Source of the DNA: Deltaproteobacteria bacterium | Lineage (GTDB): Bacteria > Bdellovibrionota_B > Oligoflexia > Oligoflexales > Bog-1112 | DNA length: 64,000 bases | Assembly: GCA_016186945.1 (NCBI GenBank) | Contig: JACPKR010000003.1 | Coordinates: forward strand, 11,542-75,541 | Direction of reading: 5' to 3' | Shown: piece by piece, positions 1 to 64,000 of the stretch | Numbering within the stretch: the stretch's first letter is position 1 | How the letters are laid out: each line of letters begins with the position of its first letter | Notes under the pieces: generated by a model | What the model saw: the letters and a program-made list of their open reading frames with translations, nothing else | Told to the model about the DNA's origin: nothing | Databases searched by the model: none | Program-made: the position numbers and the translations under genes

Positions 1-1083
1 CGTTTTGGCTTTATCGTTACGAATTTGTCCAATCAGGTTAGCTGGGGGGCCTATATTGCCAACTTTACGTTCCTTGTCGGCGTTGCTGCGGCAGCAGTTC
101 TCTTAGTCGTCCCAACATACGTATACGAGCGACCAGAGATCAAAAAGGTAGTGATCATCGGTGAATTGCTAGCCCTTGCATCAATCGTTATGTGTCTGCT
201 CTTTGTAACCGTTGACCTGGGCAATCCGCAGCGTTTCATTCACATGATTCCACCCTTTGGAAAGATAAACTTTCCTGAGTCCATCCTGGCATGGGATGTG
301 ATCGTTCTTACCGGGTATTTGCTGCTCAACCTTCACATACCCGGCTACCTGCTCTACCAGAAATATCGTAATCGTCCCGCATCCAAAAGATTCTATATGC
401 CCTTTGTCTATGTTTCGATGATTTGGGCCATCAGTATCCACACAGTCACGGCCTTTCTCTTCAGTGGTTTCGGCAGCCGACCCTTCTGGAACAGCGCCAT
501 CCTGGCGCCACGCTTCCTTATCAGTGCCTTTGCTGCCGGTCCTGCGCTGATCATCATCATCTTCCACTTCATGAACAAACTGTCTTCACAGAAGGTAGAA
601 AAAAGTGCGACCGAGTTCTTCTCTCGCATCATTGCTTACACACTTCCCACTAACCTATTCCTGTTCATGTGTGAATTGTTCAAGGAATTCTATTCGGACA
701 CCTTGCATAATCTTTCGGCTCATTACCTGCTCTTTGGAATTCATGGGCACTTTATGATTGCCCCCTATGTCTGGGCTGCGATCGTTTTCCAAGTGTCGTC
801 ATCCTTTGTCTTTATCTTTCCTGCATTCAGGCGCAGGCACAACTTACTCCTGGCTGCCTGTGGTCTTGCCTTCCTCGGCATCTGGATAGAGAAAGGCATG
901 GGCTTGATAGTGCCCGGCTTCCTTCCCACGCCCCTTGGCGATCTCGTTGAGTACACGCCGTCTCTCGTGGAATTCTTCGTTTGCTTGGGAATCTGGTCTG
1001 TCGGGGCCTTTCTCTTCACCGCCTTTTCCAAGGTGGCCATCGCCATAAACACGGGAAAACTTGCCAAGAAAAATCTGCCTTAG
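1..1083 (+). CDS. NrfD/DsrP-family polysulfide-reductase-type membrane anchor, 5' truncated by window edge
   Basis: Frame open from base 1 (RFGFIVTNLSNQVSWGAYIANFTFLVGVAA). Multi-TM protein with VDLGNP and WIEKG..LIVPG motifs typical of DsrP/HmcC-like NrfD proteins. Confidence 0.85.
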   Translation, partial: RFGFIVTNLSNQVSWGAYIANFTFLVGVAAAAVLLVVPTYVYERPEIKKVVIIGELLALASIVMCLLFVTVDLGNPQRFIHMIPPFGKINFPESILAWDVIVLTGYLLLNLHIPGYLLYQKYRNRPASKRFYMPFVYVSMIWAISIHTVTAFLFSGFGSRPFWNSAILAPRFLISAFAAGPALIIIIFHFMNKLSSQKVEKSATEFFSRIIAYTLPTNLFLFMCELFKEFYSDTLHNLSAHYLLFGIHGHFMIAPYVWAAIVFQVSSSFVFIFPAFRRRHNLLLAACGLAFLGIWIEKGMGLIVPGFLPTPLGDLVEYTPSLVEFFVCLGIWSVGAFLFTAFSKVAIAINTGKLAKKNLP

Positions 1084-1209
1084 ACCCTTTCCGTTGAAAA
1101 TTGACCATCGCAAGGCCCTGATATCGCTAAGCTAAAAAAATATATTTAAGCTTCTCTCAAGTTAAACCGTTATAAAAAATGGTTGTTTGATATTTGAGAG
1201 GAGAAGGTC

Positions 1210-2268
1210 ATGAAACGCAAGCATTCAAAAGAACACCTACTTGGGGCTCTTCTAGCGTTACTGATGATATCTTGTGGCCAGCAACAAGAAGAGTTTGACA
1301 ACAATCGGTCTGAATCTGCCAATTCAAACAGTGCCAGTGTGGTTTCGGAAAGAAGCTCCAAGGAGTTTGCATACATTCCCGTAACTGTTGCGGAAAGCCC
1401 TGACAGTGCTATCGGCCTCTATGATGGCTTCTTTCTCGCTGCCAATGCAACGAGTTATTCCATCTCTCTAGCGGGTTGCGCATCAGGTTTTACCTCAACA
1501 GCTAACGAAGCGAGCACGAACCTGCAAGTTTACAAGTATGATAAGAGCTGCCTCGCCAAGCTGACGCAATTTGCTATCAACGGTATCACATACTCTGCCA
1601 CGGCAACAGGTGCCACAAACTTCACAACCTGGGCTGCCAACGATACCGCGACCTTTGCGAATACAGTGAGTTCCACAGACACGGTTGGGGTTAAAGTTGT
1701 AGCACAGCTTGCCAACCCTATCACGGGAACAGAGGCTGTCACCTACCTCTTCTACGACATAGAGAAAGGAGCCGACAACTCCAGCTTGACCCAAGCCGTT
1801 GTTGGTGCAGGGCACACTATGACTGTATCTGGTCAGGCTGCACCGTCCTTCACTGTCAATAACGTCAGATACGTTGGTATGACGGCAGGTGGTGCCGGAC
1901 AGTTTGAATTTTCTCTCGAATGTTCAGTCAACTTGACGAATGCCAACACCACCTGTAAAGACGTGACGCTGACAGATATCGACTATAAACTCGTTGAAGA
2001 TACCTACACCAGTACACTCACGCTCGCTAACGCAAATACGATCTTCGGTACCGCTGGCACCTCGGTCGCAGGTGGTGAAGTGGTGGCTGTAGGAGGCACA
2101 GATGCGGATAGTAACACTCTTACCAAGGGGGGTTACTATACGAACAATACGACTCCATTAGACGGACCAGCGACGATTCATTCCAAACCGAATATGATTT
2201 TCATCATGAGAGCGGGAAGTTCCTATCAGTATTTCAACGTGGACGTTACGATCTTGACTCAAGACTAA
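1210..2268 (+). CDS. Predicted lipoprotein, Thr/Ser/Ala/Gly/Asn-rich (paralog 1)
   Basis: SD GGAGAAGG upstream; lipobox LMISC; colinear similarity to 2343..3326 including 4 Cys and the C-terminal SYxYFNVDV. Confidence 0.85.
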   Translation: MKRKHSKEHLLGALLALLMISCGQQQEEFDNNRSESANSNSASVVSERSSKEFAYIPVTVAESPDSAIGLYDGFFLAANATSYSISLAGCASGFTSTANEASTNLQVYKYDKSCLAKLTQFAINGITYSATATGATNFTTWAANDTATFANTVSSTDTVGVKVVAQLANPITGTEAVTYLFYDIEKGADNSSLTQAVVGAGHTMTVSGQAAPSFTVNNVRYVGMTAGGAGQFEFSLECSVNLTNANTTCKDVTLTDIDYKLVEDTYTSTLTLANANTIFGTAGTSVAGGEVVAVGGTDADSNTLTKGGYYTNNTTPLDGPATIHSKPNMIFIMRAGSSYQYFNVDVTILTQD

Positions 2269-2288
2269 ACTTTTACTCTAGGAGAGGT

Positions 2289-2333
2289 GAAAACCCTTCG
2301 TCTGGTCGATGCTGACATAGACGAAGGGTTTTC
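2289..2333. promoter_or_regulatory. Intercistronic perfect 15-bp inverted repeat (stem-loop)
   Basis: GAAAACCCTTCGTCT (2289-2303) and AGACGAAGGGTTTTC (2319-2333), 15-nt loop. Confidence 0.7.
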
Positions 2334-2342
2334 GACATAAGG

Positions 2343-3326
2343 ATGAAAGAAGGATCGAACATTGTACTGATTTTTGGACTGCTTGCCTTGGGTTGTGGAG
2401 ACCTTTCTGACTTTCTTGCTCAACGTACACAGAACCAGACTCAAGCACATACAGCGTCGTCTGATGAGGAATCTCCTTTCCTCAGCATCAGCGTGGGAAT
2501 AGCTAGAAAAGGCGCGAGCCTGAGCTTTTCTCTTGCCGCTAATGCAAGCAGCTTTACAGTAAACATGGCAAATTGCGCGTCAGGGTTCACCTCGACTGCT
2601 GATGCGCAAAGCCTGAATCTACAGGTCTACAGAGATGATGAAAGCTGCCTCGCCAAGCTCACGACCTTTACCTTGAATGGATTCACATATGTTCCTTCCT
2701 CTGGTGATCCCTTTACAACTTGGAGCCAGGGAGATACAGCGACTTTCGAAGTATCTGCTGATCCCAGCAATAATCTTCTTGTAAGCGTAACTTCAACTCT
2801 GAGCAATCCCATCCAGGTTACAGATACGGTGTATTATGAATTTTCCAAGATTGGTGCGGGTGCGAACAAAGGTATTCTGAGTAGCGTTGTTGGTTTTACG
2901 GAAACCTTAATTGACCAAGGACAAACACCACCCCCCTTTACAATTTTGAAAACTCAGTTGCTCGGTGAAACAGCCGGCAAGGGCGGACAGTGGGTTTACA
3001 CCCTGGAATGTACCGCGATGATGTCCGGCACTGACTGCGGGGGGGTAGACCTTTCCGTCATCCGTTACAAGCTTGTGCAGGACACTTACAACAGTGACCT
3101 CACTTTGGTTGAGGCTGCGGCTATTTTCGCTTCGGGGTCCTCATCTATTGCCATCGGGACTGAAGACCTGGCGCCAGGCGCAGGAGGTACGACAAATGGT
3201 GGCTTTTTCACCAAGACCCTCTCCGGCCCTGACAATCTGCATACGAACAACACCATGATCCTCATTTTGGTATCCAATGTACTTTCCTACAAGTATTTCA
3301 ATGTCGACGTGGTGATATCTAACTAG
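2343..3326 (+). CDS. Predicted lipoprotein (paralog 2)
   Basis: Lipobox LALGC; shares CASGFTST, NLQVY..D.SCLAKLT, YKLV.DTY and YFNVDV with 1210..2268. Confidence 0.85.
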   Translation: MKEGSNIVLIFGLLALGCGDLSDFLAQRTQNQTQAHTASSDEESPFLSISVGIARKGASLSFSLAANASSFTVNMANCASGFTSTADAQSLNLQVYRDDESCLAKLTTFTLNGFTYVPSSGDPFTTWSQGDTATFEVSADPSNNLLVSVTSTLSNPIQVTDTVYYEFSKIGAGANKGILSSVVGFTETLIDQGQTPPPFTILKTQLLGETAGKGGQWVYTLECTAMMSGTDCGGVDLSVIRYKLVQDTYNSDLTLVEAAAIFASGSSSIAIGTEDLAPGAGGTTNGGFFTKTLSGPDNLHTNNTMILILVSNVLSYKYFNVDVVISN

Positions 3327-3336
3327 GGAAGGAAGC

Positions 3337-4728
3337 ATGAGAGGCCTTTTACAAATCGTTGTTCTGACAGGTTTCCTTTTCTCCTGTGGGGACCAGGCTG
3401 TGAATAGCGGCTCAAGTTTTGACATTCAGTATTACGTCGATCGTTCCTATACAGGTATAGACACGAATAGCCTGGTGATTAAGTTGAAGGATGCTGCAGG
3501 CTACAAATTCTCTATCTCTGGAGAAGGCTTCGATGCTGATGTGCCCAAAAACTCCTCGCTTCCTGTGCAGGAGCAAACAAACCTGAGCTATTTTGACGAG
3601 GGCTTCTACTCCCTAAGGATTACCATCACGAGACCGGATGGAATCGTCTATGTCGAAGACTACCTGACATGGGACTATAGCAAGGAAGTACCACCACGCC
3701 CGGATATTTCATTTTCAGAGGCAGCGACTGCTGATGATATCGTTGACTTTTTAATGCCTGGCAATCTCGACCCCGCGATTGCTGAATTGTGGATAGAGGG
3801 CGATCTTGCGTCGTCAGGGGGCGCCTGGCATAAAATAGGGTCCGATCTCAAAATAACGAAGTCGGTCACACTCGCGGACGGAGTCAAGAATTTCAGGGTA
3901 AAATACCGCAACATCTACGGGAACATTGGCGATTCCGTAGATATGAGCATCTTGAAGAAGAGCGTAGGCCCGCAAAACTGCCAGGCAAAATTAGCCAGCA
4001 CAAGCTCCGCTTCTTCCCGTATACGGCTCTTTCTTTCTGTAGAAAATGACGGGGAGATGTCCTACCAGATTACAGGGGATGTCAACCCTACGCCTTGGGA
4101 AACATTCGAAGATGAAGGGGAAGTGGTCGCGATATTGGCAGGCGACCCAGGCGTGAAACAGTTAGTCGTCTCGATGAAAGACGTGGCCGGTAATGCATGT
4201 CCTGACATTCCCCTTACGGTCACCCTGGATCCATCCTACGAACCCTATTCCGTTACCATAAAAGATGATCTTCTCTGGACTGACGAGCTAAATGTTACGG
4301 CCGTACTCAAATTTGATCGTCTTCCCAGCGACGTGATTGAAATGTATATCAGCGGAGGAATCAGCGCAGGAGAGAAGATTGAAAGCTGGATTCCCTTTGA
4401 AGAAGAACTCGAAATCCGCCTTTCTCCCGTGGACGGTAACCGCTTCGTCTATGCGCAATATCGCGACGAGGACGGAAACCTGTCAGAGAAGGTTTACGCG
4501 GCCATCTTCCTCAAACCCTTCGTCTATCTCAACTCCTTCGGCTCCTCCTATTACGTTGCGGTCAGTAATTTTGTTCCCATCGTGGACCTGAGCATCAGCG
4601 GCTGCTCCCAAACTTACAACCATGTTGCTTACCAAGAGAACTACATTTGCAATTTATCTGCCAGTCAGGTAGAGGTAAGCTATTTCCTCAGCGATGGAAG
4701 TTCGGTTACGCGATCGGCTAGCCCCTGA
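3337..4728 (+). CDS. Predicted lipoprotein with three Ig-like repeats
   Basis: Lipobox LFSC; three repeats of the form W...L...(D/P)G.k...v.y(R/K)(D/N)..GN (DGVKNFRVKYRNIYGN, PGVKQLVVSMKDVAGN, DGNRFVYAQYRDEDGN). Confidence 0.75.
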   Translation: MRGLLQIVVLTGFLFSCGDQAVNSGSSFDIQYYVDRSYTGIDTNSLVIKLKDAAGYKFSISGEGFDADVPKNSSLPVQEQTNLSYFDEGFYSLRITITRPDGIVYVEDYLTWDYSKEVPPRPDISFSEAATADDIVDFLMPGNLDPAIAELWIEGDLASSGGAWHKIGSDLKITKSVTLADGVKNFRVKYRNIYGNIGDSVDMSILKKSVGPQNCQAKLASTSSASSRIRLFLSVENDGEMSYQITGDVNPTPWETFEDEGEVVAILAGDPGVKQLVVSMKDVAGNACPDIPLTVTLDPSYEPYSVTIKDDLLWTDELNVTAVLKFDRLPSDVIEMYISGGISAGEKIESWIPFEEELEIRLSPVDGNRFVYAQYRDEDGNLSEKVYAAIFLKPFVYLNSFGSSYYVAVSNFVPIVDLSISGCSQTYNHVAYQENYICNLSASQVEVSYFLSDGSSVTRSASP

Positions 4729-4750
4729 AACCGGTGCTATAATGGTTATA

Positions 4751-5731
4751 ATGAATGTGAATCAAAAGATTGCCGTAGTTATACCAAGTTATAAGGTACA
4801 AAGTCACATCCTGCTTGGCCTAATCAAGGCGATTGGCCCTGAGGTGTGTCGCATTTACGTGGTCGATGACTGCTGTCCCCTTGGCTCCGGGTCCTCCGTG
4901 AAAGAGAACAACAATGACGCCCGCGTGGTAGTCATACGCCACGATGAGAATCAAGGTGTAGGCGGAGCCGTGATGTCGGGATATCTGGCAGCTATCGACG
5001 AAGGTATGGATGTCATCGTCAAAGTTGACGGCGATGGACAGATGGACCCGACACTGATTCCTGAATTTGTTCGCCCCATTATTGACGGGGAAGCGGACTA
5101 CACCAAGGGCAACCGCTTCTTCGATTGGGAAGCGGTAAAAGCAATGCCGCGGGTTCGCTTGTTTGGTAACGCGGTGCTCTCGTTTATGACCAAGCTGTCC
5201 TCGGGCTACTGGAATCTTTTCGACCCGAGCAATGGTTACACCGCGATAGATGCGAATGTCGCCAGGCTATTGCCCTTTAAAAAAATCAGCAAGCGTTATT
5301 TCTTTGAAACCGACATGATGTTTCGGTTGAATACGCTCAATGCGGTGGTTCTGGATGTCCCCATGAACGCAAAGTACGGCGACGAAGTCAGTAACTTGAA
5401 GATAACGAAAATCGTCGGCGAGTTCATGACGAAGCATCTTAGGAACTTCCTGAAACGCTTATTCTACAGGTACTACCTTCGTGACCTCTCGTTAGCCTCG
5501 ATTGAATTGCCGCTCGGCGTCATGCTTTTTCTTTTCGGCACGATTTTTGGTGCCTATCACTGGATCGTCTCCTCGCGGGGCGATGTGCTAACACCAACGG
5601 GTACCATCATGTTAGCCGCTCTACCCATCTTGATGGGTTTGCAGTTGGTTCTTGCCTTCCTTGGAAGTGACATCTCTTCGGTACCCGTCAGACCCATCGG
5701 GCGCCGTCTTCGAGGTCGATCAGGCCAATGA
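4751..5731 (+). CDS. Glycosyltransferase family 2 (DPM-synthase / polyprenol-phosphate glycosyltransferase-like) with C-terminal TM helices
   Basis: IAVVIPSY, VVDDC, NQGVGGA, DGDGQMDP and KGNRF motifs. Start moved to the MNVNQK ATG; 4742 is an alternative. Confidence 0.9.
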   Translation: MNVNQKIAVVIPSYKVQSHILLGLIKAIGPEVCRIYVVDDCCPLGSGSSVKENNNDARVVVIRHDENQGVGGAVMSGYLAAIDEGMDVIVKVDGDGQMDPTLIPEFVRPIIDGEADYTKGNRFFDWEAVKAMPRVRLFGNAVLSFMTKLSSGYWNLFDPSNGYTAIDANVARLLPFKKISKRYFFETDMMFRLNTLNAVVLDVPMNAKYGDEVSNLKITKIVGEFMTKHLRNFLKRLFYRYYLRDLSLASIELPLGVMLFLFGTIFGAYHWIVSSRGDVLTPTGTIMLAALPILMGLQLVLAFLGSDISSVPVRPIGRRLRGRSGQ

Positions 5732-7197
5732 CGTATTTGAACAAACGACTCGCGGTCTTCAAGAAAGTCCCAAGAATGGAAGTGGGATACGTTTTTGTTG
5801 TCGCCCTATTTTTATCCTCTCTTTATACAGCAACAAAGATCCCTCCGTTTCAGTCGCCAGACGAATTCGACCACATCAAACGCGCATACCTTCTATCAAA
5901 AGGGACTCTGATTCTCGATTCACCGGAAGGAATGTCATCAGGCGGAATGATAGATTCAGGGCTTGCCTCTTACTTTGCTGCTTATGATAAGTACCCGTTC
6001 GCGCCTGACCGAAAGGTTTCGCAGGAGGAGATTGATCTTGCAAGTGGTATCCAATGGATGGGTGTCAAGCAATTTAGCACTGCTCCCGGGACAGGATATT
6101 ACTTTCCCATCATTTATGCACCGCAGGCCACTGGCCTTGCGGTTGGAGAGTTTCTTGGCATGTCTGTCGATGCTTCCTACAGACTGGCACGCTTATTGAC
6201 GTTACTTGCGGTGTGTTTTTTGTTGCTGCTGGCCTTCAAGCTTTATTCGCCGCCAATAATTATTATGGCTCTTCTCATCATTCCGATGAGTCTCTTTCAA
6301 ATATCATCAGCAAGTCTGGATGGAATCTCAACCGCATTTACGATTTTAGCCCTCTCGGTGTTTTTAAGAATTGCTATCGACAAAGAACGGTCTAACCCAT
6401 GGCTCCTGCTCCTACTGTCAATAAGTGTATTTATAATTGCTTCGGCTAGGGTGCATTTGGCTCTCATGGTTTTACTTGTTTACGGCTCATTTTTTTACAC
6501 GAAAGACAAAAAGAATCTTCTTGCCGGGTTAGCGGTAACTGTTCCTTTGCTGATTTGGATGCTTGTCGCTATCAAAACAACGCATGACACGAGAATTACG
6601 ACTGGGCTTTCAACGACGAGCATTGTTTCATATTATTTTTCCCATCCGCTGACGTTTCTCCAGGTGTTTTTGGATACGTTGACTAATGGTTCTAACCAGT
6701 TGTTTTATGCACACTCCTTTGTCGGAATTCTAGGCTGGCTTGACACCACGTTCCCGAATCACGTCTACACGTATTTCTATACCCTTCTGTTTCTGGCCTG
6801 CGTCTGTTCTTTTTCTCTGAAGCCATTTCACTGGTCAGTTCGAACCTTGCTCTTAGTATGCGCAGCTGGGTCGGTGCTTGTCATATTCTTGGCCCTGCTC
6901 GTTACTTGGACTCCTCATCCGGCAACGATCATTCATGGTGTCCAAGGTCGCTATTTTTTGATTCCCGCAATCATTTTTGCCTATACCATCTCTTTTAGAG
7001 AGGGCCCCATCGCAAAGTTTGTTTTTTATAGAGTATTTGGCATAATTATTTTAACTTTTCTATTTTTCTTTTCAACCCACCGCACCACGCAACTTTTGCA
7101 AAAAAGATATTATCCGTCTACGAAAGAAATGCACGAGTCACAAGCAGTCCCACGCGGATCCGAACTCGTTGCCCTCAAGGACAGGGCCCAGCAATAA
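5728..7197 (+). CDS. DUF2142-like multi-pass membrane protein (putative GT-C fold glycosyltransferase)
   Basis: PPFQSPDEFDH N-terminal motif, GILGWLDT, and HGVQGRYFLIP; ATGA overlap with the GT2 gene. Confidence 0.75.
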   Translation: MTYLNKRLAVFKKVPRMEVGYVFVVALFLSSLYTATKIPPFQSPDEFDHIKRAYLLSKGTLILDSPEGMSSGGMIDSGLASYFAAYDKYPFAPDRKVSQEEIDLASGIQWMGVKQFSTAPGTGYYFPIIYAPQATGLAVGEFLGMSVDASYRLARLLTLLAVCFLLLLAFKLYSPPIIIMALLIIPMSLFQISSASLDGISTAFTILALSVFLRIAIDKERSNPWLLLLLSISVFIIASARVHLALMVLLVYGSFFYTKDKKNLLAGLAVTVPLLIWMLVAIKTTHDTRITTGLSTTSIVSYYFSHPLTFLQVFLDTLTNGSNQLFYAHSFVGILGWLDTTFPNHVYTYFYTLLFLACVCSFSLKPFHWSVRTLLLVCAAGSVLVIFLALLVTWTPHPATIIHGVQGRYFLIPAIIFAYTISFREGPIAKFVFYRVFGIIILTFLFFFSTHRTTQLLQKRYYPSTKEMHESQAVPRGSELVALKDRAQQ

Positions 7198-7206
7198 CCT
7201 TTTCCC

Positions 7207-7911
7207 CTAAAACACGAACCCAACCAAGAAATTGAGGCTTAGCAGGGAAAGCGAATAACTAACAGCTGTTTGAGTCTTCTCCCCTGGAAAAACGCTAGCG
7301 TTACTCGTCCTGACATCGGTATTTTGCAAATCAAAGGGCTGATGCAAATAGTCCAGACTCAGGCCAAAGCGCATGAATTGCCTTTTATTGAACTGCCCCC
7401 CCTTTATGTCACTTATTAGCCCCACTCTTCCCAGCACACCCAACTTTGACGGCTGGCTGTTTTTGTAAGTGACGACCGTCGCATGCTGGAACTCCTGCCC
7501 ATTCACAACTGTAAACGTTCGGTTCTTCGCGGAAAGCTGCCCGAGGAAAAGGCCCTCACCTTGAAACATCAAAATGTTGTCTACACCAAATCTTGTACCA
7601 AAGGAGAGATTTAACCCGACAGCGTTATATACCCCGCTATATTTGATCCCCTCACGCGCGTAGAAAAGTTGAGTGAAATAGGTAGAAGCCCCCACTCCCC
7701 ATACGAAAGACTCCGATTCGTCCGCTTGAATGGATACCGTACCGACAACGGGAACCCCTCTGGTAGAAACAGACGTCTCTACGTTCAAGCTTCCGATAGG
7801 GGAATACCCCGTTTGTACTTCTACGGCAATGCCACCAAAAGCAATAGAAGATAGAAAGACTCCTAGAACATACAGTGTAAAACAAGGCACGAGGTGGAGC
7901 GACTTCCACAT
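7207..7911 (-). CDS. Putative outer-membrane beta-barrel protein
   Basis: SD TAAGGAG 9 nt before ATG 7911; signal peptide; alternating amphipathic strands; ends in aromatic-terminal LNFLVGFVF. Confidence 0.6.
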   Translation of the reverse strand: MWKSLHLVPCFTLYVLGVFLSSIAFGGIAVEVQTGYSPIGSLNVETSVSTRGVPVVGTVSIQADESESFVWGVGASTYFTQLFYAREGIKYSGVYNAVGLNLSFGTRFGVDNILMFQGEGLFLGQLSAKNRTFTVVNGQEFQHATVVTYKNSQPSKLGVLGRVGLISDIKGGQFNKRQFMRFGLSLDYLHQPFDLQNTDVRTSNASVFPGEKTQTAVSYSLSLLSLNFLVGFVF

Positions 7912-7931
7912 GGGCGCCAGCTCCTTAGGGA

Positions 7932-9176
7932 TCAATGCTTGGATAGCGCTGTTAAAAGAAGAGGGTCACCAATGCATAGGAGAGGAACTTTCCTGGATGA
8001 GCGCGCAAACATGAGGAAAAATACTCCGACAAATCCTAACATCACCCCAAATTCAATCCACGGAAAGATCCAGGTCGCCGCATCAGCTAGCTCAGGAATG
8101 ACGAATAGAAGATAGTTCACCCACTGAGCAGCAAGCACCAAACAACACACCGGGATCGTTAAATAAGCCGTCCATTTGGCTGGCTTTGCCACAAGAAGGC
8201 TGAAAGGGACAAGAAAACTTACAAAGGGTGCTGCTACCAACAATTTCAACCAAGGCTGCTCCATGCGCGTCAGGAAAAAGGATGTTTCCTCAGGAATGTT
8301 CGTATACCAATACGTCAAAACGTGAGAGTACGCCAGGTAGGCATAAAAAGCCGTAAATCCGAACAGCAACTTACCAATATCATGAAACTGTTGCCTCTGT
8401 ATAAACTGCCCGAGCGGACCGCCCTTAAAAGCAAACATAAGAATCATAGTCAGGGCAAAAAGCGTCTGCATCATGATGGAAAATGAGAGTCCTCCCCAAA
8501 GAGTTGAAAACCATGTGGGTGACAAGGACATGACAAGATCGAAGGATAGAAGGGAATACAAAAAAGCATAAGCTACTAGAACGGGTGCGGACCAATGCCG
8601 CAAAGCTTTCCGAGACTGTTCGCCAACGATGGCCGCCTTTTCAAGTTCCCCTGAAAGGACAACGGTGTCCGCTGCCGTCGTCTTCTTCCAGTGCCAACGA
8701 GCAAGCGTCAGAATCACAAGCAGCGCGATGACATCTCTGACAATCATGAAGTCTGCTTGTAACCAGACATTCTTTCCATGGTACGCCGCAATCATCTGAG
8801 GGTCCGCGATCCACTTATAGACTTTCCCTGCCTGGAAGAGGTCCAGTTTGATGCACGCAAAAAAGGCAATGAAAAGGACGACCGCTACAGGAAGAAAAGC
8901 GACAAACGACTCGTGAATCCTTTTTATCGGCCTTCCCCAACTTGCTCCTATGAGGTCCTGCATATTTCCAAACGCCACACCTCCAAGGGCTATGGAGAAA
9001 AAGAACATCAGATTGAAGAGTAAACTTCCCCAAGTTCTTGTTTCTTCACCCACGACCATCCCCGCAATAAAGGTGAGAACACCTGCGAGGACAAGAAAAA
9101 TCAGTCCCCCCCGTGCTGTGGAGGGCATGTCCCAATAGAAGCTTTTTCGCTGATTATACAATTCGCTAAGTTTCAT
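7932..9176 (-). CDS. actF: Alternative complex III subunit ActF
   Basis: FD.VMSL.P.WFST, HDIGKLLFGF and WYTNIPEET motifs; operon position. Confidence 0.85.
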   Translation of the reverse strand: MKLSELYNQRKSFYWDMPSTARGGLIFLVLAGVLTFIAGMVVGEETRTWGSLLFNLMFFFSIALGGVAFGNMQDLIGASWGRPIKRIHESFVAFLPVAVVLFIAFFACIKLDLFQAGKVYKWIADPQMIAAYHGKNVWLQADFMIVRDVIALLVILTLARWHWKKTTAADTVVLSGELEKAAIVGEQSRKALRHWSAPVLVAYAFLYSLLSFDLVMSLSPTWFSTLWGGLSFSIMMQTLFALTMILMFAFKGGPLGQFIQRQQFHDIGKLLFGFTAFYAYLAYSHVLTYWYTNIPEETSFFLTRMEQPWLKLLVAAPFVSFLVPFSLLVAKPAKWTAYLTIPVCCLVLAAQWVNYLLFVIPELADAATWIFPWIEFGVMLGFVGVFFLMFARSSRKVPLLCIGDPLLLTALSKH

Positions 9177-9185
9177 AAAATGCTC

Positions 9186-9707
9186 TTACCCCTCTTGCAA
9201 GGAACGTAGATAAAGGACGATTTGCCAACGTTCGACAGCCGACGTATTGTGGCCCTGTTCTGGCATAATGGCGCCACCGAATGTTATGCGATGGAAGAAA
9301 AATCCATCCTTTCGATTCTTGTATAGATCAAGTGTCAGATCAGGAGGGCGAACAAATCTATCGACAATAGCTCCCCCACCCTTTGCATCAAGCCCATGGC
9401 AGGCGGCTCCGCAGAATGTTTCAAACAAATGTTTCCCCTGCGCAACATGTTCAGCCTGGTTGGATGCTCCCCTAAGTGGGTTTTCCATCACACTTTCCGC
9501 CTCTTCCGCAGTCGCTGGATAGAGAATGGCATCCCGAGCGACCGAACCCTCGGGTGGGTCCAGGTAATTTCCTTGTGTTTTTATCCCTGGAGTGTCTGCC
9601 ATGTCGGGGAAATACTGCAATTTAGTCTGACTCGGGTCTCCCTTACAGTTCCACAAGTTCAAGATCAGTCCTAGGAAAAATATATTGCGAATCATCGGAG
9701 TCCTCAT
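9186..9707 (-). CDS. actE: Alternative complex III monoheme cytochrome c lipoprotein ActE
   Basis: Lipobox-like LWNC, QYFPDM, heme motif CGAACH, distal ligand region GAIMP; operon position. Confidence 0.85.
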   Translation of the reverse strand: MRTPMIRNIFFLGLILNLWNCKGDPSQTKLQYFPDMADTPGIKTQGNYLDPPEGSVARDAILYPATAEEAESVMENPLRGASNQAEHVAQGKHLFETFCGAACHGLDAKGGGAIVDRFVRPPDLTLDLYKNRKDGFFFHRITFGGAIMPEQGHNTSAVERWQIVLYLRSLQEG

Positions 9708-9708
9708 A

Positions 9709-10239
9709 CTATTCGGAATGGTGAACCTCGTCCGCTCCCCACTGCCTTAACAAATGCGCCTGTTCACTATCTACGCCCACACCTGGGACGAAAACCACAA
9801 ACCGATCGTTCGTTATCGCATTATGTCTGATTTTTCCTCGTGGGTCGGGCAATCTTCCCATGATGATCATGCCAATAATCGTAGCAAGTGCTCCGAATAA
9901 AACCATCAGCTCAAAACCAAACACAAAGTAGGCGGGCAGTGAATAGAAGCCCCCCATTTTGCCACCCACAACGATAGGCCAATCCCAATCCATTCCTATG
10001 GGCATACCAAAACCTGTTGCTATCCCGGCCAACGCTCCTACAAGTGTGAACCAGCGCACTTCGCTAAAGCCATAGACCTTCTCCCCATGTTCCATGAGTT
10101 CATGATAGGACGTTGGTGAATAAATCACATGGTCGCGAAACTGCTTATTCCTGTGCATATGTTTGACCGCGTCGCTTACTTTGTCCAGATAACGAAAGAC
10201 AGCAACGATTCCCTTACGTTCTTTTTTTGGATTAGCCAT
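9709..10239 (-). CDS. actD: Alternative complex III subunit ActD (DUF3341-like)
   Basis: Two TM helices, DWPIVVGGK and FELMVLFGA motifs; located between actC and actE. Confidence 0.85.
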   Translation of the reverse strand: MANPKKERKGIVAVFRYLDKVSDAVKHMHRNKQFRDHVIYSPTSYHELMEHGEKVYGFSEVRWFTLVGALAGIATGFGMPIGMDWDWPIVVGGKMGGFYSLPAYFVFGFELMVLFGALATIIGMIIMGRLPDPRGKIRHNAITNDRFVVFVPGVGVDSEQAHLLRQWGADEVHHSE

Positions 10240-11716
10240 GAGCCTCTCCTTCTTTCAGAGACTTCAATTTATCACCGCTCAAAGGTTTCGGCATAATCAG
10301 TTTAAGCTCCGACATCGAGACCAGAGGGAAGAAACGTGCGAAAATCAACATCCAGGTAAAGAACCAACCAAAGCTTCCCACCGTTATGGTAATTTCAACT
10401 AAAGATGGCTCGTAATGGCCCCAAGAGCCTGGCACGAAATCTTCAACCAGACTGGAGATGATAATGTTATACCTTTCAAACCACATACCCACGTTGATCA
10501 AGACAGTGACAACGAAAGCGACAGCAATATTGTTGCGAATCCTTTTCGACCAGAAAGCTAGAGGAAAGACACAGTTGCAAAACACCATCGTCCAAAAATA
10601 GAACGCGTAAGGTCCACTGGCTCGTTTGACAAAGATAGCCCACTCATATTCGTTCCCACTATACCAAGCTATGAAAAATTCAATACTATAAGCGTAGGAT
10701 ACGATCGTGGACGTAAGAAGGGTCAACTTAATAAGAGCTTCCAGATGTTCCTTCCTTATGAATTGCTCTAACTGGAACATTTTCCTGAAGGGGACCACCA
10801 AGGTGTACACCATCGCACAACCGGAAAGGATCGCTCCCGCAACGAAATAGGGCGGGAAAATGGTTGAGTGCCATCCCGGTTGTGCAGACATAGCAAAGTC
10901 CCAAGACACGATGGAGTGAACAGACAAGACGAGGGGTGTAGCCAGAGCGGCCAGAAGAGCATACCCCACCTCGTAATGATGCCACTGCCGTACCGTCCCC
11001 GTCCAACCAAAGGACATCATGCCATAGATCAAACGTCTGATACCTTTCACCCGGTCACGGATGGAAGCCAAGTCTGGGACCAAGCCCATGTACCAGAAAA
11101 GAAGTGAGACAGTTAAATATGTCGAAATAGCGAAGACGTCCCAAATCAGCGGAGAACGAAAATTGACCCACAGATTGTTCGTGTTGGGAAGCGGTAACAT
11201 CCAATACGCTGCCAGCCAAACACGACCCACGTGTATGAGTGGGAAAAGGCCCGCAGTCATGACAGCGAAAACGGTCATGGCTTCCGCACTTCGGTTTATG
11301 CTGTTCCTCCACTTGGCGCGGAAGAGAAATAAAATCGCTGAAATCAGGGTCCCGGCGTGACCAATACCGACCCAGAAAACGAAGTTTGTAATGAACACGC
11401 CCCAATAAACGGGGCTGTTCAGTCCGCTAACACCCATGCCGACATTGATCATATAAACCCAAGCAGCAATACCAATTGCCATACACAGTACGGAAAACGC
11501 AAGGGCTATATAGTAGGTCTTCGAAGGCTTGTCGATCCCCAGAAGAATGCTATCGTTCACATCAGAAATCGACCTCTGCCAAACGATCTCGTCACTCATC
11601 AAGTCCTTACCACCTTTCTCAGTCACTGTTCTCATTTCCTTCGTTGTCAGAGATTCGCCTCGACCATCTGGACCCTCCGTCACTAAACGGGGGGCCTGCT
11701 CTTCTTTCCTATCCAT
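10232..11716 (-). CDS. actC: Alternative complex III subunit ActC (NrfD family)
   Basis: WGVFITNFVFWVGIGHAGTLISA, RSPLIWDVFA and HSIVSWDFA motifs. Confidence 0.95.
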   Translation of the reverse strand: MDRKEEQAPRLVTEGPDGRGESLTTKEMRTVTEKGGKDLMSDEIVWQRSISDVNDSILLGIDKPSKTYYIALAFSVLCMAIGIAAWVYMINVGMGVSGLNSPVYWGVFITNFVFWVGIGHAGTLISAILFLFRAKWRNSINRSAEAMTVFAVMTAGLFPLIHVGRVWLAAYWMLPLPNTNNLWVNFRSPLIWDVFAISTYLTVSLLFWYMGLVPDLASIRDRVKGIRRLIYGMMSFGWTGTVRQWHHYEVGYALLAALATPLVLSVHSIVSWDFAMSAQPGWHSTIFPPYFVAGAILSGCAMVYTLVVPFRKMFQLEQFIRKEHLEALIKLTLLTSTIVSYAYSIEFFIAWYSGNEYEWAIFVKRASGPYAFYFWTMVFCNCVFPLAFWSKRIRNNIAVAFVVTVLINVGMWFERYNIIISSLVEDFVPGSWGHYEPSLVEITITVGSFGWFFTWMLIFARFFPLVSMSELKLIMPKPLSGDKLKSLKEGEAHG

Positions 11717-14700
11717 GGTGACCGTGTTCCTCTTGCGTTCCTTCTTCCAGCGTTACTTCCGCCAGATAGCTAACGTTGGGGAGGGTCTTCAACCCGAAGT
11801 GGTCGTGCTCTGGCGCACCGCCTAACATGAGATAGGCACGCCCATCATCCCTAAGTTGCGCAACACGGCTTGTCGGATCTTTTAGATTCCCGAAGACAAT
11901 AGCGTTCATCGGACAGGTCTGTTGACAAGCTGTCTGAACTTCACCGTCACGGACCTCACGATTCTGGCCCTTGGCGTTATGCTTCGCATCTGTAATGCGT
12001 TGCAGGCAGAACGAACACTTTTCCATCACTCCTTTGGTGCGCACGGTCACGTCGGGATTCGTAGCACGAGGATTGCGATCCTGCAGGCGCTCGCCCATTT
12101 CCCCCCAACGATGAGTCCACCAGTTGAAGCGCCTGACTTTGTATGGGCAGGCGTTCGCACAATAGCGGGTACCTACACACCTATTGTAAGTCATCGCATT
12201 GAGGCCTTCCGGGTCATGCGTCGTTGCATAGACCGGACAGACACCCTCGCATGGCGCATGATTGCAATGCTGACACATGACGGGCTGTACGCTGACCTGC
12301 GGATTGTTGAGATCCCCACGGAAGTAGCGATCGAGCCTAATCCAGTGCATTTCACGTCCCAAAAGGATCTGCTCACGTCCGGCTTGAGGAACGTTATTCT
12401 CAATACCACATGCGGCCATGCAGGCCCCACATCCGTTACAACGATCGAGGTCGATTGACATACCCCATCGGTGCTTGGACTCTTCGTCCAGTTTGGGGAA
12501 GAGGTCAGGAACGTCATCCAGTCCCCTTTTATGCGTCGCCTTTTTCAGGACTTCCTTCATCGGCATAGTTTTGATGATGTCAGCTCGTCCCTCCATATCG
12601 TGAACCAACTTCTGCATGGCCGCCAGTCGGAACCACTTTCCTGTCGCTTTGATTTCGACGGGAAACACGCTCGTGACGGGTTGTCCAGAAAGAGGATCGG
12701 AAGCTTTCTCCACGAGAGTCAGTGGATTGACGCCGTTAAGGTAGCTGATCGTGCTTCTTTTATCTTCATGACCATTTCCACGAGGAATAACGACCGTATC
12801 AGGATGCAGTCCGGGAAGAGGATAAACTGCCAGCTCCACACTTCCACCAGGCCCCGTCACGCTCACAAGTTGATTTCGCTGCCATCCGAACTTCTTCGCA
12901 GTATGGGGATTGACGGCAAGCCAAGTATCCCAGGCAATGGACGTAAGTGCGTCCCCGATTTCCTGAAGAATAGGAAGATGCGCCCCCCTTCCCTCCACAA
13001 GGCGATGGTCCAGAGGAGCGGCCAGTACAAATTTACCCACACTCGGGGCCTTCAAAGTACGGAAATGCTGCTGCACGTCTTTAACATCATTCGCAGCACG
13101 TATCGACATCTTGCCTGTAAAACCCCGCCTTATAACTGCCTTGAAAAACGTTTCGTAAGCAATCGACGGTCTGATGAGTTCATAGATCGCATGCCACTTC
13201 TTTTTTAAATAAGCCCTGTAGTCCTGATAAGGGAGGTTTTTCTCAACACTAGCGAGGACCCACAGGAGGATGTCTTCCGCCTGCCGGCTATTTTTCGTCG
13301 GACGTACCGCCGGCTGACGCATCGACCAGAAACCAGCTATAGATTGCTCATCACCCCAGGACTCTAAATTATGGTTACCCGGCAATACGACATGGGCAAC
13401 TCGGTCTGTCTCAACAGGAAAGGACTGAATGGAAACGATGAGAGGAATTTTGGAAAACAAGTCACCTAATTTCCAGCTCTGCGGTACCGAAAAGAGAGGG
13501 TCGCTGTCGATAACGAAGAGAACATCGAGCTTGCCAGCCTCTTCGAAACGCACAAGGTCACCGTTTCGCACGGGTGACTTCGCCCAACCCTCATCAAAAA
13601 AGATCGTCTTTCCAAAGGCACCGCTGAGCGTGTTTGCCATGATCGCGGCCAACTGCAGAAGCGTTGCGTTCTGATCGAAATTGGCACCACTGCCCGCCAT
13701 TACGATAGAAGGTTTTTCGATCAGTTCTTGCGCAATCCCGTCGAAGACGTCTCGCCCTACACCGATCGTTTCATAGGCATTGAGTAGGACGGCTTCCTGC
13801 GCTTGCAAAGTTGCGGCTACATCGCTACGAAATTTCTGAGTACCCTTTGACGCAGGATTTTCATAAAGCGCTTTGACAAGAAGAAGAGCAACGACACTTT
13901 CGTTGCCGGCGGGGATGACATGACGCTCATCTGCGGTTGAACCTGTCAAAGTCAAGTTGGATTCAAACTGCACGAATTTGTTGCGTCGCCCCCTTCTTAC
14001 GGAACGGCCCTGAGAGAATCCTTTCGAATGCGAGACAGGAGAAAGTCCGGATACCTGAAAGTCGGTCCCAACTCCTACGATGAAAGCCGCCTCGCTAAGT
14101 TCCATCCTTGGCAAGTCAGCATGTCCAAAGCTAAGGCGATACGCTTCAGAAACAGAACTATAAAGAGAGTTCGCCTCCCAAGTGTAAAGCTCCTTCTCGG
14201 AAGAACCTAGACGCTTGAGAACCTCCTCGAAGAACTCATGACGATGGCCTGTCGCTCCTCCTGTGAAGATACCCACTTTTTTAGCATTCTTCACCCCCGC
14301 TATAACTTTCGCCAAGGCCTCGTCCCATGTGACATCGCCCCACTTATCCCCATCTCGGAACTGAGGAGACTGCAAGCGTTCAGGATGATAAAGCCCCTGT
14401 ATTTCCGCCTGGCCTAAAGCACAGAGACCTCCCTGGTTGAGGGGATGTTCGGAGTTCCCTTCTAACTTTACAGGACGACCTTCTCTGGTTTTGACAGAGA
14501 TGCCACAACCTGCCGGACAACTTCCACACGTCGAAGCGTAGTGTGTCGCCACCCCAGGGACCTGGTCGATCGGCTGCTTGACGTAGGCGATAGCCTTTTC
14601 CGCAGGTCGACGTACGCAGGATGCCGCACCAGCAACCGCACTTAAACTAAACAAGCGCATAAAGTCACGCCTGTCGACGGGAAGGATTTCCCCCTCTTTT

Positions 14701-14822
14701 TTCCCACTGGAGGAATCTTTTCCTTCCGCAATTTCGGGAAGGACTTCCTCGGCAGCCATATAATGGGGGGATCGGGAAGATTGAGACACTTGGTTTACGT
14801 TTGTTTCTAATCTCTCGGTCAT
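11709..14822 (-). CDS. actB: Alternative complex III subunit ActB (molybdopterin-oxidoreductase-like domain fused to Fe-S domain)
   Basis: Tat motif RRDF; GRPVKLEGN; Fe-S motifs CNGCGACMAAC, CQHCNHAPCEGVCP, CVGTRYCANACP and CSFC. Confidence 0.95.
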   Translation of the reverse strand: MTERLETNVNQVSQSSRSPHYMAAEEVLPEIAEGKDSSSGKKEGEILPVDRRDFMRLFSLSAVAGAASCVRRPAEKAIAYVKQPIDQVPGVATHYASTCGSCPAGCGISVKTREGRPVKLEGNSEHPLNQGGLCALGQAEIQGLYHPERLQSPQFRDGDKWGDVTWDEALAKVIAGVKNAKKVGIFTGGATGHRHEFFEEVLKRLGSSEKELYTWEANSLYSSVSEAYRLSFGHADLPRMELSEAAFIVGVGTDFQVSGLSPVSHSKGFSQGRSVRRGRRNKFVQFESNLTLTGSTADERHVIPAGNESVVALLLVKALYENPASKGTQKFRSDVAATLQAQEAVLLNAYETIGVGRDVFDGIAQELIEKPSIVMAGSGANFDQNATLLQLAAIMANTLSGAFGKTIFFDEGWAKSPVRNGDLVRFEEAGKLDVLFVIDSDPLFSVPQSWKLGDLFSKIPLIVSIQSFPVETDRVAHVVLPGNHNLESWGDEQSIAGFWSMRQPAVRPTKNSRQAEDILLWVLASVEKNLPYQDYRAYLKKKWHAIYELIRPSIAYETFFKAVIRRGFTGKMSIRAANDVKDVQQHFRTLKAPSVGKFVLAAPLDHRLVEGRGAHLPILQEIGDALTSIAWDTWLAVNPHTAKKFGWQRNQLVSVTGPGGSVELAVYPLPGLHPDTVVIPRGNGHEDKRSTISYLNGVNPLTLVEKASDPLSGQPVTSVFPVEIKATGKWFRLAAMQKLVHDMEGRADIIKTMPMKEVLKKATHKRGLDDVPDLFPKLDEESKHRWGMSIDLDRCNGCGACMAACGIENNVPQAGREQILLGREMHWIRLDRYFRGDLNNPQVSVQPVMCQHCNHAPCEGVCPVYATTHDPEGLNAMTYNRCVGTRYCANACPYKVRRFNWWTHRWGEMGERLQDRNPRATNPDVTVRTKGVMEKCSFCLQRITDAKHNAKGQNREVRDGEVQTACQQTCPMNAIVFGNLKDPTSRVAQLRDDGRAYLMLGGAPEHDHFGLKTLPNVSYLAEVTLEEGTQEEHGHHG

Positions 14823-14848
14823 GGTTAACTATCAAACTCCCAGGTTTG

Positions 14849-14960
14849 AAGCCCCTTTTCAAAAAACTTCAATATCTAAAGTTTTTTGGGGGGAGGCGTG
14901 GAGGGGAACTTTTTTTCAAAAAAGGTCCTCTCCACAAATTCTTTTTCTCAAATACTATAG
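14849..14960 (+). mobile_element. Family B MITE, right two-thirds
   Basis: Near-identical to 19929-20040; ends in AATACTATAG; lies between actA and actB. Confidence 0.85.
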
Positions 14961-14990
14961 CTGCGCAAAAGACCTTGCTTTTCGCAGACG

Positions 14991-15581
14991 TTAGAAATGA
15001 CAAGTATTACAAGTCACCGGAGCGGTGGTCAAAGCAGGCTTCCCCTCTTTCGCCGGTTCCTTTACATTATTATGACAGTCGACACACCAGCCCATCTGGA
15101 GGGGCGCCCACTGTTCTGCTGTAAACATGCCCTGGACTTGCCCATGGCAGGATTGACACTCCAACACTGCTTTGCCATCTTTGTCCTTTGCCAAAACATG
15201 CACCCTGTGGCTGAACCTTACAAAGTCAGGAAGGTCGTGGACCTTCACCCACTTGATGGGTTCATTGTTGTCGAACATTTCTTTCATCTTTTTGATAGGC
15301 TCAGCACTCGTGTTAACAATCTTGTGGCACCCCATGCAGGTGTTGAGAGGAGGCAGCCCAGCTGTCTTCGACCTGCGTGCGGCCGAGTGACAATACTCGC
15401 AAGGAATCTTGCGGTCCGTCGCATGCATACGATGGTTGAAGTCAATGGGTTGCTTAGGATGGTATCCTGTACCAAAAAGGCTTTGAGTCGAATTGTCAAC
15501 CGAGTCTCCGGGAGTATAGCCCCACCAAGAGTAGGCCGATGAACTTAGAAAACAACTTAAGACAAGAATGCGCAGGAACAA
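14991..15581 (-). CDS. actA: Alternative complex III pentaheme cytochrome c ActA
   Basis: Five CxxCH motifs (CEYCH, CMGCH, CQSCH, CVDCH, CNTCH). Start reassigned to TTG 15581 with SD AAGGAGG at 15589-15595. Confidence 0.9.
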   Translation of the reverse strand: MFLRILVLSCFLSSSAYSWWGYTPGDSVDNSTQSLFGTGYHPKQPIDFNHRMHATDRKIPCEYCHSAARRSKTAGLPPLNTCMGCHKIVNTSAEPIKKMKEMFDNNEPIKWVKVHDLPDFVRFSHRVHVLAKDKDGKAVLECQSCHGQVQGMFTAEQWAPLQMGWCVDCHNNVKEPAKEGKPALTTAPVTCNTCHF

Positions 15582-15698
15582 ATGTAAGCCTCCTTGCTGA
15601 TTTCCACCACTTACTTGAAAATAAAATACGAGGCATAAAATCAAAGAATGAATTATCACAATTGTTTTGCGTGAGCCAATCATTTTCATCATATGTTC

Positions 15699-15821
15699 GT
15701 GAGGCGTAAGCCGCATGTTGTGAAAAGGGAGAGGTGGGTTTGGGGGGGCAAGTGAAGCGTCGCCTCCCCCGGATTTCTGGGAGGAACCAGCTGCGCAGTT
15801 TCCTCCAAACCACCTCCTTGC
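15699..15821 (-). mobile_element. Family A MITE, diverged, one TIR truncated
   Basis: Contains the core GGAGGAACCAGCTGCGCAGTTTCCTCCAAACCACCTCCTTGC and a TIR-like GTGAGGCGTAAGCCGC. Confidence 0.85.
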
Positions 15822-15840
15822 AACCAAGGAAGGATCACCG

Positions 15841-17847
15841 ATGACCGAGATTTATAGAATAGAGTCCCCTTTTCAACCTGCTGGCGACCAACCACAGGCG
15901 ATCGAAAACATAGTGAATTCGTTTTCTCGCGGAGACAAGCATCACGTCTTACTCGGCGTCACAGGGTCAGGAAAAACATTTTCCGTGGCCCATATCATCG
16001 CCCGACTGAATCGCTCCGCACTCGTGATCGCACCGAACAAAACTTTAGCCGCTCAACTTTACATCGAACTGAAGGGTTTGTTTCCCGATAATGCTGTAGG
16101 CTTTTTCATTAGCTACTACGATTATTTCCAGCCTGAAGCTTATGTCCCTTCCACAGACACTTACATTGCCAAAGACAGTGCCATCAACGACGACATCGAC
16201 AAAATGCGCCACAATGCGACGCAGCTTCTCTTTGAGGAGCCTGCCGCCATCATCGTCGCAAGTGTTAGCTGCATCTACGGCCTTGGTTCTCCAGACACTT
16301 ACGCTAGCAAGGTAGTCAATGTTGCCAAGGGTGATACCTTGAGCAGAAACGATTTGCTCCGCTCACTTCTTGCCATCAACTACCAGCGTAACGACCACAA
16401 CCTCCTACGTGGTCACCTACGCGTGAGAGGAGATATCGTCGATATCTTGCCGTCAAACCAGACAGACCGAGCTGTCCGTGTCTCCTTCCTGGAGACATCC
16501 GTAGAAAGCATCTCCCTCGTCGACCCGCTCACGGGCGAATGGCGAGAAGATCTTGAGGAAGTTTCGCTCTACCCGAACAGCCACTATGTAACGGACCGAA
16601 AAGATATGAAATCGGTCATAAACGAAATCCTCACCGATCTGGGAACCAAGCTGCGAGAGCTGAAGGATCAAAACAGACTGGTGGAAGCGCAACGGCTCGA
16701 ACAACGAACCATGCAAGACGTGGAAGCCATGGAGCAGCTTGGCTTCTGTCCTGGGATTGAAAATTACTCTCGCTATCTTTCCGGAAAAAAACCAGGGGAA
16801 GCTCCCCCTTGCCTTTTAGATTACTTCCCCCCCGACTTCCTGGTTATCATCGACGAAAGCCACATCACCGTCCCGCAATTGAAAGGTATGTACCGGGGCG
16901 ATCAGGCCAGAAAACAAACCCTCGTCCACTATGGTTTCCGCCTACCGTCCGCACTCGACAACCGACCCCTGAACTTCAATGAATTCTTGGAACGCTGTCA
17001 CCAGGTCCTTTTTGTTTCTGCCACACCCGGGCCTCTGGAATTAGCGATGGCCGATGGGCACATTTCTGAGCAAATCATCCGCCCCACCGGCCTTGTCGAT
17101 CCGAATATCATCGTGAAGCCTGCGAAATACCAAGTCGACGACCTACACACGGAGATCAAACGCGCGGTGGATTTGAAAGGACGCGTGCTCGTCACCACAC
17201 TTACAAAAAGAATGGCGGAAGATCTTACAGAGTACTACGCCGACCTCGGGGTTCGCGTGAAATACCTCCATGCTGATATCGACGCGTTGGAACGAGCATC
17301 ACTTTTACGATCCCTTCGCCTGGGTGAATTCGACGTCCTCATCGGCATCAACCTTCTTCGCGAAGGTCTCGACCTTCCCGAAGTCCTCCTAGTCGCCGTC
17401 ATGGACGCTGACAAGGAAGGCTTCCTGCGTTCGCACCGCTCCCTCATTCAAATTGTGGGACGAGCTGCTCGCAATAGCCAGTCACAAGTGATCTTTTATG
17501 CAGACACCGAGACTGAGTCGATGAGGGAAGCCCTCCACGAAACAGAACGACGCCGACAGAAACAACTCGCCTACAACGAAGCTCATAACATTACCCCAAA
17601 AACCGTGGTCAAGGACATTCCCAAAGACTTACGAGCCATGTACGGGCTTTCTGAATCCCTCGAGGAAACTCCGGAAGACATCCTCGATACATTGAGGCTA
17701 CAATTTAACTCAGCAAGCGACATAGAAACCGCTATCCGCAGAAAGACGAAAATTATGAAAGCCCATGCCGCACGAATGGAATTCGAACAGGCAGCGGAAC
17801 TTCGAAACGAAGTCAGGAAACTGAAAGCCTTGCTCCTTGTTTTTTGA
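15841..17847 (+). CDS. uvrB: Excinuclease ABC subunit B
   Basis: GVTGSGKT, YYDYFQPEAYVP, DESH, GINLLREGLDLPEV and C-terminal FEQAAELRNE. Confidence 0.98.
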   Translation: MTEIYRIESPFQPAGDQPQAIENIVNSFSRGDKHHVLLGVTGSGKTFSVAHIIARLNRSALVIAPNKTLAAQLYIELKGLFPDNAVGFFISYYDYFQPEAYVPSTDTYIAKDSAINDDIDKMRHNATQLLFEEPAAIIVASVSCIYGLGSPDTYASKVVNVAKGDTLSRNDLLRSLLAINYQRNDHNLLRGHLRVRGDIVDILPSNQTDRAVRVSFLETSVESISLVDPLTGEWREDLEEVSLYPNSHYVTDRKDMKSVINEILTDLGTKLRELKDQNRLVEAQRLEQRTMQDVEAMEQLGFCPGIENYSRYLSGKKPGEAPPCLLDYFPPDFLVIIDESHITVPQLKGMYRGDQARKQTLVHYGFRLPSALDNRPLNFNEFLERCHQVLFVSATPGPLELAMADGHISEQIIRPTGLVDPNIIVKPAKYQVDDLHTEIKRAVDLKGRVLVTTLTKRMAEDLTEYYADLGVRVKYLHADIDALERASLLRSLRLGEFDVLIGINLLREGLDLPEVLLVAVMDADKEGFLRSHRSLIQIVGRAARNSQSQVIFYADTETESMREALHETERRRQKQLAYNEAHNITPKTVVKDIPKDLRAMYGLSESLEETPEDILDTLRLQFNSASDIETAIRRKTKIMKAHAARMEFEQAAELRNEVRKLKALLLVF

Positions 17848-17849
17848 CA

Positions 17850-18044
17850 CTATAGTGTTTAAGGAAATCAATTTGGGGAAAAACTTTTTGGAAAAAGTTC
17901 TTTCCCCAAGCCCCTTTTCAAAAACTTCAATAGTTAAAGTTTTTTGGGGGGAGGTGTGGAGGGGAACTTTGTCATCCCGCGGCTTGACCGCGGGATCCAT
18001 TTTTCAAAAAAGGTCCTCTCCACAAATTCTTTTTCCCAATTACT
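17850..18044 (+). mobile_element. Family B MITE, full length, carrying an inserted REP
   Basis: Starts CTATAGTGTT; fills the whole uvrB-uvrC spacer; right end TTACTAT runs into the uvrC ATG. Confidence 0.9.
17970..17999 (+). repeat. Family C REP-like palindrome (GTCATCCCG type)
   Basis: TGTCATCCCGCGGCTTGACCGCGGGATCCA; absent from the other B copies at this position; same unit at 52915. Confidence 0.85.
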
Positions 18045-19877
18045 ATGAAAAAACTTCGTGAAAAACTAAAACGAGTCCCCTCCTCCCCAGGCAGCTACCT
18101 TATGAAAGATAAGGAGGGAGACATCATCTACGTTGGGAAAGCAAAGAATCTGAAGCACCGCCTGAGTTCCTATTTCGCCCGCACTTCGATCGAAGAGCCG
18201 AAGACACACGCCCTGGTGCAGGAGATCACGGACTTCGATATCATCCTCGTGAACAACGAAGTCGAAGCCCTGCTCCTCGAGCGGAGCCTTATCAAGGAGC
18301 ACAAACCCCGCTTCAACGTCATCCTGCGCGATGATAAGGAATACCCTTACCTGCGTGTCGACTTGCAGAACCAATGGCCCCGCATCAAGAAAGTACGTCG
18401 GCGTAAAAACGATGGGGCCACCTACCTCGGCCCTTTTAGCCACGTCAGTCAATTGAACGCGATCCTTGACCTCACCTTCCGTATTTTCCCCCTTATCCGC
18501 TGTTCCGAACACTACTTTGCAAACACAACGCGGCCTTGCAACTATTACCATATGAAACGCTGCCTCGGCCCATGCACGCTTCCTGTAAAGGAGGACTTGT
18601 ACAAGGGGATGGTGCGGGACGCGATCGCCTTCCTTCAGGGGAAGAACAAGGGGGTCATGAAAGCTCTCAAAGAAAAGCTGCTAGCTGCCTCCGAAAGTGA
18701 GGAATACGAATTGGCAGGGCGTTATCGCGACCAGCTCCATGCCCTGAGAACGATCACTCAGGAGCAAAACGTCGTCATTAAAAGTATCAAAGACTGCGAC
18801 GCCTTTGGGATCGCCCACGACCAGGACACCTTGTCCCTTCATGTGTTGAAAATTCGCGAGGGAAAAATTACCGGCAAGGATCGCTTCATCGTTCCCATGC
18901 CCCTTCCCCATCTGGCAGAAGCTGTAAGTGATTTCCTGCTTCAATACTACGAAGCCCGGTTTATCCCGCAAGAAATCATCCTGCCTTATGACTTCGCAGA
19001 TAGGGAAATTCTTGAACGCGCCCTGACCGAATGGTCCGAAAACAGGAAAGTTTCGCTGACTGTCCCCTCGAAGGGGCAGAAAATGCGCTTGGTGGAACTT
19101 TCCCACAAGAACGCTCTCTACCACCTTGAGGAGTCGCTTAATAAAAGAGCAAAGGAGAAAATTCGTCTGCAAGCCTTGCAAGACAAATTTCAACTGGACG
19201 AATTTCCCCTCCGCATCGACTGCATCGACATTTCGAATATACAGGGGACAGCCATCGTTGCCTCGCAGGTCTGTTTTCTGGGCGGTCGACCGGCGAAGGA
19301 CAAATACCGACTCTTCAATATCGAAGACTCACGAACAAGCCCCGACGACTACTGGGCCATAGGGGAAGTGACCAAGCGATATTTCGCTAGGCTCCTGCAT
19401 GAAAAGGAATGCCCCCAACTTCTCGTTATAGACGGAGGGAAAGGCCAGATGGCAGCCGCATTGGCTACGCTCAATCATTTTCCCGATCTCAAAATTCCCA
19501 TCGTAGGACTGGCAAAAAATCGAATACGCTACTCAGATGATGAAGAAGTAAGGACGGAGGAACGTGTTTTCTTCCCCGGGCAGCGAGACCCCTACATCCT
19601 GAAAGAAGGGTCTCCGGTCTACCAAATCCTTACACAAATCCGTGACGAAGCCCACCGCTTCGCCATCACCCACCACCGCAAACGACGAAAAGGTGTCCTC
19701 CAGAAATCCGTGCTGGACGAAATTCCCGGCATCGGCCCGTCGCTGAGAAAAAAATTGCTGGCTTACGCCGGAGATATAGAACAACTTAGAAATATGTCGT
19801 GGGAAGACCTTAGCAAAATCCCCGGCCTGCGAAAAAGCGTTGCGGAAGCCCTTTTCAAAAAATTATCTTCCTATTAG
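18045..19877 (+). CDS. uvrC: Excinuclease ABC subunit C
   Basis: GIY-YIG-like N-terminus (GSYLM..IIYVGKAKNL), CIDISN, IDGGKGQ, RDEAHRFA and C-terminal HhH (IPGIGP). Confidence 0.97.
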   Translation: MKKLREKLKRVPSSPGSYLMKDKEGDIIYVGKAKNLKHRLSSYFARTSIEEPKTHALVQEITDFDIILVNNEVEALLLERSLIKEHKPRFNVILRDDKEYPYLRVDLQNQWPRIKKVRRRKNDGATYLGPFSHVSQLNAILDLTFRIFPLIRCSEHYFANTTRPCNYYHMKRCLGPCTLPVKEDLYKGMVRDAIAFLQGKNKGVMKALKEKLLAASESEEYELAGRYRDQLHALRTITQEQNVVIKSIKDCDAFGIAHDQDTLSLHVLKIREGKITGKDRFIVPMPLPHLAEAVSDFLLQYYEARFIPQEIILPYDFADREILERALTEWSENRKVSLTVPSKGQKMRLVELSHKNALYHLEESLNKRAKEKIRLQALQDKFQLDEFPLRIDCIDISNIQGTAIVASQVCFLGGRPAKDKYRLFNIEDSRTSPDDYWAIGEVTKRYFARLLHEKECPQLLVIDGGKGQMAAALATLNHFPDLKIPIVGLAKNRIRYSDDEEVRTEERVFFPGQRDPYILKEGSPVYQILTQIRDEAHRFAITHHRKRRKGVLQKSVLDEIPGIGPSLRKKLLAYAGDIEQLRNMSWEDLSKIPGLRKSVAEALFKKLSSY

Positions 19878-20040
19878 TGTTCAAGATAATCAATTTGGGG
19901 ACAAACTTTTTGAAAAAAGTTATTTCCCCAACCCCCTTTTCAAAAACTTCAGTATTTAAAGTTTTTTGGGGGGAGGCGTGGAGGGGAACTTTTTTTCAAA
20001 AAAGGTCCTCTCCACAAATTCTTTTTCCCAAATACTATAG
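19871..20040 (+). mobile_element. Family B MITE, full-length reference copy
   Basis: CTAT(T)AGTGTT...AATACTATAG with three internal hairpins; lies between convergent stop codons. Confidence 0.9.
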
Positions 20041-20044
20041 TTCT

Positions 20045-20482
20045 TCAGAGATCCTTGATGTCCATAACGATGATGGCCTTTCTTTCCTTTATTTCGACCC
20101 CCGTTAAGGTCGTCACATACCCAGTCACGGAAACGTTCTTCCCGTCAAGTGCTTTGACGCTCTTCCTTTCCTTCCTGCTTAGGATGAGGTCGAACGTTCC
20201 GCTGTCTGTAGTCAGGGTGGTCCCCGACGTTTCCCCTCCGATCGCCATCACATGAGTTCGAAGGACACCGACGAGCGAAACTTGCTTTTCGTTTTGGTCG
20301 TCCTTATGCACGCAAAGGCCGATCCTCTGGTTGTAACGATAGTTTTGCTCGGGACACGAGCACTTGGAAGGGTGTCCCCACGGATTAATATCGCGTGTAC
20401 AAATCTTTGGATGCTGGTGGCGTAAAGAAAAGGCGTTTTGAGAAACAAAGAGGAAGAGCAGGGCGAATTTCACGATATTCAT
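20045..20482 (-). CDS. Small secreted hypothetical protein (Cys-rich N-domain plus beta-rich C-domain)
   Basis: Start reassigned to MNIVKFALLFLFVSQNAFS (signal peptide); four Cys in CTRDINPWGHPSKCSC...C. Confidence 0.7.
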   Translation of the reverse strand: MNIVKFALLFLFVSQNAFSLRHQHPKICTRDINPWGHPSKCSCPEQNYRYNQRIGLCVHKDDQNEKQVSLVGVLRTHVMAIGGETSGTTLTTDSGTFDLILSRKERKSVKALDGKNVSVTGYVTTLTGVEIKERKAIIVMDIKDL

Positions 20483-20567
20483 GGGAAGCCTTTCTCTTGG
20501 TTTAAACTTGCACCAACCTGCGTTTACTGTCAGTCTATCGCTTTTAGTAACCGCGGGAGTTTTTCTC

Positions 20568-23012
20568 ATGAACGACAAGGGTGCGGCTCTTGGCTATGAC
20601 TATAAAATCATTGAAAAAAAATGGCAACAATATTGGGCCGAGACAAAATCTTTCAAGGCGAACGATTTCGACAAACGTCCAAAGTTTTATGTACTCGACA
20701 TGTTTCCCTACCCCTCCGGCGATGGTCTACACGTAGGACATATCGAAGGATATACGGCCAGTGATATCGTTGCGCGTTACAAACGGATGCAGGGTTTCAA
20801 CGTCCTTCACCCGATGGGTTGGGATGCCTTCGGGCTTCCTGCCGAGCAGTATGCGATCAAGACGAACACCCATCCACGCCTGACCACGGAACGCAACATA
20901 GGGGTCTTTCGTTCGCAGATGAATCGCATGGGCTTCTCCTTCGATTGGGATCGCGAAGTCAACACAACAGACCCTCGCTATTATCGCTGGACACAATGGA
21001 TCTTCCTCAAGCTTTTCGAACGCGGCCTCGCCTACCAGTCTTTTGAACCGGTCAACTGGTGCCCGGGTCTGGGGACTGTCCTTGCGGATGAGGAAGTGAT
21101 CAACGGGCGCTCCGAAGTGGGAGACTTCCCCGTCGAGAAACGGACCATCAAACAGTGGGTGCTCAAGATCACCGCCTATGCGGAACGCCTTCTGGAAGAC
21201 CTTGACGAACTCGACTGGCCAGAGTCTACGAAAGAAATGCAGCGAAACTGGATCGGAAAAAGTGAGGGGTGCTACATAGACTTCCTCATTGCGGGACCTT
21301 CCAACAAGAAATTTCGTGTCTTCACCACACGTCACGATACCTTGTTTGGATGCACGTTCTGCGTCCTTGCACCCGAGCATCCTTTGATCCGAGAAATCGT
21401 AACCCATGAACACAAAAACAATGTCGATGCGTATATAGAAAAGACACGCAACAAGTCAGATTTGGAACGTATCTCCGACGGGAAAATCAAAACGGGTGTT
21501 TTCACAGGTGCCTATGCCGTCAATCCTGCGAACAACAAGAAGATCCCCATTTTCACCGCTGACTATGTGCTTTTCTCATACGGGACAGGTGCCGTGATGG
21601 GAGTTCCCGGCCACGACGAGCGTGACCATGCCTTCGCGTTGAAATATGGCTTGGAAATTGTTCGCGTTGTCGCAGGAGGAGACGGTGACATAAGCAACAC
21701 TGCCCACACAGGTGATGGTCACATTATCAACTCAGACTTCCTTGACGGTCTCTCGGTGCCCGATGCCTGCGAGAAAATGGGGGAATGGTTGGAGCATAAA
21801 AATCTAGGGAAACGCGGGACGACTTTCCGCCTCCGTGACTGGATTTTCTCCCGACAACGCTACTGGGGGGAACCTTTCCCGCTAGCCTTTGACAAGGATG
21901 GGAGCGTTATCCCCCTTTCAGAAGATGACTTGCCAGTTCTCCTTCCTGAAATGGACAACTACCAACCCACGGGTGGATTCGAACCCCCCTTAGCATCCGC
22001 ACACGAATGGACACAGGTGACGAAAGACGGCGTCCCCTTTACCCGTGAAACTAACATCATGCCTCAGTGGGCAGGCTCCTGCTGGTACTATCTACGCTTC
22101 CTAGATCCTTTGAACGATAAGGAACCATGGAACAAAGAGAAGGAAAAATATTGGATGCCCGTTGATCTTTACGTGGGAGGGGTCGAACACGCAAACCTTC
22201 ACCTTCTCTACGCACGCTTCTGGCACAAGGTTCTCTACGACATCGGGGTGGTTTCCACCAAGGAACCGTTTAAAAAACTCGTCCACCAAGGCATCATCCT
22301 GGGGGAGAACGGAGAAAAGATGTCGAAGAGCAGGGGCAACGTCGTGAACCCAACTCAAGTCGTAGACGAATGGGGTGCCGACTCCCTGCGACTTTACGAA
22401 ATGTTCCTGGGTCCCCTTGAACAGGTAAAACCCTGGCAAACCCAGGGCATTGCCGGCATAAGCCGTTTCCTGAACCGAGTCTGGCGCCTGATCATTAACG
22501 AAAATGGGCATATCGCAGCAACCGCATCCCGTAAAACGTCCTCCCAGGAAATGGAAGCGGCACTCGCCCATACGGTGAAAAAAGTAAGCGATGACACGGA
22601 ACATTACCGTTTCAACACTGCCATTTCCGCAATGATGGAATTCGTCAACCTGGCTTACAAAGAGGGTGGCTTAACCCATCAACAGGCAGAGACCTTGGTT
22701 CTTCTTTTGTCCCCTTTCGCTCCTCACTTAGCTGAAGAATGCTGGCAAAGGCTCGGCTTTCAGGAATCTCTCGCTTGCGAATCCTGGCCGCGAGTCGATG
22801 AATCCCTCCTTCTAAGGGAAAACATCGTCCTTCCTGTCATGATCAACGGAAAAACTCGGGGGACTATCACTGTGGCCAAAGATGCCGGGCAAGCAGAAGT
22901 CATCAGCGCTGCGCGAGAACAAGACTTCGTCAAACGTAATCTGGCAGGTAAAACTGTCAAAAAAGAAATCGTTGTCCCTGGACGCGTGATTAACTTCGTG
23001 ATTGGAGAATAA
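20568..23012 (+). CDS. leuS: Leucine--tRNA ligase
   Basis: MFPYPSGDGLHVGH (HIGH), KMSKS and DWIFSRQRYWGEP. Start reassigned to ATG 20568. Confidence 0.98.
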   Translation: MNDKGAALGYDYKIIEKKWQQYWAETKSFKANDFDKRPKFYVLDMFPYPSGDGLHVGHIEGYTASDIVARYKRMQGFNVLHPMGWDAFGLPAEQYAIKTNTHPRLTTERNIGVFRSQMNRMGFSFDWDREVNTTDPRYYRWTQWIFLKLFERGLAYQSFEPVNWCPGLGTVLADEEVINGRSEVGDFPVEKRTIKQWVLKITAYAERLLEDLDELDWPESTKEMQRNWIGKSEGCYIDFLIAGPSNKKFRVFTTRHDTLFGCTFCVLAPEHPLIREIVTHEHKNNVDAYIEKTRNKSDLERISDGKIKTGVFTGAYAVNPANNKKIPIFTADYVLFSYGTGAVMGVPGHDERDHAFALKYGLEIVRVVAGGDGDISNTAHTGDGHIINSDFLDGLSVPDACEKMGEWLEHKNLGKRGTTFRLRDWIFSRQRYWGEPFPLAFDKDGSVIPLSEDDLPVLLPEMDNYQPTGGFEPPLASAHEWTQVTKDGVPFTRETNIMPQWAGSCWYYLRFLDPLNDKEPWNKEKEKYWMPVDLYVGGVEHANLHLLYARFWHKVLYDIGVVSTKEPFKKLVHQGIILGENGEKMSKSRGNVVNPTQVVDEWGADSLRLYEMFLGPLEQVKPWQTQGIAGISRFLNRVWRLIINENGHIAATASRKTSSQEMEAALAHTVKKVSDDTEHYRFNTAISAMMEFVNLAYKEGGLTHQQAETLVLLLSPFAPHLAEECWQRLGFQESLACESWPRVDESLLLRENIVLPVMINGKTRGTITVAKDAGQAEVISAAREQDFVKRNLAGKTVKKEIVVPGRVINFVIGE

Positions 23013-23013
23013 A

Positions 23014-23445
23014 ATGGCTTACCTTACCTATAAATGGCTGCACATTGTGTCTGTCATAAGTTGGATGGCAGGGCTTCTCTATCTCTATAGACTTTTCGTC
23101 TACCATTCTGACTGGGGCAAGAAAAGCAGTGACAACCATGACATGCTTCTTGTGATGGAAAAGCGACTCCTGCACTTCATCACCCTTCCGGCCATGTTAG
23201 TCGCATGGGTGGCGGGTATAAGCTTGATTGTTCTCAATCCTGACCTGATGAAGGCTGGATGGATGCACTCCAAACTTCTCCTCGTTGTGATCCTAACGGG
23301 AGTGACCCACTGGGGCATTCGCCTACATAAGAATTACAAGAACGGTAAAGCGTCTTACTCTTCTAAGACTCTACGCTTTGTCAACGAAATCCCTACCATT
23401 CTGATGCTCGTCATCGTCGCACTGGTGATTTTCAGACCGTTTTAG
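23014..23445 (+). CDS. hemJ: Protoporphyrinogen oxidase HemJ
   Basis: KWLHIVSVISWMAGLLYLYRLFVYH, GWMHSKL and RFVNEIPT...RPF motifs. Confidence 0.9.
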   Translation: MAYLTYKWLHIVSVISWMAGLLYLYRLFVYHSDWGKKSSDNHDMLLVMEKRLLHFITLPAMLVAWVAGISLIVLNPDLMKAGWMHSKLLLVVILTGVTHWGIRLHKNYKNGKASYSSKTLRFVNEIPTILMLVIVALVIFRPF

Positions 23446-24059
23446 ACAGTCGAGACCGCTCTCAACTCAGTTGCGGGACCTGGCGCCACCCTTCTAAAGC
23501 TAGGGAAGGTCGGGCATCGAGAAGGCCATTTGCATTTCGCTATGGCCAGTTTCGTGATGCCATACATAACCAAAGCACCCAACCCCAGGCTAGCGCCCCC
23601 TAACATGAGGTAAAACGGGTTTGTGGCAACCGCAAGGTACTGGTTGGTCCGTACCCATTCTTCGTTTATCTGGTCAGCAGCACCCCGAATGGAATCTAAT
23701 TTTTCGTTGGACAATTTCCATTCCCTCAACATACGCGGGACTGTTTCGTTCAAAAAAATGCCGAAGTAATTGTTGCTTTCCCGCCACTCTTCCAAAAAAG
23801 CCGGGGCTGTCTGATTGTATAGTTGATTGCTTTGATCCCATCTCTCTAAAAGAGCCTCAGTTGTGTTCTCGGTTCTTTTAAGAGTATTCGCCATGTCCTT
23901 TAGAATCGTGTTGGTCTCATTGAGGGAGCGGTCAATCTCATCGACTGATTTAGTCCCATCGCCTTCCTTCCGCCGGGTTTCAGGAGCATCATAAGCATAC
24001 AAGGTGCTTATATTTAAGGCAAAGAAGACGACCAGGCGAACGGCGATAGGCTGTCTCAT
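23442..24059 (-). CDS. Hypothetical helical protein with W-x-x-(S/T)-N repeats and a C-terminal TM helix
   Basis: 205-aa ORF with a signal-like N-terminus and glycine-rich TM segment MLGGASLGLGALVMYGI. Confidence 0.65.
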   Translation of the reverse strand: MRQPIAVRLVVFFALNISTLYAYDAPETRRKEGDGTKSVDEIDRSLNETNTILKDMANTLKRTENTTEALLERWDQSNQLYNQTAPAFLEEWRESNNYFGIFLNETVPRMLREWKLSNEKLDSIRGAADQINEEWVRTNQYLAVATNPFYLMLGGASLGLGALVMYGITKLAIAKCKWPSRCPTFPSFRRVAPGPATELRAVSTV

Positions 24060-24147
24060 TTAACCCCCTGTTTTTGCTCCCATTTCGTACGTTGCAAATT
24101 CACTATGTTTGACAAGTGGCCAATCGGTCAAGTCTTTTCCTGCTGGG

Positions 24148-24217
24148 GTAATGGGTAAGCCCACTTGGGGCAAGGAGGTGGTTTGGAGGAAACTGAGCAG
24201 CTGGTTCCTCCAGAAAT
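24148..24217 (+). mobile_element. Family A MITE, left half only
   Basis: GTAATGGGTAAGCCCACTTGGGGCAAGGAGGTGGTTTGGAGGAAACTGAGCAGCTGGTTCCTCC. Confidence 0.85.
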
Positions 24218-24243
24218 GATACGACCAGGTTCCAAGGGTAGCT

Positions 24244-25398
24244 TTAAATGAAAAGAGGATTATAGATTGAGTAATCCTTGAAGGAGATCAGTCCTTTTTC
24301 TTTTATCCGACAAGCGACTTGGCATTCAACGGGTTCGCTAAATAGTCTCGTTACTTTAGCAAAATTGAGCTTTCGATCATCGATGCGTTCGGTGTTCTTG
24401 GCTTCGATAAGCTCAATCTTGTTCTGATGATCCACGAGGAAGTCGATTTCAACCCCGTTTTGGTCGCGATAAAAGAACAAATCTCGTCCCGGCTTTAACT
24501 GACGTGACTTAACCAATTCCGTGAACACAAAATTTTCGAAAATCTGATCTTCGCGAATGTGGCCTTTTAGTTCTGACCCACTCTTAACGTTTAGGAAGTA
24601 ACAAAGTAAGCCCTGATCGGAAAAATACAGTTTTGGGGATTTGACCAGCCTCTTGCCTAAGTTTTTAAAGAAGGGCTGCAACAGGACGATTAAACCGCTG
24701 GCCTCAAGTGCGGAGAGCCAGGCTTTTACAGTAACAGCGGTGACACCGATCTCCTTGGCAAGTTCGCTGAAATTGACAAGCTGCCCCACGCGAAAAGCAC
24801 ACGCAGCCACGAAGCGCTGATACTCGCGCAGATTCACTACATTTATCAGGACACGCAAATCCCTCTCCAAGTAAGTATTCACATAGTCTTCGAAAAATTG
24901 CGTGGGTGCAATGCGGGGATGGGCCCATAACTCGGGAAATCCCCCACGCCAGAGAATATCACCGAGATGAGGCGCCGTTGCTTCACAGTGTCTAAGCTCA
25001 GTAACCGAACAGGTTTCGAGATGAAGGATCCCGATTCGGCCCGCCAGGCTTTCACTGACATCCTTCATTAGATGAAATCTCTGGCTTCCCGTAAGAATCC
25101 ATTGGCCCACAACATCGCGTTCTTGATCGACAAGGATTTTCAGCTCACGGAAAAGCGAGGGAGCATACTGAACTTCGTCAAGGATGACAGGCCTCTTTAT
25201 AGAAGCGAGAAACTGCTCAGGCCGTTCCTCCGCCTCCCTGGCCCGAACCACCCTGTCTAAAGTTATGTAACTCGCTTCGGTGAAGCATCGCTGAAGTAAG
25301 GAACTCTTTCCCGCCTGCCGACACCCTGTCAAAAGAATGATAGGGCGAGTTTTTGCCAATTGTAATAGGTCGTTAGAAATCGTTCGCTCAATCCACAT
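24244..25398 (-). CDS. AAA+ ATP-binding protein with DUF4143-like C-terminal domain
   Basis: Walker A GCRQAGKS, Walker B ILDEVQ, LTGSQ, GGFPE, KSPKLYF.D.GL and EIDFL...IEAK. Confidence 0.9.
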   Translation of the reverse strand: MWIERTISNDLLQLAKTRPIILLTGCRQAGKSSLLQRCFTEASYITLDRVVRAREAEERPEQFLASIKRPVILDEVQYAPSLFRELKILVDQERDVVGQWILTGSQRFHLMKDVSESLAGRIGILHLETCSVTELRHCEATAPHLGDILWRGGFPELWAHPRIAPTQFFEDYVNTYLERDLRVLINVVNLREYQRFVAACAFRVGQLVNFSELAKEIGVTAVTVKAWLSALEASGLIVLLQPFFKNLGKRLVKSPKLYFSDQGLLCYFLNVKSGSELKGHIREDQIFENFVFTELVKSRQLKPGRDLFFYRDQNGVEIDFLVDHQNKIELIEAKNTERIDDRKLNFAKVTRLFSEPVECQVACRIKEKGLISFKDYSIYNPLFI

Positions 25399-25460
25399 GG
25401 AAGGCCCTTTTTAAGATAATCTAAAATCAGAGTTTAGACTATCTTAACAGATGATGGCAA

Positions 25461-25606
25461 GTAATGCGTAAGCCACTTGGGGCAAGGAGGTGGTTTGGAG
25501 GAAACTGCGCAGCTGGTTCCTCCAAGAAATCACTTGGGGGAGCGACGGTTCCCTCGCCCCCCCAAACCCCCCTCTCCCTATTTGCCCCAAGTGGCTTACG
25601 CATTAC
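25461..25606 (+). mobile_element. Family A MITE, full-length reference copy
   Basis: Perfect 25-bp TIR GTAATGCGTAAGCCACTTGGGGCAA; 8-bp TSD GATGGCAA (25453-25460 and 25607-25614). Confidence 0.95.
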
Positions 25607-25609
25607 GAT

Positions 25610-25708
25610 GGCAAGGAGGGGTTCAGGGGAAACTTCGCAGATGGTTCCCCCGAAGAAAGCCTTTCGCAGAAAGCACTGAATCTTTCTTCCCTGCCCCAAA
25701 TGGCTTAC
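25610..25708 (+). mobile_element. Old, diverged family A relative
   Basis: GGCAAGGAGGGGTTCAGGGGAAACTTCGCAGATGGTTCCCCCGAAGAA...TGCCCCAAATGGCTTAC parallels the A core and right TIR. Confidence 0.7.
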
Positions 25709-25773
25709 ACTTTTTATAGGGGATCGTCGTGTCACCACAGGACCGCTATTCTAATTTAAGAAGAGGTTTCGTC

Positions 25774-27537
25774 GTGAGAACAAAATTTTATTTGTTTTTA
25801 CTTTGTATTATCACGGACATAGTCATCTTGTCCTGTAAAACCAGAACAGCCAGAAAACCATCGGCCGCCGCAAAAGAAGCCGCGTTGGCGGAAAAAGGAG
25901 CTTGTCCCGAACCTGACGTGGGACTCTTCGGCCCACGAGAACCTATGAGCCTTGCTGGGCTACAACTCGCCTCTGGTGATGTCAAGGTTAGCTCAACCGA
26001 TTATAAACCTAACGCATTTACCACCCGCATCACTGTCGATCCCTTCGCTCTTGGCCGTAAAAACAATGAAGGATTGGGCCTAAGCTTGGTCGAGGGAGGC
26101 GCTGGCATTGAAGTTCCTCCCGTCTTTGTCATGTGGAAAGCCTGTCAGAAAACAGGGCAACAGTGTTCCAATAACGGCAATTGGGCAAAATCTTACGACT
26201 TCACGATAAACGACCTCAGCAAGCTTCCCACAGGTGTTCTGACTGTCAGCATCAGAGCATGTGTGGAAGATCTTGCGTTGGTGGTTCCCCAAGAACAAAG
26301 TGCGCTAACCAATTCGTGCACATCCGAAGATCCTTGCTACTGCGGAAAAGAAGTCAAAGTTCCTTACCTGCAAAAAGACTTCGCTTCTTCCGATGCAGAC
26401 CTGAACAAACTTGCACAAGATATCCAAAATGCCAAAGCAGTCATTTTCCAGAGAGCTAACGCCTATATCCAAAGTGCCAAATCTTACCTGCGAAGTTGCT
26501 CTCAAGATGCCGGGACGACCCCGTATGAGTATGCGAGAAATATAGCGTCTTATACTTCTGACGAACTTGCATATCTTACGGATAGCCTCGGCTACGCGAT
26601 GATCGATTTCACTAATTCTCTTATAAAGGAGGCTAGCACAGGTGGAGAACTTGGACTTGCTGAAGGAACGCCCTCTGCCTGCTTCAAAGGACTTCCTCCT
26701 CCGACGCCGGTCGCGGAACGAGGGGACTATTCCACCCCGAGCGGTGAAGCGGAACCGTTTTCTCCCGGAGAAACACCTGGAGAAACAGAAGTAACAGACA
26801 TAACGAAACCCATCCCCGAGCCGCGAGAACCCAGCGGGGAAGAGAAAGAGCTCGTAACAGGTCAAACACCCGCACCAGTCGCTTCAAGCACTCAGCAGGC
26901 CCTCCAGCAAGTCTCCCAAGTCCTCTTCGGCTTCGGCGCCACAGCGATCGTCCTTGGAGCTGTGGTTTTGGTCACCTCTGTGGTAGTCGCAGGGACGGGA
27001 GTGGCGTTAGATGTAGCAGTAGCGGTTGAGGACATTGCGGCTGCGAGGTCGGCGGCGGTGGAGGCGGATGCGAGGGCGAGATCGGCGCCGATGGTGGCAG
27101 CACCGGCGGGTACGTCAGGAGGTAGGTCGGTGGAGGCGGATGCGAGGGCGAGATCGGCGCCGATGGTGGCAGCACCGGCGGGTACGTCAGGAGGTAGGTC
27201 GGTGGACAGGATAAGGGCGGAGCCAGCGGGGACGAAGGTGGTGGCAGGTGGAACGGCGTGGGAGCCGAGAAAGGCTGCACTGGAATCAAGCATGATTCTG
27301 GAAAAAGCAGGAATAAAGGGTGCGTTAGTGTCGCTTGCAATGATATTGAGCGGTGTGGCGGCGGTAGCTGTTGGTAGTATTGGTTATTCTGGTTTTGCTG
27401 CTGGTCTTGCAGAGGGGACGGTTTGTGGGAATTTTGCCAGTGTTGCTGTGCAGAACGAAACGTCGCTCAAGCAGGCTGTGGACGTTTTGGTCGATATCGA
27501 GAATCAGTTTGACGCGCGTTTAGCGGTTCTTCGTTAA
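25774..27537 (+). CDS. Large hypothetical lipoprotein-like protein with Cys-rich domain, Pro/Glu linker and two long hydrophobic segments
   Basis: SD AGAGG then GTG 25774; lipobox-like VILSC (one Asp in the h-region lowers confidence); 602-aa open frame from 25729. Confidence 0.7.
   Translation: MRTKFYLFLLCIITDIVILSCKTRTARKPSAAAKEAALAEKGACPEPDVGLFGPREPMSLAGLQLASGDVKVSSTDYKPNAFTTRITVDPFALGRKNNEGLGLSLVEGGAGIEVPPVFVMWKACQKTGQQCSNNGNWAKSYDFTINDLSKLPTGVLTVSIRACVEDLALVVPQEQSALTNSCTSEDPCYCGKEVKVPYLQKDFASSDADLNKLAQDIQNAKAVIFQRANAYIQSAKSYLRSCSQDAGTTPYEYARNIASYTSDELAYLTDSLGYAMIDFTNSLIKEASTGGELGLAEGTPSACFKGLPPPTPVAERGDYSTPSGEAEPFSPGETPGETEVTDITKPIPEPREPSGEEKELVTGQTPAPVASSTQQALQQVSQVLFGFGATAIVLGAVVLVTSVVVAGTGVALDVAVAVEDIAAARSAAVEADARARSAPMVAAPAGTSGGRSVEADARARSAPMVAAPAGTSGGRSVDRIRAEPAGTKVVAGGTAWEPRKAALESSMILEKAGIKGALVSLAMILSGVAAVAVGSIGYSGFAAGLAEGTVCGNFASVAVQNETSLKQAVDVLVDIENQFDARLAVLR
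27057..27206 (+). repeat. Perfect 72-bp tandem repeat, 2 copies plus 6 nt
   Basis: Units 27057-27128 and 27129-27200 are identical and encode VEADARARSAPMVAAPAGTSGGRS. Confidence 0.95.
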
Positions 27538-27571
27538 TGGCGCGACTTATTGGGGACAATGAGTCCAAGCT

Positions 27572-27593
27572 AAGACGAGGTAGACGTCTTTTT
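27572..27593 (+). terminator. Possible intrinsic terminator
   Basis: AAGACG-AGGTAGA-CGTCTT followed by TTT, 35 nt after the stop codon; the stem is weak. Confidence 0.35.
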
Positions 27594-27683
27594 CATGACA
27601 CTATCCGGAAAATCCGTCACTATTAGCTCAACGGCTTGTGAAAGCTAACGAGAAGCTTTTTATGGGCAAATGGGATGAGTAAC

Positions 27684-28631
27684 TCAGTTCAACCCAGGTT
27701 CTTCTTGTATCATGGCCTCATGTCGTAGAAGCCCATCCGTATCCCAGAATCGCATCTGCATAGCATCCTTGGAAACTTCCAGTTCCAGGAAGCCGTGCTG
27801 AGGTGAGGAGAATCGAACGGTACCGTCCGTTCGCGAATCGGGGTCCAGGTCTCCTCCTCCTCCGCCGCTGATGAGTTGGTGCCCACAGGATGCTGCCTTG
27901 AGATGCTCCATGCGATGGCTATGCCCAGAAAGCCAGACGTCGAACTTATCGCAGAACAGCCAACGCATAAGCACCCCATAGGGCGTGTTACCCGTGTAGG
28001 AATACCCTCGCGCGTCCGAACTGAAAAGCGGGTGATGTGCGGTCACTATCTGCCAGCGAGTCGAACCGTCAAGTTGTTCCTGCAAGAAATCTACAGCACA
28101 GTGCTTACTGGAGAAACACCAGTCCGGAACGCTGGAATCGAAAGCGACCACTTTTAAGAGGTCTCCAAACTTTACAGAATAGAAGCGATGAGGGACGCTC
28201 CAGCGCTGGTTTTTCCGACTGTACTCTATGAACGCATTGACGTTTCCGCGATAGTCGTGGTTTCCAAACACGGGGAATATCTTTGCTTTTCCCAGACAAG
28301 GAAGACTATATGGCTTTTCAAGCTTCTCCTCCCATTGAGGATCTTCTGTGGAACTGACACCCTCAAAGTAGAAATGATCTCCAAGGAACAGCAGACCGTC
28401 CAGCTTGTCCAGCTCCTTACAGCGCTTCTCCATTGCTTGCGCAACTTCGTACTGCCTCGCATCTCCACTTCCTGTATCCCCAATTGCAAAGAAGTGCAGC
28501 ACGTCCTGCGCGGCTTGCTCCCTCACAATCGGATCAAAGCGGACCGACGGGACCATACGCTGACGTTTTACGAAGAGAAACGTCACGGTGCCCAGCAAAA
28601 GCAGAAAAATCAGGACGACGAATTTCTTCAT
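27684..28631 (-). CDS. Metallophosphoesterase (purple/tartrate-resistant acid phosphatase-like), N-terminally anchored
   Basis: GDTG, GDHFY, GNHD, HHPLFS and GHSH motifs. Confidence 0.88.
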   Translation of the reverse strand: MKKFVVLIFLLLLGTVTFLFVKRQRMVPSVRFDPIVREQAAQDVLHFFAIGDTGSGDARQYEVAQAMEKRCKELDKLDGLLFLGDHFYFEGVSSTEDPQWEEKLEKPYSLPCLGKAKIFPVFGNHDYRGNVNAFIEYSRKNQRWSVPHRFYSVKFGDLLKVVAFDSSVPDWCFSSKHCAVDFLQEQLDGSTRWQIVTAHHPLFSSDARGYSYTGNTPYGVLMRWLFCDKFDVWLSGHSHRMEHLKAASCGHQLISGGGGGDLDPDSRTDGTVRFSSPQHGFLELEVSKDAMQMRFWDTDGLLRHEAMIQEEPGLN

Positions 28632-28634
28632 GTG

Positions 28635-30425
28635 TTACATCCTTTCCGGTGGGTCAATTCCCAAAAGGAGCAATCCCTGCTTCAGAACCTTCGCAAACGT
28701 TTCCAGAAGGGCTATGAGCGCAGAGCGTTCTTCACTTGTAGGAGCTTTCAAGATCGGCACATCAGCATAGAAACGATTATAAGCCTTACACATGTTGTAA
28801 AGGTGATTGGCAATGGTGGAAGGTTTATAGTTCTCGCATGCCTGCTTGACCATGTCGTTGAAGTCATAGAGGTAGCGCAGCAACTCTCGTGCTGAGGCTT
28901 GCTCCAAACAATCGCAGTGGTTAAGACTTGCCGTAAACCCTTTCTCTGCACATTTGGCAAGGATGGACTTCGTACGAGCATAGCTATACATAAGATAGGG
29001 TCCTGTGTTGCCTTCAAAGGAGGTCCAAGCTTGAAGATCAAAGATGATCTCTTTAACTGGGTCTGAACTCAACATACCGTACTTAATTGCTCCGACCGCT
29101 AGTCTGTCAGCTGTCATGTTCCTTTCACTTTCTCCCCACTGATCCTGATATTTTTCGAGATAAGGAGAAAGTTCCTTGAGAAGGTTGTCGCGAAGAAAAG
29201 CGAAGGGCAGCATGGTTCCTGAACGTGAGGACATTTTACCTTCCGGAAGGCGAACGTGTGCATAGCTGAGGTGAAAGCAGTCCTTTGCCTGAGGGAAGCC
29301 CATCAGTTCCAAGGCTTTGAAAAGTTGCTCGAAGTGAAAGTTCTGTTCGCTCCCCACGACATAGAGGGAACGGTCGACCTTGAAGTCATCGAATTTGCGT
29401 CGGGCCAAAACCAAGTCTTTTGTAATGTAGGGTGTAGTCCCATCTGATTTTCTAGCCATAAAGAAGCCAAGTTTGTAGGGACTGAGGTCGACACCGATCG
29501 CACCATCTGATTCCGAGAAAAGACCTTTCGCAATGAATTCATCGACAATCTTCTGGGCTTCCTCCGTCAATTCGGACTCGAAGAAGTAGTGGTCGAAATG
29601 AACGTCAAGCCACTTGTAAATGTTCTTGAAGTCTGCCAGGCATTCTTCCCTGCTTTGTTTCCAAACTTCATAATAGGGGCCGTTCTTGCTTTCCAGTTGG
29701 GAGAGGATTGAGGAAATTTTCTGCATGGCAGTTTTTTTTCCCTCATGGTCGGCGCTTTCCAAAACCTTCGAGGCTCTGACATAATTTTGTCCGTACCAGT
29801 GTGCCTTGTTCACGTTTAGGTCGCTGGGCGGTCCTCCCTGTTCGACCACCTGCCATAGGCACTTGGCAACGTGTGTTCCCTCATCTCCGATGTAGTTGGC
29901 TGCGATGACGTCGTAACCGAGGTAGCCAAAGATACGGCACAGGGAATCTCCAAGGCAGACGTTCCTCGCGTGTCCGACGTGAAATTCCTTATGTGTATTG
30001 GGTTGAGAGAACTCGATCATAACGCGGGTTTTAGAAAAGGCTGCATGAGTCTGAGGTAGTTTGAAGTAGCTGCCATCCTGCACCTTAGCGAGAAGGTGTG
30101 AGGCCAGGAGTGTCTTTTCAATGAAGAAGTTGAGAAAGGCACCCTTTGATTCGATTCTTTCTACCCAAGGGTTTAGATTTTCCCTTGCAAATTCGTCGCG
30201 AAAGTCGTCGGCGATCTGTTGAGGGTTTCGTTTCATCACCTTTGCAAAACGAAAACAGGGTAACGCATAGTCCCCCAAGTGTGTTTCCGGTGGTTTTTCC
30301 AACATTTGAAAGATACTGGCTTCATCGAAAGCTCCCGACAGGTTTTTCTTCGCCAGAAGCGCGATCATACTTTCCGCAAGCTCACCTCGAATGGGGTCAG
30401 TTTCTTTCAAGATTTCAAGCTTCAT
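28635..30425 (-). CDS. argS: Arginine--tRNA ligase
   Basis: EFSQPNTHKEFHVGHARN, GKMSSRSG and FEGNTGPYLMY. Start reassigned to ATG 30425 (SD AAGGA); the longer ORF reads through a MITE. Confidence 0.97.
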   Translation of the reverse strand: MKLEILKETDPIRGELAESMIALLAKKNLSGAFDEASIFQMLEKPPETHLGDYALPCFRFAKVMKRNPQQIADDFRDEFARENLNPWVERIESKGAFLNFFIEKTLLASHLLAKVQDGSYFKLPQTHAAFSKTRVMIEFSQPNTHKEFHVGHARNVCLGDSLCRIFGYLGYDVIAANYIGDEGTHVAKCLWQVVEQGGPPSDLNVNKAHWYGQNYVRASKVLESADHEGKKTAMQKISSILSQLESKNGPYYEVWKQSREECLADFKNIYKWLDVHFDHYFFESELTEEAQKIVDEFIAKGLFSESDGAIGVDLSPYKLGFFMARKSDGTTPYITKDLVLARRKFDDFKVDRSLYVVGSEQNFHFEQLFKALELMGFPQAKDCFHLSYAHVRLPEGKMSSRSGTMLPFAFLRDNLLKELSPYLEKYQDQWGESERNMTADRLAVGAIKYGMLSSDPVKEIIFDLQAWTSFEGNTGPYLMYSYARTKSILAKCAEKGFTASLNHCDCLEQASARELLRYLYDFNDMVKQACENYKPSTIANHLYNMCKAYNRFYADVPILKAPTSEERSALIALLETFAKVLKQGLLLLGIDPPERM

Positions 30426-30446
30426 CAAAACACATTCCTTCAAATG

Positions 30447-30591
30447 GTCATGAGTAAGCCGCTTGGGGCAAGGAGGTGGTTTGGAGGAAACTGCGCAGCT
30501 GGTTCCTCCATGAATTCCTTGGGGAAGCGACGGTTCCCTCGCCCCCCCAAACCCCCCTCTCCCTTTTTTCCACAAGCAGCTTACAGGTTAC
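30447..30591 (+). mobile_element. Family A MITE, full length, diverged TIRs
   Basis: 8-bp TSD TTCAAATG (30439-30446 and 30592-30599). Confidence 0.92.
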
Positions 30592-30684
30592 TTCAAATGT
30601 CATTGGCGGACATTCCTCATAGTGACTATTCGTATGCTAGGAAGTGAATTCCGTTTCAACGATGGGAAGCAATGAGGTTGGCCC

Positions 30685-32295
30685 ATGAGCGTTACCGTTC
30701 ATACCGCCCTATATGATGCGATGGAAAGTTCGATTCTACAAGTGGAATGTAGTTATACGCGGGGGTTTAGTGGTCTTCAATTAATAGGTAGCAATACGGA
30801 TGTTTGCAAGGGGGGACTGGAGCGTGCGCGAGCGGTTCTGGAGGACTTAGGGGTAGCGGTTCCTCAGAAGCGGATTGTTCTCAACATTTCGCCTGCGCAT
30901 ACACGCAAGGACGGCAGTCACTTCGATTTGCCTTTTGCTGCTGGTTTGGCTGCCTTAATAACGGGGCGGACGCCTGGGATTGATTTGGGCAAATGGATTT
31001 TCGCCGCTGAATTAGGTTTGGATGGCAGACTACGTCCGGTCAAGGGTGTGATTTCGTTTGCCCTTGCTGCCGTATCGAGTCAGTTCACGGGCGTTGTCGT
31101 GGCAGAGGAGAACCTTGAGGAAATTTCCGTGCTCAATCAATTGAAGGTGGTGAATACGAAGGATCTCTCGGCCTTGGCATTTCGACACTTCAAGGATGTG
31201 GTCGAGTGGATTTTCAGCGGTGAGGAAAAGGGAGCACTTTTTTCCTCGACTCACACCCGTCCTCAAGAGGCGAAATCTTCTGGCGAACCGAACTTCTGCG
31301 AACCGAACTTCGATGACATGATCCTCAGTCCAAGCACTCAGTCCGTCGCTTTGGTCGCAGCAACCGGCTTACACAGCATCCTTCTGCATGGTGCGCCAGG
31401 GACGGGGAAGTCGATGTTTTCCGCGCGCCTTACGAGCATCATGCCACCCATGAGCCGCGAGGATCATTTGGAGTCCCTGAAGATTCACAGTTCGGTACTG
31501 CAAAAGATGCCCGAGAGCCTTCTGGGGGGACGGCCCCCTTTTCGCTCCCCACACCATCAATCTTCTGCTTCCGCGATTATGGGAATACCTGAGCAGCCTG
31601 GGGAAATTTCCCTCGCTCACGGAGGCATCCTCTTTCTCGACGAGTTCCCAGAGTTCAGACGTGACATCATTGAAGCCTTAAGGGAACCGCTTGAGACGGG
31701 CTACGTGCGGGTCTCCCGAGCTAAAAAAAAGGTGGTCTGGAATTCGAAGATCACCCTTGTAGCTGCCTGCAACGCTTGCCCTTGCGGCTGGCTGGGAAGT
31801 TCGCTACGCCGCTGCACGTGTCCAACATCAAGAATACTCGCCTACAGGAGAAAACTGTCAGGCCCCATCCTTGATCGTATCGACCTGCACGTAAACATGC
31901 TCGACCAGTCCCTGGGCAAGGCAGAAATCTTCCTCCAACTTCAAGAAAAGAGTACTGAGTCCCTTACACAAAAACTAACAGAGAAAGTCATACACGCCCG
32001 CCATTTCGGCGCCAAAAGGAATGAAAAACTGGGGGTTCTCTACAACCGCGACTTGAAAGCAGATCATATGATCATTGCTTCGGGTCTGGACACACGCCAA
32101 TTCAAGACACTCGTAGATTCCTGCACGCCTAAATATGCGACCCGACGTTCCCTTATCCGTTCCCTTCGTGTTGCTCGCACCTTAGCTGACCTCAGCAACA
32201 AGGACGAAATCGACCGAGGCCACCTTCTACAAGCGTGGAGTTGGCTCCCTAGCAGTGCCACTGAGGATGGGATAAGCAGTTCCTATGGGACGTAA
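30685..32295 (+). CDS. comM: ComM/YifB Mg-chelatase-like ATPase
   Basis: KDGSHFDLP, ELGLDG, GAPGTGKS, PFRSPHH, AHGGILFLDEFPEF, CPCG and SGPILDRID. Confidence 0.9.
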   Translation: MSVTVHTALYDAMESSILQVECSYTRGFSGLQLIGSNTDVCKGGLERARAVLEDLGVAVPQKRIVLNISPAHTRKDGSHFDLPFAAGLAALITGRTPGIDLGKWIFAAELGLDGRLRPVKGVISFALAAVSSQFTGVVVAEENLEEISVLNQLKVVNTKDLSALAFRHFKDVVEWIFSGEEKGALFSSTHTRPQEAKSSGEPNFCEPNFDDMILSPSTQSVALVAATGLHSILLHGAPGTGKSMFSARLTSIMPPMSREDHLESLKIHSSVLQKMPESLLGGRPPFRSPHHQSSASAIMGIPEQPGEISLAHGGILFLDEFPEFRRDIIEALREPLETGYVRVSRAKKKVVWNSKITLVAACNACPCGWLGSSLRRCTCPTSRILAYRRKLSGPILDRIDLHVNMLDQSLGKAEIFLQLQEKSTESLTQKLTEKVIHARHFGAKRNEKLGVLYNRDLKADHMIIASGLDTRQFKTLVDSCTPKYATRRSLIRSLRVARTLADLSNKDEIDRGHLLQAWSWLPSSATEDGISSSYGT

Positions 32296-32412
32296 GGCAT
32301 TCATTTAGAAGGATTATCTCGACACCCCCCTGGTATTTCCCGCTGGAATTGGTAAAGTTTTCCCATAGCCTGACGATACGAGAAGAGACGTCGGACTAAG
32401 GGAGAACGTTTC

Positions 32413-32886
32413 ATGCTTCTCAGGATTCCCAAAGGCTTTAGCTTAGTCGAGCTGATGGTGGTCGTTGCCATCATTTCCGTGCTCGCTGCGATTGCCATTC
32501 CACGCTTTCAAACCTTCCAAGCTAAAGCTCGCCAGGCAGAGGCGAAAATGAATCTGTCTCATATCTTTACTCTCGAGGAATCTTATCAAGCAGAAAATGA
32601 TCAATACACCAACCTTGCGGAAGATGCTGCTTGCGGCGATTCCAATGAACTCGGCTTCTACATTTCAAACTGTGCAAAGGCCCGCTACCATTATTCAGTG
32701 ACCGATGCTTCCACTGTCGCCTTTTCGGGCCATGCGAAATCTGGCGAAGGCCCTGCTAACAAAGTTACTCCCGGCTGCCAAATGGACTACTGGACGATAG
32801 ACCAGGACAAAGTTCTAAGAGCTGTCTCCGACTCCGTCACCCGCTGTGGACAAGCCGGTGGCCGTGCTCCTGCTCCTGCCGAATAG
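32413..32886 (+). CDS. pilA: Type IV pilin (PilA-like)
   Basis: KG|FSLVELMVVVAIISVLAAIAIP prepilin motif; four Cys in the C-terminal half. Confidence 0.85.
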   Translation: MLLRIPKGFSLVELMVVVAIISVLAAIAIPRFQTFQAKARQAEAKMNLSHIFTLEESYQAENDQYTNLAEDAACGDSNELGFYISNCAKARYHYSVTDASTVAFSGHAKSGEGPANKVTPGCQMDYWTIDQDKVLRAVSDSVTRCGQAGGRAPAPAE

Positions 32887-32895
32887 ATAATTTCC

Positions 32896-32942
32896 TTGGA
32901 GGAACCAGCTGCGCAGTTTCCTCCAAACCACCTCCTTGCCGT
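32896..32942 (-). repeat. Family A core-only derivative
   Basis: TTGGAGGAACCAGCTGCGCAGTTTCCTCCAAACCACCTCCTTGCCGT, 9 nt after the pilA stop. Confidence 0.88.
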
Positions 32943-33037
32943 GGCGCCTCTCTGCCGCCGAGTTTAAGGTGGGTGTCTTGTAAATTCCCTGCTAAAGTTT
33001 TCCTGTGAAACAAACTTCATAAATTGGGAGTGTAGCT

Positions 33038-34078
33038 ATGGCTTTGATTCCTCTTCGCGTACTTCTTGATCATGCAGCGGAAAACAACTACGGCGTAGGT
33101 GCTTTTAACGTCAATAATATGGAGCAAATCCAGGCCATCATGGAGGCAGCACGGGAGACGGAAAGTCCGGTGATCGTTCAAGCTTCCCGAGGCGCACGGA
33201 CTTACTCGCAAGACAATTATTTACGGCATCTCATGCTGGCGGCTGTCGAACTCTATCCAGAAATTCCTGTCGTCATGCATCAGGATCACGGGAACAGTCC
33301 CGACACTTGCTTTTCAGCCATCAAGCAGGGTTTCACCTCGGTCATGATGGACGGGTCACTTCATGAGGACGCTAAAACACCTGCCGACTTTACATACAAC
33401 TGTAAGGTGACAAGGCAGGTCGTAGATGCCGCCCATAAACAAGGCGTTTCTGTAGAAGGCGAATTGGGTTGCCTCGGTTCCCTCGAAACAGGCAAGGGTG
33501 ACAAAGAAGACGGCCATGGTGCGGAGGGGACACTATCCCGCCATCAACTTCTCACCGACCCTGAGGAAGCAAGGGAATTCGTAACCCGCACTAAGGTTGA
33601 TGCCCTGGCAGTCGCCGTGGGAACCTCACACGGGGCGTACAAATTTTCCCGTAAACCAGATGGTGCCATACTTTCCATCGAGACGATCATGGACATCCAC
33701 AGGAAATTACCAGACACCCACCTTGTGATGCACGGTTCTTCATCTGTGCCCCAACACTTACAGGACTTGGTGAATGAGTATGGCGGGAAAATCAAGCAGA
33801 CCTACGGGGTCCCTGTAGAAGAAATACAGAAGGCCATTCGGCATGGCGTGCGAAAAATTAATGTGGATACAGACAATCGCCTAGCTATGACAGGCATGAT
33901 TCGCAAAATGCTATGGTCCAAACCTGAGGAGTTCGACCCACGCTATTACATGAAACCAGCCAGAGATGCGATGAAGGAAGTGGTAAAAGAAAGGATGTTG
34001 GCGTTTGGCCAGGCAGGTCACGCGCCGCAAATCCGACAGGTGACCTTATCCGAAATGGCCAAACGTTACCATTATTGA
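33038..34078 (+). CDS. fba: Fructose-bisphosphate aldolase class II
   Basis: [47 protein letters not shown] and KINVDTD. Confidence 0.96.
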
Positions 34079-34446
34079 GCTACTGGTTCCTCGGGACCAC
34101 TCATGGGTTCCGTAGGAGCTGCTGGTGCTGCGGCAGCGTCAGCAGGAGCTGCATCTACCAACGCGCTTACTTTCTGACATTGGTAGCCAGATTGGCTCAG
34201 TTTATCGACCAAACCCTGAGCTTTCTGCTCACAATAGCCAGCCTCGCCGTTAGCCCAATACGTCTTTTGGGGACCTGCGGCATCCCTCTCGTACATGACC
34301 TGGCATGGAACATCCGTCATCTGCGGATACTGAACTTCAACAGTACGTGTGTAGTCCGCTCCTTTACATTGATATTTGACCGCATCGACGGCGAACGCTT
34401 GTCCAAAACCGACGCTCACCATTCCTAGTAAAAGCAACCTTTTCAT
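34072..34446 (-). CDS. Small secreted four-Cys hypothetical protein
   Basis: Signal peptide ending AFA; C...R.VEV.Y...VPC.V.Y...GYCE..A...YQC; Ala/Pro-rich tail. Confidence 0.75.
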
Positions 34447-35290
34447 CCCAATTACTCCTAAAAAAATTTTTTTTATTATACATTGAATTTCTGTCGTACT
34501 CTATAGTGTTCAAGATAATCAATGTAATGCGTAAGCCACTTGGGGCAAATAGGGAGAGGGGGGTTTGGGGGGGCGAGGGAACCGTCGCTCCCCCAAGGGA
34601 TTTCTTGGAGGAACCAGCTGCGCAGTTTCCTCCAAACCACCTCCTTGCCCCAAGTGGCTTACCACGGAAAATTTCAGAGGCATTCTGCAACCATTCTACG
34701 GCATCGGAAAGTGGTAGGCCAATGACATTTGTGAAGGATCCGCGAATGCTCTTTATGAAGCATGTTCCCTTTCCTTGCAAGGCGTAAGCACCTGCCTTAT
34801 CCATAGGCTCACCCGATTTCACATAGGAGCTGATTTCCTCATCCCCAAGGATTCTAAACTGTACATCGGTTTCAAACAGCGCGCTAACGACTTTCCTCTT
34901 GAAAGGCTTTGCTTTAACGAAGTGAAAACACATAGCAGTCAGCACCTTATGCCACTTGCCGGAAAGTGCTTGCAACATTTGCACGGCTTCGTCCTGATCC
35001 CGCGGTTTTTCAAGAACCGAGGAACCGAGCAGCACAATAGTATCCGCGCTTATGATAATGGTATTTTGCTTCAATCTCTTGCAAAAAGCCTTGTCGTCCA
35101 ACAAGCATGCCCCCTTTAGGCGCGCATGCTGTTCAGCATAACGGCGTGGATCATTCAAAAGCCCGCGGTTGTTAGTTTCATCATAGCTGCTTGAGATGGT
35201 TTCAAAGACGATTCCTGCCTGGATTAGAAGTTCCTTGCGCCGCGGAGATGCGCTGGCGAGAAAAATTTGGGATGTGGCCGCCTGATTCAC
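34364..35290 (-). CDS. maf: Maf-family nucleoside triphosphate pyrophosphatase with a ~99-aa repeat-derived C-terminal extension
   Basis: LASASPRR, ISADTIV, EKP, LSGKWH, DKAGAYALQG and NVIGLPL. The Maf domain ends near 34663 and the frame continues through MITE A. Confidence 0.92.
   Translation of the reverse strand: MNQAATSQIFLASASPRRKELLIQAGIVFETISSSYDETNNRGLLNDPRRYAEQHARLKGACLLDDKAFCKRLKQNTIIISADTIVLLGSSVLEKPRDQDEAVQMLQALSGKWHKVLTAMCFHFVKAKPFKRKVVSALFETDVQFRILGDEEISSYVKSGEPMDKAGAYALQGKGTCFIKSIRGSFTNVIGLPLSDAVEWLQNASEIFRGKPLGARRWFGGNCAAGSSKKSLGGATVPSPPQTPLSLFAPSGLRITLIILNTIEYDRNSMYNKKNFFRSNWDEKVAFTRNGERRFWTSVRRRCGQISM
34501..34523 (+). mobile_element. Family B left-end fragment
   Basis: CTATAGTGTTCAAGATAATCAAT, directly abutting a family A element. 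Confidence 0.8.
34524..34662 (-). mobile_element. Family A MITE lacking the terminal 7 nt of one TIR
   Basis: Intact GTAATGCGTAAGCC at 34524; the other end stops at ...GTGGCTTAC; no TSD. Confidence 0.9.
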
Positions 35291-35949
35291 GCTGACCTCT
35301 TCAGTTGGTGTTCGATGCGGGCCTGGCTAAGCGCGCCTTTACGGATCCATGTGGCGACTCCTCCTGGCTTGATACGGATGATTGTGGAGGAGCGGCCTTC
35401 TTTCGCAGAGAAGAGGTCAAGTGGGGGTGTCCAAACGTCCTGGGCACCGCAGAATCGGGCTAAGTCATCTCCCCTAACGATAGGTTCTTCGCCTGCCTTG
35501 TTGACGCTCGTCGAAGGAAGGGGGAACGTGAGCGTCTTCAAAACTTCCGCAAGCCAAGCCTTCTCCTTCCCCAAAGAGGGACACCGCAGCGCCATCTCAC
35601 CCGTCGTGGACACAAGACATGGCGGAGTGCCAGCCTTCGCTTTCCACACTACGGTTAGCGACCCTGGCCATAATTCCGCGAGGACTTCGTTCCAAGGAGC
35701 GGGAAGGGCTTGCCAAAATGTTATCGCGTTCGCCAACGACGAGACCAGGCCAAGCATAGGCCGTCGCTCGGCCCACCCTTTGACGTTTCCCAGTTTCTCA
35801 ACAGCCTTTTCCTGAAACGGGTGGCAGGTCAAGCCTGGGATCGTATCAGTCGGGTGCAGGCAAATTTCACCGGCCTCCAAGTGCTGGATAAAAATGGATG
35901 AACGATCATTTATTGCGCTTGCCAAAAAAAAGATCCTCTCACAATGCAA
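35287..35949 (-). CDS. tsaC: Sua5/YrdC-family L-threonylcarbamoyladenylate synthase
   Basis: PTDTIPGL, WPGSLT, ALRCP and STSVNKAGE; the start codon is uncertain. Confidence 0.85.
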   Translation of the reverse strand: MHCERIFFLASAINDRSSIFIQHLEAGEICLHPTDTIPGLTCHPFQEKAVEKLGNVKGWAERRPMLGLVSSLANAITFWQALPAPWNEVLAELWPGSLTVVWKAKAGTPPCLVSTTGEMALRCPSLGKEKAWLAEVLKTLTFPLPSTSVNKAGEEPIVRGDDLARFCGAQDVWTPPLDLFSAKEGRSSTIIRIKPGGVATWIRKGALSQARIEHQLKRSA

Positions 35950-36101
35950 AAATTTCAGGGTTCAGGCCTTGCTAAACCTTCTCCAAGGAGCCTTGCAAGG
36001 CCCTGTATTTACGAAGGATTACCAGTTCAATGAAATGACAAAAAATTTAATAATGCTCGTGATTTATAATATAAGAGCAATCAAAAAACAATAATGTAGC
36101 A

Positions 36102-36159
36102 GTAACCCGTTCTTGGAGGAACCAGCTGCGCAGTTTCCTCCAAACCACCTCCTTGCCGT
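36102..36159 (-). repeat. Family A internally deleted derivative
   Basis: GTAACCCGT (matches the TIR variant of the 44384 copy) fused to the core ending CCTTGCCGT. Confidence 0.82.
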
Positions 36160-36183
36160 ACGTGCAACAAGCGAAGGGTCGTT

Positions 36184-37158
36184 GTGGAAATTCGAAAGCC
36201 TCTTTGGCCTAACCAGCATTGTATTCTAATCAGCCACAATACTGAGACCTTTTATCTCATAAGAAAAATTGCTCTTACGACTCGATGGGAACTCGTGAAA
36301 ATGACTCCTTTTGTTGAGGAGGCCATCACCGAGGTTTACGAGAATCGCGCCTTCTTGGTGATTGTTGATGATGAAGAGGCCTATCCTGCCCCCTTAACCA
36401 TTCGACGCTTGTCACGAGAACCAAAACTCCTTGCCACGCCCATCCTTTGCACTCTTAATCCCGCTCACCGCGGCGAGCAGAATATCCTCTCCGAGCTTGG
36501 CAACGTCGATGTCGTTCTCAAACCGGTCACACCCACGATTTTCCTTCCCCGACTCACCCATCTCATCAAATTCTGGCAAGCGAGTCCCTACTACAATCTC
36601 AGGGTCGCTGCTAACAGTCTGGGACGCGACCCTTCGCGAGACGATTTCGACCGCTTGCTCACGCTGCTTCCCATTCACGAAACCCATCCTTTGCTCGTCT
36701 CTATCACTGCCTTACTACTGGCTAGCAAGCAATTCATAAGCCAGGCTGAAAAGCTTCTGCTGAGAGCGATCGAGAAAGATCCTTCTCGACCTTTGCCCAT
36801 TATAAGCTTGGCACATATATATCTTCACCACGCAATGCCAGCAGAGGCGCTGAAATTGCTCAATGCGCTCTCCCGCAAATACGACGACACACTCTTTGCT
36901 TTTTGCGACCTGATTCAGGCGAATCTTATGGAAGGCGACATCTCAAATATATTGAAAGTCTTAATGCATGGACTCAAGCGTGAGTTTAGCATCCCCGTCC
37001 TCCCCTCACTGTTCGCAAGCTACGCAATCGCCGGTCGGCAAGATGAAACCCTGAAAAAGTATTTAAAACCCTACTGGGATCTGTATAAAAAAATGAAAGC
37101 GAGTTGGCTTCCTTGGGACAAGCCCGAAGGTCCCGGACTCGTCCAAACCAAAACATGA
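36184..37158 (+). CDS. Atypical receiver-like domain plus TPR-like protein
   Basis: LVIVDD, TPIL and VVLKP pattern of a REC fold; AEKLLLRAIEKDPSRP TPR-like helices. Confidence 0.6.
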   Translation: MEIRKPLWPNQHCILISHNTETFYLIRKIALTTRWELVKMTPFVEEAITEVYENRAFLVIVDDEEAYPAPLTIRRLSREPKLLATPILCTLNPAHRGEQNILSELGNVDVVLKPVTPTIFLPRLTHLIKFWQASPYYNLRVAANSLGRDPSRDDFDRLLTLLPIHETHPLLVSITALLLASKQFISQAEKLLLRAIEKDPSRPLPIISLAHIYLHHAMPAEALKLLNALSRKYDDTLFAFCDLIQANLMEGDISNILKVLMHGLKREFSIPVLPSLFASYAIAGRQDETLKKYLKPYWDLYKKMKASWLPWDKPEGPGLVQTKT

Positions 37159-40100
37159 TTTCTGTTTTCAAGAACATTTTTATCATTCTCATCTCCCTCT
37201 TTCTCATTTTAGTGGGCCTCGATTTTGTAATTGACAATCCTTACACTCAAAAATTCTTCAGGGCCTATATTTCTGATATCGTGGAAAAGGAGTCTAACTT
37301 AGCACTCGACTTTGAGGGTTTGGAAATTGGTTTAGTCCCGCTCCAACTCGATTTTTTTGGGCTTACCCTATCCGTGAAAACAGAACAACCTGCGCCTCCC
37401 CTTGCGACAGCTACACAATTGAAGGTGACCGTCTCGCTGATTTCTTTGTTCTTCGCACGTCCAAACTTCCTTGACATTGACATTGACGGGCTAAATCTGA
37501 AATGGCCTCCAGGGGCACCCCTTTCTCCTTTGCGAGGACCTGACGAAACTTCAGAACTGGCCCCGCTCATTCCGATCGGACAGGTTCATATTTCCAACTC
37601 ACAGTTCCTTTTCGATTTTGCTCCCGGAGAAACAAGCGTCTCCAGCGTGAATCTGTCGGGAGTTAACATAGTGGGGTCTTTCGAGAGATGGGATGATTTT
37701 CAAGCATCACTCTCCGCCATGTCCGTCAATTTAACAGTCGATGATAAGGAAATTCTCTCCGGGACCAGGCTTCTCATCTCTCAACTTACATTTACCGGAC
37801 ATGAATTTGATCTGCGACACCTCCTTGTGAAGGACAATTCCTTCTCGCTTCAAGGAGGGATCAACGGCTTCCTTGGCTTCGAACACGACAAGCTGAGAAG
37901 CGTCAAGCTCGACGCTAACCTTGACGCTGACGCTGATCTTAGGATTCTCGACCATTGGTTCGACATGAAAAAAACTTCTGGTGGCGCCAAGGCGAAGGTG
38001 CATTTTTATGCGCACGTTCCTGTGGATTATCCCGGCGACACAAGTTTCGTAGCGGAAGGTGAAGCAGAGGCTATTGACGCATATTTGGCAGGCAACCGTA
38101 TCTACAACGCGCGCTCTTTTTTCAAATTGGATAACGAGAAAGTAGCGTTTGATAATCTAGAGTTAAAGGTCGGTGACAAAAATCACGCGAATTTAGTGGG
38201 AGAGATTGTCTTTAGCAAGCAGGTCGATTTCGAATTTCACGGCAAAGCATGGGACCTTCCCCTAACCCAGATTGTGTCATCCTTCGATGAAGACCTGACC
38301 GTTATTGACTTTATCGCGAATACGGACACGGTTCATTTCAAGGGGACTGGCTCCCCCTTTTCCATGGAGCTTTGGGCAGACGGTGAGTTAACTGATCTGC
38401 ATTTCCCCGAACTTCCGATCAAACCTGACATCTATAGACGCCGGCCTTCATGTCGGGTTCAAGCCCATCTTTTTTTCACGGAGTACCTGCTCGACTTCAA
38501 GGACACGGAAGGCGTCTGTTACATTCCTCCCGAGAAACTTCACCCGCAAGCCAAGCCTGATCGAATGCGTGCTCCTGAGGGAGCATTGTTTGCCAGCTCG
38601 GTCAGTGTGCGCGATATCATCCATTTTCGCGATGGTCCGAATATGAAGATTTTCGGGGTCAATGCCGACCTTGGTTTGAGCCAGAGCTTTTTTCAGGTCG
38701 ATCTTAACGGAGTCGGTGATGTCGAGACGCATATTGTAGAAGAGAACAAAGAAGTTCGCGTCATTAATTCGTTCGATGTTCATTCACTTGCATTTCAAAA
38801 GGTCTTTCTTGGCGATGCAAAGGGAACTTTGACCGTCGTCAAGGACCATATGTTCTGGGACGATGTTTCCATAGAGAAGGGGGACCGAACATTCTATGGG
38901 GAACATGGTCGCTATCTTTGGAAGGAGGATAGGCTCCAATTCTCGGTCGAGGGTGCCCATCTTAGTGCGGCAGACATCGAACTGTTTTCCGCCATTGCTC
39001 GTGAGGAGGGCATTCAACCGTATTCCTTTGCCATCGACTCATTCCGTGGGACCTTCGACATACCGGTTAAGGATCCCTGGCATTCTCGAAACAGCCTAGA
39101 AATGAAACTGAGCGACGTCTTCTTCAAAGAGAATTTGTTGGCTACAGGTATCAATGCAACGGTCCTCCATAACGGGAATGAATTTCGCATCCCCAAGTGG
39201 ACTGTGAATTTTGGCTCTCTCTCCCTGACCGGTCAGGCCATTCTAAAGAAAGCCCGATTCGACTCCTTTTTGGCCGGAGATGACTTCCTTAACCTAACGT
39301 TTACCACAGCTAAAGTTGATGACCCCCGTGCCACAAACGGTTTGACTCAACTGGAGAAGATTCAGCCAATAAAGACATACCTTGACCCGCTGAAAATTGC
39401 CGGAATGGTTGACGTGACAGGGGAGCTAAGAGGCGAGATTGCCTCACTGAGCGGCCACTGGGAGGGAAGATTCTCAAGTTTAAAAATCAATCGCTTTCCC
39501 GTTTACCCTGTCAACTTTCAGGGTTTTCTGAACACGTCCCACCTGCAAGTCTATCTTAGCCAAAGCGGGAACAATCTGGTGGGTCGAATGGACGTTGATA
39601 TTTCCACGCCTGGTCAACCCTTTTCCTGGTACTTCAAACTGAAGCAATTCGACATGCGACCTTTCACCAAGGACTTCTTTTACCAGGACGCGCGCAATTT
39701 TGCATACCTGACAGCGAGCTGGGCTTTGGAGGGAAAGCTAGATCAATGGTGGCAAGCCAACGGGAAATTGATGATCGACGATCTGCGCATGAATATAGTC
39801 CCCCATGGTAGGGACCCTACCGTCAACCCTCTGGTGATTAGGAACACTGCCCCTGCTGTTTTGCTTTCATCATCGCGCGGGTGGGTGTTTGAAAATCCGG
39901 ACGGTCTTGAAATCGAAGGAGACGGCGTAACAGCGAATTTGCAACTCTCCGAGATGAATCGTCCTCCGGAATCCCTCGATATGCGTATCCATTCCGACCT
40001 CGACCTCCGTTTGTTGACACAGTTCTTTCCTGGCATACAATCAGCGACAGGCACCGTCAACGCCCGCACAAGGATCAGTGGAAGCGTCATAAACCCTAAC

Positions 40101-41339
40101 GTTGCAAGTAGCATTCGCAATGTTCCAGCGAAGGAAACAACGGGCACCCTACCCCTTTCACTCAACATCCCCACAATAAGCCCAGCAATCCAGGATATCG
40201 AAATTGATGCCAACTACTTAAATGGCATTCTTACAGTTAAAAAAGTGAGTGGGAAAAAAGGAAAGGGAATGTTCAAGATTGAGGGCCTTGTCAATTTGTC
40301 CTCGGAGCAGCAAAAACCAATGACGCTTGTGAATATAAAACTGGACAAACTCTCCCTCAATTATCCGCTTCCCTACCTGCGAATGATCCAGACTGTTCTT
40401 GACGGAGAGCTGACGGTCTCTGGTCTTGGAAAGCCCTTTGATGTTGCGGGAAACATCAACATAGTGTCGGCGCAGACAGAGCGGACCCTTGACACCAAAG
40501 CGGAAAACATCCGAGAGATCCCTATTGGCGATATGGTTCGGGGATTTCGGGAAGACGAAACGTCTTTTTTCAACTACAATATAGCTGTTGAGGGGACGCG
40601 AAGCATCCGCGTTCAGAACCCAGCAATGAATTTGATCATGTCGTCAGACATTGTCCTTAAGGGTACTAACGAGAAACCGATCATCGAAGGAATCTTTAAG
40701 GTAGATGAGGGAAAATTTAGATATCAGAGAGACTTCGTCATTTCCCGCGCCGAGCTTGTATTTGACAATCCCTTGCAAAACGACCCCAAATTGGACATCC
40801 TGGCAAGATCTGAATTCAATCCTTACACCATCACGGTTTATATTTCTGGCGAAGGAACCAAACCTCTGATCGACATCCATGTCGACCCACCGACAAAGGA
40901 AGACGGTAGCATCATCACCCGCCTGGATGCCATCATCCTCCTGTCGCAGGGGAAGCTTCCCGCAGCAGAGAGTCGTACCCAAGACACTCGCAACGTCGGC
41001 GTCATGACAGCCTTCAATTTGTATGCCAGCCAACTGCCCTTTCACAAGTTCAACGAACTGACAGGCCAACGGTACATTTCGCCCTATGTAAATTACACAA
41101 CAGACGAGCAGGGGAATCTTGTGCCTCAGCTCAACGTCCCCATTCACATTACAAATGTCATAGAAGCGGTGGTTCGGCAGATTCCCAACACTACCCTTTT
41201 GACTGTGGAATTTCCAATTCACCACAATATTTCAGTATCTGGCAATGCTTCGTCTACACAGAGACGAACTGACGTTATACAAGAGGAAAGTCAGTTTCAA
41301 AGTGGGATAGACATGCGATTCGCCTTCCCCTTCAAGTAG
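37155..41339 (+). CDS. tamB: Translocation/assembly module TamB-like protein
   Basis: N-terminal TM anchor, long beta-rich body, C-terminal DUF490-like region (GTNEKP.IEG, FDNP..NDPKLDI); adjacent to an Omp85 gene. Start set at ATG 37155. Confidence 0.8.
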   Translation: MISVFKNIFIILISLFLILVGLDFVIDNPYTQKFFRAYISDIVEKESNLALDFEGLEIGLVPLQLDFFGLTLSVKTEQPAPPLATATQLKVTVSLISLFFARPNFLDIDIDGLNLKWPPGAPLSPLRGPDETSELAPLIPIGQVHISNSQFLFDFAPGETSVSSVNLSGVNIVGSFERWDDFQASLSAMSVNLTVDDKEILSGTRLLISQLTFTGHEFDLRHLLVKDNSFSLQGGINGFLGFEHDKLRSVKLDANLDADADLRILDHWFDMKKTSGGAKAKVHFYAHVPVDYPGDTSFVAEGEAEAIDAYLAGNRIYNARSFFKLDNEKVAFDNLELKVGDKNHANLVGEIVFSKQVDFEFHGKAWDLPLTQIVSSFDEDLTVIDFIANTDTVHFKGTGSPFSMELWADGELTDLHFPELPIKPDIYRRRPSCRVQAHLFFTEYLLDFKDTEGVCYIPPEKLHPQAKPDRMRAPEGALFASSVSVRDIIHFRDGPNMKIFGVNADLGLSQSFFQVDLNGVGDVETHIVEENKEVRVINSFDVHSLAFQKVFLGDAKGTLTVVKDHMFWDDVSIEKGDRTFYGEHGRYLWKEDRLQFSVEGAHLSAADIELFSAIAREEGIQPYSFAIDSFRGTFDIPVKDPWHSRNSLEMKLSDVFFKENLLATGINATVLHNGNEFRIPKWTVNFGSLSLTGQAILKKARFDSFLAGDDFLNLTFTTAKVDDPRATNGLTQLEKIQPIKTYLDPLKIAGMVDVTGELRGEIASLSGHWEGRFSSLKINRFPVYPVNFQGFLNTSHLQVYLSQSGNNLVGRMDVDISTPGQPFSWYFKLKQFDMRPFTKDFFYQDARNFAYLTASWALEGKLDQWWQANGKLMIDDLRMNIVPHGRDPTVNPLVIRNTAPAVLLSSSRGWVFENPDGLEIEGDGVTANLQLSEMNRPPESLDMRIHSDLDLRLLTQFFPGIQSATGTVNARTRISGSVINPNVASSIRNVPAKETTGTLPLSLNIPTISPAIQDIEIDANYLNGILTVKKVSGKKGKGMFKIEGLVNLSSEQQKPMTLVNIKLDKLSLNYPLPYLRMIQTVLDGELTVSGLGKPFDVAGNINIVSAQTERTLDTKAENIREIPIGDMVRGFREDETSFFNYNIAVEGTRSIRVQNPAMNLIMSSDIVLKGTNEKPIIEGIFKVDEGKFRYQRDFVISRAELVFDNPLQNDPKLDILARSEFNPYTITVYISGEGTKPLIDIHVDPPTKEDGSIITRLDAIILLSQGKLPAAESRTQDTRNVGVMTAFNLYASQLPFHKFNELTGQRYISPYVNYTTDEQGNLVPQLNVPIHITNVIEAVVRQIPNTTLLTVEFPIHHNISVSGNASSTQRRTDVIQEESQFQSGIDMRFAFPFK

Positions 41340-41345
41340 GGCTTG

Positions 41346-44300
41346 ATGAAACATATTGTATCTATAGTGTTCAAGACAATCAATTTGGGGACAAACTTTT
41401 TGAAAAAAGTTATTTCCCCAAACCCCTTTTCAAAAACTTCAATATCTAAAGTTTTTTGGGTGCTCATGTTCGCAAACAACGCGATCGGAAGCGATCTCGT
41501 CAAATCGTTCCCCCTGGATGATTATAAGAACAAGAGCATTCTGGAACAGCGTTACAAATCTGTCGCGACCCTTTCTGATCTGAGCCGACTATTCAAAGAT
41601 ATCGAAAAATCGAGCAACATTTCCAAACTCGAACTGCACCGTGAAGGTGATCAATTCCACTGGGTTCACACACTCGCACATCCTATCCGCGACATAAAAA
41701 TCAAAACAAGCATCCGATTTAGAGAATTCACTCAAATCATCCGTAACAAATATGTGGGACGGATGAATTCGCTCCACCTCCAAGGCGTGCTCGTCTCGGA
41801 AATTTTGGAAAATTTTGAACGCATCGGATACCCCCATGCGCAGGCGAACTTATCCATCCTGGATGAAGATGGCTTTGCGGAATATGTTGTCGAAGTATGG
41901 CCAGGACTATCCTGCATCATTGCGGATGTTCAAGCTCCCGAGTCGCCCCATGCTGAAGTCTCCCTGGAGATCGGTCCCGGCGACCGTTGCGACATTAATC
42001 AAATCAAGGCTGCTGTCGAAAACTATGAACGCAAACTTATAGAGGAAGGATTTCAACAGGCTTCCCTTGAACTTGAGCCCCTCCAGTATTCCCGAAACAG
42101 AACCGTTCTCAACGTTCATATCCGAGGAGTCATCGGAAAAAAAATCGATTACCTGTTCATCGACGAGTCGAAAATCTTTTTCGGCAGCGCTATAGAAGAA
42201 GATATGATCCAATATTTTCGAGAAAATTTTTCCGATCCCAGGCAGGTGCGGGTCACATTGATAGACTATTTCAAACGCAAAGGCTACGACTTTGTAAGTG
42301 TCAAAGGCCCGTACCTTCAAAAGGAAAGTGATGACTTTCTAACCTATATATTTCTTGTAAACCCAGGCATAGCGTTCAAAGTTTCCGACATGCAGATAGA
42401 AGGTAACAGCCACCTCTCGACGGAAGACATCAAGGCCGCCATTGATTTTCAGAGCTTCTGGGAAAGCCTACCGATCATCGGTAAGGAAAAGTCCTATGAG
42501 GACATTTCCAAAGACATCCAACATTTCTACCATTCGAAAGGCTTCTGGAAAGCGACTGTCCAGCATTCACACACATCCTTTGACAGAGTTTCCAAATCCG
42601 CAAGAATGAATATTCTGATAGACGAAGGACTGCCCCACATGTTCCGTTCCCTCACGATTACGGGCAATCAAAATATTGATGAGGGTGATATCAGAAAACT
42701 GTTCCCTGCCCACGAGGGCGACCCACTCTTACAAAATCAATTGATCGACTTCGAATACTCTGTCCAGTCAAAATATTTCGAGCAAGGTTTCATTGAAAGT
42801 AAAGTTGCGACAAAGGTCGATACGTTCATTCAAAAAGAGACCGTCGCGACAGATGTAACCCTGCTCATAACGGAAGGCCCCCTCGTCCGCATCGGCACGA
42901 TCACTATCAAGGGATTGGTTGACACGAGGGAACCCGTCGTGCGAAGGGAGCTTCTCTTCAGTTCAGGTGACACTTTCAACCAAGAATTGATTAACCAAAG
43001 CAGAACAGCTTTAGTAAACCTAGGCATATTTTCTTCGGTTGCGATCGAGCGTTCCGAAATCAAACAGCACGATTCAACTCATGAAATCGACATCGTCATT
43101 CGTGTCAAAGAAGGAGACCCTGGCCGTGTCAAATTCGGCCCCGGCTTCAATCTGACCCGAGGGCTTCAATACGTGGGGGAAATCTCCTATAACAATCTTG
43201 GAGGAACAGGACGAAGGGTTAACGTGCGCGCAGCCGTCAGCGAAGAAAGGCAGCAGCAGTCCATCAGCGATCTTACGGATAAAGAAGGCAAGACACTCTT
43301 GGGACGTAAAGTCGGGCTTGGTTTTACAGAACCATACCTTCTCAATCTTCCCGTGCATGGTAATATCTCACTCTACCACCAGGCTATCGCTGATGACGTC
43401 TGGAAGTTGAGCAACTCAATTGAATTGTCCCTTTCCCATCATTTTTCACCTGATATTTTTATCGGTTCAGTCACACCGTTTTATCGTTTCAGCAGATTGC
43501 GGGATGAAGGGACAAGGGAGCAAAGGGACAGCTTGATTACCACCGGCAGTTCCGACATTGGAGCGTTGGGGGTTCGCTACAGACTGGACCGTCGAGACAG
43601 CTTGCTGTGGCCTACAAAAGGTTTCCTTTTCAACATCGAGGCCAGTTGGGCCCGTTACAACTTTTTCGGTCAGTACCGCTACTTCAAATGGCATCTCAGC
43701 TCAAGCCAGTATTTTGAACTCATGAATGACCTTGTCTTTGCATTCGGCATTGGCATTACCTCTTACGAAAGGGTACTGAGAAGGGGAGCCAATGCGGAAA
43801 CAGTCGACGTCTTGCCTGCAAACAATCGTTTGCTCGCAGGAGGCAGTAACGAAGTCAGGGGCTTCGACCACCAACTGGGACCTTATGTCCTAACCAAACG
43901 GACCGACCCTAGCAGCCAGACAGTCACGTATGATCGGGAGCCGCCCTTAGGTGGCTCAAAACGTCTCATTTTGAAATCGGAGTTACGACGTCAAGTCGTG
44001 CCGAACCTACTCGCGTTGTCCACCTTTCTCGACATTGGCAACAGCTTTTTCTCTCTTGATGAGGAAGATAAATTTAATAAGCGTTTCAGCGAATCTAAAA
44101 CTGCACAGACGGAACGAAGCATGGAAGACAATTTCAGCTACGACTTCTCCGAGCTTGTCACGCACCCCGAATACATACTGCTCAAGAATTATCAGTCATA
44201 CGGCCTCGCGCTTAACCTTCTCACCCCACTAGGTTCTTTCAATGCAGCCGTAGCACTTCCGCTGCGAGAACCTTCTAGCGATAGATGTCGTGGCGAAGGT

Positions 44301-44381
44301 ATCTGCTTTCAGAGAGCGAAAGATAAAGAGCTGTGGTTTCAAAAATTCAAAGTTGAGTTGAACATAGGAGCAGAGTTTTAG
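41346..44381 (+). CDS. tamA: Omp85-family (TamA/BamA-like) outer membrane protein with POTRA repeats
   Basis: POTRA-like repeats (ITGNQNI, VVRRELLF), EISYNNLGGTG, AGGSNEVRGF, and terminal NIGAEF. Confidence 0.85.
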   Translation: MKHIVSIVFKTINLGTNFLKKVISPNPFSKTSISKVFWVLMFANNAIGSDLVKSFPLDDYKNKSILEQRYKSVATLSDLSRLFKDIEKSSNISKLELHREGDQFHWVHTLAHPIRDIKIKTSIRFREFTQIIRNKYVGRMNSLHLQGVLVSEILENFERIGYPHAQANLSILDEDGFAEYVVEVWPGLSCIIADVQAPESPHAEVSLEIGPGDRCDINQIKAAVENYERKLIEEGFQQASLELEPLQYSRNRTVLNVHIRGVIGKKIDYLFIDESKIFFGSAIEEDMIQYFRENFSDPRQVRVTLIDYFKRKGYDFVSVKGPYLQKESDDFLTYIFLVNPGIAFKVSDMQIEGNSHLSTEDIKAAIDFQSFWESLPIIGKEKSYEDISKDIQHFYHSKGFWKATVQHSHTSFDRVSKSARMNILIDEGLPHMFRSLTITGNQNIDEGDIRKLFPAHEGDPLLQNQLIDFEYSVQSKYFEQGFIESKVATKVDTFIQKETVATDVTLLITEGPLVRIGTITIKGLVDTREPVVRRELLFSSGDTFNQELINQSRTALVNLGIFSSVAIERSEIKQHDSTHEIDIVIRVKEGDPGRVKFGPGFNLTRGLQYVGEISYNNLGGTGRRVNVRAAVSEERQQQSISDLTDKEGKTLLGRKVGLGFTEPYLLNLPVHGNISLYHQAIADDVWKLSNSIELSLSHHFSPDIFIGSVTPFYRFSRLRDEGTREQRDSLITTGSSDIGALGVRYRLDRRDSLLWPTKGFLFNIEASWARYNFFGQYRYFKWHLSSSQYFELMNDLVFAFGIGITSYERVLRRGANAETVDVLPANNRLLAGGSNEVRGFDHQLGPYVLTKRTDPSSQTVTYDREPPLGGSKRLILKSELRRQVVPNLLALSTFLDIGNSFFSLDEEDKFNKRFSESKTAQTERSMEDNFSYDFSELVTHPEYILLKNYQSYGLALNLLTPLGSFNAAVALPLREPSSDRCRGEGICFQRAKDKELWFQKFKVELNIGAEF
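41362..41460 (+). mobile_element. Family B left 99 nt, in frame inside tamA
   Basis: CTATAGTGTTCAAGACAATCAATTTGGGGACAAAC...GTTTTTTGGG; encodes IVFKTINLGTNFLKKVISPNPFSKTSISKVFW. Confidence 0.92.
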
Positions 44382-44383
44382 AC

Positions 44384-44527
44384 GTAATGCGTAAGCCACC
44401 TGGGGCAAATAGGGAGGGGGGGGTTTGGGGGGGCGAGGGAAGCGTCGCCTCCCCCGGATTTCTTGGAGGAACCAGCTGCGCAGTTTCCTCCAAACCACCT
44501 CCTTGCCCCAAATGCCTTACGGGTTAC
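44384..44527 (-). mobile_element. Family A MITE, full length
   Basis: 8-bp TSD TTTTAGAC (44376-44383 and 44528-44535) containing the tamA stop codon. Confidence 0.95.
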
Positions 44528-44535
44528 TTTTAGAC

Positions 44536-45486
44536 TCAGCGTCCCCACCAATCCTTCGCATCCCAAACAAACACGGACGCGTTGTTGTAATCGTCTGGTT
44601 GCAGTGTGCTGACCCACAATCTGTTTTTCTCATCTACAAAAATGTCAGTCATTTTTTTAAGTTGTGACGGTAGGCTGATCTTTCCAACGGTCATCGAATC
44701 GAAGCAGCTATTAAACTTCACGACGCTGATCACATTGTTGACTTCGTTCCCCAGTAGGATCAGCCGCAGATCTTCCCTGACGGCAAGTCCGCGAACATTC
44801 CCAGCACTACCCAACCCATCTACGAAACAGGCATGTTCGAGAGAGCACTGAGTGGGGTAGTCTTTATCACAGAGCAGTGAAAAAAGGGGGAACGAGTCCC
44901 AACGACCCGCGAGGAAGACGCGCAGTCCCTCCGCTTTCCACCATGTCTCCGGAACACGGGCGGCCCCTCCAAATTTTAGACCCCCACTTTTGAGGAAGAC
45001 AGTCAAAAAACGTTTGCGAAGTTGGACGGTCTCGGTCCACGGGGCGGCCCCTCCTCGGTCTTTGGGGGGTGTTAGCAAATCCACAACGATCGAGCGTCGG
45101 GCAACAAGTTGGAACGTCTCATTGACTCCTGTCATTTCAACGGCATCGCCATCGAACAGCAAAAAACTGTGACCATTGGGAATGGGAAAGCTGTTCCCTA
45201 GGAGATAAGCTTCGAGAGGACCGGGTACCCTCTTCTGTTGTACAAGGGTTCCAAATCGCGCCTCTCTCGTCGTTCCCACCTCACGGACAGGGACCGTCAC
45301 AAAATAGTCCCGATCTGGAAACGCAAAGAGGCGATCATCCAGCAGCATAAGGCTTCGAATCGACTGTTCAATAGTTTCTATGGAATTTGCGCGATCCGGG
45401 AAAGGAATTAGCCTGCTCACCATCTTGGCAAAAGCACCTGATTCCCACAAGATGAATGATAGGAAAAGGAAAAAACGGATGCTCAT
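44536..45486 (-). CDS. Secreted hypothetical protein, possibly beta-propeller-like C-terminal half
   Basis: Signal peptide ending AFA; blade-like segments VRGLAVRED and DIFVDEKNRLWVS; CxxxxxxxC..xxC cluster. Confidence 0.65.
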   Translation of the reverse strand: MSIRFFLFLSFILWESGAFAKMVSRLIPFPDRANSIETIEQSIRSLMLLDDRLFAFPDRDYFVTVPVREVGTTREARFGTLVQQKRVPGPLEAYLLGNSFPIPNGHSFLLFDGDAVEMTGVNETFQLVARRSIVVDLLTPPKDRGGAAPWTETVQLRKRFLTVFLKSGGLKFGGAARVPETWWKAEGLRVFLAGRWDSFPLFSLLCDKDYPTQCSLEHACFVDGLGSAGNVRGLAVREDLRLILLGNEVNNVISVVKFNSCFDSMTVGKISLPSQLKKMTDIFVDEKNRLWVSTLQPDDYNNASVFVWDAKDWWGR

Positions 45487-45582
45487 GAATCGGTGCCCCC
45501 CCTCCCTAACGTCCTCACCCGATCATTACTGATATAATATCGGAGTTCCCTTAATAAATCTGAGTAGGAAAGGGGAAACAAG

Positions 45583-47979
45583 TTGGGCAATCTCAAAATC
45601 GCGACAAATTTGTCTCCTGTCAGCTCTGCTTACGAGGCAATAGCACTCTACTTGAATACGAGCGAAAGCTTTGAAAGGCAGGGTAAACTTATCAGCATGC
45701 AGAAGAAAGGGGAGCGCCTGCCCTTCCTTCTTAGTCGTGACCTGATATGCCTCGAACTTGGACATTACGAACTGTCTTTGATTCTCAACTCATGCGATGT
45801 AGTCGACAAGTTAGCGTTTGAAATCTTCTTGATGGAGGGGATTCAGAATTGGGGACAGAACCTTGCTTCCTCGGCATTGCGCACCTGGGTGGCTGCTACT
45901 GACCGTCTTTTATGGTTCGCAACTCTACCGCTCTTTAAGTCACCGTTAGCGACCCAACGAATGCAATACACACTCGTGGACATCAGTCTGAGTGTGGGAG
46001 GACGTTTCTTCGTTGAAAAGGTCCTCGTAGGTGATGGATGGGAGGAGTACTCTCCCGCTTTCCATGGCCTCTTACTGAACCGGGCTCAGCAGTTTCATGT
46101 GAACAGCCCGCGACTGGACACTCTCGCGCGAAGACGTTTGACTGAAATTTTGAAAAGCCCCGCATCGGACAACAAAGCCTTCCTGGCCTCGCTAAGTTGG
46201 CTTGCCGAAAAGGATACCGATTTCCTGACAAAACTTATAGTGGAGAAAGAACTAACCGAAATATGGAAAGACTTGATCAAACTTACTTTAGGACAAATTC
46301 GTGACGCAAAGTCCAGACTCACCCTAGTCCAAAAATCTCTCGAAGATAACGGTGTCAGCCTTGAAGACTTGAAATCAATATGGCCTCCCTTATGGCTTAA
46401 GCACAGGTTATCTTCCGCGAACACGTATTTGCTTCTGAAGCGTCTCACCCATTCCGCTCTGACTCATGAGGACGCAAGGGAGTTCCTGACGGGTATTCCG
46501 GCGGAAACTCTGATACGCGCCTCTCTCAAGCTTTCCGAAGAAGAGTTCACCACCATACTCCCTCTCCTTCAACCTTTTATACCCCCGTCGACAGCTCCTG
46601 AATTTGAAAAGAAGTTGCGCTCGCTCGCCACAGCGGAGCCAAGTGAGTTGTCCTCCCAGATCGAAGCCGAAAGAAAGGCTTTTCTCGAACACGATGCCCA
46701 ACACCTTTCTACAGCTTTTATACGACAGTATTTCGAAAAATCCCCTATGTTGACTCCCCTTAGTGAGGAAACATCTGCACGGTCGAGATTCTTTGATTTA
46801 GCCTGCAGGAACAAGAAAACATCACCGGACCGAGGGGATAACTTCTGGTCTCTCCTTACCCAAAGTTGGCATTCCCGTGACAAGGAGCTTCTCGACCGAC
46901 TTAGCAAGGAAGCCCGACAAATGCCCCTTCTTTTCGTTCCCTGTTATATAAAAGCACTCGGGCACTATAAAGGAGACGATGCGGCAGTTCTGAAAATCTT
47001 GGACTACGTCCGATCAGAAAACTCGCTCGTTATGTCCGAAATCATCAGCGCCTTGGCATCAATAGGAACACAACGTGCCCTGTCTGAGTTGGTTCAGTGC
47101 CTCTCCCGTCCTAATTCCACCCCCCAATTGAAACTGGATATTTGCGCGCATCTGTCCAAGGCTGACGTCGGCCTTCTCCAACCGGAAATAAGAAATGCGA
47201 TCAAGGACCTGGAAACCCCCGAAAACGAAGGATCAATCTGGGAATTGAAAGAGAGCCTTTACAATTTACTGAGACTTAGCCCCCCCGATCCCCAAGGGGA
47301 ATGGAAGGGGAAGTCCAAACTTCAACTGGACGAACAACTGAAAAAGAAATTCTCTGCTTACCCAAACTTGTCTGGTGAAATCAAGCGCTCCCTTCGTACC
47401 GCAGTGTTTTTTCATTCACAATCAGTCGCTCAAACAGGCATCGACTTAACGCCTGTGATTGACATGCAATACAAATCGTTAGAACTACTCTTTCGCGAAA
47501 ATTTTGAGGAATTCTGCGGGAAAGTGATCAAGCAGGGCCTTATCCAGAGAAAGCTCGATATCATCGGATATGCACGCCCTGTTCCCGAAGCCATGCAAGA
47601 GTTTGAGAATTACATCGCCTCTCTCCCCAATGTTCGCAATATCCCCTTTTTTAGTAGATTCAAAATGAGAAAGTTGCTCCGTTCTCTCTGCCTTTTCCGC
47701 CCCGGCCGACGTTTCACATTGGATGGGATCAAGGCCTTTGCCATCTTTTTCTTATGTTTTTCGCGCAAACAGTGCCGTTACGGTTTGGCCAACCTTGCTC
47801 CTCTCAATTTCACGACTGACGAGGAGCTGACAAGCTTTTGTAAAAAACTTCATATATTCCAGGACATCCGCAATCGAGCTGCCCACGAAGGATTTCGCGC
47901 CGACCAAGAGAATGATATCGAAAGCATCTGGGAAAACACAACGTCCATCTTCGAAACGGTCCAGAAGCTCCGTTCCTGA
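45583..47979 (+). CDS. Large alpha-helical (HEAT-like) protein with C-terminal HEPN-like RNxxxH motif
   Basis: 798-aa ORF; HEAT-like SEIISALASIGTQRALSEL; C-terminal FQDIRNRAAH followed by a final helix. Confidence 0.7.
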   Translation: MGNLKIATNLSPVSSAYEAIALYLNTSESFERQGKLISMQKKGERLPFLLSRDLICLELGHYELSLILNSCDVVDKLAFEIFLMEGIQNWGQNLASSALRTWVAATDRLLWFATLPLFKSPLATQRMQYTLVDISLSVGGRFFVEKVLVGDGWEEYSPAFHGLLLNRAQQFHVNSPRLDTLARRRLTEILKSPASDNKAFLASLSWLAEKDTDFLTKLIVEKELTEIWKDLIKLTLGQIRDAKSRLTLVQKSLEDNGVSLEDLKSIWPPLWLKHRLSSANTYLLLKRLTHSALTHEDAREFLTGIPAETLIRASLKLSEEEFTTILPLLQPFIPPSTAPEFEKKLRSLATAEPSELSSQIEAERKAFLEHDAQHLSTAFIRQYFEKSPMLTPLSEETSARSRFFDLACRNKKTSPDRGDNFWSLLTQSWHSRDKELLDRLSKEARQMPLLFVPCYIKALGHYKGDDAAVLKILDYVRSENSLVMSEIISALASIGTQRALSELVQCLSRPNSTPQLKLDICAHLSKADVGLLQPEIRNAIKDLETPENEGSIWELKESLYNLLRLSPPDPQGEWKGKSKLQLDEQLKKKFSAYPNLSGEIKRSLRTAVFFHSQSVAQTGIDLTPVIDMQYKSLELLFRENFEEFCGKVIKQGLIQRKLDIIGYARPVPEAMQEFENYIASLPNVRNIPFFSRFKMRKLLRSLCLFRPGRRFTLDGIKAFAIFFLCFSRKQCRYGLANLAPLNFTTDEELTSFCKKLHIFQDIRNRAAHEGFRADQENDIESIWENTTSIFETVQKLRS

Positions 47980-47984
47980 GACAC

Positions 47985-48012
47985 GTTCCTCCAAACCACC
48001 TCCTTGCCCCAA
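47985..48012 (-). repeat. Family A short fragment
   Basis: GTTCCTCCAAACCACCTCCTTGCCCCAA, located between the HEAT-HEPN gene stop and fabG. Confidence 0.75.
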
Positions 48013-48072
48013 ACGCGGAATTTTGTTACACCGAAAGTCATAGTGCTACGGATTCTCAAAGAGGGGCCATTT

Positions 48073-48798
48073 ATGCAAAGAGTAGCCTTAGTAACGGGCG
48101 CGTCTCGTGGTATAGGGGCGGCATGTGCTCAACTGTTGGGGGCAGAGGGATTTCGCGTTGCTCTTCATTTCGGACGCAATGAGGAGCAGGCTCGCAAGGT
48201 CAGTGAAACTATTGGTGACGCTCACCTCTTCCCTTGCGACCTTGCTTCTGAAGAAGCGTGTCAAAAACTGGTCACAGATGTTAAAAATCATTTCGGTCGT
48301 ATTGACCTACTTGTAAATAATGCGGGAATTAGCGTCGATCAGTTGGTTACCTTTGCAAAACCGGAGGACTTCGACCACATGATTCATGTGAATTTGAAGT
48401 CCGTTTTCCTTCTTAGCAAATTTGCCTCCCGCCATATGATCAAGCAAAAATCCGGGTCCATCATTAACATAACGTCGGTTGTAGGGTTCACCGGCAACGC
48501 GGGGCAATCTATCTATGCGGCAACAAAAGCGGCAATTGCTGGCTTCACAAAATCGATCGCCTGTGACTTGGCGTCCTTCGGTATCAGATGTAACTGTGTC
48601 GCTCCCGGGTTTATCGAGACCGACATGACTGCTGCACTGCCCCCGGATGTTCGAGAAGAGATTTTGCGAAAAGTCCCCTTGAAACGCCTGGGCACGACGC
48701 AGGAAGTCGCGCAGGTCGTTGCGTTCCTGGCGTCTGATAAAGCCTCCTACATTACGGGTTCGACCGTGCATGTAAACGGCGGACTCTATACCACTTAA
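48073..48798 (+). CDS. fabG: 3-oxoacyl-ACP reductase
   Basis: VTGASRGIG, NNAG, YAATK (YxxxK), APGFIETDMT and VNGG. Start reassigned to ATG 48073. Confidence 0.92.
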   Translation: MQRVALVTGASRGIGAACAQLLGAEGFRVALHFGRNEEQARKVSETIGDAHLFPCDLASEEACQKLVTDVKNHFGRIDLLVNNAGISVDQLVTFAKPEDFDHMIHVNLKSVFLLSKFASRHMIKQKSGSIINITSVVGFTGNAGQSIYAATKAAIAGFTKSIACDLASFGIRCNCVAPGFIETDMTAALPPDVREEILRKVPLKRLGTTQEVAQVVAFLASDKASYITGSTVHVNGGLYTT

Positions 48799-48809
48799 AG
48801 GACTCTTGT

Positions 48810-49817
48810 ATGGCAAAGATAGTCCTGACAGGAATCGGTCACAGCGTCCCACCGCACCTGATTTCCAACGAGTTTTTTGAAACACTTGACATCGAGTCCT
48901 CCTCCGAGTGGGTGAAAGAACGAACGGGCATAGAAAGCCGATATAGTGTTCTTCCAGAGGAAATTATCAGACGTCTGCGCTCAGGTGACTTGGAAAAGTC
49001 TGACTTATGGAAAGAAAAGCTCGCAACTCCTCTCGCAGAAATGACAGACGGAGCATGGGAACAGGCTTGCAATATGACAGGCAACGCAGCGTTTTCCCCC
49101 GACTTTCTGATTTGCGGAACATCCGTCCCTGACTTTTTCATCCCTGCAAACGCTTCGAAGATTGCCCAGAAACTTTGCTTATCTTCTCTTTCCTTCGACG
49201 TTAACACTGCTTGCAGCTCTTTTGTGACCAACCTTGCGGTTGCACGTGGGATGCTCTCGCAAGGGGAATACAGGAGCGCCGCGATTTTCAACGTTGAGCG
49301 TTATACGACGCAATTGGATTTTCGAGACAAGAAAACTTGTGTCCTTTTCGGTGACGGTGCAAGCTGTGCCCTTCTTCAGCAAACAGACGGAAGCCACGGC
49401 CTGGAACTCGTTGATGTAGTGTTGCACTCCGACCCGGCCGGGAGTGATCACGTGCAGATCCCGATCCACGACACGTTTTCGCAGAACGGAGCTGCGGTTC
49501 AGAAGTTTGCTATTGGCAAAACTGTGCAGGTAGTTTCTGAAATCATGGACCGCAATAGGTTATCTTCTGGGGATCTAAGATTTTTTATTGGCCATCAAGC
49601 AAACTTACGCATGTTGCAGGCTACCATTAAAAAACTTGGCTTGAGTCCCGAGCAGCACCTATATAACGTCACCACCCATGGGAATCAAGGAGCTGCGGGA
49701 GCGCCTTCCGTCCTCGCTCAGAATTGGAAGCGTTATGTGCCTGGTGATTACATTGTTGTGGCGGTTGTAGGAAGTGGACTCACCTGGGGCGCTGCTCTCT
49801 TTCGTCGGGGGGTATGA
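48810..49817 (+). CDS. fabH: 3-oxoacyl-ACP synthase III
   Basis: Catalytic Cys (NTACSSF), His (GHQAN) and Asn (HGNQG); LFGDGA; GSGLTWG. Confidence 0.92.
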   Translation: MAKIVLTGIGHSVPPHLISNEFFETLDIESSSEWVKERTGIESRYSVLPEEIIRRLRSGDLEKSDLWKEKLATPLAEMTDGAWEQACNMTGNAAFSPDFLICGTSVPDFFIPANASKIAQKLCLSSLSFDVNTACSSFVTNLAVARGMLSQGEYRSAAIFNVERYTTQLDFRDKKTCVLFGDGASCALLQQTDGSHGLELVDVVLHSDPAGSDHVQIPIHDTFSQNGAAVQKFAIGKTVQVVSEIMDRNRLSSGDLRFFIGHQANLRMLQATIKKLGLSPEQHLYNVTTHGNQGAAGAPSVLAQNWKRYVPGDYIVVAVVGSGLTWGAALFRRGV

Positions 49818-49833
49818 GCAGGAAAGCTGGTGA

Positions 49834-49880
49834 GCAAGGAGGTGGTTTGGAGGAAACTGCGCAGCTGGTTCCTCCAAGAA
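49834..49880 (+). repeat. Family A core-only derivative
   Basis: GCAAGGAGGTGGTTTGGAGGAAACTGCGCAGCTGGTTCCTCCAAGAA, between convergent stop codons. Confidence 0.88.
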
Positions 49881-49894
49881 GTCCCTTTAGCGTT

Positions 49895-50530
49895 TCATCC
49901 CACTTCCTCTAGCGCATTCTCGTTAGTGAGAACCGTCATCTGAAGGGCTGTGCTCTCTTTCGCGAGTTCCCGCAGGTAAGGCTCCAGTCGGGTGACGAGG
50001 ACACGTGCTAGTTCCTGCCAATGAAGTGCGCTCATCTTTTCATGAAAAGCTTCATGGGCGGAGCGGATCAAGTGGGCGAGTCCGTTCACTGGCGCTAAAT
50101 ATGCATGGCTGTAGTCCAGAATGCCATTCATATGTTCGATCAGTTCCAAGAGGAGACTGATGTCACTAGAGATCTCCTCAAGTTCACCACGCGGCTTGAT
50201 GCTTCCGTCTTGCCAACAATGAACTGCCAGTCCTTTCAAGCGATTGCTAATCGCGCTGGCAAGGTCTCCGACAACGTCGAGCGTTTGTAACGATAGATCC
50301 TTAGGACTTTCGATCCTGATGTGTAGAGAAGAGTTTGCATTCAAGGGAATATTTCTGACCTTCGTTTTTTTGAGTCCATCAACCATTTCCCGATCATCAA
50401 GGACCACGCTTGTCAGAATCGTGTCATGCTTGGCGAACAGCTTTTCCACCCAGCTTAGGGCTTCCCCGAGTGTTTTTATGGGGACGGGAACTGGGATTTC
50501 TTTGTGTTTAAGCTTGATCTTTTTCAGCAT
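49895..50530 (-). CDS. Hypothetical protein (small N-terminal beta domain plus helical bundle)
   Basis: 211-aa ORF with SD GGGGGCG/AAGAG upstream; co-oriented with the GT-TPR gene. Confidence 0.7.
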   Translation of the reverse strand: MLKKIKLKHKEIPVPVPIKTLGEALSWVEKLFAKHDTILTSVVLDDREMVDGLKKTKVRNIPLNANSSLHIRIESPKDLSLQTLDVVGDLASAISNRLKGLAVHCWQDGSIKPRGELEEISSDISLLLELIEHMNGILDYSHAYLAPVNGLAHLIRSAHEAFHEKMSALHWQELARVLVTRLEPYLRELAKESTALQMTVLTNENALEEVG

Positions 50531-50554
50531 GGGCTTTCTCTTTTCAAGGGGGCG

Positions 50555-52396
50555 TTAAGCCAGCGAAGCCTCACTATTCCTCCCAAGCTCTGCCTGCGTC
50601 ATACTCAAGAGGCGGTGGGCCCGATGATCGTTTTCGTCGTCATCCAGGATCCTGCGCATACTTTGCGCTGCTTCATCGAATTTTCCTTGCCGGTACAGGA
50701 CGCCACCCAAGGAGTACAGGATCTCATGATTTTGAGGGTGCAAAGCAAGGTAGCGACGTAGGCAGGTTTCCACTCGTTCGTAATCGTCGGTTTCGTACCC
50801 GATCCTGACAAAACTATAGAGGGCTGACAAATTTTCAGCGTTAAGTTTCAAAGCTTCATGTACCCATTTCGCGGCTTCTTTCAGCTGACCCAACGCTTGA
50901 AAAGCAAGTCCAAGGCCAAGATTAGCCATCTCGTCGTTAGGAGAGAGGGTGAGCGCTTTCTGGAAGTGCAGCACGGCAATTTCGTATTTCTTAGTCAGCA
51001 ACGTGATTGTTCCCAAGCCTATGTATGGTTTGGCTGACAATTCATCAGCCTCCGTTGCTTTAATATAGGCATTTTTGCTTTCCTCGAAATTTCCAAGCTT
51101 TGCAAAACAGTCGCCCATAATTCTATAAAGACTCGAAAGGTGATAATGGGGAACCTCCTCTCCACCGAGCGCTGATTCAATGATTTCCACAGCATCGAGG
51201 TACTGCTTGGTGGCAAGTTTCTTCTCAGCCTCAGCGACTAGCTTGTCAATGTCACGCGCTTCGACGAGGACGTCTTTGGATGTGGTCTTGATTAGCAACG
51301 TCTTCAACGTTTTCAGCTCATTTTCCAAGGGGTAGAATCGGGTCACTTTCTCTTTATTCTTAGCCGCTATATCTTTTGCCAAAGCGGGGGAATGTGCCAG
51401 CTTCGTGATAGCCTTCGCAAGGCTGCTTGGTGATCCCATGCAAAAATCAATTCTATGTTTTCCCACAAACTCCTCAATTACAGGCAGACGACAGGCAAGG
51501 ATGGGGATTTGGTAAACCATCGTCATCAGAACAAGGGACGGGTTGACGTAAAACGAATCGTGTGCGAATTTCGGTGCGCAATAGAGAGCCGAGCTAGCTT
51601 CAAGAGCTGTCGTCAGAGACACTTTGTTAGGAGGCGCAAAGACAACGTCGTTGTCGATCCCGATTTTGACCGCAAATTTCTTGATTTCCCCAACATAAGC
51701 ACCTTTTCCATATACGAGGAGTTTGCCGCGACGATGGAGATAGGAATCACTATCTTTTGCAAACCGTATAGCATGAAGAAGGTCTACAAGGTTTTTTTCC
51801 CAGGCAATGTTTCCCACAGCAGCAATGACAAAATCACCGTCACATAGACCGAGGGACTCGCAAGCTTCTGCCTTTCGCCTACTGCTGATCGCTTTTCTGT
51901 CCGGAACAAGGGGAGGGACGTAAAGGATTTTTTCCTCCTTTTCCCCCTCCAGACGGAGAAGTTTCCTTGCCGCATCGGACTGTACGAGAAAATAGTCCGC
52001 AAGTCCTCCCACTTCATCGCGGATGACCCGGACGTTGGGAAGTTCCTCACCAGGAAAAGACACCAGATTGTCGATCCATACGATCAAACGAAATAGATGC
52101 TTCGATTTCGCTTTGACGGCCTGATACGAGCAAAGGTTGGTTCGGTCTTTGACGATAACAACGTCAAAACCTTTCAGTATATTCTCAAGGCCAGGAAGAA
52201 AGGTTGGGCTTGACTCATAGTATGGCAGGGTAAGCAGAGCAAGCTTTGAATCCCTGAGGCAAGGGACCACCGATTCTCCAATTTTTGAAGACGTGATGAC
52301 ACTGAGTTCGCACGTCTCCGCGAGCGGTATGAACTGCTCAATATCGAAGACATTGGGATGGCACCCGAAAACAAGGGCTATTTTTGTCTTGTCCAC
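50555..52396 (-). CDS. GT-B (GT4-like) glycosyltransferase domain fused to TPR repeats
   Basis: AVGNIAWEKN, LLVYGKG and IPILAC segments of the GT4 C-lobe; several TPRs (PYIGLG, ANLGLG, ILYSLG); GTG start. Confidence 0.75.
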   Translation of the reverse strand: MDKTKIALVFGCHPNVFDIEQFIPLAETCELSVITSSKIGESVVPCLRDSKLALLTLPYYESSPTFLPGLENILKGFDVVIVKDRTNLCSYQAVKAKSKHLFRLIVWIDNLVSFPGEELPNVRVIRDEVGGLADYFLVQSDAARKLLRLEGEKEEKILYVPPLVPDRKAISSRRKAEACESLGLCDGDFVIAAVGNIAWEKNLVDLLHAIRFAKDSDSYLHRRGKLLVYGKGAYVGEIKKFAVKIGIDNDVVFAPPNKVSLTTALEASSALYCAPKFAHDSFYVNPSLVLMTMVYQIPILACRLPVIEEFVGKHRIDFCMGSPSSLAKAITKLAHSPALAKDIAAKNKEKVTRFYPLENELKTLKTLLIKTTSKDVLVEARDIDKLVAEAEKKLATKQYLDAVEIIESALGGEEVPHYHLSSLYRIMGDCFAKLGNFEESKNAYIKATEADELSAKPYIGLGTITLLTKKYEIAVLHFQKALTLSPNDEMANLGLGLAFQALGQLKEAAKWVHEALKLNAENLSALYSFVRIGYETDDYERVETCLRRYLALHPQNHEILYSLGGVLYRQGKFDEAAQSMRRILDDDENDHRAHRLLSMTQAELGRNSEASLA

Positions 52397-52770
52397 TATA
52401 TCGTCCTAGTAAAGGAGTGAGCCTTTGCTTTTGCAGACTGATATTTCTTGTTTCGTGATTTTTCCTTTTGCAATTTTGCAAGTTGCGAAAAGAGGTCCAT
52501 CCGGACACCTTCAAGGGAGCTGCCTAGCCTTAGATTCACGGCTGCAATTTTTTCTATGAGTTCTTTGAACGGATCATCTGCATCAAGTGCTTTCAATTGA
52601 TCGTAGTAACGATAGTTGTGATAAGCAGCGTTGCGCCATTTTAAAAGTTCGAGAGCCTGAGCCAATTTTTTCTTGTGAATAAGTTGCAAGACTCTCTCAC
52701 CACGATCGAGGTAGACCTGGAGGGCTGCGATGGCACGCGCCAAACTTTTTTCCGACATAGGTCGTTTCAA
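52396..52770 (-). CDS. Small helical protein, FliT-like
   Basis: 124 aa, all-helical, basic C-terminal segment ending ..KYQS..; SD GGAGG before TTG 52770. Confidence 0.5.
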   Translation of the reverse strand: MKRPMSEKSLARAIAALQVYLDRGERVLQLIHKKKLAQALELLKWRNAAYHNYRYYDQLKALDADDPFKELIEKIAAVNLRLGSSLEGVRMDLFSQLAKLQKEKSRNKKYQSAKAKAHSFTRTI

Positions 52771-52851
52771 GGCCGCCTCCTTCGTTTATTATAAACCAAG
52801 ACGGGCATCTTGCGGTAATCTGCGCTATTTCGGTTGGTACAATTTGCCTAG

Positions 52852-53066
52852 CTATAGTATTTGAGAAAAAGAATTTGTGGAGAGGACCTTTTTTGAAAAA
52901 AAGTTCCCCTCCGCTGTCATCCCGCGGCTTGACCGCGGGATCCAACGGCAGCCTTCCTCGAATAAGTTGGGTCCCGCGGTCAAGCCGCGGGATGACAGAC
53001 CCGTAAAAATTCTTCCCGAAAACTCGTAAAAGTTTTTCCCAAAATTGATTGTCTTGAATACTATAG
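52852..53066 (-). mobile_element. Family B MITE whose middle is replaced by a REP doublet
   Basis: Perfect 10-bp TIR CTATAGTATT at both ends; the empty site reconstructs to CTAG. Confidence 0.9.
52915..52997. repeat. Family C inverted REP doublet (REPIN-like)
   Basis: TGTCATCCCGCGGCTTGACCGCGGGATCCA, 23-nt spacer, TGGGTCCCGCGGTCAAGCCGCGGGATGACA. Confidence 0.9.
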
Positions 53067-54002
53067 TCATAGCAGATCAATTTTAGGAGCTGGGGAGATC
53101 GGCCCGCTTATCTTTATCAGCAGTTTGCCCTCGGTTTCCTTCCCCGAGATGGCGTTTAGAGCGAAACCGAATTGTTTCCTCAGTTCCTGGAATAGTTGCA
53201 AATTGACGGAGATATCGAGGACGGATTGCTCAATCTTTGTTTTCTGCAAGACTTTCCCTTCAAACGCAATATCGAGGTCTTTTGTGCGAAAGCGAGAATT
53301 TTTGTCTATGGTCGCAGTTCCATTTTGCAAGCTCGCCTTCAGAATCGCCGTTTCAAACTTTTGCGAAGGGATTTGCATGGATTCGTCAAATTGGACTACG
53401 GTATCTTTCAAATCAAAGGATACTGTTCCCGTCGAAAGGGAGAAATCGGAAACATTCAAACTCAAATCCACCTCTGCCTTAAGTTTTCCGTCTATCCCCA
53501 TTTTCTCAAGGATTGGTTTTAAAAAAAGACTGGTACCCGGACTAGCGGCAAACATTTTCACTCCAAACTCTGCTAAATCACCGAATAGAAACTTGTCAGC
53601 CTCGATCTCGACCGAGGACGGGAGTATCATACGAGATCCTTTGAGAAGGTCGAACAGACTCAGCCCAAGGGACAGATCCAGAGTTCCCTGCGACCTATCC
53701 TCGATCTCGACATCCACATCAATATGCGCCCAGAGAAGGGGAAGCACACTGACCTGCACGCTAGCATAGGGAATCTGAATCTCGTTACCTTCGGATGTGC
53801 CCAATTTTGTATTTTCGATCTCGATCCCTAAAGGGAAGCTCGGGCCTAAGTCTCCAATGCTTACTGCCATGCCCGTAGCATTGGTCGTTTCCACAGCGAT
53901 TGACTCCTTCAGCACATCGTAGGGGAAGGAGAAGTAGAGAAAAGTGATGAATCCAACAAGACCGACAATTATATATATAGCCCAACGCGTAAAATTTTTC
54001 AT
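53067..54002 (-). CDS. gspN: Type II secretion system protein GspN
   Basis: N-terminal TM FLYFSFPYD, beta-rich body; last gene of the gsp cluster. Confidence 0.75.
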   Translation of the reverse strand: MKNFTRWAIYIIVGLVGFITFLYFSFPYDVLKESIAVETTNATGMAVSIGDLGPSFPLGIEIENTKLGTSEGNEIQIPYASVQVSVLPLLWAHIDVDVEIEDRSQGTLDLSLGLSLFDLLKGSRMILPSSVEIEADKFLFGDLAEFGVKMFAASPGTSLFLKPILEKMGIDGKLKAEVDLSLNVSDFSLSTGTVSFDLKDTVVQFDESMQIPSQKFETAILKASLQNGTATIDKNSRFRTKDLDIAFEGKVLQKTKIEQSVLDISVNLQLFQELRKQFGFALNAISGKETEGKLLIKISGPISPAPKIDLL

Positions 54003-54013
54003 AGGGACCTCGA

Positions 54014-54661
54014 CTATTTTTTGCCTTGATAACCTCGGAACATCAATGTCGTATCGAAAAACAATTTATTGCCATATTGGCCTGTGATTTTAATTTCCTT
54101 CAGACGGATATAATGTTCAGACTTTTCGACATCGGACACCAGGCTCAGGATGCGTGGGATGGAAATCTGGGGAAAGCGCATTTCTATATCGACTTCGTTA
54201 AATGTCTCAGAAAGGGGATTGGCAGAGTCAATGGGATTCACTTTTTCGCTCAGGTCCTTCATCTCGATATTCTTTTCCTTACTCAACTTCTCGAAGAAAG
54301 GCTTGAATGCCAATCCCCTCGTTTTTGCGGAAATGGTACTCACAAGTTTGGAGAAACGTTGTTCTTCATTGGTATCGAAAGATTTGACTTTTTTCAGTTC
54401 CTGCAGGGCTGAGACGCTTTCGCTCAACTCAAGCTCAAGCTCTCGCACTTGCCCGAAGTATAAAACAAGGGCAATTCCTATAACAAAAACGATAGCTCCC
54501 ACACCAACTGCGACTACCCCGTTCCTTTGTGTGGGTGACAGTTTGTAGAAACTGTCCATCACAAAATCCAGACGTTCGTTGTTGGGACCCAGAAGTCGGA
54601 CTCTAATTTCCTTCAGATATTTCTCAAGGAACGGATCGAGCAATTTTTTCAAAGCTCCCAT
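54014..54661 (-). CDS. gspM: T2SS GspM/PilO-like inner membrane protein
   Basis: KLSPTQR..TM..coiled coil..ferredoxin-like C-domain; position after gspL. Confidence 0.65.
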   Translation of the reverse strand: MGALKKLLDPFLEKYLKEIRVRLLGPNNERLDFVMDSFYKLSPTQRNGVVAVGVGAIVFVIGIALVLYFGQVRELELELSESVSALQELKKVKSFDTNEEQRFSKLVSTISAKTRGLAFKPFFEKLSKEKNIEMKDLSEKVNPIDSANPLSETFNEVDIEMRFPQISIPRILSLVSDVEKSEHYIRLKEIKITGQYGNKLFFDTTLMFRGYQGKK

Positions 54662-54676
54662 TACATCACCTTCAAG

Positions 54677-56317
54677 TTACCTGGGGATATAGTTCGTTTC
54701 AATCACCGCTATTTTAATGTCTGTACCTGGCTTAGTATCTGATGACTTTTCAACGATAGCATCAAAGACTTTCACCTCACCCATTGCGTTTTTTAATTTT
54801 GCCAAGGTATCGAACGAGTCTGCTTCGATGCGCAGCCTAAGCGAGCCTGACCCGTCGGGGCGAGCAGAGTAGCGATACTCCACAACTTCCACCGCAACTT
54901 CTTTGGGAAGGGCCTGGCTCATTTCCTGCAAAACTACCATAGCACCACTGTCGCTGTTCGATTTAATGAAGCCCTGGAAGGCTTCTTTTTTGCTTTCAAT
55001 CCGTCCGTTCAGCATGGCTACAGCATCGCGATGAATTTTTGAAAACGAAGTTCCTGCTGATTTTGCAAGGCGTTTGAATTCAGGGAAGCTTGCAATTTCC
55101 TTTTTGTAGACTTCCTGAATGCTCACGATTTCCCGATTATAGAGGTAGAACTTAATACCATAACCCAATCCCATGAGGAGCAATGCTATGGCAATGACTT
55201 TTGCAACAGCCCCCGCTGTGTTTAACACGGACGCATAGTCCTGGATGTAGGCGAAAGGTCCTTTCCTCAGATTGATTTGGGAGTGCCGTTTGACGGACGT
55301 CACTGCCCTTATCCCAATGGAGATTCCTTGAGACATGATAGGGACATGGGAAGCAAGTTCTGGACTAATTTGCAATTTTGAGTTTACCAGCCCGTTACTA
55401 ACGGTTTCTATCCCGATCTCTTGCGTCAGGAAGCTGTCCATATTTTTGATCAACGAGGTGCCGCCGGAAATGAAAATTTTGTCGATCGGTGCTTTTTCCC
55501 AAGTTTTGAAAGCATAGAGACTACGGCCCAATTCACGGGCGATGGGCTTTGACGCAAGGGCGATTCGCTCTGCTACGTTACGATCTTCCTTGCTGAGACC
55601 TTCTCCCGAGTCGTCTCTTACAATGACGTTGACCCTGTGTTTGATCCGTTGGGCCTCGTTAAAGGACACTTCCAGGTCTCTTGCAAGAAAATCAGTGACA
55701 TAACGACCCCCAAGATTGATAGACCGGAACATGCGTAGCACACCGTCCTGTACAAGGCAGACCGAGGTTTTCTCATGACCCAGATCGACGATACCGTAGC
55801 ACTTCCCCTTCTCCATGGGGAGATAGGGGCTGAGGTTATAAAACGACAGACTATCTACATCCACAAGTTTGGGGTCGATGCCGATGATTTTCAAATTTTC
55901 GAGAAAGGTTCCCAGGAAATTGCTTTTCGTCATCACGACCAGGGTAAAGGTCTTCCCCCCAATCGTGCCGAGAATCTGATGGTCGATAATCATCTCTTCA
56001 AGGTGGAAAGGAACCACATCTTCGACTTCAGCAAGAACTGACGACTCGATCTTATTGGGATCCGAAAAATTGAACGTCATGATGCGACTTGATATATACT
56101 GGCCGGGCATGGCTGTAATGATACGATCGGCTTGAAGGGCGTTTTCTGAGAAAATCTGCCCCAGGCAAGCGGGCAGTATGGTGGAGGGGTCGATTTCCTC
56201 GATTTGTGGAATGACCTTCTCGTAGAAATTCGTGATTTCATAGGACTTGAACTTGTTTAAAATTTCAACTGCCTTTACCGAGTAACTGCCAATGTCTAAT
56301 GCTATGATTTTCTGCAT
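54677..56317 (-). CDS. gspL: T2SS GspL-like protein (PilM actin-like domain fused to TM and PilN-like periplasmic domain)
   Basis: IALDIGSYSVKAV, VDLGHEKT, ISGGTS, INLRKG followed by a TM helix. Confidence 0.8.
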   Translation of the reverse strand: MQKIIALDIGSYSVKAVEILNKFKSYEITNFYEKVIPQIEEIDPSTILPACLGQIFSENALQADRIITAMPGQYISSRIMTFNFSDPNKIESSVLAEVEDVVPFHLEEMIIDHQILGTIGGKTFTLVVMTKSNFLGTFLENLKIIGIDPKLVDVDSLSFYNLSPYLPMEKGKCYGIVDLGHEKTSVCLVQDGVLRMFRSINLGGRYVTDFLARDLEVSFNEAQRIKHRVNVIVRDDSGEGLSKEDRNVAERIALASKPIARELGRSLYAFKTWEKAPIDKIFISGGTSLIKNMDSFLTQEIGIETVSNGLVNSKLQISPELASHVPIMSQGISIGIRAVTSVKRHSQINLRKGPFAYIQDYASVLNTAGAVAKVIAIALLLMGLGYGIKFYLYNREIVSIQEVYKKEIASFPEFKRLAKSAGTSFSKIHRDAVAMLNGRIESKKEAFQGFIKSNSDSGAMVVLQEMSQALPKEVAVEVVEYRYSARPDGSGSLRLRIEADSFDTLAKLKNAMGEVKVFDAIVEKSSDTKPGTDIKIAVIETNYIPR

Positions 56318-56401
56318 ATGGTGCCCTTTTGAGGAACGTCAGCTCTCTTTATATTCTGACTTGCCCACGATTCCCTGTCAAATTGACGAGGTCGCAAATC
56401 A

Positions 56402-56544
56402 GTAATGCGTAAGCCACTTGGGGCAAGGAGGTGGTTTGGAGGAAACTGCGCAGCTGGTTCCTCCAAACAATCCCGGGGGAGGCGACGCTTCACTCGCCCC
56501 CCCACCCCCCCCTCCCTATTTGCCCCAAGTGGCTTACGCATTAC
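56402..56544 (+). mobile_element. Family A MITE, full length
   Basis: Perfect TIR; 9-bp TSD CGCAAATCA (56393-56401 and 56545-56553) containing the gspK stop codon. Confidence 0.95.
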
Positions 56545-56550
56545 CGCAAA

Positions 56551-57846
56551 TCAAATCAGTTTCCATTGCAAAATCTGGTAAGAGCGCTTCACTTGTTGCT
56601 TGTCGCGGTTGTAGCTTTTATCTTGGGGCATAATGCGCCTAACGACGGCAACGATTTTTCGCTCCTGATCTCCCGTCGAGGCATCTATTTCAATGCGGAA
56701 TACGGAAGACTTCACGTCAAACCACTTCTCCGGATTTTTAGAAACAGTGGGATCTTCTGAAGTTCCCGTATAGCAGGCTAGAGAAGAAAGAGTCTGCTTG
56801 ACGTCATTTTCAACCACGGCTTTTTTTTCTTCCTTAAGCCTGGCCATCTTAATCGCGAAACTCTCGGCACAGGCCTGCGAACGAGCTTCCGGGACCAGGC
56901 AACTCAGAAGCTCCGGACTGATGGTATTGAGATTGATACGGGGGTCGTACTGAATATCCGCAGCTGGGTATGGATACACCGTGAGGTAAGGAGCAAATAC
57001 GGTGTGAATATCATCGTCCCATCCTTCCACCAGCCGAAGTTCATTCACAGTGTCGAACGGGAATTCCTTTGCCTTATAGGGAGGAGTCTTGTTCTCGTAG
57101 GGAGCATTCTTTTCGCCAAAACCGCTTTCCGGAGACGCACCTTTGGCTTCAGTGATGAAGTCTTTCACTCGATACGCCAGTTCCAGGGGGTCAATGTTCT
57201 TCGACTGAAGAAATTCTTTTTCCGTAGGGCAAGAGAAAAAGGCAATAAGGCGACTCAAAGTTTCTGTACAACGGCCTTTGAAGCATTCGTTGACATTAAT
57301 CTTGGAAGCCTCGTCAGAAACTTTCATCGAAAAGCTGTCGGTGAAAAGCTCCATCTGTTCAGAGACACGTTCAGAAAACACACTCCTAAGTTTGAAGGGG
57401 TCGTCGTCCTCCTCATCATCCGCCTTTGGTTTGGACGTTTTCACGAAGGCTACAAGTGTGGAGCCGATGGGAGGCAGCCGGTTTATCATGTTCCACAGAC
57501 TGGAAGCGTCATCGGCCAGCGGTTTTTTCAAAAACTCAGGCGTCGTGCCTTGCGCACGGAAGAGGTCGAACCCCCAGCTCATGCTGAGTAGAAACACTGC
57601 GAAGTTGAACCCCGACTTTGCGAGATACTCTGCCTTCACCCGATCACGGGAGGCAACGGCAAGTTCGATATTCACAGAAGACGTGACGATCATGTCGGAG
57701 ACAACCCCCAACATCAGCATGATGGTCATCATCGCGATGAGGAGCGCTATGCCTCTTCTTTTCTTCCCGACGGCCCCTCTTTCTACAGCGACAGGGAAGC
57801 CGTAGGAGATTTGCATATTTCGCAATGTCTTCAAGAATTGTTTCAT
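56551..57846 (-). CDS. gspK: T2SS minor pseudopilin GspK
   Basis: RRG|IALLIAM, AEYLAKSG, DEASKINVN, ELRLVEG and RINLNT. Confidence 0.9.
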   Translation of the reverse strand: MKQFLKTLRNMQISYGFPVAVERGAVGKKRRGIALLIAMMTIMLMLGVVSDMIVTSSVNIELAVASRDRVKAEYLAKSGFNFAVFLLSMSWGFDLFRAQGTTPEFLKKPLADDASSLWNMINRLPPIGSTLVAFVKTSKPKADDEEDDDPFKLRSVFSERVSEQMELFTDSFSMKVSDEASKINVNECFKGRCTETLSRLIAFFSCPTEKEFLQSKNIDPLELAYRVKDFITEAKGASPESGFGEKNAPYENKTPPYKAKEFPFDTVNELRLVEGWDDDIHTVFAPYLTVYPYPAADIQYDPRINLNTISPELLSCLVPEARSQACAESFAIKMARLKEEKKAVVENDVKQTLSSLACYTGTSEDPTVSKNPEKWFDVKSSVFRIEIDASTGDQERKIVAVVRRIMPQDKSYNRDKQQVKRSYQILQWKLI

Positions 57847-58610
57847 CAGTCCAACTTGTAAGAACTTGTGTGTTGTTTCAACTCGTCAAAATCCAAGGCT
57901 GTCGGCAAATATATGACGCTCGTATACTGCACGTCAGGTTTGCTGTCCTCGGTGCGGTCGCTCGCGTTTTGTGTCCAAGCCTGCACGATGACTCGCACCA
58001 TTTGCGGAAGACGGTCCTTTGTGTCGCTGCTTGTGGAATCCCACTTATCCCTCATCCAGGAATCCCCATTCCATGCTTCAAATTGAAGGGAAGCAATATC
58101 TTCTGCAAGAACCGCCATGGGAGGATCGTCGCGGAAATCCTCCGGCATACGCATTGTCTCACCTCGGTACAGGTTTTTCCGGCTTGGGTCTTTTTTCGAT
58201 GCACGCACCTGATAAACAACGTAGGCCAGGTCTGCCTCTTTGGCATGGGCGCGAATGGCTTGATGGGCAGAGTATGTTAAAGCAAGGCTGTCAGAATCCA
58301 TGCTTTTCGTAATTTTGAAAACGGTCCGAGCTTTACCACCTGCACGGACCGTATCTTTCGAGGGAACGATGAAAGCATGGCCTATATCCCTTGAAAAGGC
58401 CTCCATGATTGTGTTGAATCGATGAGTAACCATAGCTTCCTGCCCGAGTGCGTATCGCACGTCAAAACTAGCGCGGATCATCTGTGTGATGGCATAGACC
58501 ATACTAACAAGGATCGTGAGCGTGATGATCACTTCCAGGAGGGTGAATCCTCTCTGCTGTAATTCAGGGCAGGATCTCCGCTTTTCAATCTTTGGGCACA
58601 CACTGGCCAT
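57846..58610 (-). CDS. gspJ: T2SS minor pseudopilin GspJ
   Basis: RG|FTLLEVI, W..KWDST and LPQMVRV. Confidence 0.82.
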   Translation of the reverse strand: MASVCPKIEKRRSCPELQQRGFTLLEVIITLTILVSMVYAITQMIRASFDVRYALGQEAMVTHRFNTIMEAFSRDIGHAFIVPSKDTVRAGGKARTVFKITKSMDSDSLALTYSAHQAIRAHAKEADLAYVVYQVRASKKDPSRKNLYRGETMRMPEDFRDDPPMAVLAEDIASLQFEAWNGDSWMRDKWDSTSSDTKDRLPQMVRVIVQAWTQNASDRTEDSKPDVQYTSVIYLPTALDFDELKQHTSSYKLD

Positions 58611-59295
58611 CGACTAGCTCTTCCTCTGGTTTACATTTTTTCTCACCTTCATCTTTTATTTGCTTTTCATCCTTCTTTACTTCCTCTTTTTTGACTCCCA
58701 CCGGCTGTAGGGTTTCGATAAACGTGTCAAGCTTCTGCTGCGCGGTGATAAGATAGGCGAGGTCCACACTGTTCCGCTTAGCCCCTTCAGGCCAGAAGAC
58801 TTCGATGTGGGCAATTTTCAGAACCTCGTCGCCAAGAATATCTTTCAACTGACCTTTGATCATGTCAGTCATCGACTTATCACCAAGGCTTCCTGCCGCA
58901 AGTTCAATGAGAGGAAGTTTCCACTCTTCCACTGTTAGGTCGTATGTGAAATCGCAATCAAAGCCATCTCGGGGACAAAGCTTTTCGTCAAAACGTTCTC
59001 CTCTTCGCTCTTCTTTGATTTCCTTAACTTCGTAGAACTTCCATTTGTACTCAATTTGCCCGAGGATCGCTTTCCCCAACCAGACGGCTTGGGTAACTTT
59101 GCGCTCGTACTGGGAAAGATTGATGGCACTTCCTTGAACGGTACTGACTTCAAGAATCATAACGACCATCAGTCCCAGGGCGATGATGGTTTCCAAGAGG
59201 GTAAAACTCGATTCGCCACTTTTTCGCGCGCGGTCCCCCAAGGGCGGAGGGGTAGCGTCCTTGCGTTCTCGATTTGACCATTGGGCTTGACGCAT
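58585..59295 (-). CDS. gspI: T2SS minor pseudopilin GspI
   Basis: SS|FTLLETIIAL; position between gspH and gspJ. Confidence 0.75.
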   Translation of the reverse strand: MRQAQWSNRERKDATPPPLGDRARKSGESSFTLLETIIALGLMVVMILEVSTVQGSAINLSQYERKVTQAVWLGKAILGQIEYKWKFYEVKEIKEERRGERFDEKLCPRDGFDCDFTYDLTVEEWKLPLIELAAGSLGDKSMTDMIKGQLKDILGDEVLKIAHIEVFWPEGAKRNSVDLAYLITAQQKLDTFIETLQPVGVKKEEVKKDEKQIKDEGEKKCKPEEELVDGQCVPKD

Positions 59296-59303
59296 TACGG
59301 TTT

Positions 59304-60059
59304 CTAGTCCTCTTCTTCGATCGTAGTCAGATCAACTGTTTCGTAACCGTTATTGAGCACAGCTTCTCCTTGGTAGGACAGGGTAAGGAGGGTGTACGGT
59401 TGCTTCTCTTCATCCACTTCGTCCCCTCGCTTGTAGAATATGTGCATGTACGCGCGCTCTACGTATCCTACTGGGAAAAAGTAAATATGTCCGAACGCTT
59501 CATCAGGCTCAAGATTTTCAATCGCAATCTGGGTGTTGTGGTGCTCCGCCCTCATGTCTTTAATGATAAGTTCAGGCCCGAGCGACCGATCGCCCCATTC
59601 CATCGACTCCACCTTTGTCCAAAGAGGCTTTTTAAGTTTCGCCTTTGCATTCAGCACGGCAGACAGGGGGGCTAGCTCTCTGTCCTTTTCTTGATCGAAA
59701 ACGGGATCGCCTGCCGTTTCCTCAAACTTCGCGAACATTGTATCAAACTCTTCCCGTTCTTCCTGTTCCTGCGCTTGCGACGGGTCTGATTCTTTTTCCG
59801 TGGTATGCAGGTAGACGTTCTGGCTTTCTGTCGACTCCAGCCAGTACTTGCCAGAGTAGAGGTGGAAAACCAGTCGGTAAGGCTTGCGGTTCAATACGGC
59901 CATGTCGAACGCTGAACGCACATCTCCTGAAAGGCGGGAAAGTTTGTTGGCTATTTCCGTCTCGGTTTGAACCGTGAGGTTAGGCGCAGCAATTGAGTAC
60001 GCAACTGCCACCAAAGCTATGACAATCATAAGTTCGACAAGGGTGAATGCCGCTCTCAT
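59304..60059 (-). CDS. gspH: T2SS minor pseudopilin GspH
   Basis: AA|FTLVELMIVIALVA; FFPVG motif; position after gspG. Confidence 0.78.
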   Translation of the reverse strand: MRAAFTLVELMIVIALVAVAYSIAAPNLTVQTETEIANKLSRLSGDVRSAFDMAVLNRKPYRLVFHLYSGKYWLESTESQNVYLHTTEKESDPSQAQEQEEREEFDTMFAKFEETAGDPVFDQEKDRELAPLSAVLNAKAKLKKPLWTKVESMEWGDRSLGPELIIKDMRAEHHNTQIAIENLEPDEAFGHIYFFPVGYVERAYMHIFYKRGDEVDEEKQPYTLLTLSYQGEAVLNNGYETVDLTTIEEED

Positions 60060-60532
60060 TACTCCCCGGTTTCTTCCGTTTCTCTCTCGGGGTAATGGAT
60101 GTCTTTGCCTGTGCCTATCTGCCCATCAGTACCCCCGGAAGTGATTCGGAATACGGTTCCATCGGACTCATATTCGTAGCGATTTTGCCATGGATCCAAA
60201 AGTTTCTGTTCGCTTTCAACATAAGGTCCGCGCCACCGTTTGGTCGATCCAGGGTCACGAACAAGGGCGTTAAGACCTTGCTCAGTTGTTGGATATTTAT
60301 AGTTGTGGACCCTATACATTTGAAGAGCTTGAGCCAGAGTTTGCATGGATATTTTAGCCTGGTCTTCTTTGGCAGTCTCCGCTGTCTGCATGACGTTTGT
60401 AGCTATAATCGTCATTAAGGTTGCCAGCAAAGCGATTACGATGATGATCTCGATGAGAGTCATCCCTTTCGTGTTCGTTGCATGAGTCCTGTACATCATC
60501 TTTTTCCAAAACCTTGCGAGAGTCTTTTTCAT
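60059..60532 (-). CDS. gspG: T2SS major pseudopilin GspG
   Basis: KG|MTLIEIII, YPTTEQGLNALV, WRGPY and LDPWQNRY. Confidence 0.93.
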   Translation of the reverse strand: MKKTLARFWKKMMYRTHATNTKGMTLIEIIIVIALLATLMTIIATNVMQTAETAKEDQAKISMQTLAQALQMYRVHNYKYPTTEQGLNALVRDPGSTKRWRGPYVESEQKLLDPWQNRYEYESDGTVFRITSGGTDGQIGTGKDIHYPERETEETGE

Positions 60533-60550
60533 CTTTGTTCTCCTAATTGA

Positions 60551-61771
60551 TTATCGGCGAATTTGATTCATGATGGATAACATGGGGACCAACATTGCGA
60601 TTACGACAACGACAACAATCCCCCCCATTAGAATTATCATGAGTGGCTCGATCAACGAAAGGAGTGATTCAATTTTCCTTTCCACCTCAGAATCATAAGC
60701 AGCAGCCACATGCTTGAGCATTTCCTCAAGTTCTCCCGTCTTTTCCCCTGTGCGAATCATATGAGTGACCAGTGACGGAAACACCTTTGTCTTTTCTATC
60801 GTAGCAGCAAGGCTCTCGCCTTCCTGAACCGCCTGCCTTGCCTCTCCCACAGCGTTTGAGATGGGTTTGTTACCGATTATGTTTTTGGTAATTTCCAACG
60901 CCATGATAATAGGAACACCAGAACCGAGCAACGTCGAAAGCGTTTTTGTGAATTTGGAAACGTTGACCCGCAGGACAATGCCCCCAAACAGCGGAGCTTT
61001 CAAAGCCATCCGGTCGAAACTCTCACGCCCCGCCTCAGAAGCGTACCAAACTTTGAAAAGATAATAAACAGCACCAACTACAGCAACGACTATGTACCAT
61101 TTTGCCTGTAGGAACTCAGAAATATTGATCAGCCATTGCGTATACCAAGGAAGCGCCACCTTCAAACTAATGAACACTTTTTGCAACTTGGGGACTACGC
61201 TGACAAACAAATAGATGATGATGCCAAACGAAGCAAGGATCATGAGAGAAGGGTAGGCCAAGGCGCTGAAAATTTTCCCCCTCACTGCCACCTGGTATTC
61301 CTGGAAATCTGCGAGTCGCTCCAAGACTATCCCCAAACTTCCCGAGGATTCACCCGCCTTCACCATATTGACATAGAGGCGATCGAATATGTTGGGAAAG
61401 CTCCCCATAGCTTCGCCGAGGGACTTGCCTTCCGATACCATGTCCTTGACTGCGGCAAGAGCATTGCGCAGGACGGTGTTTTCCACCTGGTCGGTGAGCG
61501 CTTTCAAGCTCTCATCGAGTGGTACATGGGCACTCTGAAGTGTGGAGAACTGGCGTGTCATGATGGAAAGGTCTTGTAGTTTGACCTTTCCTTTAACTTT
61601 GATCACACCTTTTTCTTTGGTTATGGCTACTTCTTCTCGAATTTCAGAAGCGATGATATTGTCTTTCGAGCGCAATTTCTGTCGGGCAGCCTTTGGGCTA
61701 TCCGCTTCAACCTTGCCTTTCCTGGCGGCTCCAGTGGCGAAATCGTATCCTTTGTAAATGTAAAGCGGCAA
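60551..61771 (-). CDS. gspF: T2SS inner membrane platform protein GspF
   Basis: YVNMVKAGESSG, ALAYP, GEKTGEL and LIEP; TTG start. Confidence 0.93.
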   Translation of the reverse strand: MPLYIYKGYDFATGAARKGKVEADSPKAARQKLRSKDNIIASEIREEVAITKEKGVIKVKGKVKLQDLSIMTRQFSTLQSAHVPLDESLKALTDQVENTVLRNALAAVKDMVSEGKSLGEAMGSFPNIFDRLYVNMVKAGESSGSLGIVLERLADFQEYQVAVRGKIFSALAYPSLMILASFGIIIYLFVSVVPKLQKVFISLKVALPWYTQWLINISEFLQAKWYIVVAVVGAVYYLFKVWYASEAGRESFDRMALKAPLFGGIVLRVNVSKFTKTLSTLLGSGVPIIMALEITKNIIGNKPISNAVGEARQAVQEGESLAATIEKTKVFPSLVTHMIRTGEKTGELEEMLKHVAAAYDSEVERKIESLLSLIEPLMIILMGGIVVVVVIAMLVPMLSIMNQIRR

Positions 61772-61783
61772 AGCGGTGCCTTT

Positions 61784-63502
61784 CTAAGTCACTTCCAATT
61801 CTTCCGTCTGTGTCTTTTGGATAGCTTCTTCTATGGAGGTCAGACCTTGTAAAACTTTGAGAACTGCCGAGCGCCGCAAAGTGGTCAGACCTTCCTCTAT
61901 GGCAAGTTTTTTAATTTCGTTGGAATCTTGTGTCTTGTTGATGAGGATTCTTAGCTTATCAGTCATGATGAGAAGTTCATGCACTGCCATCCGCCCCACG
62001 TAGCCTATTCCATGACATTTTTCACATCCTTTCCCTTGCTTATAGATGGTTTTACCTTGTAGGTCGTTGCGGGTTAGCTCCATAACTTTCAAGTCGCGGT
62101 CTGTCGGCTCATACTTTTCCCGACAGTTGGTGCACAAGCGCCTGATGAGTCGCGTAGCCATGACCCCGATCAATGCCGATGCGATCTGGAAAGGTTGCAC
62201 GCCCAAGTCATTGAGGCGGGTGACCGCTGATGCCGCGTCGTTCGTGTGGAGCGTGGAAAACACAAGGTGACCTGTCAAGGAAGCCTGTATCGCAATGTTT
62301 GCAGTCTCATGGTCGCGGATCTCCCCGACCATGATGACATCAGGATCCTGCCGGAGAATGGCGCGCAATCCTTCGCTAAAGGTTAACCCGATCTTCGATT
62401 TCACATCGATCTGCCCCACTCCTGGGAGTCGATATTCCACAGGATCCTCGATCGTCAGAACATTAATCTCCCCGGAAACGACGTGCATGACCGAGGCATA
62501 TAGGAGAGTCGTTTTACCAGATCCGGTCGGCCCCGTTACAAGAATAATGCCGTGTCGTCTTGTAACCGCACTTTTCCAGGGATGCAGGACATTGTCATCT
62601 ATGCCCATTTCCTCCAGTCGTCTCACGCCAGCGGTTTTATCCAGAAGACGCATCACAACACGCTCACCATGGGCTGTTGGCAATACAGAAAGGCGGATGT
62701 CGATATCCTTGCCAGCAACTTTGATTCCAATGCGTCCGTCTTGCGGGACTCTCTTTTCAGCAATGTTCAATTTTCCGATAATTTTTATCCGCGAAACGAT
62801 GGAATTCAGATGCCGTTTAGGAATTTGCATCGTATCTCTAAGCGCACCGTCTATCCTGCAACGGACTACAATCTCGTTCTCGTAAGCTTCGATATGGATG
62901 TCTGATGCCTTTTCCTTCACAGCGCGAGCCAGAAGACCATTCACAAGGCGGATGATGGGTTTTTCGTCATCCGTGGATTCGAGCAAATCCTTGGTTTCCT
63001 CAAGGTCCTCACCCTCTTCTATGTCTGTCAACTCCCCAAGCACTCTCTGCGAGGTGTCCTGCGAACGTTCATACACCCGGTTGATAGCGTTGCTGATGAC
63101 CGCTGGAGGGCATACCACCATGTTGATGTTGGTCGACAGGATAAGGCGCAAATCGTCCATGGGAAAGATGTTGAGAGGATCGGCTACGGCAACAGTCACG
63201 TTAAAGACATCCCGCGCTATGGGAAGAATGAGGTTGTCCCTACAAAACTGAATAGGAATGTTCATGATCAGTTCGGGGTCGATATCATTGATCGGAAGTT
63301 TGTCATAGTAAGGAAGATCGAGTTGCATCGCCAGTGCTTTTAGCATTTGCTCTTCGCTGATCACTTCACGCTCGATGAGGATTTCGCCGAGCTTTTTCTT
63401 TTCAGCTTCCTGAGCGGACAGAGCTTCCCTAAGCTGCTCTTCTGTGATCGCTGCAGCTTCTACAAGAATCTCCCCGAGTGATTTCCTGTGCAAACTATCC
63501 AT
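61784..63502 (-). CDS. gspE: T2SS ATPase GspE
   Basis: ASDIHIE, RVPQDGR, GPTGSGKTT, EDPVEY, LRQDPDVIMVGEIRD, GHLVFSTLH and a Cys4 motif. Confidence 0.96.
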   Translation of the reverse strand: MDSLHRKSLGEILVEAAAITEEQLREALSAQEAEKKKLGEILIEREVISEEQMLKALAMQLDLPYYDKLPINDIDPELIMNIPIQFCRDNLILPIARDVFNVTVAVADPLNIFPMDDLRLILSTNINMVVCPPAVISNAINRVYERSQDTSQRVLGELTDIEEGEDLEETKDLLESTDDEKPIIRLVNGLLARAVKEKASDIHIEAYENEIVVRCRIDGALRDTMQIPKRHLNSIVSRIKIIGKLNIAEKRVPQDGRIGIKVAGKDIDIRLSVLPTAHGERVVMRLLDKTAGVRRLEEMGIDDNVLHPWKSAVTRRHGIILVTGPTGSGKTTLLYASVMHVVSGEINVLTIEDPVEYRLPGVGQIDVKSKIGLTFSEGLRAILRQDPDVIMVGEIRDHETANIAIQASLTGHLVFSTLHTNDAASAVTRLNDLGVQPFQIASALIGVMATRLIRRLCTNCREKYEPTDRDLKVMELTRNDLQGKTIYKQGKGCEKCHGIGYVGRMAVHELLIMTDKLRILINKTQDSNEIKKLAIEEGLTTLRRSAVLKVLQGLTSIEEAIQKTQTEELEVT

Positions 63503-64000
63503 CTATTCAATATCCTCTTCATCGAGGGGAGGAAGCGGGGGCTCCTCGATCACCGGAGGTTCCGGACTTATAGAAGGCTCTGGAGGTGGGGGCACTCCTG
63601 TTTCAAACCCTCCCCCACCACTGCTGCTCTCATCTAAGGGAACAGGTACTGTGACTCCTTCTTCCAGTGAACGGTCCTTAACCTCGGGAGTAGGAACTTC
63701 CGCCGGAACACCTGCCTCATCAAGGCCCATGGCTTTGTACAGTTCCTCTTGCTGTAATTGCATGTGCTTGTCTTCGGACTCGTCCGCCTTCGTCGGTCGA
63801 TACTCCCCGTCTTCCTGTTTCGGAAGCCTTTTATAGAAAGCTGTGTCGGTGTAGCCAGACCCGAAGATTTCCTCAAAATATTCATCCCTTTCCTTGACCT
63901 TGGCTTTGTAAATTGCCGCCAGATCGTTTGCCCCATGAACGATATGCGGGGTCAGGAATATGACCAGATTATTGCGTTCATTTGAAACTTCCGAATTGCG
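63503..64000 (-). CDS. gspD: T2SS secretin GspD, C-terminal part (5' outside window)
   Basis: Frame open from 64000: RNSEVSNERNNLVIFLTPHIV (secretin C-terminal motif), then a Pro/Glu-rich tail. Confidence 0.88.
   Translation of the reverse strand, partial: RNSEVSNERNNLVIFLTPHIVHGANDLAAIYKAKVKERDEYFEEIFGSGYTDTAFYKRLPKQEDGEYRPTKADESEDKHMQLQQEELYKAMGLDEAGVPAEVPTPEVKDRSLEEGVTVPVPLDESSSGGGGFETGVPPPPEPSISPEPPVIEEPPLPPLDEEDIE

Follow-up and report, generated by a model that had tools for sequence, protein, structure and literature searches.

The window (the whole stretch of 64,000 nt that was analysed, from a draft genome of 2.66 Mb that belongs to an uncultured Oligoflexales-like bacterium) carries five copies of a short repeat, here called Family B, at the positions where a previous, sequence-only reading had placed them (table 1). 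The partial copy at the left sits a short distance upstream of a minus-strand molybdopterin oxidoreductase gene that starts at 14822. Two copies border uvrC. The 3' end of the first of them is ACTATG, with CTATG at positions 18043-18047 in place of CTATAG, so that the uvrC ATG (18045-18047) overlaps the last bases of the element. The end of the second at 19870-19877 reads CCTATTAG and also departs from CTATAG, by one extra T, which brings the TAG of the element (19875-19877) into the uvrC frame, where it becomes the stop codon. CTATAG was found at six of the eight visible ends; the seven of nine counted earlier was thus not reproduced, but the predominance of this hexamer was. The 28-nt hairpin nested in the uvrB-uvrC copy is a member of another small repeat family, present 152 times across the genome, and in the variant designated B2 two 28-nt hairpin units in inverted orientation (52916-52943 and 52969-52996) form the core.

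Table 1. Family B copies and the nested hairpin in the window. Positions are counted from the first letter of the window; hyphens set off the TA and the flanking base.
Feature	Position	Strand	Description
Family B partial copy	14849..14959	+	3' part only; model positions 58-166 and terminal A; 3' end ...AAATACTATA-G
Family B 195-bp variant	17851..18046	+	between uvrB and uvrC; carries 28-nt hairpin insert; 5' end C-TA-TAGTGTT
28-nt hairpin GTCATCCCGCGGCTTGACCGCGGGATCC	17971..17998	+	nested inside the 195-bp Family B variant
Family B full-length copy	19872..20039	+	directly 3' of uvrC; left end TATTAGTG (one extra T), right end ACTATA-G
Family B 5' part	41363..41461	+	model positions 2-99; 99 nt, 33 codons; inside Omp85/POTRA gene
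Family B variant B2	52853..53065	-	model 1-38 and 106-166 termini, different core; both ends C-TA-TAG...CTA-TA-G

A genome-wide search with nhmmer yielded 249 non-overlapping loci with unrelated flanks, 67 of them full-length, which together make up approximately 1.8% of the assembly. The consensus (TATAGTRTT...AAYACTATA) is 167 bp long when both TAs are counted, and the initial figure of approximately 169 bp is obtained only by adding the flanking C and G. Exactly this length was observed in 48 of 58 aligned full copies, and the mean pairwise identity among full copies is approximately 94%. Conservation has sharp edges at TATAG...CTATA and falls to the background level one base beyond the TA. 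The terminal inverted repeats TATAGTRTT and AAYACTATA match perfectly, with 20 of 28 positions still in agreement when the two ends are compared over 28 nt. With no transposase gene and a length well within the limit of approximately 300 bp, the element has the dimensions of a MITE.

The whole element is built from one arm of approximately 84 nt, duplicated in inversion: the two halves align as inverted repeats with a score of 74 (shuffled sequences, 24 +- 6), and each arm consists of the terminal repeat and a AACTTTTT/AAAAAGTT palindrome. The three hairpins described earlier were recovered in the predicted RNA fold along with a terminal stem (-56.8 kcal/mol; z = -5.9 against shuffles). Such a strong fold, taken with the location of many copies on stop codons or just upstream of gene starts, could be read as the signature of a mainly functional structured RNA or regulatory DNA (a terminator, a promoter, an RNase III site or an sRNA) with only incidental transposon-like ends. 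We consider this highly improbable. The inverted-arm layout alone accounts for the fold, as each arm gives rise to one hairpin and the centre of symmetry to the third; a search of the window against Rfam matched no family; a full copy contains neither a sigma-70-like promoter nor an intrinsic terminator pattern; and Family B is absent from all three genomes of the same genus, so that no conserved host function depends on it.

The flanks of the copies define the target. TA was found on both sides in more than 90% of ends; C precedes TATAG in 90 of 135 ends (67%, against a background of 21%; p = 1.6e-29), and G follows CTATA in 82 of 167 (49%). When the targets were rebuilt, CTAG was obtained in 13 of 46 cases (28%), approximately eight times the expectation from its share of NTAN sites (3.4%), with ATAG/CTAT and CTAA/TTAG as the other frequent sites. 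The genome-wide flanks are thus of the TA/CTAG type, as had been anticipated, although CTAG is a preference and no rule. For IS630 itself, a preference for the TA of CTAG has been described (Tenzen & Ohtsubo 1991, cited in PMC2170065). Judging from these flanks, TA would be duplicated at Family B insertions, as the sequence-only reading implied. An uninterrupted host copy was sought by BLAST of 302 80-nt flanks against the same genome and none was found, only two flanks abutting other repeats; concatenated rebuilt sites gave no base-resolution empty site in the three same-genus genomes, in which the flanks are only 68-80% identical; and an exact look-up of UvrC returned no further assembly of the same strain. 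In genome G002, one HSP spans the junction in the prfC-glnS spacer, where Family B is absent, but the spacer is strongly diverged. Since no empty site at base resolution is available, duplication of TA and an undivided TATAG...CTATA element are indistinguishable from this genome alone. Longer or different target duplications are ruled out by the flank profile.

The termini also connect Family B with a defined group of insertion sequences. A 26-nt Family B end, scanned with up to three mismatches through 131 genomes of the same class, was matched only in the host genome and in a genome of the same order, G089, and the reversed-pattern control gave no match. The G089 terminus, which agrees with the Family B end at 23 of 26 positions, is the end (C-TA-TAGTATTCAAGAAAAGTAATTTGG) of an element found at three different sites. 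In the only copy that is assembled beyond approximately 95 nt (C154), a 355-aa transposase is encoded just inside the matched end and scores 210 bits on the IS630-family profile NF033545 (cut-off, 100); the second inverted repeat of this element was sought and not located. Among 80 relatives of this transposase, 31 complete ISs of approximately 1.2 kb were identified with the same terminus at both ends (consensus, TATAGNNTTYAAGAAAAAGATTTTGGGG), to which the Family B ends correspond at 21-22 of 28 positions, an agreement as good as that between the two Family B ends themselves. The base outside the TA differs among copies of one IS and, therefore, derives from the target. The 26-28-bp termini of Family B are thus IS630-like, which supports the initial proposal of an IS630-like MITE. 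The likeness ends after approximately 28 bp, the interior being unrelated to that of the sampled ISs, so that the true parent IS is not among them.

Movement by a transposase of another type, such as an IS5-group enzyme duplicating a 3-4-bp YTAR/CTAG target, was also considered. IS5-group elements too favour YTAR targets, and the CTAG-like bias of the flanks would fit them. However, the outer C and G of C-TA-TAG...CTA-TA-G are complementary rather than identical, so that no direct repeat of 3 or 4 bp can be accommodated; they are far less conserved than the TA; and it is specifically IS630-family repeats that the termini match. We therefore regard this alternative as exceedingly improbable.

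The check for an IS630/Tc1-mariner transposase that the sequence-only reading had proposed turned out negative in the host. In the assembly, which is 91% complete, the PF13358 (DDE_3) profile found no match, NF033545 gave only a weak helix-turn-helix-like match (E = 0.006), and tblastn with the G089 transposase returned nothing below E = 2. A search for an autonomous partner, as paired ends separated by 1-6 kb, recovered only neighbouring partial copies. Family B itself was not detected by exact-pattern scans of genome contigs and metagenome contigs, nor by BLAST in 30 relatives. With no IS630 transposase in the host and no copy in the other genomes and metagenomes searched, Family B is an orphan, species-restricted family, or else its parent IS was left unbinned.

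One of the six frames of the element is open, as previously noted and with the same predicted peptide: it starts at base 2 and runs without a stop for 55 codons, specifying a low-complexity, basic sequence of 55 aa. Between 8 and 30% of random sequences matched in composition would show such a frame, which is, therefore, statistically unremarkable. As the net insertion is 165 bp, or 55 codons, one insertion in six is translatable. Two of the approximately 249 loci were verified to lie inside genes, both of them shortened copies, and both genes look essential. In the sole aroA gene, a copy in frame splits the Pfam match at profile positions ~35-41, with an insert of approximately 45 aa that the orthologues lack. 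In the Omp85/POTRA gene, the 41363..41461 copy begins at a C-TA site five codons past the ATG and contributes 33 codons, in the open frame, to the signal peptide, at the place of the 10-aa hydrophobic core of the orthologues, which lack this insert too. Translation of these in-gene copies is predicted from the reading frames. Several further copies stand in frame directly ahead of signal-peptide cores with no ATG between, and the genes concerned include several for lipoproteins and outer-membrane proteins.

These observations could suggest an RPE-like, 'protein-editing' element, whose length, open frame and basic peptide would have been selected for life in genes and for supplying protein segments. 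Like the RPEs, Family B is palindromic, has an open frame and is found fused in frame in conserved protein genes (PMC2229807, PMC10969869). RPEs, however, are reported in dozens of genes (19-44; PMC2229807, PMC10969869), and such frequent in-frame residence in conserved genes was not found for Family B, which differs from them also in its clear transposon termini. Long ORFs leaving the 3' end of the element number 16, 10 and 23 over the three frames, with no enrichment of the open one. The frame is kept in 42 of 48 copies, against approximately 35 expected under random substitution, but this comparison is biased because inherited subfamily variants were treated as independent mutations. The earlier suggestion of RPE-like insertion into genes thus applies to aroA and to the Omp85 signal peptide, but not to downstream genes in general, and selection for protein editing appears very unlikely. 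We also judge it improbable that Family B, by virtue of its exact net length of 55 codons, its single open frame and its strongly basic peptide, is a translatable module repeatedly reused to rebuild N-terminal export signals, as in the Omp85 gene, and to decorate enzymes such as AroA; such a role would amount to an RPE-like process that operates outside Rickettsia and whose IS630 origin can be identified.

Taken together, Family B is a real, abundant, transposase-less MITE with IS630-type ends, which very probably was moved by an IS630-family transposase, spread recently in one species and is now orphaned. It is an ordinary kind of element that calls for no new kind of biology. According to this explanation, the N-terminal helix-turn-helix domain of an IS630-clade transposase would bind the termini of approximately 28 bp, and the enzyme, acting in trans, would excise Family B and paste it into a TA, preferably within CTAG or CTAN, with duplication of the TA. 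The parent gene would be flanked by TATAGTRTTCAAGATAATCAATTTGGGG. The expansion would be recent and confined to one species, as the high identity of the full copies suggests, and its orphan state follows from the lack of a matching transposase in the assembly. The few shortened copies persisting in genes would be a tolerated side effect rather than a selected function.

Among known systems, the Correia elements presumably start with TATAGTG, as does Family B. On this common start rests a resemblance only, and we would not file Family B as a Correia member. The Correia/NEMIS elements of Neisseria also share with it the size class (approximately 107-155 bp), the TA at inverted termini and stable stem-loop transcripts (PMC2229807), the latter as predicted for Family B. 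They have no assigned transposase, whereas the Family B termini are tied to an IS630 clade, and the host lineages differ. Neither an IHF site nor RNase III processing is known for Family B. With IS630 and ISY100, a bacterial Tc1-mariner element (PMC2170065), Family B has in common the TA-TAG... terminus and the TA flanks, the TA being preferably preceded by C and followed by G, as in the CTAG target of IS630 (PMC2170065), and its terminal repeats match one defined IS630 clade; unlike these ISs, it has no transposase gene, is 167 bp rather than approximately 1.2 kb long, and differs in its interior from those sampled. The closest parallel may be RUP (repeat unit of pneumococcus), a MITE that is ascribed to IS630-Spn1 (Oggioni & Claverys 1999, reviewed in PMC2229807). 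Both are small, non-coding elements with a TA at each end and inverted termini resembling those of an IS630-family IS; both are present in at least 100 copies, mostly intergenic, with the high identity of recent spread. RUP is given there as 107 bp, and the sequences are unrelated. Family B differs further in its host, an uncultured Oligoflexales-like bacterium; in that the matching IS lies outside its own genome, the nearest terminus match being found within the order but in a different family; in its double-arm, three-hairpin build; and in its few in-frame genic copies.

As to the consequences, gene callers will misplace starts and stops around Family B, which occupies approximately 1.8% of the genome, as exemplified by the start and stop of uvrC, the start of guaA, a fused ORF of 886 aa and extended N-termini. 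The remnants that are read in frame in aroA, a single-copy gene, and in the Omp85 signal peptide serve as natural experiments on the tolerance of the two proteins to foreign sequence. Family B is also a clear example of a MITE whose termini trace it to an IS630 clade although its host lacks such a transposase, which is relevant to the question of how MITEs come to outlive or outrun the elements that gave rise to them.

Family B, the 167-bp transposase-less element (MITE) running from TATAGTRTT to AAYACTATA, is a real, abundant, species-restricted and orphaned family. In the draft genome of the host (2.66 Mb, 76 contigs, 48% G+C), where the window forms part of contig C54, BLASTN returned 262 HSPs, and an nhmmer profile made from 58 full copies gave 433 matches; once overlaps are merged, 249 loci remain, of which 67 are full length, 68 keep just the 5' end, 100 just the 3' end and 14 are internal pieces, and which make up approximately 1.8% of the assembly. 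Conservation is 90–100% between TATAGT and ACTATA and falls to background one base beyond. Counting both TAs, the consensus measures 167 bp, a length found exactly in 48 of the 58 full copies and near the approximately 169 bp initially read; mean pairwise identity is 94%, with two sub-lineages seen (TAGTG...CCCAAAT and TAGTA...CTCAAAG). Length variants comprise an approximately 80-bp form that has lost its interior, a 195-bp form bearing a 28-nt hairpin, and an approximately 188-bp ‘B2’ form in which ends 1-38 and 105-166 enclose an unrelated core, itself the 28-nt hairpin unit. No further host turned up when genome and metagenome collections were scanned for the exact pattern, and an exact-protein look-up gave no other assembly.

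The genome has 152 occurrences of the 28-nt hairpin unit (GTCATCCCGCGGCTTGACCGCGGGATCC), of which 48 are adjacent inverted pairs and 88 are contained in or adjoin a Family B copy; a similar unit (GTCATTCCGAGCCTCAAGCGAGGAATC) lies in the prfC-glnS spacer of the same-genus genome G003. Family A, with the core GCAAGGAGGTGGTTTGGAGGAAACTGCGCAGCTGGTTCCTCC, is a repeat family unrelated to Family B with approximately ten copies in the window, and a 32-nt piece of it matches approximately 400 places genome-wide.

Repeats in the window and Family B sites discussed in the text (window positions unless a contig is named)
Feature	Position	Strand	Detail
Family B copy	14849-14959		3' two-thirds only
Family B copy	17851-18046		195 bp, 28-nt hairpin inserted
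Family B copy	19872-20039		full length
Family B copy	41363-41461		5' 99 nt only
Family B copy	52853-53065	minus	Family B ends around different core
uvrC start overlap	18043-18047		CTATG
uvrC stop	19870-19877		CCTATTAG
28-nt hairpin unit	17971-17998
28-nt hairpin unit	52916-52943
28-nt hairpin unit	52969-52996
Family A copy	15698-15829
Family A copy	24161-24217
Family A copy	25461-25606
Family A copy	30447-30591
Family A copy	32893-32947
Family A copy	34525-34656
Family A copy	36110-36164
Family A copy	44383-44527
Family A copy	49825-49881
Family A copy	56402-56544
Tandem duplication	27056-27199		perfect, 72 bp, G+C-rich stretch
Direct repeat	1476-1592 and 2573-2689		117 nt, 71% identity; probably tandem paralogous lipoprotein genes
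aroA remnant	C59 43247-43352
guaA	C12:82570-82800		outside window
Joined ORF	C18:2907-5565		outside window

Five Family B copies were found in the window by direct-repeat search and reading of the sequence, and Pfam assigns the genes near them to uvrB, uvrC, a molybdopterin oxidoreductase and an Omp85/POTRA protein. Most of their visible ends read CTATAG, in six of eight cases rather than the seven of nine counted earlier; the two departing from it are CCTATTAG, with one extra T, and CTATG. The stop codon of uvrC is the own TAG of a Family B copy, framed by this one-base insertion, and without the extra T the protein would gain a 28-codon tail; the uvrC ATG shares bases with the upstream copy, whose 3' end has CTATG in place of CTATA.

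Genome-wide, the base 5' of TATAG is C at 90 of 135 ends (background before TA, 21%; p=1.6e-29) and that 3' of CTATA is G at 82 of 167. A 3–4-bp target duplication is excluded because these outer C and G are complementary, not identical, and no longer direct repeat fits the flank profile. When the target was rebuilt as N-TA-N for 46 full copies, 13 read CTAG (28%, versus 3.4% of all NTAN sites in the host genome), 13 ATAG/CTAT and eight CTAA/TTAG, so that the CTAG target of the sequence-only reading is a real, roughly eight-fold preference but not a rule. IS630 prefers TA within CTAG (Tenzen & Ohtsubo 1991, as cited in PMC2170065). In seven of the 46 targets an ORF of at least 80 codons ends at the TA, which begins its stop codon (mostly TAG), as expected of an element that likes CTAG; approximately 30% of ends adjoin a long ORF that is read outwards from the element. 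We infer that Family B duplicates TA. No empty site was found inside the host genome, where no flank is repeated elsewhere in a usable way, and the same-genus genomes lack Family B, with flanks only 68–80% identical. One of them, G002, has a contiguous orthologous site without the MITE in the prfC-glnS spacer; the host spacer minus the element and one TA is 12 nt, the G002 length, in a spacer too diverged to exclude ‘no duplication’.

The IS630/Tc1-mariner transposase looked for in the host was not found: PF13358 had no match, NF033545 only an HTH-like stretch (E=0.006), and tblastn with an IS630 clade member gave nothing under E=2. IS630-family genes are frequent among relatives. Scanned with up to three mismatches against 131 same-class genomes, a 26-nt Family B end matched just two, the host (133 sites) and G089, from the same order (three sites), with 0 matches for the reversed-pattern control. 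The G089 match, C-TA-TAGTATTCAAGAAAAGTAATTTGG, is the end of an element found at three different sites, directly inside which lies a 355-aa ORF scoring 210 bits on NF033545 (NCBIfam ‘IS630 family transposase’; cut-off, 100 bits). Among the loci of eighty relatives of this protein (43–64% identity; their sources are named MAGs and genomes across many phyla), thirty-one complete elements of approximately 1.2 kb carry TATAG(A/T)(C/T)TTTAAGAAAAAGATTTTGGGG at both ends. The Family B termini agree with the consensus of these 31 ISs at 21/28 and 22/28 positions, and with each other at 20/28. Taken individually, the best-matching end (24/28) lies beside a partial transposase match on a short MAG contig (L142). 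Where a genome carries one IS in several copies, the base just beyond the TA varies from copy to copy, being mostly C again, and is therefore target-derived. None of the sampled ISs matches the interior of Family B, so that the direct parent was not found. The reading as an IS630-like MITE is sustained by termini that match an IS630 clade and by the CTAG preference.

Family B behaves like RUP, the repeat unit of pneumococcus, and other IS630-derived MITEs; RUP is the classic MITE for which comparable evidence led to an IS630-family IS being assigned (PMC2229807). Family B has the features of a MITE apart from a demonstrated duplication, and those of an IS630-mobilised element apart from a resident transposase. 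Its resemblance to Correia elements is confined to size, TA ends and the TATAGTG with which those elements begin. The clade of approximately 1.2-kb IS630 elements with termini TA-TAGNNTTYAAGAAAAAGATTTTGGGG spans many phyla, including Desulfobacterales, Methylococcales, Acidobacteriota, Chloroflexota and others (L062, on contig C154 of G089, and loci L068-L147), and its TATAG start, by analogy with the Correia terminus, may provide a lead, as no transposase is known for Correia elements.

The three hairpins described earlier are recovered by fold prediction, together with a closing terminal stem (−56.8 kcal/mol, z=−5.9; equally stable shuffles, 0/200), and the opposite strand folds alike. The left 84 nt, aligned with the right 84 nt in reverse complement, show 65% identity (score 74 versus 24±6 for shuffles). 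As its sequence reads, Family B is an inverted duplication of one arm, which holds a AACTTTTT...AAAAAGTT palindrome; this build gives each arm a hairpin and puts the third where the two arms meet, so that the three hairpins call for no functional explanation. No Rfam family matched in the window, and a full copy showed neither a sigma-70-like promoter nor an intrinsic terminator pattern.

The stop-free frame also stands: only that from base 2 is open, with 55 codons (IVFKIINLGTNFLKKVISPSPFSKTSIFKVFWGEAWRGTFFQKRSSPQILFPKYY), and, since each insertion adds a net 165 bp (element plus one TA), also 55 codons, one insertion in six would stay translatable. Chance alone leaves one or more frames open in 8% of mononucleotide shuffles and, under a first-order Markov model, in 30% of simulated sequences. 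The frame is kept in 42 of 48 copies versus approximately 35 expected, a weak test because inherited subfamily variants were counted as mutations. From 167 intact 3' ends, ORFs of at least 100 codons continue downstream 16 times in the open frame and 10 and 23 times in the other two, with no enrichment of the former.

Of the proposed in-frame residence in genes, two cases are borne out by orthologues, but open-frame enrichment is not. In the sole aroA of the host, 36 MITE-coded residues plus about nine more lie between ...SLLKV and SEMQDTDLM, splitting the Pfam EPSP_synthase match, whose best stretch resumes at profile position 41; same-genus AroA proteins read ...YLRGVLHSEDTQWM without insert (approximately 440 aa versus 495 in the host). 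For the Omp85 gene of the window, G002 shares the end of the upstream gene and ATG AAA ... ATT GTA; the G002 protein starts MKTIV-ITLGLCISTS-LMFAD, versus MKHIVS + 33 MITE codons + VLMFANNAIG in the host. Both copies are truncated on one side with the frame kept; presumably, only frame-preserving remnants of genic copies were retained by selection. Several further copies, among them those at guaA, two lipoprotein genes and a TolC-like gene, run in frame straight into a signal-peptide core or a conserved N-terminus without an intervening ATG, GTG or TTG; given the negative frame test, these are treated as leads. For guaA, where the element directly precedes the conserved N-terminus, the start codon must be inside or ahead of the element, unless it is non-canonical. 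Elsewhere, a Family B copy links two tandem outer-membrane-like genes in frame into one 886-aa stop-to-stop ORF; both genes have a signal peptide of their own, and neither matches Pfam. The in-frame genic likeness to the Rickettsia palindromic element is real yet rare, and Family B matters mainly for annotation and for its two in-frame remnants.

Follow-up and report, generated by a model that had tools for sequence, protein, structure and literature searches.

Pneumococcal BOX elements are modular (boxA-boxB-boxC), with variable module content and no 8-bp duplication, and the Correia elements of Neisseria duplicate TA. Among insertion sequences, the ends of the IS1 family start with GGT(A/G)ATG, and IS1 duplicates 8-9 bp, mostly 9 bp. 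The hallmarks of the IS66 family are a 20-30-bp repeat starting with GTAAGCG and 8-bp duplications (PMC11946415), while the ISBst12 group has GTAAC... ends and also duplicates 8 bp (PMC12898284). A miniature element of Acinetobacter, MITEAba12 (~110-150 bp), is moved in trans, and ~40% of its copies keep their duplications (PMC6382973).

Here we describe family A, a repeat analysed in a stretch of 64,000 nucleotides (the window) and throughout the 2.66-Mb draft genome to which it belongs (an Oligoflexia-like MAG, 91% complete). The element measures 143-147 bp, occurs as two subfamilies and has two inner hairpins between inverted ends of 25 nt that match perfectly (GTAATGCGTAAGCCACTTGGGGCAA). 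Since it is too small for a transposase gene, carries inverted ends, is flanked by 8-9-bp duplications and is present in high copy number, we classify it as a MITE, which upholds the original prediction of a real element of ~145 bp. It is very probable that family A is a non-autonomous DNA transposon, which has multiplied within this one species.

Structure, copies and range of family A

A genome-wide BLAST survey, proposed earlier as a means of establishing the copy number, identified 480 loci related to family A, of which ~110 are full length. They make up 1.6% of the DNA, with one related locus per 5.5 kb. The 25-nt inverted end occurs 126 times in its exact form and 256 times when up to four mismatches are allowed. 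The ends begin with GTAATGCGTAAGCC..., the tip reading GTAATGC and positions 8-14 GTAAGCC. Between its two outer ends the element consists of the hairpin-A module, a linker and the hairpin-B module, in this order. As had been proposed, the loop of the second hairpin separates two subfamilies, B1 (GGTTCCC, 146 bp, ~28 copies) and B2 (GCTTCAC, 144 bp, ~35 copies). Rarer size variants span 77 to 247 bp; long, short and chimeric forms differ in their module content. When one half of the element is inverted, it is ~70% alike to the other, and a single strand is therefore predicted to form one long stem bearing two side hairpins (-54.5 kcal/mol, z = -12.5). Crude gene calls cover ~35% of the repeat bases, compared with 89% of the whole genome. 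The copies show no orientation bias relative to genes, and some of them are nested within other repeats.

The window contains 12 copies or fragments, the number originally predicted: 11 loci detected by BLAST and one degenerate element. The 25-nt end occurs there seven times at up to three mismatches (none in shuffled sequences) and the hairpin GGAGGAAACTGCGCAGCTGGTTCCTCC ten times (none expected). For all four of the full copies described from the sequence, both the positions and the duplications were verified. Copy 1 (25461..25606, + strand), a 146-bp B1 element 1 nt from the subfamily consensus, is bordered by the 8-bp duplication GATGGCAA (25453-25460 and 25607-25614). The target of its insertion was an older degenerate element (25607..25715, + strand), whose hairpin has a variant loop, CTTCGCAGATG, and whose right end has decayed to CTGCCCCAAATGGCTTACAC. 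The second full copy (30447..30591, + strand), which has diverged ends (GTCATGAGTAAGCCGC...), is placed immediately upstream of the ArgRS gene and is flanked by TTCAAATG (30439-30446 and 30592-30599). The third (44384..44527, - strand; 144 bp, loop GCTTCCC) lies between two convergent genes, within a duplication of TTTTAGAC (44376-44383 and 44528-44535), and the fourth (56402..56544, + strand; 143 bp, B2-like) is accompanied by a 9-bp duplication, CGCAAATCA (56393-56401 and 56545-56553).

The remaining loci are incomplete. A near-full B1 copy (34524..34662, - strand) has an intact end at 34524, lacks the outer 7 nt of its hairpin-A-side end (34662) and has no duplication. Only the left half is present at 24148..24217 (+ strand), where an inverted end with a 1-nt insertion is followed by hairpin A with one mismatch. 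An older, degenerate copy (15698..15821, - strand; 85% identity over query positions 22-147) retains hairpins A and B, its left inverted end being gone and the right one decayed, and a 27-nt fragment (47986..48012, - strand) spans the junction of inverted end and module. Three loci are solo hairpin-A modules: one at 32892..32940 (- strand), without inverted end and hairpin B, one at 36110..36157 (- strand), 100% identical to the MITE core, and one at 49834..49887 (+ strand).

Family A also looks undescribed, as had been claimed. Its ends do not occur beyond chance in 95 genomes of the order, GTDB representatives, JGI contigs, IMG/VR, plasmids or phages, Rfam gave no match for the window, and we found no paper containing family A sequences. 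A 20-nt end sequence is present 226 times in this genome, and none of the 94 other genomes examined from the order has more than one match. Singletons from a scan of the order are located in coding sequence, and the single matches retrieved in public scans (L029 and L030) are fortuitous, lying within unrelated DNA. Moreover, the 145-bp unit is absent from three congeners (G001-G003). Being species-specific, family A can be used as a marker for this population.

Target duplications and an unoccupied site

Perfect duplications flank 30 of the 79 two-ended copies in the genome (8 bp in 23 cases, 9 bp in seven), against none in a control shifted by 20 nt, and in six further copies of the 79 the duplication matches at seven of eight positions. 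Position -1 is already part of the duplication and can be occupied by any base. The expectation that duplications would generalize across the genome was borne out for these copies but not for ~33 full copies, which have none. Closeness to the consensus is 0.965 in copies without a duplication and 0.972 in copies with one. A search for flank exchange between copies, as a cause of missing duplications, yielded only two contig joins and one nested case, and no short-form elements with duplications were found.

An earlier suggestion to look for empty sites was followed at six sites in public runs of one series, and an unoccupied allele was recovered for one of them (copy 1), the other five being found only in the occupied state. 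The allele is carried by Logan contig L055 (run SRR12113383), which contains a single GATGGCAA and no MITE. This contig is 100% identical to the window over 1279 bp up to the single GATGGCAA, and its flank diverges 26 nt further on, which makes it one somewhat untidy case. In-silico removal of copy 1 together with one duplication makes the older hairpin module continuous again. The MITE is not an assembly artefact, since contigs assembled independently from several runs show the identical sequence as far as the element and on into it. As many as 32 copies are within 1-3 nt of their subfamily consensus, no two copies are identical, and five of the six sites mentioned above have only the occupied allele; the burst of family A was fairly recent, and ongoing activity is unlikely.

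The hairpin-A module

The 44-nt hairpin-A module, GCAAGGAGG(T)GGTTTGG(A)GGAAACTGCGCAGCTGGTTCC(T)CCAA, is present genome-wide in 395-413 copies of its core, compared with ~110 full MITEs. The original prediction, made from the sequence only, overlooked it as a separate repeat outnumbering the MITE. At ~195 loci the module is accompanied by neither inverted ends, hairpin B nor duplications, and transposition at the inverted ends therefore cannot explain them. This raises the possibility, which we consider rather doubtful on balance, that the module is the primary repeat, REP-like in nature, which either spreads independently of the ends or is preserved by a host function, and that family A is a composite (“type II”) MITE, formed when transposase-recognized ends came to flank resident modules. 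Such an origin is compatible with the MITE explanation. Several observations besides the copy numbers point to it. At the solo loci the core is 93-100% conserved, and the similarity of the flanks fades within ~10-15 nt. The core recurs in three other genera, being found 101-136 times in each of three relatives (G010, G013 and G015) and 17 times in another (G012), never with family A ends: in G010 it occurs alone or in tandem, and G013 and G015 have a palindromic element of ~360-530 bp, without a match in Rfam, whose termini consist of the core. Across genera, five of the nine stem pairs have changed on both sides (compensatory changes), and 98.6% of cells are paired, compared with 88% in shuffles. 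On the other hand, no enzyme has been linked to the module, and the solo loci show neither duplications nor a target motif. In addition, they weakly resemble positions 14-25 of the inverted end; some of them may therefore be decayed MITEs. There is a mild excess of solo loci between convergent genes (29% versus 17% of intergenic bases).

RAYT proteins are unlikely partners of the module, because Y1 genes do not track its presence across the relatives. The Y1 gene of this assembly (C40:48920-49339) is of the IS605 type and is paired with a tnpB-like ORF (a tnpA-tnpB pair); there is no module beside it, the nearest one being located ~600 bp beyond the tnpB-like ORF.

It is conceivable, although unlikely, that the 44-nt module is itself the unit of selection or mobility, recognized by a putative hairpin-specific enzyme or host factor and spread patchily among Oligoflexia-like genera in different carriers. 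These would be the module alone or in tandem (G010 and the ~195 loci here), the palindromic termini (G013 and G015) and the composite MITE of this genome. One hairpin core reused in three repeat architectures across genera provides a tractable case for studying the assembly of MITEs from resident modules.

The missing partner and comparison with known systems

Returning to family A as a transposable element, neither the window nor the rest of the assembly contains an insertion sequence with its ends, which implies mobilization in trans, as originally proposed, by a putative transposase. The recommended search for an insertion sequence with matching 25-bp ends yielded none in the assembly, the order, GTDB representatives, JGI contigs, IMG/VR, plasmids or phages, and family A is therefore an orphan. 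No autonomous copy was identified, as MITE sequence follows every inverted end in the assembly. Long end pairs (2.2-3.6 kb; C52, C32, C66 and C6) proved to be ordinary genes between two MITEs, and apparent cases of an inverted end followed by non-MITE sequence were only rearranged or truncated MITEs (e.g. the inverted 14-mer at C43:23251). Self-BLAST of the assembly revealed no insertion-sequence-like repeat of >300 bp. Other transposases are represented by an IS5-type gene, truncated by the beginning of contig C31, and an IS256-type remnant (C52:32596-32994), neither of them with family A ends beside it, and the assembly has no rve-type gene. Multi-copy insertion sequences are often missing from MAGs. 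In the mechanism that we propose, a transposase supplied in trans would bind the 25-nt inverted ends and insert the element at staggered cuts 8 bp (sometimes 9 bp) apart, the repair of which would generate the duplications observed at the flanks.

Our best guess for the partner family, and a tentative one, is IS66, possibly its single-ORF ISBst12 group. Judged by sequence features, the 5'-GTAA tips, the 25-nt repeat (20-30 bp in IS66) and the predominance of 8-bp duplications (23 of 30) appear to fit IS66 better than IS1, the link being unproven. The differences from IS66 are the tip, which reads GTAATGC and not GTAAGCG, and the 9-bp duplications of seven of the 30 copies (23%), which are unusual for that family. 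IS66 DDE genes (PF03050) are present in all three congeners and absent from this assembly. The IS66 elements of sister genomes start with GTAAGCG, GTAAAAC, GTAACTC or GTATATC, and one of them has an 8-bp duplication. The IS66 loci of relatives were rejected as the partner, since their ends resemble the MITE ends no better than shuffled sequence does.

Derivation of family A from an IS1-family element, and its movement by an IS1-family transposase, is improbable. It would account for the 8-9-bp duplications and for the GTAATG near the tip, reminiscent of the GGT(A/G)ATG ends of IS1, and the only IS1 element in the family, from the sister genus G010, does end with GGTAATGTAGAG. However, the six nucleotides GTAATG are all that the MITE shares with that end. 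The base preceding GTAATG can be any base and lies inside the duplication, which means that the leading G of IS1 is missing. Furthermore, the main duplication length is 8 bp and not 9 bp, and the IS1 transposase domain PF03400 was detected neither in this genome nor in congeners G001-G003. The IS1 link suggested by the original prediction is thus not supported. The probability remaining after IS66 and IS1 falls to another or unknown DDE family. Finally, the strong fold, a weak terminator-like site on one strand and the mild enrichment of solo loci between convergent genes would suit an immobile repeat with a regulatory or structural role in the host, resembling a terminator or a REP and multiplied through recombination or gene conversion, but this is highly improbable in view of the exact 8-9-bp duplications of unrelated words, the unoccupied allele, the nesting of copies inside other repeats, the lack of orientation bias and the absence of the unit from three congeners.

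With family A, a densely distributed MITE family becomes known from an uncultured group that has hardly been studied. Its copies adjoin numerous genes and can mislead gene prediction in this lineage. They also break this assembly: 15 contigs ends are situated no more than 400 bp from an inverted end, and duplications divided between contigs suggest that C59 continues into C16 and C46 into C30, in each case from the end of the first contig to the start of the second.

To conclude, family A is an ordinary kind of element, and it does not overturn the current understanding of MITEs. It resembles BOX and Correia repeats as an abundant intergenic element of similar size, and BOX also in being modular, but is not known to have sequence similarity to either. 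The hairpin-A repeat recalls REP and REPIN sequences, being a short hairpin with a covarying stem and a fixed core, present in hundreds of intergenic copies as singlets and inverted doublets (PMC3116915, PMC2817692). In contrast to these, the 145-bp element possesses inverted ends and is flanked by duplications of 8-9 bp, which are not made by Y1/RAYT transposition, and no RAYT is linked to it. MITEAba12 differs from family A in having an identified parent (ISAba12), in its ~90 copies being spread across 31 genomes and in lacking a modular hairpin core, and shares with it size, mobilization in trans, mildly AT-rich duplications and a similar proportion of copies that keep them (~40%, compared with 38-46% in family A) (PMC6382973).

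Family A in the window and in the genome

We showed that family A is a real, species-restricted and orphan MITE, which was apparently undescribed before. Its four full copies in the window (25461-25606, 30447-30591, 44384-44527 and 56402-56544) lie exactly where the original prediction had placed them, and the flanking duplications claimed for them are exact (GATGGCAA, TTCAAATG, TTTTAGAC and CGCAAATCA, respectively). The 25-nt end GTAATGCGTAAGCCACTTGGGGCAA has 7 matches in the window at up to 3 mismatches and the hairpin GGAGGAAACTGCGCAGCTGGTTCCTCC has 10, while shuffled sequences gave 0 for both. BLAST revealed 11 loci in the window, which together with the degenerate older element adjacent to the first full copy (copy 1) make up the 12 copies or fragments originally counted. 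No match to family A was found in Rfam.

The draft genome under study, G000 (2.66 Mb in 76 contigs, 48% G+C, 91% complete), contains 480 family A loci detected by BLAST (43.4 kb, 1.6% of the genome), about 110 of them full-length. The window corresponds to C54:11542-75541 in this assembly, and the names carried by homologous proteins point to an uncultured Oligoflexales-like bacterium. The inverted end matches at 256 positions with up to 4 mismatches (126 exact), and most copies that have both ends measure 143-147 bp. Both subfamilies proposed from the loop of hairpin B were found genome-wide, namely B1 (146 bp, loop GGTTCCC, about 28 copies) and B2 (144 bp, loop GCTTCAC, about 35 copies), with a within-subfamily identity of 94-95%. 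Among 71 copies, 32 are 1-3 nt from their own consensus, and there are no identical pairs. Also present, though rarer, are a 169-bp form with an additional hairpin, minis of 77 bp, and copies combined with another repeat into chimeras. The consensus is predicted to fold, when single-stranded, into a long terminal stem bearing two side hairpins (-54.5 kcal/mol, z = -12.5). Crude gene calls cover about 35% of the repeat bases, compared with 89% of the genome, and no orientation bias was seen in G000.

Several other arrangements were noted. A second hairpin type, GAGGGAAACCATCTGCGAAGTTTTCCCTC, has the loop CTTCGCAGATG and a compensatory pair that sets it apart from hairpin A. It is present at 25607-25715 of the window and in chimeric copies (e.g. 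C17:39599 and contig C6), occurs in fusions with family A ends, and probably belongs to family B of the original prediction. At C43:23237-23264 the outer 14 nt of a right end are inverted (…TTGCCCCCCAAC GTAATGCGTAAGCC). A further repeat family, whose palindrome is GTCATCCCGCGG...CCGCGGGATGAC, occurs in tandem and adjoining family A copies (C25 near 25282, reverse-strand coordinate; C23 near 13022). Half-MITEs with matching 8-bp flanks (GAAGGGCC and GGGTGGAA) at contig ends suggest that the end of C59 adjoins the start of C16, and the end of C46 that of C30, each pair being bridged by a family A copy.

Evidence for transposition

The claim of target duplications held genome-wide for only part of the family. 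Of 79 copies with both ends, 30 have perfect duplications (23 of 8 bp and 7 of 9 bp) and 6 more have duplications matching at 7 of 8 positions, compared with 0 in a control shifted by 20 nt. The duplicated words are mutually unrelated and mildly AT-rich (58% versus 52% for the genome). Approximately 33 full copies have no duplication, and these are as close to the consensus as the remaining copies. A test for exchange of flanks between copies as their source turned up no more than two contig joins and a single nested case; a possible origin is deletion between direct copies.

Copy 1 is nested in an older hairpin module, and its excision together with one GATGGCAA produces a continuous GGCAAGGAGG...hairpin. 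An empty allele of this site, in a rearranged strain, is present in the public Logan contig L055 from run SRR12113383, which matches the left flank at 100% identity over 1279 bp, contains one GATGGCAA and lacks the MITE. To the right of the site, 26 nt of the right flank are kept with 2 mismatches and the sequence is divergent beyond. L055 represents a co-occurring strain with a strain-level rearrangement, whose breakpoint lies within the old hairpin module; the 278 nt after the site (L055 1-278, against window 25607 onward) are absent from the G000 assembly. Empty-site polymorphism was thus observed once. Five other sites are occupied in every run that contains them, since contigs from several runs are identical there and end inside the MITE, which also excludes an assembly artefact. 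Two copies were found inserted at one point in the inverted end of another copy, after GTAAGCCAG (C32:71908-71931 and C14:18060-18068), which may point to self-targeting or to a hot spot.

The hairpin-A module

The most interesting lead to emerge from the analysis of family A is the shared hairpin module. Its core is far commoner in G000 than the MITE (395 matches to a 27-mer, 413 to a 19-mer), and about 195 loci have neither inverted ends nor hairpin B. At these solo loci the 44-nt core is 93-100% conserved, similarity of the flanks is gone within 10-15 nt, and no duplication was found. There are 101-136 copies of the core in each of G010 (a sister genus), G013 and G015, and 17 in G012; the 126 remaining genomes of the class, three congeners among them, show only chance levels. 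The core is solo or in tandem in G010, and a non-coding palindromic element of ~360-530 bp in G013 and G015, from a sister genus, has it as both of its inverted termini (G015: L037 208-720, L038 184-545, L039 206-720 and L040 196-705; G013: L041 192-710). Rfam gave no match for this element. The hairpin is outermost at both termini of this element, the interior of which consists of two inverted ~150-nt units (...GGATCCTCCCAACTCTCAAAATCGCAG...CTGCGATTTGTGACCCGTTGGGGCCC...). When 16 hand-picked modules were aligned, both partners varied in 5 of 9 stem pairs with the loop fixed, and 98.6% of cells are paired, compared with 88% in shuffles and 28-73% in slid controls. Long simple repeats adjoin some modules, namely (GAA)n and (AAAAG)n for G013 (L041, L005) and a stretch of over 30 C for G000 (C20:62940-62975).

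Given the greater abundance of the core, its solo loci and its occurrence in other genera and architectures, the family A MITE is built from a module with a life of its own. This module may have its own mobilising enzyme, may be maintained through selection or through gene conversion, or may simply mark older decayed elements.

Orphan status and the source of the transposase

The absence of a partner transposon was borne out when an insertion sequence with matching 25-nt ends was sought in the whole assembly and not found. Every inverted end in G000 leads into one of two MITE interiors, and the assembly contains no repeats of insertion-sequence size. Long end pairs, considered as candidate insertion sequences, enclose ordinary genes. 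The 20-nt end occurs 226 times in G000, and none of the 94 other genomes of the order, the three congeners among them, has more than one match, which is the control level; an inner variant of the end shows the same pattern. Two chance matches in unrelated DNA were all that came from scanning GTDB species representatives, JGI metagenome contigs and IMG/VR and from BLAST searches of plasmids and phages. With no partner bearing its ends in the assembly, the order or public collections, family A is therefore an orphan. The partner's absence from the assembly is itself weak evidence, since insertion sequences with many copies are frequently lost from MAGs.

None of three transposase loci in G000 adjoins family A ends. 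At C40:47534-49339 a Y1 tnpA (140 aa) is divergently paired with a 464-aa tnpB-like ORF, probably tnpB, in an IS605-type layout; the pair is single-copy and unassociated with family A. An IS5-type gene cut by a contig end (C31:1-573) may mark a collapsed multi-copy insertion sequence, and C52:32596-32994 is an IS256-type remnant (133 aa).

The resemblance to the IS1 family, put forward in the original prediction, is not supported, and a partner from this family is improbable: IS1 ends open with GG, which is missing in family A because the base before its GTAATG start varies and belongs to the duplication; PF03400 (IS1 transposase) is absent from G000 and the three congeners; and the IS1 element end of G010, GGTAATGTAGAG, has only 6 nt in common with the MITE. 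The G010 assembly is interrupted by a multi-copy element of the IS1 family, which ends ...CTCTACATTACC (contig ends L026-L028; L025).

The IS66 family is a better, though unproven, fit. Its repeats of 20-30 bp start with GTAAGCG and are accompanied by 8-bp duplications (PMC11946415), and the ends of the ISBst12 group read GTAAC..., again with 8 bp (PMC12898284). IS66 DDE genes are present in all three congeners, and none was found in the G000 assembly. The IS66 elements of relatives start with GTAAGCG, GTAAAAC, GTAACTC or GTATATC, one with an 8-bp duplication; resemblance of their ends to those of the MITE does not exceed shuffled expectation. Against this family count, besides the missing gene and the dissimilar ends, the tip of the MITE, which is GTAATGC with GTAAGCC at positions 8-14, and the 9-bp length of 23% of its duplications. 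We tentatively regard an IS66-family transposase as the best available guess, although less likely than not, the larger share of the probability falling to another or unknown family.

Follow-up and report, generated by a model that had tools for sequence, protein, structure and literature searches.

The Correia elements (CREE) of Neisseria and other bacterial MITEs are high-copy elements of ~100-160 nt with terminal inverted repeats (TIRs), which are located at gene 3' ends or overlap them. CREE-type elements form strong RNA hairpins and alter transcript ends.

In Coxiella burnetii Dugway, enhC reads in frame into the MITE QMITE2 and gains 33 aa, while in C. burnetii RSA 493 an indel sets the stop just before the same QMITE2 (PMC5896051). 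Genes with a MITE-supplied stop codon, such as ubiB, are listed in the same publication (PMC5896051). According to the summary given there, the RPEs of Rickettsia (Ogata et al. 2000, 2002) belong to the short mobile repeats; they are palindromic and stop-free and are translated within housekeeping proteins (PMC5896051).

Here we describe a maf gene in the window (the whole stretch of 64,000 nucleotides that was analyzed). In the deposited MAG, the reading frame of this gene passes without a stop into the MITE (family A) that adjoins it downstream, as that of enhC does in Dugway. In a contig from the same strain, the same MITE end is accompanied by a small indel that gives a stop codon, which corresponds to the other state of enhC. 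Host sequence does not resume in frame after the repeat, as it would in an RPE-like case. Both maf sequences can be found in public data and are identical apart from the indel, and the argument from the reading frames is sound.

Results

The maf gene and its neighbourhood

An earlier note on this DNA had described a long maf ORF that runs into one repeat, then into a fragment of another, and finally overlaps the next gene by 83 nt. This is confirmed by the ORF list of the deposited assembly, in which maf is an ORF of 308 aa (34364..35290, minus strand; all features in this section are on this strand). Its residues 8-203 match the Maf profile (PF02545) over profile positions 1-186/187, with 185.9 bits against a gathering cut-off of 27 (E 7.6e-55). 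All invariant Maf columns of a 26-sequence alignment are present, within aa 11-193. The residues kept are S13, S15, R17, R18, E38, K59, D83, K95, E161, D164, K165 and Q172 (numbering of this protein), and every invariant column is located upstream of the junction described below.

The maf core (34663..35290) consists of codons 1-209 and the first base of codon 210, and is the same as in a 211-aa allele through ...EIFR. At the junction (34662..34663), 11 nt (ATATGTGAAGC, given for the minus strand) are absent when compared to Logan contigs from the same strain, as seen in the alignment to one of them (L013). Then follows a MITE A copy of 139 nt (34524..34662), which was delimited by TIR searches and is identical to another genomic copy at 139/139 positions. 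A left-end stub of MITE B (23-25 nt, 34499..34523), of which only CTCTATAGTGTTCAAGATAATCAAT is left, directly abuts the A TIR. The next 52 nt are a spacer (34447..34498), the sequence of which contains an AGGAG motif as ribosome site for the next gene and also a TATAAT-like box for this gene. This spacer is the same in Logan contigs L014 and L015, and it is part of the Maf tail frame in the long allele. The extended maf frame finally overlaps the start of the next gene (34364..34446) and ends with a TAA at 34364-34366.

This next gene (34072..34446 in the ORF list) codes for a small protein of 124 aa with a signal-peptide-like N-terminus and without a Pfam match. The exact protein is present on Logan contigs, and the congener G002 has a similar small-protein ORF of 126 aa at the matching position (a correspondence by position, with no alignment made). 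A simple scan revealed neither a consensus promoter for the small gene nor a terminator-like site after the A element on the maf strand. Upstream, a tsaC/yrdC-like gene (35287..35949, PF01300) overlaps the start of maf, and the order of these two genes is the same in congeners (synteny in L002 and L003).

In G002, a ubiE-like methyltransferase gene (L002 803-1495) is located between the small secreted-protein gene and maf. The genome analyzed here (G000) codes for an orthologue (56% identity) on another contig (C59:8769-9467), with a MITE B copy directly after it. In G001, yet another gene is found downstream of maf, a third arrangement. Because the arrangements in the three genomes differ, gene order around maf is considered fluid in the genus. 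A big deletion of the ubiE-like gene beside maf had been considered. It is unsupported, as G000 still has this gene on contig C59, and is further weakened by the other gene that follows maf in G001 and by the intact allele, which already has a MITE at its stop codon.

The stop codon of the sister allele

Among the results of a protein search was a Maf protein of 211 aa that is 100% identical over the shared part and ends with ...EIFRDM. The 90% protein cluster has two members, the 211-aa form, which is encoded on four Logan contigs and occurs in at least three or four sequencing runs, and the 308-aa form, which is encoded on the NCBI MAG contig (89,112 nt). Logan contig L013 (SRR12113424; the same contig is found in three samples) aligns to positions 36138..34635 of the window with 1504 identical bases, zero mismatches and one 11-nt gap. 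The junction in Logan is TTCCGTG-ATATGTGAAGC-GTAAGCCACTT (intact-allele junction CCGTGATATGTGAAGCGTAAGCC). In the MAG, it is TTCCGTG-GTAAGCCACTT (short-allele junction CCGTG/GTAAGCC, within CCGTGGTAAGCC).

The earlier note had assumed an ancestral CGT GGT AAT GCG TAA from which exactly 7 nt are missing. The same-strain contigs read differently (CGT GAT ATG TGA AGC GTAAGCC, with Maf ending RDM-TGA), and it is 11 nt, not 7, that are missing when compared to L013. These correspond to codons Asp210-Met211, the TGA stop codon and AGC. Seen from the element, they comprise 4 nt of maf and the degenerate outer heptad of the TIR, GTGAAGC. The lost TGA is inside this heptad, where the consensus (GTAATGC) has a TAA. 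Slippage between two GTAA repeats, which had been invoked for the loss, does not explain it, since the ends of the deletion share only one base (G). With a single shared nucleotide, no simple mechanism is evident.

Maf proteins of close relatives end 2-3 residues past the same point (IFEGIL, IFKAMG, IFDTMD and IFSSLG, each directly before the stop codon), as does the 211-aa form, which is thus the normal-length Maf. Among the best 120 homologues listed, almost all have 181-224 aa and one has 279 aa. With its 308 aa, the MAG protein is off the usual length of ~185-220 aa, and the homologue search and the alignment contained no Maf relative with such a tail. A protein of only about 210 aa is what the earlier note had named as contrary to its reading. 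For the Logan runs, with their 211-aa Maf, this is the case, while the MAG codes for 308 aa. The proposed repeat-derived extension was correct for the assembly, where it is in frame, but it is not fixed, the intact 211-aa allele being present on four Logan contigs. Judging from these contigs, the 11-nt loss is not a fixed feature of the organism.

Repeat family A

Both repeat families that the earlier note had recognized are real. Family A has about 283-297 ends in the genome (2.66 Mb, 76 contigs), and family B has about 120 copies. The A unit has 146 nt and a TIR of 25 nt (GTAATGCGTAAGCCACTTGGGGCAA), which matches the window 10 times (expected number 0.05). Terminal inverted repeats, small size, the lack of an ORF of its own and the many copies make family A a MITE. 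As RNA, the element forms a long hairpin (-82 kcal/mol, z -6.1).

There are 94 two-ended copies, 52 of which have consensus-like outer heptads at both ends. A TSD of 8-9 bp is found in 30 of these 52 full/full copies (27 exact, 3 with at least 7 of 8). The other 42 copies have a non-consensus outer heptad at one end or at both, and all of them lack a TSD. Non-consensus heptads are more often found on the GGAGG side. The inner parts of these 42 copies are near-identical to the family. If old insertions had simply decayed, such a sharp boundary at the heptad would not be expected. There may thus be another spreading or homogenising route for A, e.g. gene conversion or an alternative end.

In the copy at maf, the TIR on the B side is complete, while the one on the maf side begins at the inner GTAAGCC and is devoid of the consensus outer heptad GTAATGC. 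There is no TSD around this copy, either with the flanks from the MAG or with those from the intact allele (TAATCAAT versus ATATCACG, 4/8 matching).

A full A copy has just two stop codons on its sense strand, both of them TAA and both within the first 11 nt of the TIR, one in frame 2 and one in frame 3. Frame 1 has no stop over its whole length (VMRKPLGARRWFGGNCAAGSSKKSLGGATVPSPPQTPLSLFAPSGLRI), and it is also open in the opposite orientation of the element. The maf gene runs through its A copy in the only fully open sense frame (KPLGARRWFGGNCAAGSSKKSLGGATVPSPPQTPLSLFAPSGLRI). Genome-wide, 63 ORFs with at least 120 open codons run into A ends. The TIR of family A had been proposed to supply stop codons, and this is borne out by 29 of the 63 ORFs, which end on the TIR TAAs (16 on the one at TIR position -6, 13 on the one at +1). 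For 13 more, the stop is located in the flank next to the TIR (positions -11 to -7), and only 7-8 read through by at least 158 nt. The intact maf allele belongs to the "-6" stop class. For dozens of genes, the A TIR serves as a two-frame stop cap.

As a possible parent of family A we considered IS66, which has GTAAGC ends and an 8-bp TSD. The 91%-complete MAG has no match to the IS66 transposase (PF03050), so IS66 is no more than a lead.

There are also copies of the central hairpin module of A (TTGGAGGAACCAGCTGCGCAGTTTCCTCCAAACCACCTCCTTGCC) that lack the G-rich arm, at 32896-32945 and 36113-36162 of the window and also at 15778, 24213 and 49877. Several of these copies have no full TIR or a partial TIR only. 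One begins 9 nt past the stop codon of a pilin-like gene at 32886.

Repeat family B and the A-on-B composite

Family B, a candidate IS630-type element, has a unit of ~165 nt that starts with CTATAGTRTTCAAGATAATCAATTTGGGGA and ends with AAATACTATAG. The about 120 genomic copies begin with ATAGTRTTCAAGATAATCAAT-TTGGGGA..., and the ends of the consensus are CTATAGTRTT...AATACTATAG. At the maf locus, just 23-25 nt of one end are present. An A-on-B composite without a TSD, as had been proposed from the MAG sequence, is found independently in Logan: the direct junction between the A TIR and the B stub, which has no TSD, is reproduced at 100% by L014. The whole small-gene side of the MAG (A TIR, B stub and small gene) is matched at 100% by L014 and L015.

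The ATAGT end of B is very often located 20-60 nt from the start of a gene on the opposite strand, and an RBS-ATG arrangement is visible in many flanks. Family B may carry or adjoin promoters.

The C-terminal tail and its counterparts in other genes

The tail has 99 residues. They are encoded by MITE A, then by the B stub and the spacer, and finally by 83 nt that belong to the next gene. The last 53 of these residues originate from the B stub, the promoter region and the out-of-frame gene start, and these 53 codons past A are open by chance. The tail is basic (17 K/R versus 5 D/E) and rich in Gly, Ser and Pro. In the AF2 model, pLDDT is high for aa 1-212, and is below 50 without secondary structure for aa 215-308. 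Accordingly, the Maf tail is predicted to be disordered. Because Maf loses only the non-conserved Asp210-Met211, the enzyme should still fold. We infer translation of the tail, which would be neutral or mildly harmful. Nothing suggests that it is under selection.

Four other genes of the genome have a comparable end. In an aspartokinase (G000 C3:16404), the ACT domain extends to residue 407, and A begins at residue 406. In an alanine racemase (G000 C9:2419), residue 382 is the last of the C-terminal domain and A begins with residue 383, being read in another frame. A class I methyltransferase (G000 C23:14400) has an A-encoded C-terminal tail, and a protein of 826 aa (G000 C38:3051) results from in-frame read-through of a MITE A copy. 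These read-through proteins gain ~50-165 C-terminal residues that are derived from the repeat or its flank. The peptide RKPLGARRWFGGNCAAGSSKKS... is found at the end of the aspartokinase and of the methyltransferase as well as in Maf. Peptides of the Maf tail such as WFGGNCAAGSSK are likewise common to the aspartokinase and methyltransferase tails. As they are shared, only junction peptides such as ...ASEIFRGKPLGAR are specific for Maf.

Assembly and independent contigs at the locus

At four contig ends of the MAG, the stretch of A has a length of exactly 141 nt, and at two it has 140 nt (e.g. C16, C66 and C70). These contig ends indicate that the genome was apparently assembled by a de Bruijn assembler at k=141. 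At this k, identical copies of the repeat evidently broke the assembly, and the copies that were traversed may be biased to shortened or divergent variants. In a de Bruijn contig, every junction k-mer must occur in the reads. The presence of the short junction in the MAG thus argues for real molecules. Between its unique flanks, the intact allele contains 141 or more bases that are not unique, and therefore is not bridgeable at k=141. The short allele is bridgeable by exactly one base on each side, which explains why the 89-kb contig follows this allele, irrespective of how frequent it is.

Another "short-end" junction of the MAG, TTCTGA/GTAAGCC on contig C42, is reproduced by Logan contigs. 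Here, a half A copy of 75 nt (C42:22112-22186, TGA/GTAAGCC) follows an MFS transporter gene both in the MAG and in L017/L018. In L016 (SRR12113383), 12 unrelated bases (AGGGTATCTCGC) are found in place of the half element, with flanks that are 99.9-100% identical. This polymorphism within one strain looks like a replacement rather than a clean insertion with a TSD. It shows that structural variants at MITE A loci exist in the same population.

Logan contig L020 (SRR12113431) is identical to the window from 36138 to 34664 and ends with ...TTTTCCGT, 1 nt before the variable point, as is expected at a branch in the assembly graph. It ends at CCGT, whereas CCGTG is expected for a branch between two alleles. 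A third junction variant, e.g. CCGT/AAGCC generated by deletion between two CGT triplets, is possible. There may thus be three alleles at the maf site, and the local picture may be more complex than two alleles.

The short allele was seen only in the MAG. The exact 308-aa product was not found in the contig index, nor were the expected cut products of the short allele (..RRWF, ..RRWFG) found in Logan, and an exact-pattern scan of metagenome and genome contigs did not reveal independent copies of the maf locus. Look-ups of the aspartokinase junction and of a 180-aa neighbour protein in the contig index were empty, too. For this reason, the negative results for the short allele carry little weight, as the method may be insensitive.

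Discussion

Origin of the extended maf frame

A copy of the abundant MITE A immediately adjoins maf at its 3' end. In the allele that is common in this strain, the TGA of maf is located inside the degenerate outer 7 nt of the TIR, resulting in a Maf of 211 aa. We propose that in a second allele, represented by the deposited MAG, 11 nt have been lost by a deletion that ends exactly at GTAAGCC, where the inner TIR starts. As this loss removes the stop codon and moves maf into the stop-free frame 1 of A, 99 further codons would be translated. Ribosomes on the long allele would have to open the A hairpin. Further on, they would move over the ribosome site of the next gene and over its first 27 codons, which they would read in another frame. 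The tail would be an accidental and disordered by-product, with the catalytic Maf domain untouched. The MAG would show the short allele because the assembler apparently used k=141, with only the shortened copy being bridgeable. We consider this explanation as a whole, including the short allele as a real micro-deletion in part of the population, to be probable on the available sequences, with considerable doubt left.

The main competing possibility is that the 11-nt gap is an artefact of assembly, polishing or library preparation and that the organism has only the 211-aa Maf. The 11 nt are present in every independent public contig that spans and passes the site, the short allele is not found outside the MAG, and the site edges a perfectly repeated, hairpin-forming element of 139 nt, which is error-prone for assemblers and polymerases. 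A k-mer assembler, however, yields only junctions that are contained in reads, and such an assembler at k=141 is indicated by the contig ends. The rest of the MAG agrees with Logan base for base on both sides of the gap, and the two also agree at the other "short-end" junction (C42). In addition, real variants of MITE loci exist in the same run set. We regard an artefact as unlikely, yet as an explanation to be taken seriously. The model of the earlier note, in which slippage between the GTAA repeats of a TIR reading CGT GGT AAT GCG TAA cut out 7 nt together with the stop codon, rests on a correct observation. When compared to the consensus GTAATGC-GTAAGCC, the maf end lacks exactly the outer 7 nt, and restoring the consensus after CGTG would give a stop at GCG TAA. 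The allele predicted in this way is CGTGGTAATGCGTAAGCC. L013 has CGTG-ATATGTGAAGC-GTAAGCC instead, which differs by 11 nt, has the heptad GTGAAGC and its TGA in the other register, and has no GTAA repeat flanking the deleted piece. Moreover, the short end is so common (42 of the 94 two-ended copies, none with a TSD) that no special slip is called for. The model is rejected, and we consider it hardly credible.

It is tempting to speculate that the tail is functional, a MITE-encoded basic module rich in Gly, Ser and Pro that was selected, e.g. for localisation or regulation, and was added to several enzymes. The recurrence of RKPLGARRWFGGNCAAGSSKKS... at the ends of aspartokinase and methyltransferase, another A frame on alanine racemase, and the openness of frame 1 in both orientations would fit. 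We nevertheless judge this to be highly improbable. The maf allele seen in several runs is the one with an intact stop codon, and read-through is the minority outcome (7-8 ORFs, as compared to 29 with their stop at a TIR TAA). Disorder is predicted for the tail, its last 53 residues derive from the B stub, the promoter region and the out-of-frame gene start, and no Maf relative in the homologue search and the alignment has such a tail.

A micro-deletion that generates an accidental tail is thus the reading that we retain. A more far-reaching version, to which we give little credence, is that the ends of MITE A are hot spots for recurrent small indels that toggle between a TIR stop and read-through. 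If this were true, phase-variation-like C-terminal variants of Maf, aspartokinase, alanine racemase and methyltransferase would be present in the natural population.

Implications

For genome annotation, the 308-aa Maf of the public MAG should not be taken as the normal protein of the organism. An extremely dense MITE with one open frame (~290 ends in 2.66 Mb) reshapes gene ends, and for the addition of a long junk tail, a tiny indel at an A TIR suffices. The locus also illustrates a bias in metagenome assembly. When a repeat is longer than k and passable only via a shortened variant, the MAG may show an atypical allele.

Comparison with known systems

Family A differs from CREE in belonging to another sequence family, in that a search for a cognate transposase (IS66) was negative here, and in that nearly half of its copies have a non-consensus end and no TSD. 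As far as the RPEs are summarized in the source cited above, they are internal in-frame insertions with host protein on both sides. In maf, the repeat replaces the C-terminus and the frame never returns. The similarity to enhC and QMITE2 is much closer. In both cases, a MITE is located at the 3' end of a gene, with an in-frame C-terminal extension in one state and a stop codon set by an indel in the other. Unlike for enhC, the two states of maf are otherwise identical and are from one strain or population rather than from two named strains, and one of the states is known only from a MAG. The maf tail is also longer (99 aa versus 33 aa for enhC), and it runs on through the stub of a second MITE into the next gene. 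The enhC/QMITE2 system is the closest and a direct precedent, and the maf case is nothing new in kind.

Follow-up and report, generated by a model that had tools for sequence, protein, structure and literature searches.

A truncated MITE lying in frame within the ancestral signal-peptide region of a TamA-like Omp85 gene and the chimeric leader it may encode

The window considered here is a whole stretch of 64,000 nt (G000:C54:11542-75541) belonging to an uncultured deltaproteobacterium-like MAG of 2.66 Mb, distributed over 76 contigs and 91% complete. It carries a tamB-like gene directly followed by a TamA-like gene of the Omp85 family, and part of a short dispersed repeat, here called B, lies within the first codons of the latter. 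In coordinates of the window, the features are the following.

37155-41339, plus strand: tamB-like gene (Pfam TamB PF04357, E 2.4e-17; 1394 aa as called in the protein collection), with its stop codon TAG at 41337-41339
41334-41340, plus strand: SD-like AAGTAGG, overlapping the tamB stop and lying 5 nt before ATG 41346, untouched by the insertion
41346-44381, plus strand: TamA-like Omp85 gene, intact, 1011 codons, directly 3' of tamB (Pfam POTRA and Omp85)
41346-41362, plus strand: ancestral start and first codons, MKHIVS, of the TamA-like precursor (from the ortholog starts of G001-G003)
41363-41364, plus strand: TA target dinucleotide in a C-TA context, at the left end of B (from the B consensus ends)
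41365-41460, plus strand: left 96 nt of B in its one open frame, peptide IVFKTINLGTNFLKKVISPNPFSKTSISKVFW (blastn and consensus comparison)
41385-41456, plus strand: two B hairpins retained in the coding sequence, at about 41385-41421 and about 41432-41456 (RNA fold)
41400-41402, plus strand: in-frame TTG inside B, product MKKVISPNPFSKTSISKVFWVLMFANNAIGS, with GGGGA 8 nt upstream (duplex of -5.5 kcal/mol)
41451-41474, plus strand: predicted hydrophobic core V36-A43, VFWVLMFA, the only one available (Kyte-Doolittle scan)
41466-41468, plus strand: ATG of the automatic gene call (P0002, 971 aa, MFANNAIGSD.., without signal)
41475-41492, plus strand: putative c-region NNAIGS, with candidate cuts after AIG, IGS or MFA according to the -3/-1 rule

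The frame of the TamA-like gene is free of stops from 41346 to 44381. Its product has POTRA repeats and an Omp85 barrel, with TamB encoded directly upstream, an arrangement kept in the genus, and nearly all relatives sampled from the order have an ortholog. The NCBIfam models for BamA (TIGR03303, 235 bits) and TamA (NF047950, 68 bits) both score below their cut-offs, of 297 and 625 bits respectively, and a separate BamA of about 770 aa is present on contig C17 of the same genome. For these reasons, "TamA-like", by synteny only, is the accurate label for a protein of about 1000 aa, not about 580. A word-indexed protein search for closer homologues returned only the window's own protein and matches at 23-25%. 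The gap from the tamB stop to ATG 41346 is 6-7 nt, and the AAGTAGG motif forms a duplex of -5.0 kcal/mol with a generic, assumed anti-SD, which may not be this genome's own.

B is an abundant repeat. The genome holds some 90 full copies and over 100 partial ones, with 142 left ends and 158 right ends, and copies are 93-99% identical. From TA to TA, the modal length is 167 nt, found in 48 of the pairings of left with right ends that were measured. The consensus of 62 full copies begins and ends with CTATAG, in which TATAG is conserved at 90% or more and the outer C and G at about 50%; its ends can be written [C]TA-TAG...CTA-TA[G] and its terminal inverted repeats TATAGTRTT...AATACTATA. The TA is duplicated or shared at both ends, a TSD and a repeat-internal TA being inseparable, and the net insertion is 165 nt, that is 55 codons. 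Only one of the six frames of B is stop-free (IVFKIINLGTNFLKKVISPSPFSKTSIFKVFWGEAWRGTFFQKRSSPQILFPKYY), and it is in the same phase as ATG 41346. The consensus folds into three hairpins (z = -6.1). No B was found in 25 relatives, three same-genus genomes included. No pair of B ends spaced 0.4-3 kb surrounds a partner transposase in this incomplete assembly, Rfam gave no RNA family in the window and Pfam no family for the B peptide. Thus, B is a MITE by its size (below ~300 bp), copy number, terminal inverted repeats and TA ends, and a related autonomous IS was not found. Hairpin 3 was considered as a transcription terminator explaining left-only copies, and this idea found no support, the scan of a full copy showing no terminator-like site.

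In the TamA-like gene, positions 41365-41460 match a full B copy over 96 nt with 95.8% identity (blastn, E 3.6e-39); in a shuffle control with 32-34-nt pieces, no matches were obtained, and the match is not a chance one. The original prediction had placed 99 nt, or 33 codons, of B in frame in the signal region of the Omp85 gene, starting at a C-TA site. The C-TA is indeed found at 41362-41364, and the count is right within one codon, residues S6 to W38 amounting to 33, of which 32 codons (96 nt) are new. At the left end, CTATAG is intact; the copy retains hairpin 1 together with the larger part of hairpin 2 and ends in a G-run near B position 100, the remainder (about 69 nt, with hairpin 3 and the right inverted repeat) being absent; the predicted loss of the right arm with preservation of the frame was therefore borne out. 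The sequence flanking the truncated element is ...GTATCTA on the left and, on the side of the gene, CTCATGTTCGC on the right. The segment 41320-41500 folds with z = -2.6, and a scan found no terminator-like or promoter-like site created on the plus strand by the copy. Compared with the consensus, the copy has 3 differences in 99 nt. Each of these is common to 4, 12 or 61 other copies, and there is no private substitution by which the insertion could be dated. Hence, the insertion may be very recent.

Orthologs point to what stood at this place before. In the three same-genus orthologs (G001-G003), an ATG-MK start lies 9 nt after the tamB stop in all three cases, and it opens a signal of 19-20 aa: MKNYILIALFSCSSLLFA/D, MKTIVITLGLCISTSLMFA/D and MKSLILIAVVLCSSLLYA/D (the slash marks the cut). 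A MAFFT alignment of the four N-termini contains one 31-residue gap facing the B peptide, close to the gap of about 33 residues that had been expected, and sets S/DLV of the window under A/DLV of G003. Because of these ortholog starts, these signals and this single gap, B lies, after codon 6, within what used to encode the signal peptide. Hydrophobic signals are likewise found at the start of more distant orthologs of the order, and the TamA-like protein therefore needs one. Joining the flanks without B gives a signal of 17-18 aa with an 8-residue core, vs. 15-17 residues in the orthologs. Two histories fit. In history (a), under which the flanks would be the two halves of an ordinary signal, as first proposed, the deletion would have been confined to B, the 69 nt being its right part and the second TA, and the ancestor would have read ATG AAA CAT ATT GTA TC-TA-TG CTC ATG TTC GCA, that is MKHIVSMLMFANNAIGS/D, 18 aa. 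In history (b), 24-27 nt of the old core (8-9 codons) would have gone as well; LMFA would then correspond to the conserved L-[LM]-[FY]-A that closes the signal, and NNAIGS would have been inserted later. Neither a gapped pattern nor a unique 39-mer, searched against JGI metagenomes, revealed a B-free allele or a near-identical strain, and both histories therefore stand.

Translated from ATG 41346, the N-terminus reads MKHIVS-IVFKTINLGTNFLKKVISPNPFSKTSISKVFW-VLMFANNAIGS-DLV... The core VFWVLMFA straddles the junction, VFW and the first base of V39 coming from B and LMFA from the gene. Its 8 residues have a mean Kyte-Doolittle value of 2.58, and no uncharged stretch exceeds 8, vs. 15-17 in the orthologs; such a length is close to the lower bound tolerated by Sec signals. 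The n-region of the 49-aa leader contains 6 Lys, 5 of them in the B part. A putative Sec signal would comprise a 6-Lys n-region, an 8-residue core at the lower limit of the usual h-region (about 7-15 residues) and a c-region allowing NNAIG/S or IGS/D. The mature protein would begin near D50 (DLV), aligned with A/DLV of G003. Starts located 3' of the core, GTG 41460 and ATG 41466, leave no signal. A restart at the SD-less ATG 41466 had been proposed as an alternative; its product, MFANNAIGS.., has no signal and does not rescue export. The in-frame TTG 41400, with GGGGA 8 nt upstream, is an additional candidate beyond the first reading. Since VFWVLMFA spans the junction and the downstream starts leave no signal, either B codons would be translated within the leader or the protein would not be exported.

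B is also found in frame in other genes of the same genome, in the following positions.

C60:11983-12147: full 165-nt B in the signal peptide of an SBP_bac_5-like solute-binding protein, between ...SSMPLYS and IIFLFILAGSASAA/SDNE
C24:24241-24436: B with a nested 30-nt REP (195 nt) in the N-tail of a PMT_2 glycosyltransferase, after GTG-MARSKSAF (SD AGAGGAG)
C8:9900-10051: B as the C-terminal tail of DnaJ, ...GGFFQKMFRT being followed by 51 B-encoded residues

The leader of the solute-binding protein harbors the full 55-aa insert, and its same-genus orthologs have uninterrupted signals. PMT_2 orthologs have tails of 6-14 residues devoid of a B insert, and in the C24 gene there is no canonical start between B and the first membrane helix. 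Two further cases are less easily read: an ABC exporter (C40) has no detectable ortholog in the same-genus genomes, and the start of guaA (C12) is not placeable with or without B. Computational excision of 92 paired copies left only two sites deep inside long open frames, and B is therefore largely confined to gene ends. In-frame copies persist at protein termini and in cleaved leaders. Genome-wide enrichment of B in frame with downstream genes was looked for and rejected: 6 of the 20 full copies just upstream of long ORFs are in frame, which is the chance level, and an open read-through alone is therefore no evidence of translation.

On balance, we lean towards a functional chimeric leader translated from the ancestral ATG 41346, a reading that we consider slightly more probable than its negation. 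In this scenario, B would have inserted at the TA in codon 6/7 of the TamA-like gene, in its stop-free orientation and frame. A subsequent in-frame deletion would have removed some 69 nt from the right of B, perhaps together with 8-9 codons of the old core, so that ...SKTSISKVFW, encoded by B, became joined to ...(V)LMFA, what was left of the signal. Initiation would stay at ATG 41346, and coupling to tamB should persist because AAGTAGG and the spacing from the tamB stop are unchanged. The precursor would carry a 49-residue leader with a long basic n-region (MKHIVS and the B peptide), the h-region VFWVLMFA and the c-region NNAIGS. Signal peptidase I would cut this leader and the mature TamA-like protein would be unchanged, which would explain why the insertion is tolerated. 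The anatomy of the locus, the ancestral state in relatives, the two junctions in independent assemblies and the unbroken ORF were observed, while initiation at ATG 41346, export, cleavage, a deletion following the insertion and any domestication of B are inferred. The strongly hydrophobic junction, the 1011-codon ORF without defect and the conservation of the gene in the order support the functional leader.

Several alternatives have to be weighed against this reading, beginning with the reality of the arrangement. Both B/gene junctions were found in independent Logan contigs, from several samples. L024, on which the exact tamB-like protein is on record, carries the complete tamB, its stop and then ATGAAACATATTGTATCTATAGTGTTCAAGACAATCAATTTGGGGA, and breaks off within B at 41391. 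The contigs L022 and L023 open at 41431/41432 with CAAAAACTTCAATATCTAAAGTTTTTTGGGTGCTCATGTTCGC... and run on through the gene (five samples), thereby carrying the truncated-B/gene junction. The 39 nt from 41392 to 41430 are bridged by the MAG contig only. A MAG contig mis-joined or collapsed in the repeat, with the true locus arranged otherwise, would suit this break of the Logan contigs within B, the segment spanned by a single contig and the ~200 copies of the repeat. Such an artefact is nevertheless very improbable: the flanks come from one gene (MKHIV.. is the ortholog start and ..LMFA..DLV the ortholog signal end), the left contig has the rarer GACAATC variant of this copy, the right junction is a truncation into unique sequence rather than a repeat-to-repeat join and is seen in several samples, and a 96-nt insert is shorter than a typical read. 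If the arrangement is real, the locus might still be a young pseudogene or encode a non-exported product, the signal being damaged and the frame preserved by luck. A start at ATG 41466, or poor export from 41346, would then leave no functional TamA, and TamB would work with BamA or not at all. The automatic gene caller indeed picks 41466 and a signal-less product, the h-region is half as long as in the orthologs (8 residues vs. 15-17) so that export may be inefficient, and the copy, indistinguishable from family variation, may be too recent for an intact ORF to prove purifying selection. Moreover, the separate BamA might make the loss of TamA survivable, and read-through from B into downstream ORFs occurs in frame at chance frequency. 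We nonetheless regard this outcome as unlikely, given the 1011 codons without any defect, the unaltered start codon and SD/coupling context, the strongly hydrophobic 8-mer recreated at the junction, the retention of the TamA-like gene in nearly all relatives sampled and the presence of B in frame at the N-termini of at least two other genes. To this is added the joint chance, under neutrality, of an open frame and orientation (1/6) and an in-frame deletion (1/3), about 1/18, a figure weakened by the fact that the TamA-like case was picked for being in frame.

Translation might also start inside B, at TTG 41400, giving a 31-aa signal of conventional length, MKKVISPNPFSKTSISKVFWVLMFANNAIG/S. On this reading, the initial 18 codons that begin with ATG 41346 would form a leader used little or not at all, the start and the n-region would come from B, and B would also encode part of the h-region. 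The TTG keeps the frame, its SD-like duplex (-5.5 kcal/mol) equals or exceeds in stability that at ATG 41346 (-5.0), and the resulting n-region would be basic and of ordinary length. In addition, the PMT_2 gene lacks a canonical start between B and its first conserved segment, and guaA has no start found with or without B, which makes starts within or upstream of B plausible in those genes. However, TTG is weak as a start codon; its position in the loop of hairpin 1, with GGGGA in the stem, may hinder initiation; and the ancestral ATG, with its coupling to the tamB stop unaltered, would be read first. A start at the TTG therefore seems improbable to us, more so than a pseudogene.

Returning to the functional leader read from ATG 41346, a bolder version can be proposed. 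A full-length B would leave only ..KYY-(M)LMFA as a core, crippling export, and the in-frame loss of the right arm would have been selected for rebuilding a working core from transposon sequence. In that event, the truncation would be compensatory, having rebuilt VFWVLMFA, the MITE residues would be indispensable for export, and B would be a 55-codon coding-compatible analogue of the Rickettsia palindromic elements (RPEs) outside Rickettsiales. More broadly, B would survive preferentially in cleaved leaders and protein termini. We put this forward tentatively, as somewhat less than an even prospect.

If the leader works, the locus would be a clean natural case of a cleaved signal peptide serving as a "safe harbour" for mobile DNA in an important gene, and of transposon sequence turned into part of a working targeting signal. 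Orthologs allow the ancestral state to be reconstructed, and the same genome holds a second signal-peptide case as well as one N-tail case. There is also a consequence for annotation. Gene callers start the TamA-like gene, and probably others beside B, after the element; such late calls yield signal-less outer-membrane or periplasmic proteins and mislocalised predictions.

Several known systems can be compared with B. Like the Neisseria Correia elements and other IS630-Tc1-type MITEs, it is a 100-170 bp repeat with TA at both ends and a CTAG-like target, present in high copy number at gene boundaries. Ends beginning with TATAGTG would be a further shared feature. In contrast to these MITEs, B has no partner transposase with B ends in this assembly and no match in Rfam or another database, and it has three internal hairpins and a 55-codon open frame. 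The long leader recalls the extended signal peptide region (ESPR) of autotransporters and two-partner secretion proteins, which shows that Sec leaders of about 50 residues, with an N-terminal extension preceding a normal n/h/c signal, can work in Gram-negative bacteria. However, the ESPR is conserved, vertically inherited and described by a Pfam family, whereas the extension here would be transposon-derived, and no ESPR family was found among the Pfam hits of P0001 at E <= 0.001.

In-frame intragenic MITEs are documented, with RPEs, ERIC/RU elements, QMITE1 and Anabaena MITEs (review PMC10969869). RPEs (Ogata et al., 2000, as summarised in the review PMC10969869) account for 44 insertions in R. 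conorii genes (PMC10969869). Like them, B is a mobile palindromic repeat, short (about 150 bp) and with one frame free of stops, which is found in frame in unrelated genes that stay intact, is lineage-specific and has several hosts per genome. Indeed, its net insertion is a multiple of 3 with a stop-free frame, and it occurs in the TamA-like gene, the C60 and C24 genes and DnaJ, while being absent from the 25 relatives. By analogy, B would behave like the RPEs, and the parallel drawn in the original prediction gains from the additional in-frame copies in the genome. There are also differences. B shows the distinct terminal inverted repeats and the TA ends of a DDE-type MITE, its host is an uncultured deltaproteobacterium-like MAG and not Rickettsia, it is placed at protein termini or in cleaved leaders and not at the surfaces of folded domains, and the TamA-like copy is truncated.

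Finally, a published in-silico study had already found a MITE contributing to a predicted signal peptide (PMC2759123). In Y. pestis YPO1552, Delihas described a signal of 41 aa, predicted by SignalP, to which an RU-2 repeat contributes (PMC2759123). There too, a MITE-like repeat, of about 168 bp, lies in frame at the beginning of a protein that is putatively exported and adds residues to a predicted signal of about 41 aa, homologues elsewhere having unrelated signals. YPO1552 is a small hypothetical protein, whereas the host here is a conserved 1011-aa Omp85/TamA-like assembly factor; moreover, its ancestral signal is reconstructable, the element is truncated and the junction would form the hydrophobic core. 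No new mechanism class is involved, in-frame MITEs and a MITE in a predicted signal peptide being in the literature already. The TamA-like gene provides an event of the same kind as YPO1552, and it is a better-anchored example because its host gene is a conserved one, orthologs permit reconstruction of the ancestral signal and the core arises through truncation.

Copies of B, an abundant MITE of the source genome (G000), lie in or next to coding sequences at several loci, where they touch signal peptides, a C-terminal tail and possibly translation starts.

G000:C60:11983-12147, minus strand, full-length B in an SBP_bac_5-like gene (L025)
G000:C8:9900-10051, minus strand, B at the 3' end of the dnaJ frame
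G000:C24:24241-24436, minus strand, B and a nested REP-like palindrome in a PMT_2 glycosyltransferase gene (L031)
G000:C18:4203-4343, minus strand, left-truncated B (positions 30-170)
G000:C12:82569-82760, internally deleted B adjoining guaA
G000:C27:21349-21492, left-only B (positions 7-113) in a membrane-protein gene
C76:7305-7405, C66:47188-47293, C75:39463-39567 and C60:5719-5821, examples of left-only B

In the SBP_bac_5-like protein, the signal peptide is interrupted by B (...SSMPLYS[55 aa]IIFLFILAGSASAA/SDNE), and orthologs from same-genus genomes have signals without interruption. This copy is 165 nt long and uses the same open frame as the copy in the window's Omp85 gene. On C8, MITE sequence makes up the C-terminal tail of DnaJ, whose domain set (J, CXXCXGXG, C-terminal) is complete; ...GGFFQKMFRT is directly followed by 51 residues encoded by B and then by the stop. 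At C18, two open frames of about 400 aa, each opening with its own signal-like segment, are merged by B into a single frame of 886 codons, and the stop of the upstream gene seems to have been lost to the element.

Start codons are also concerned. In the PMT_2 gene, GTG-MARSKSAF, preceded by the SD sequence AGAGGAG, continues in frame through the insert into the first membrane helix, with no canonical start codon from B to that helix. The insert, in which a 30-nt REP-like palindrome is nested with B, totals 195 nt and keeps a multiple of 3. In guaA, no ATG, GTG or TTG occurs between B and the conserved ILIIDYGSQY, nor in the empty site reconstructed by removing B; the start may lie inside B or else be non-canonical. 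The public gene call for the window's Omp85 protein (P0002, 971 aa) starts at 41466, past B, and therefore has no signal peptide. Automatic callers likely mis-start genes adjoining B systematically.

About 12 copies in G000 are left-only. They break off at B positions ~96-121, in the G-run/GGAGG region, at clustered breakpoints that show no TA. Often 6-35 nt separate such a copy from the ATG of a downstream gene, as in GGGGGGAGGtctggcATG, and these copies possibly donate a Shine-Dalgarno sequence. On C27, the gene of a 490-aa membrane protein without any Pfam match has a left-only copy in frame after ATG-MFS and before IFGAVACRLIGAM..., a layout identical to that of B in the Omp85 gene of the window.
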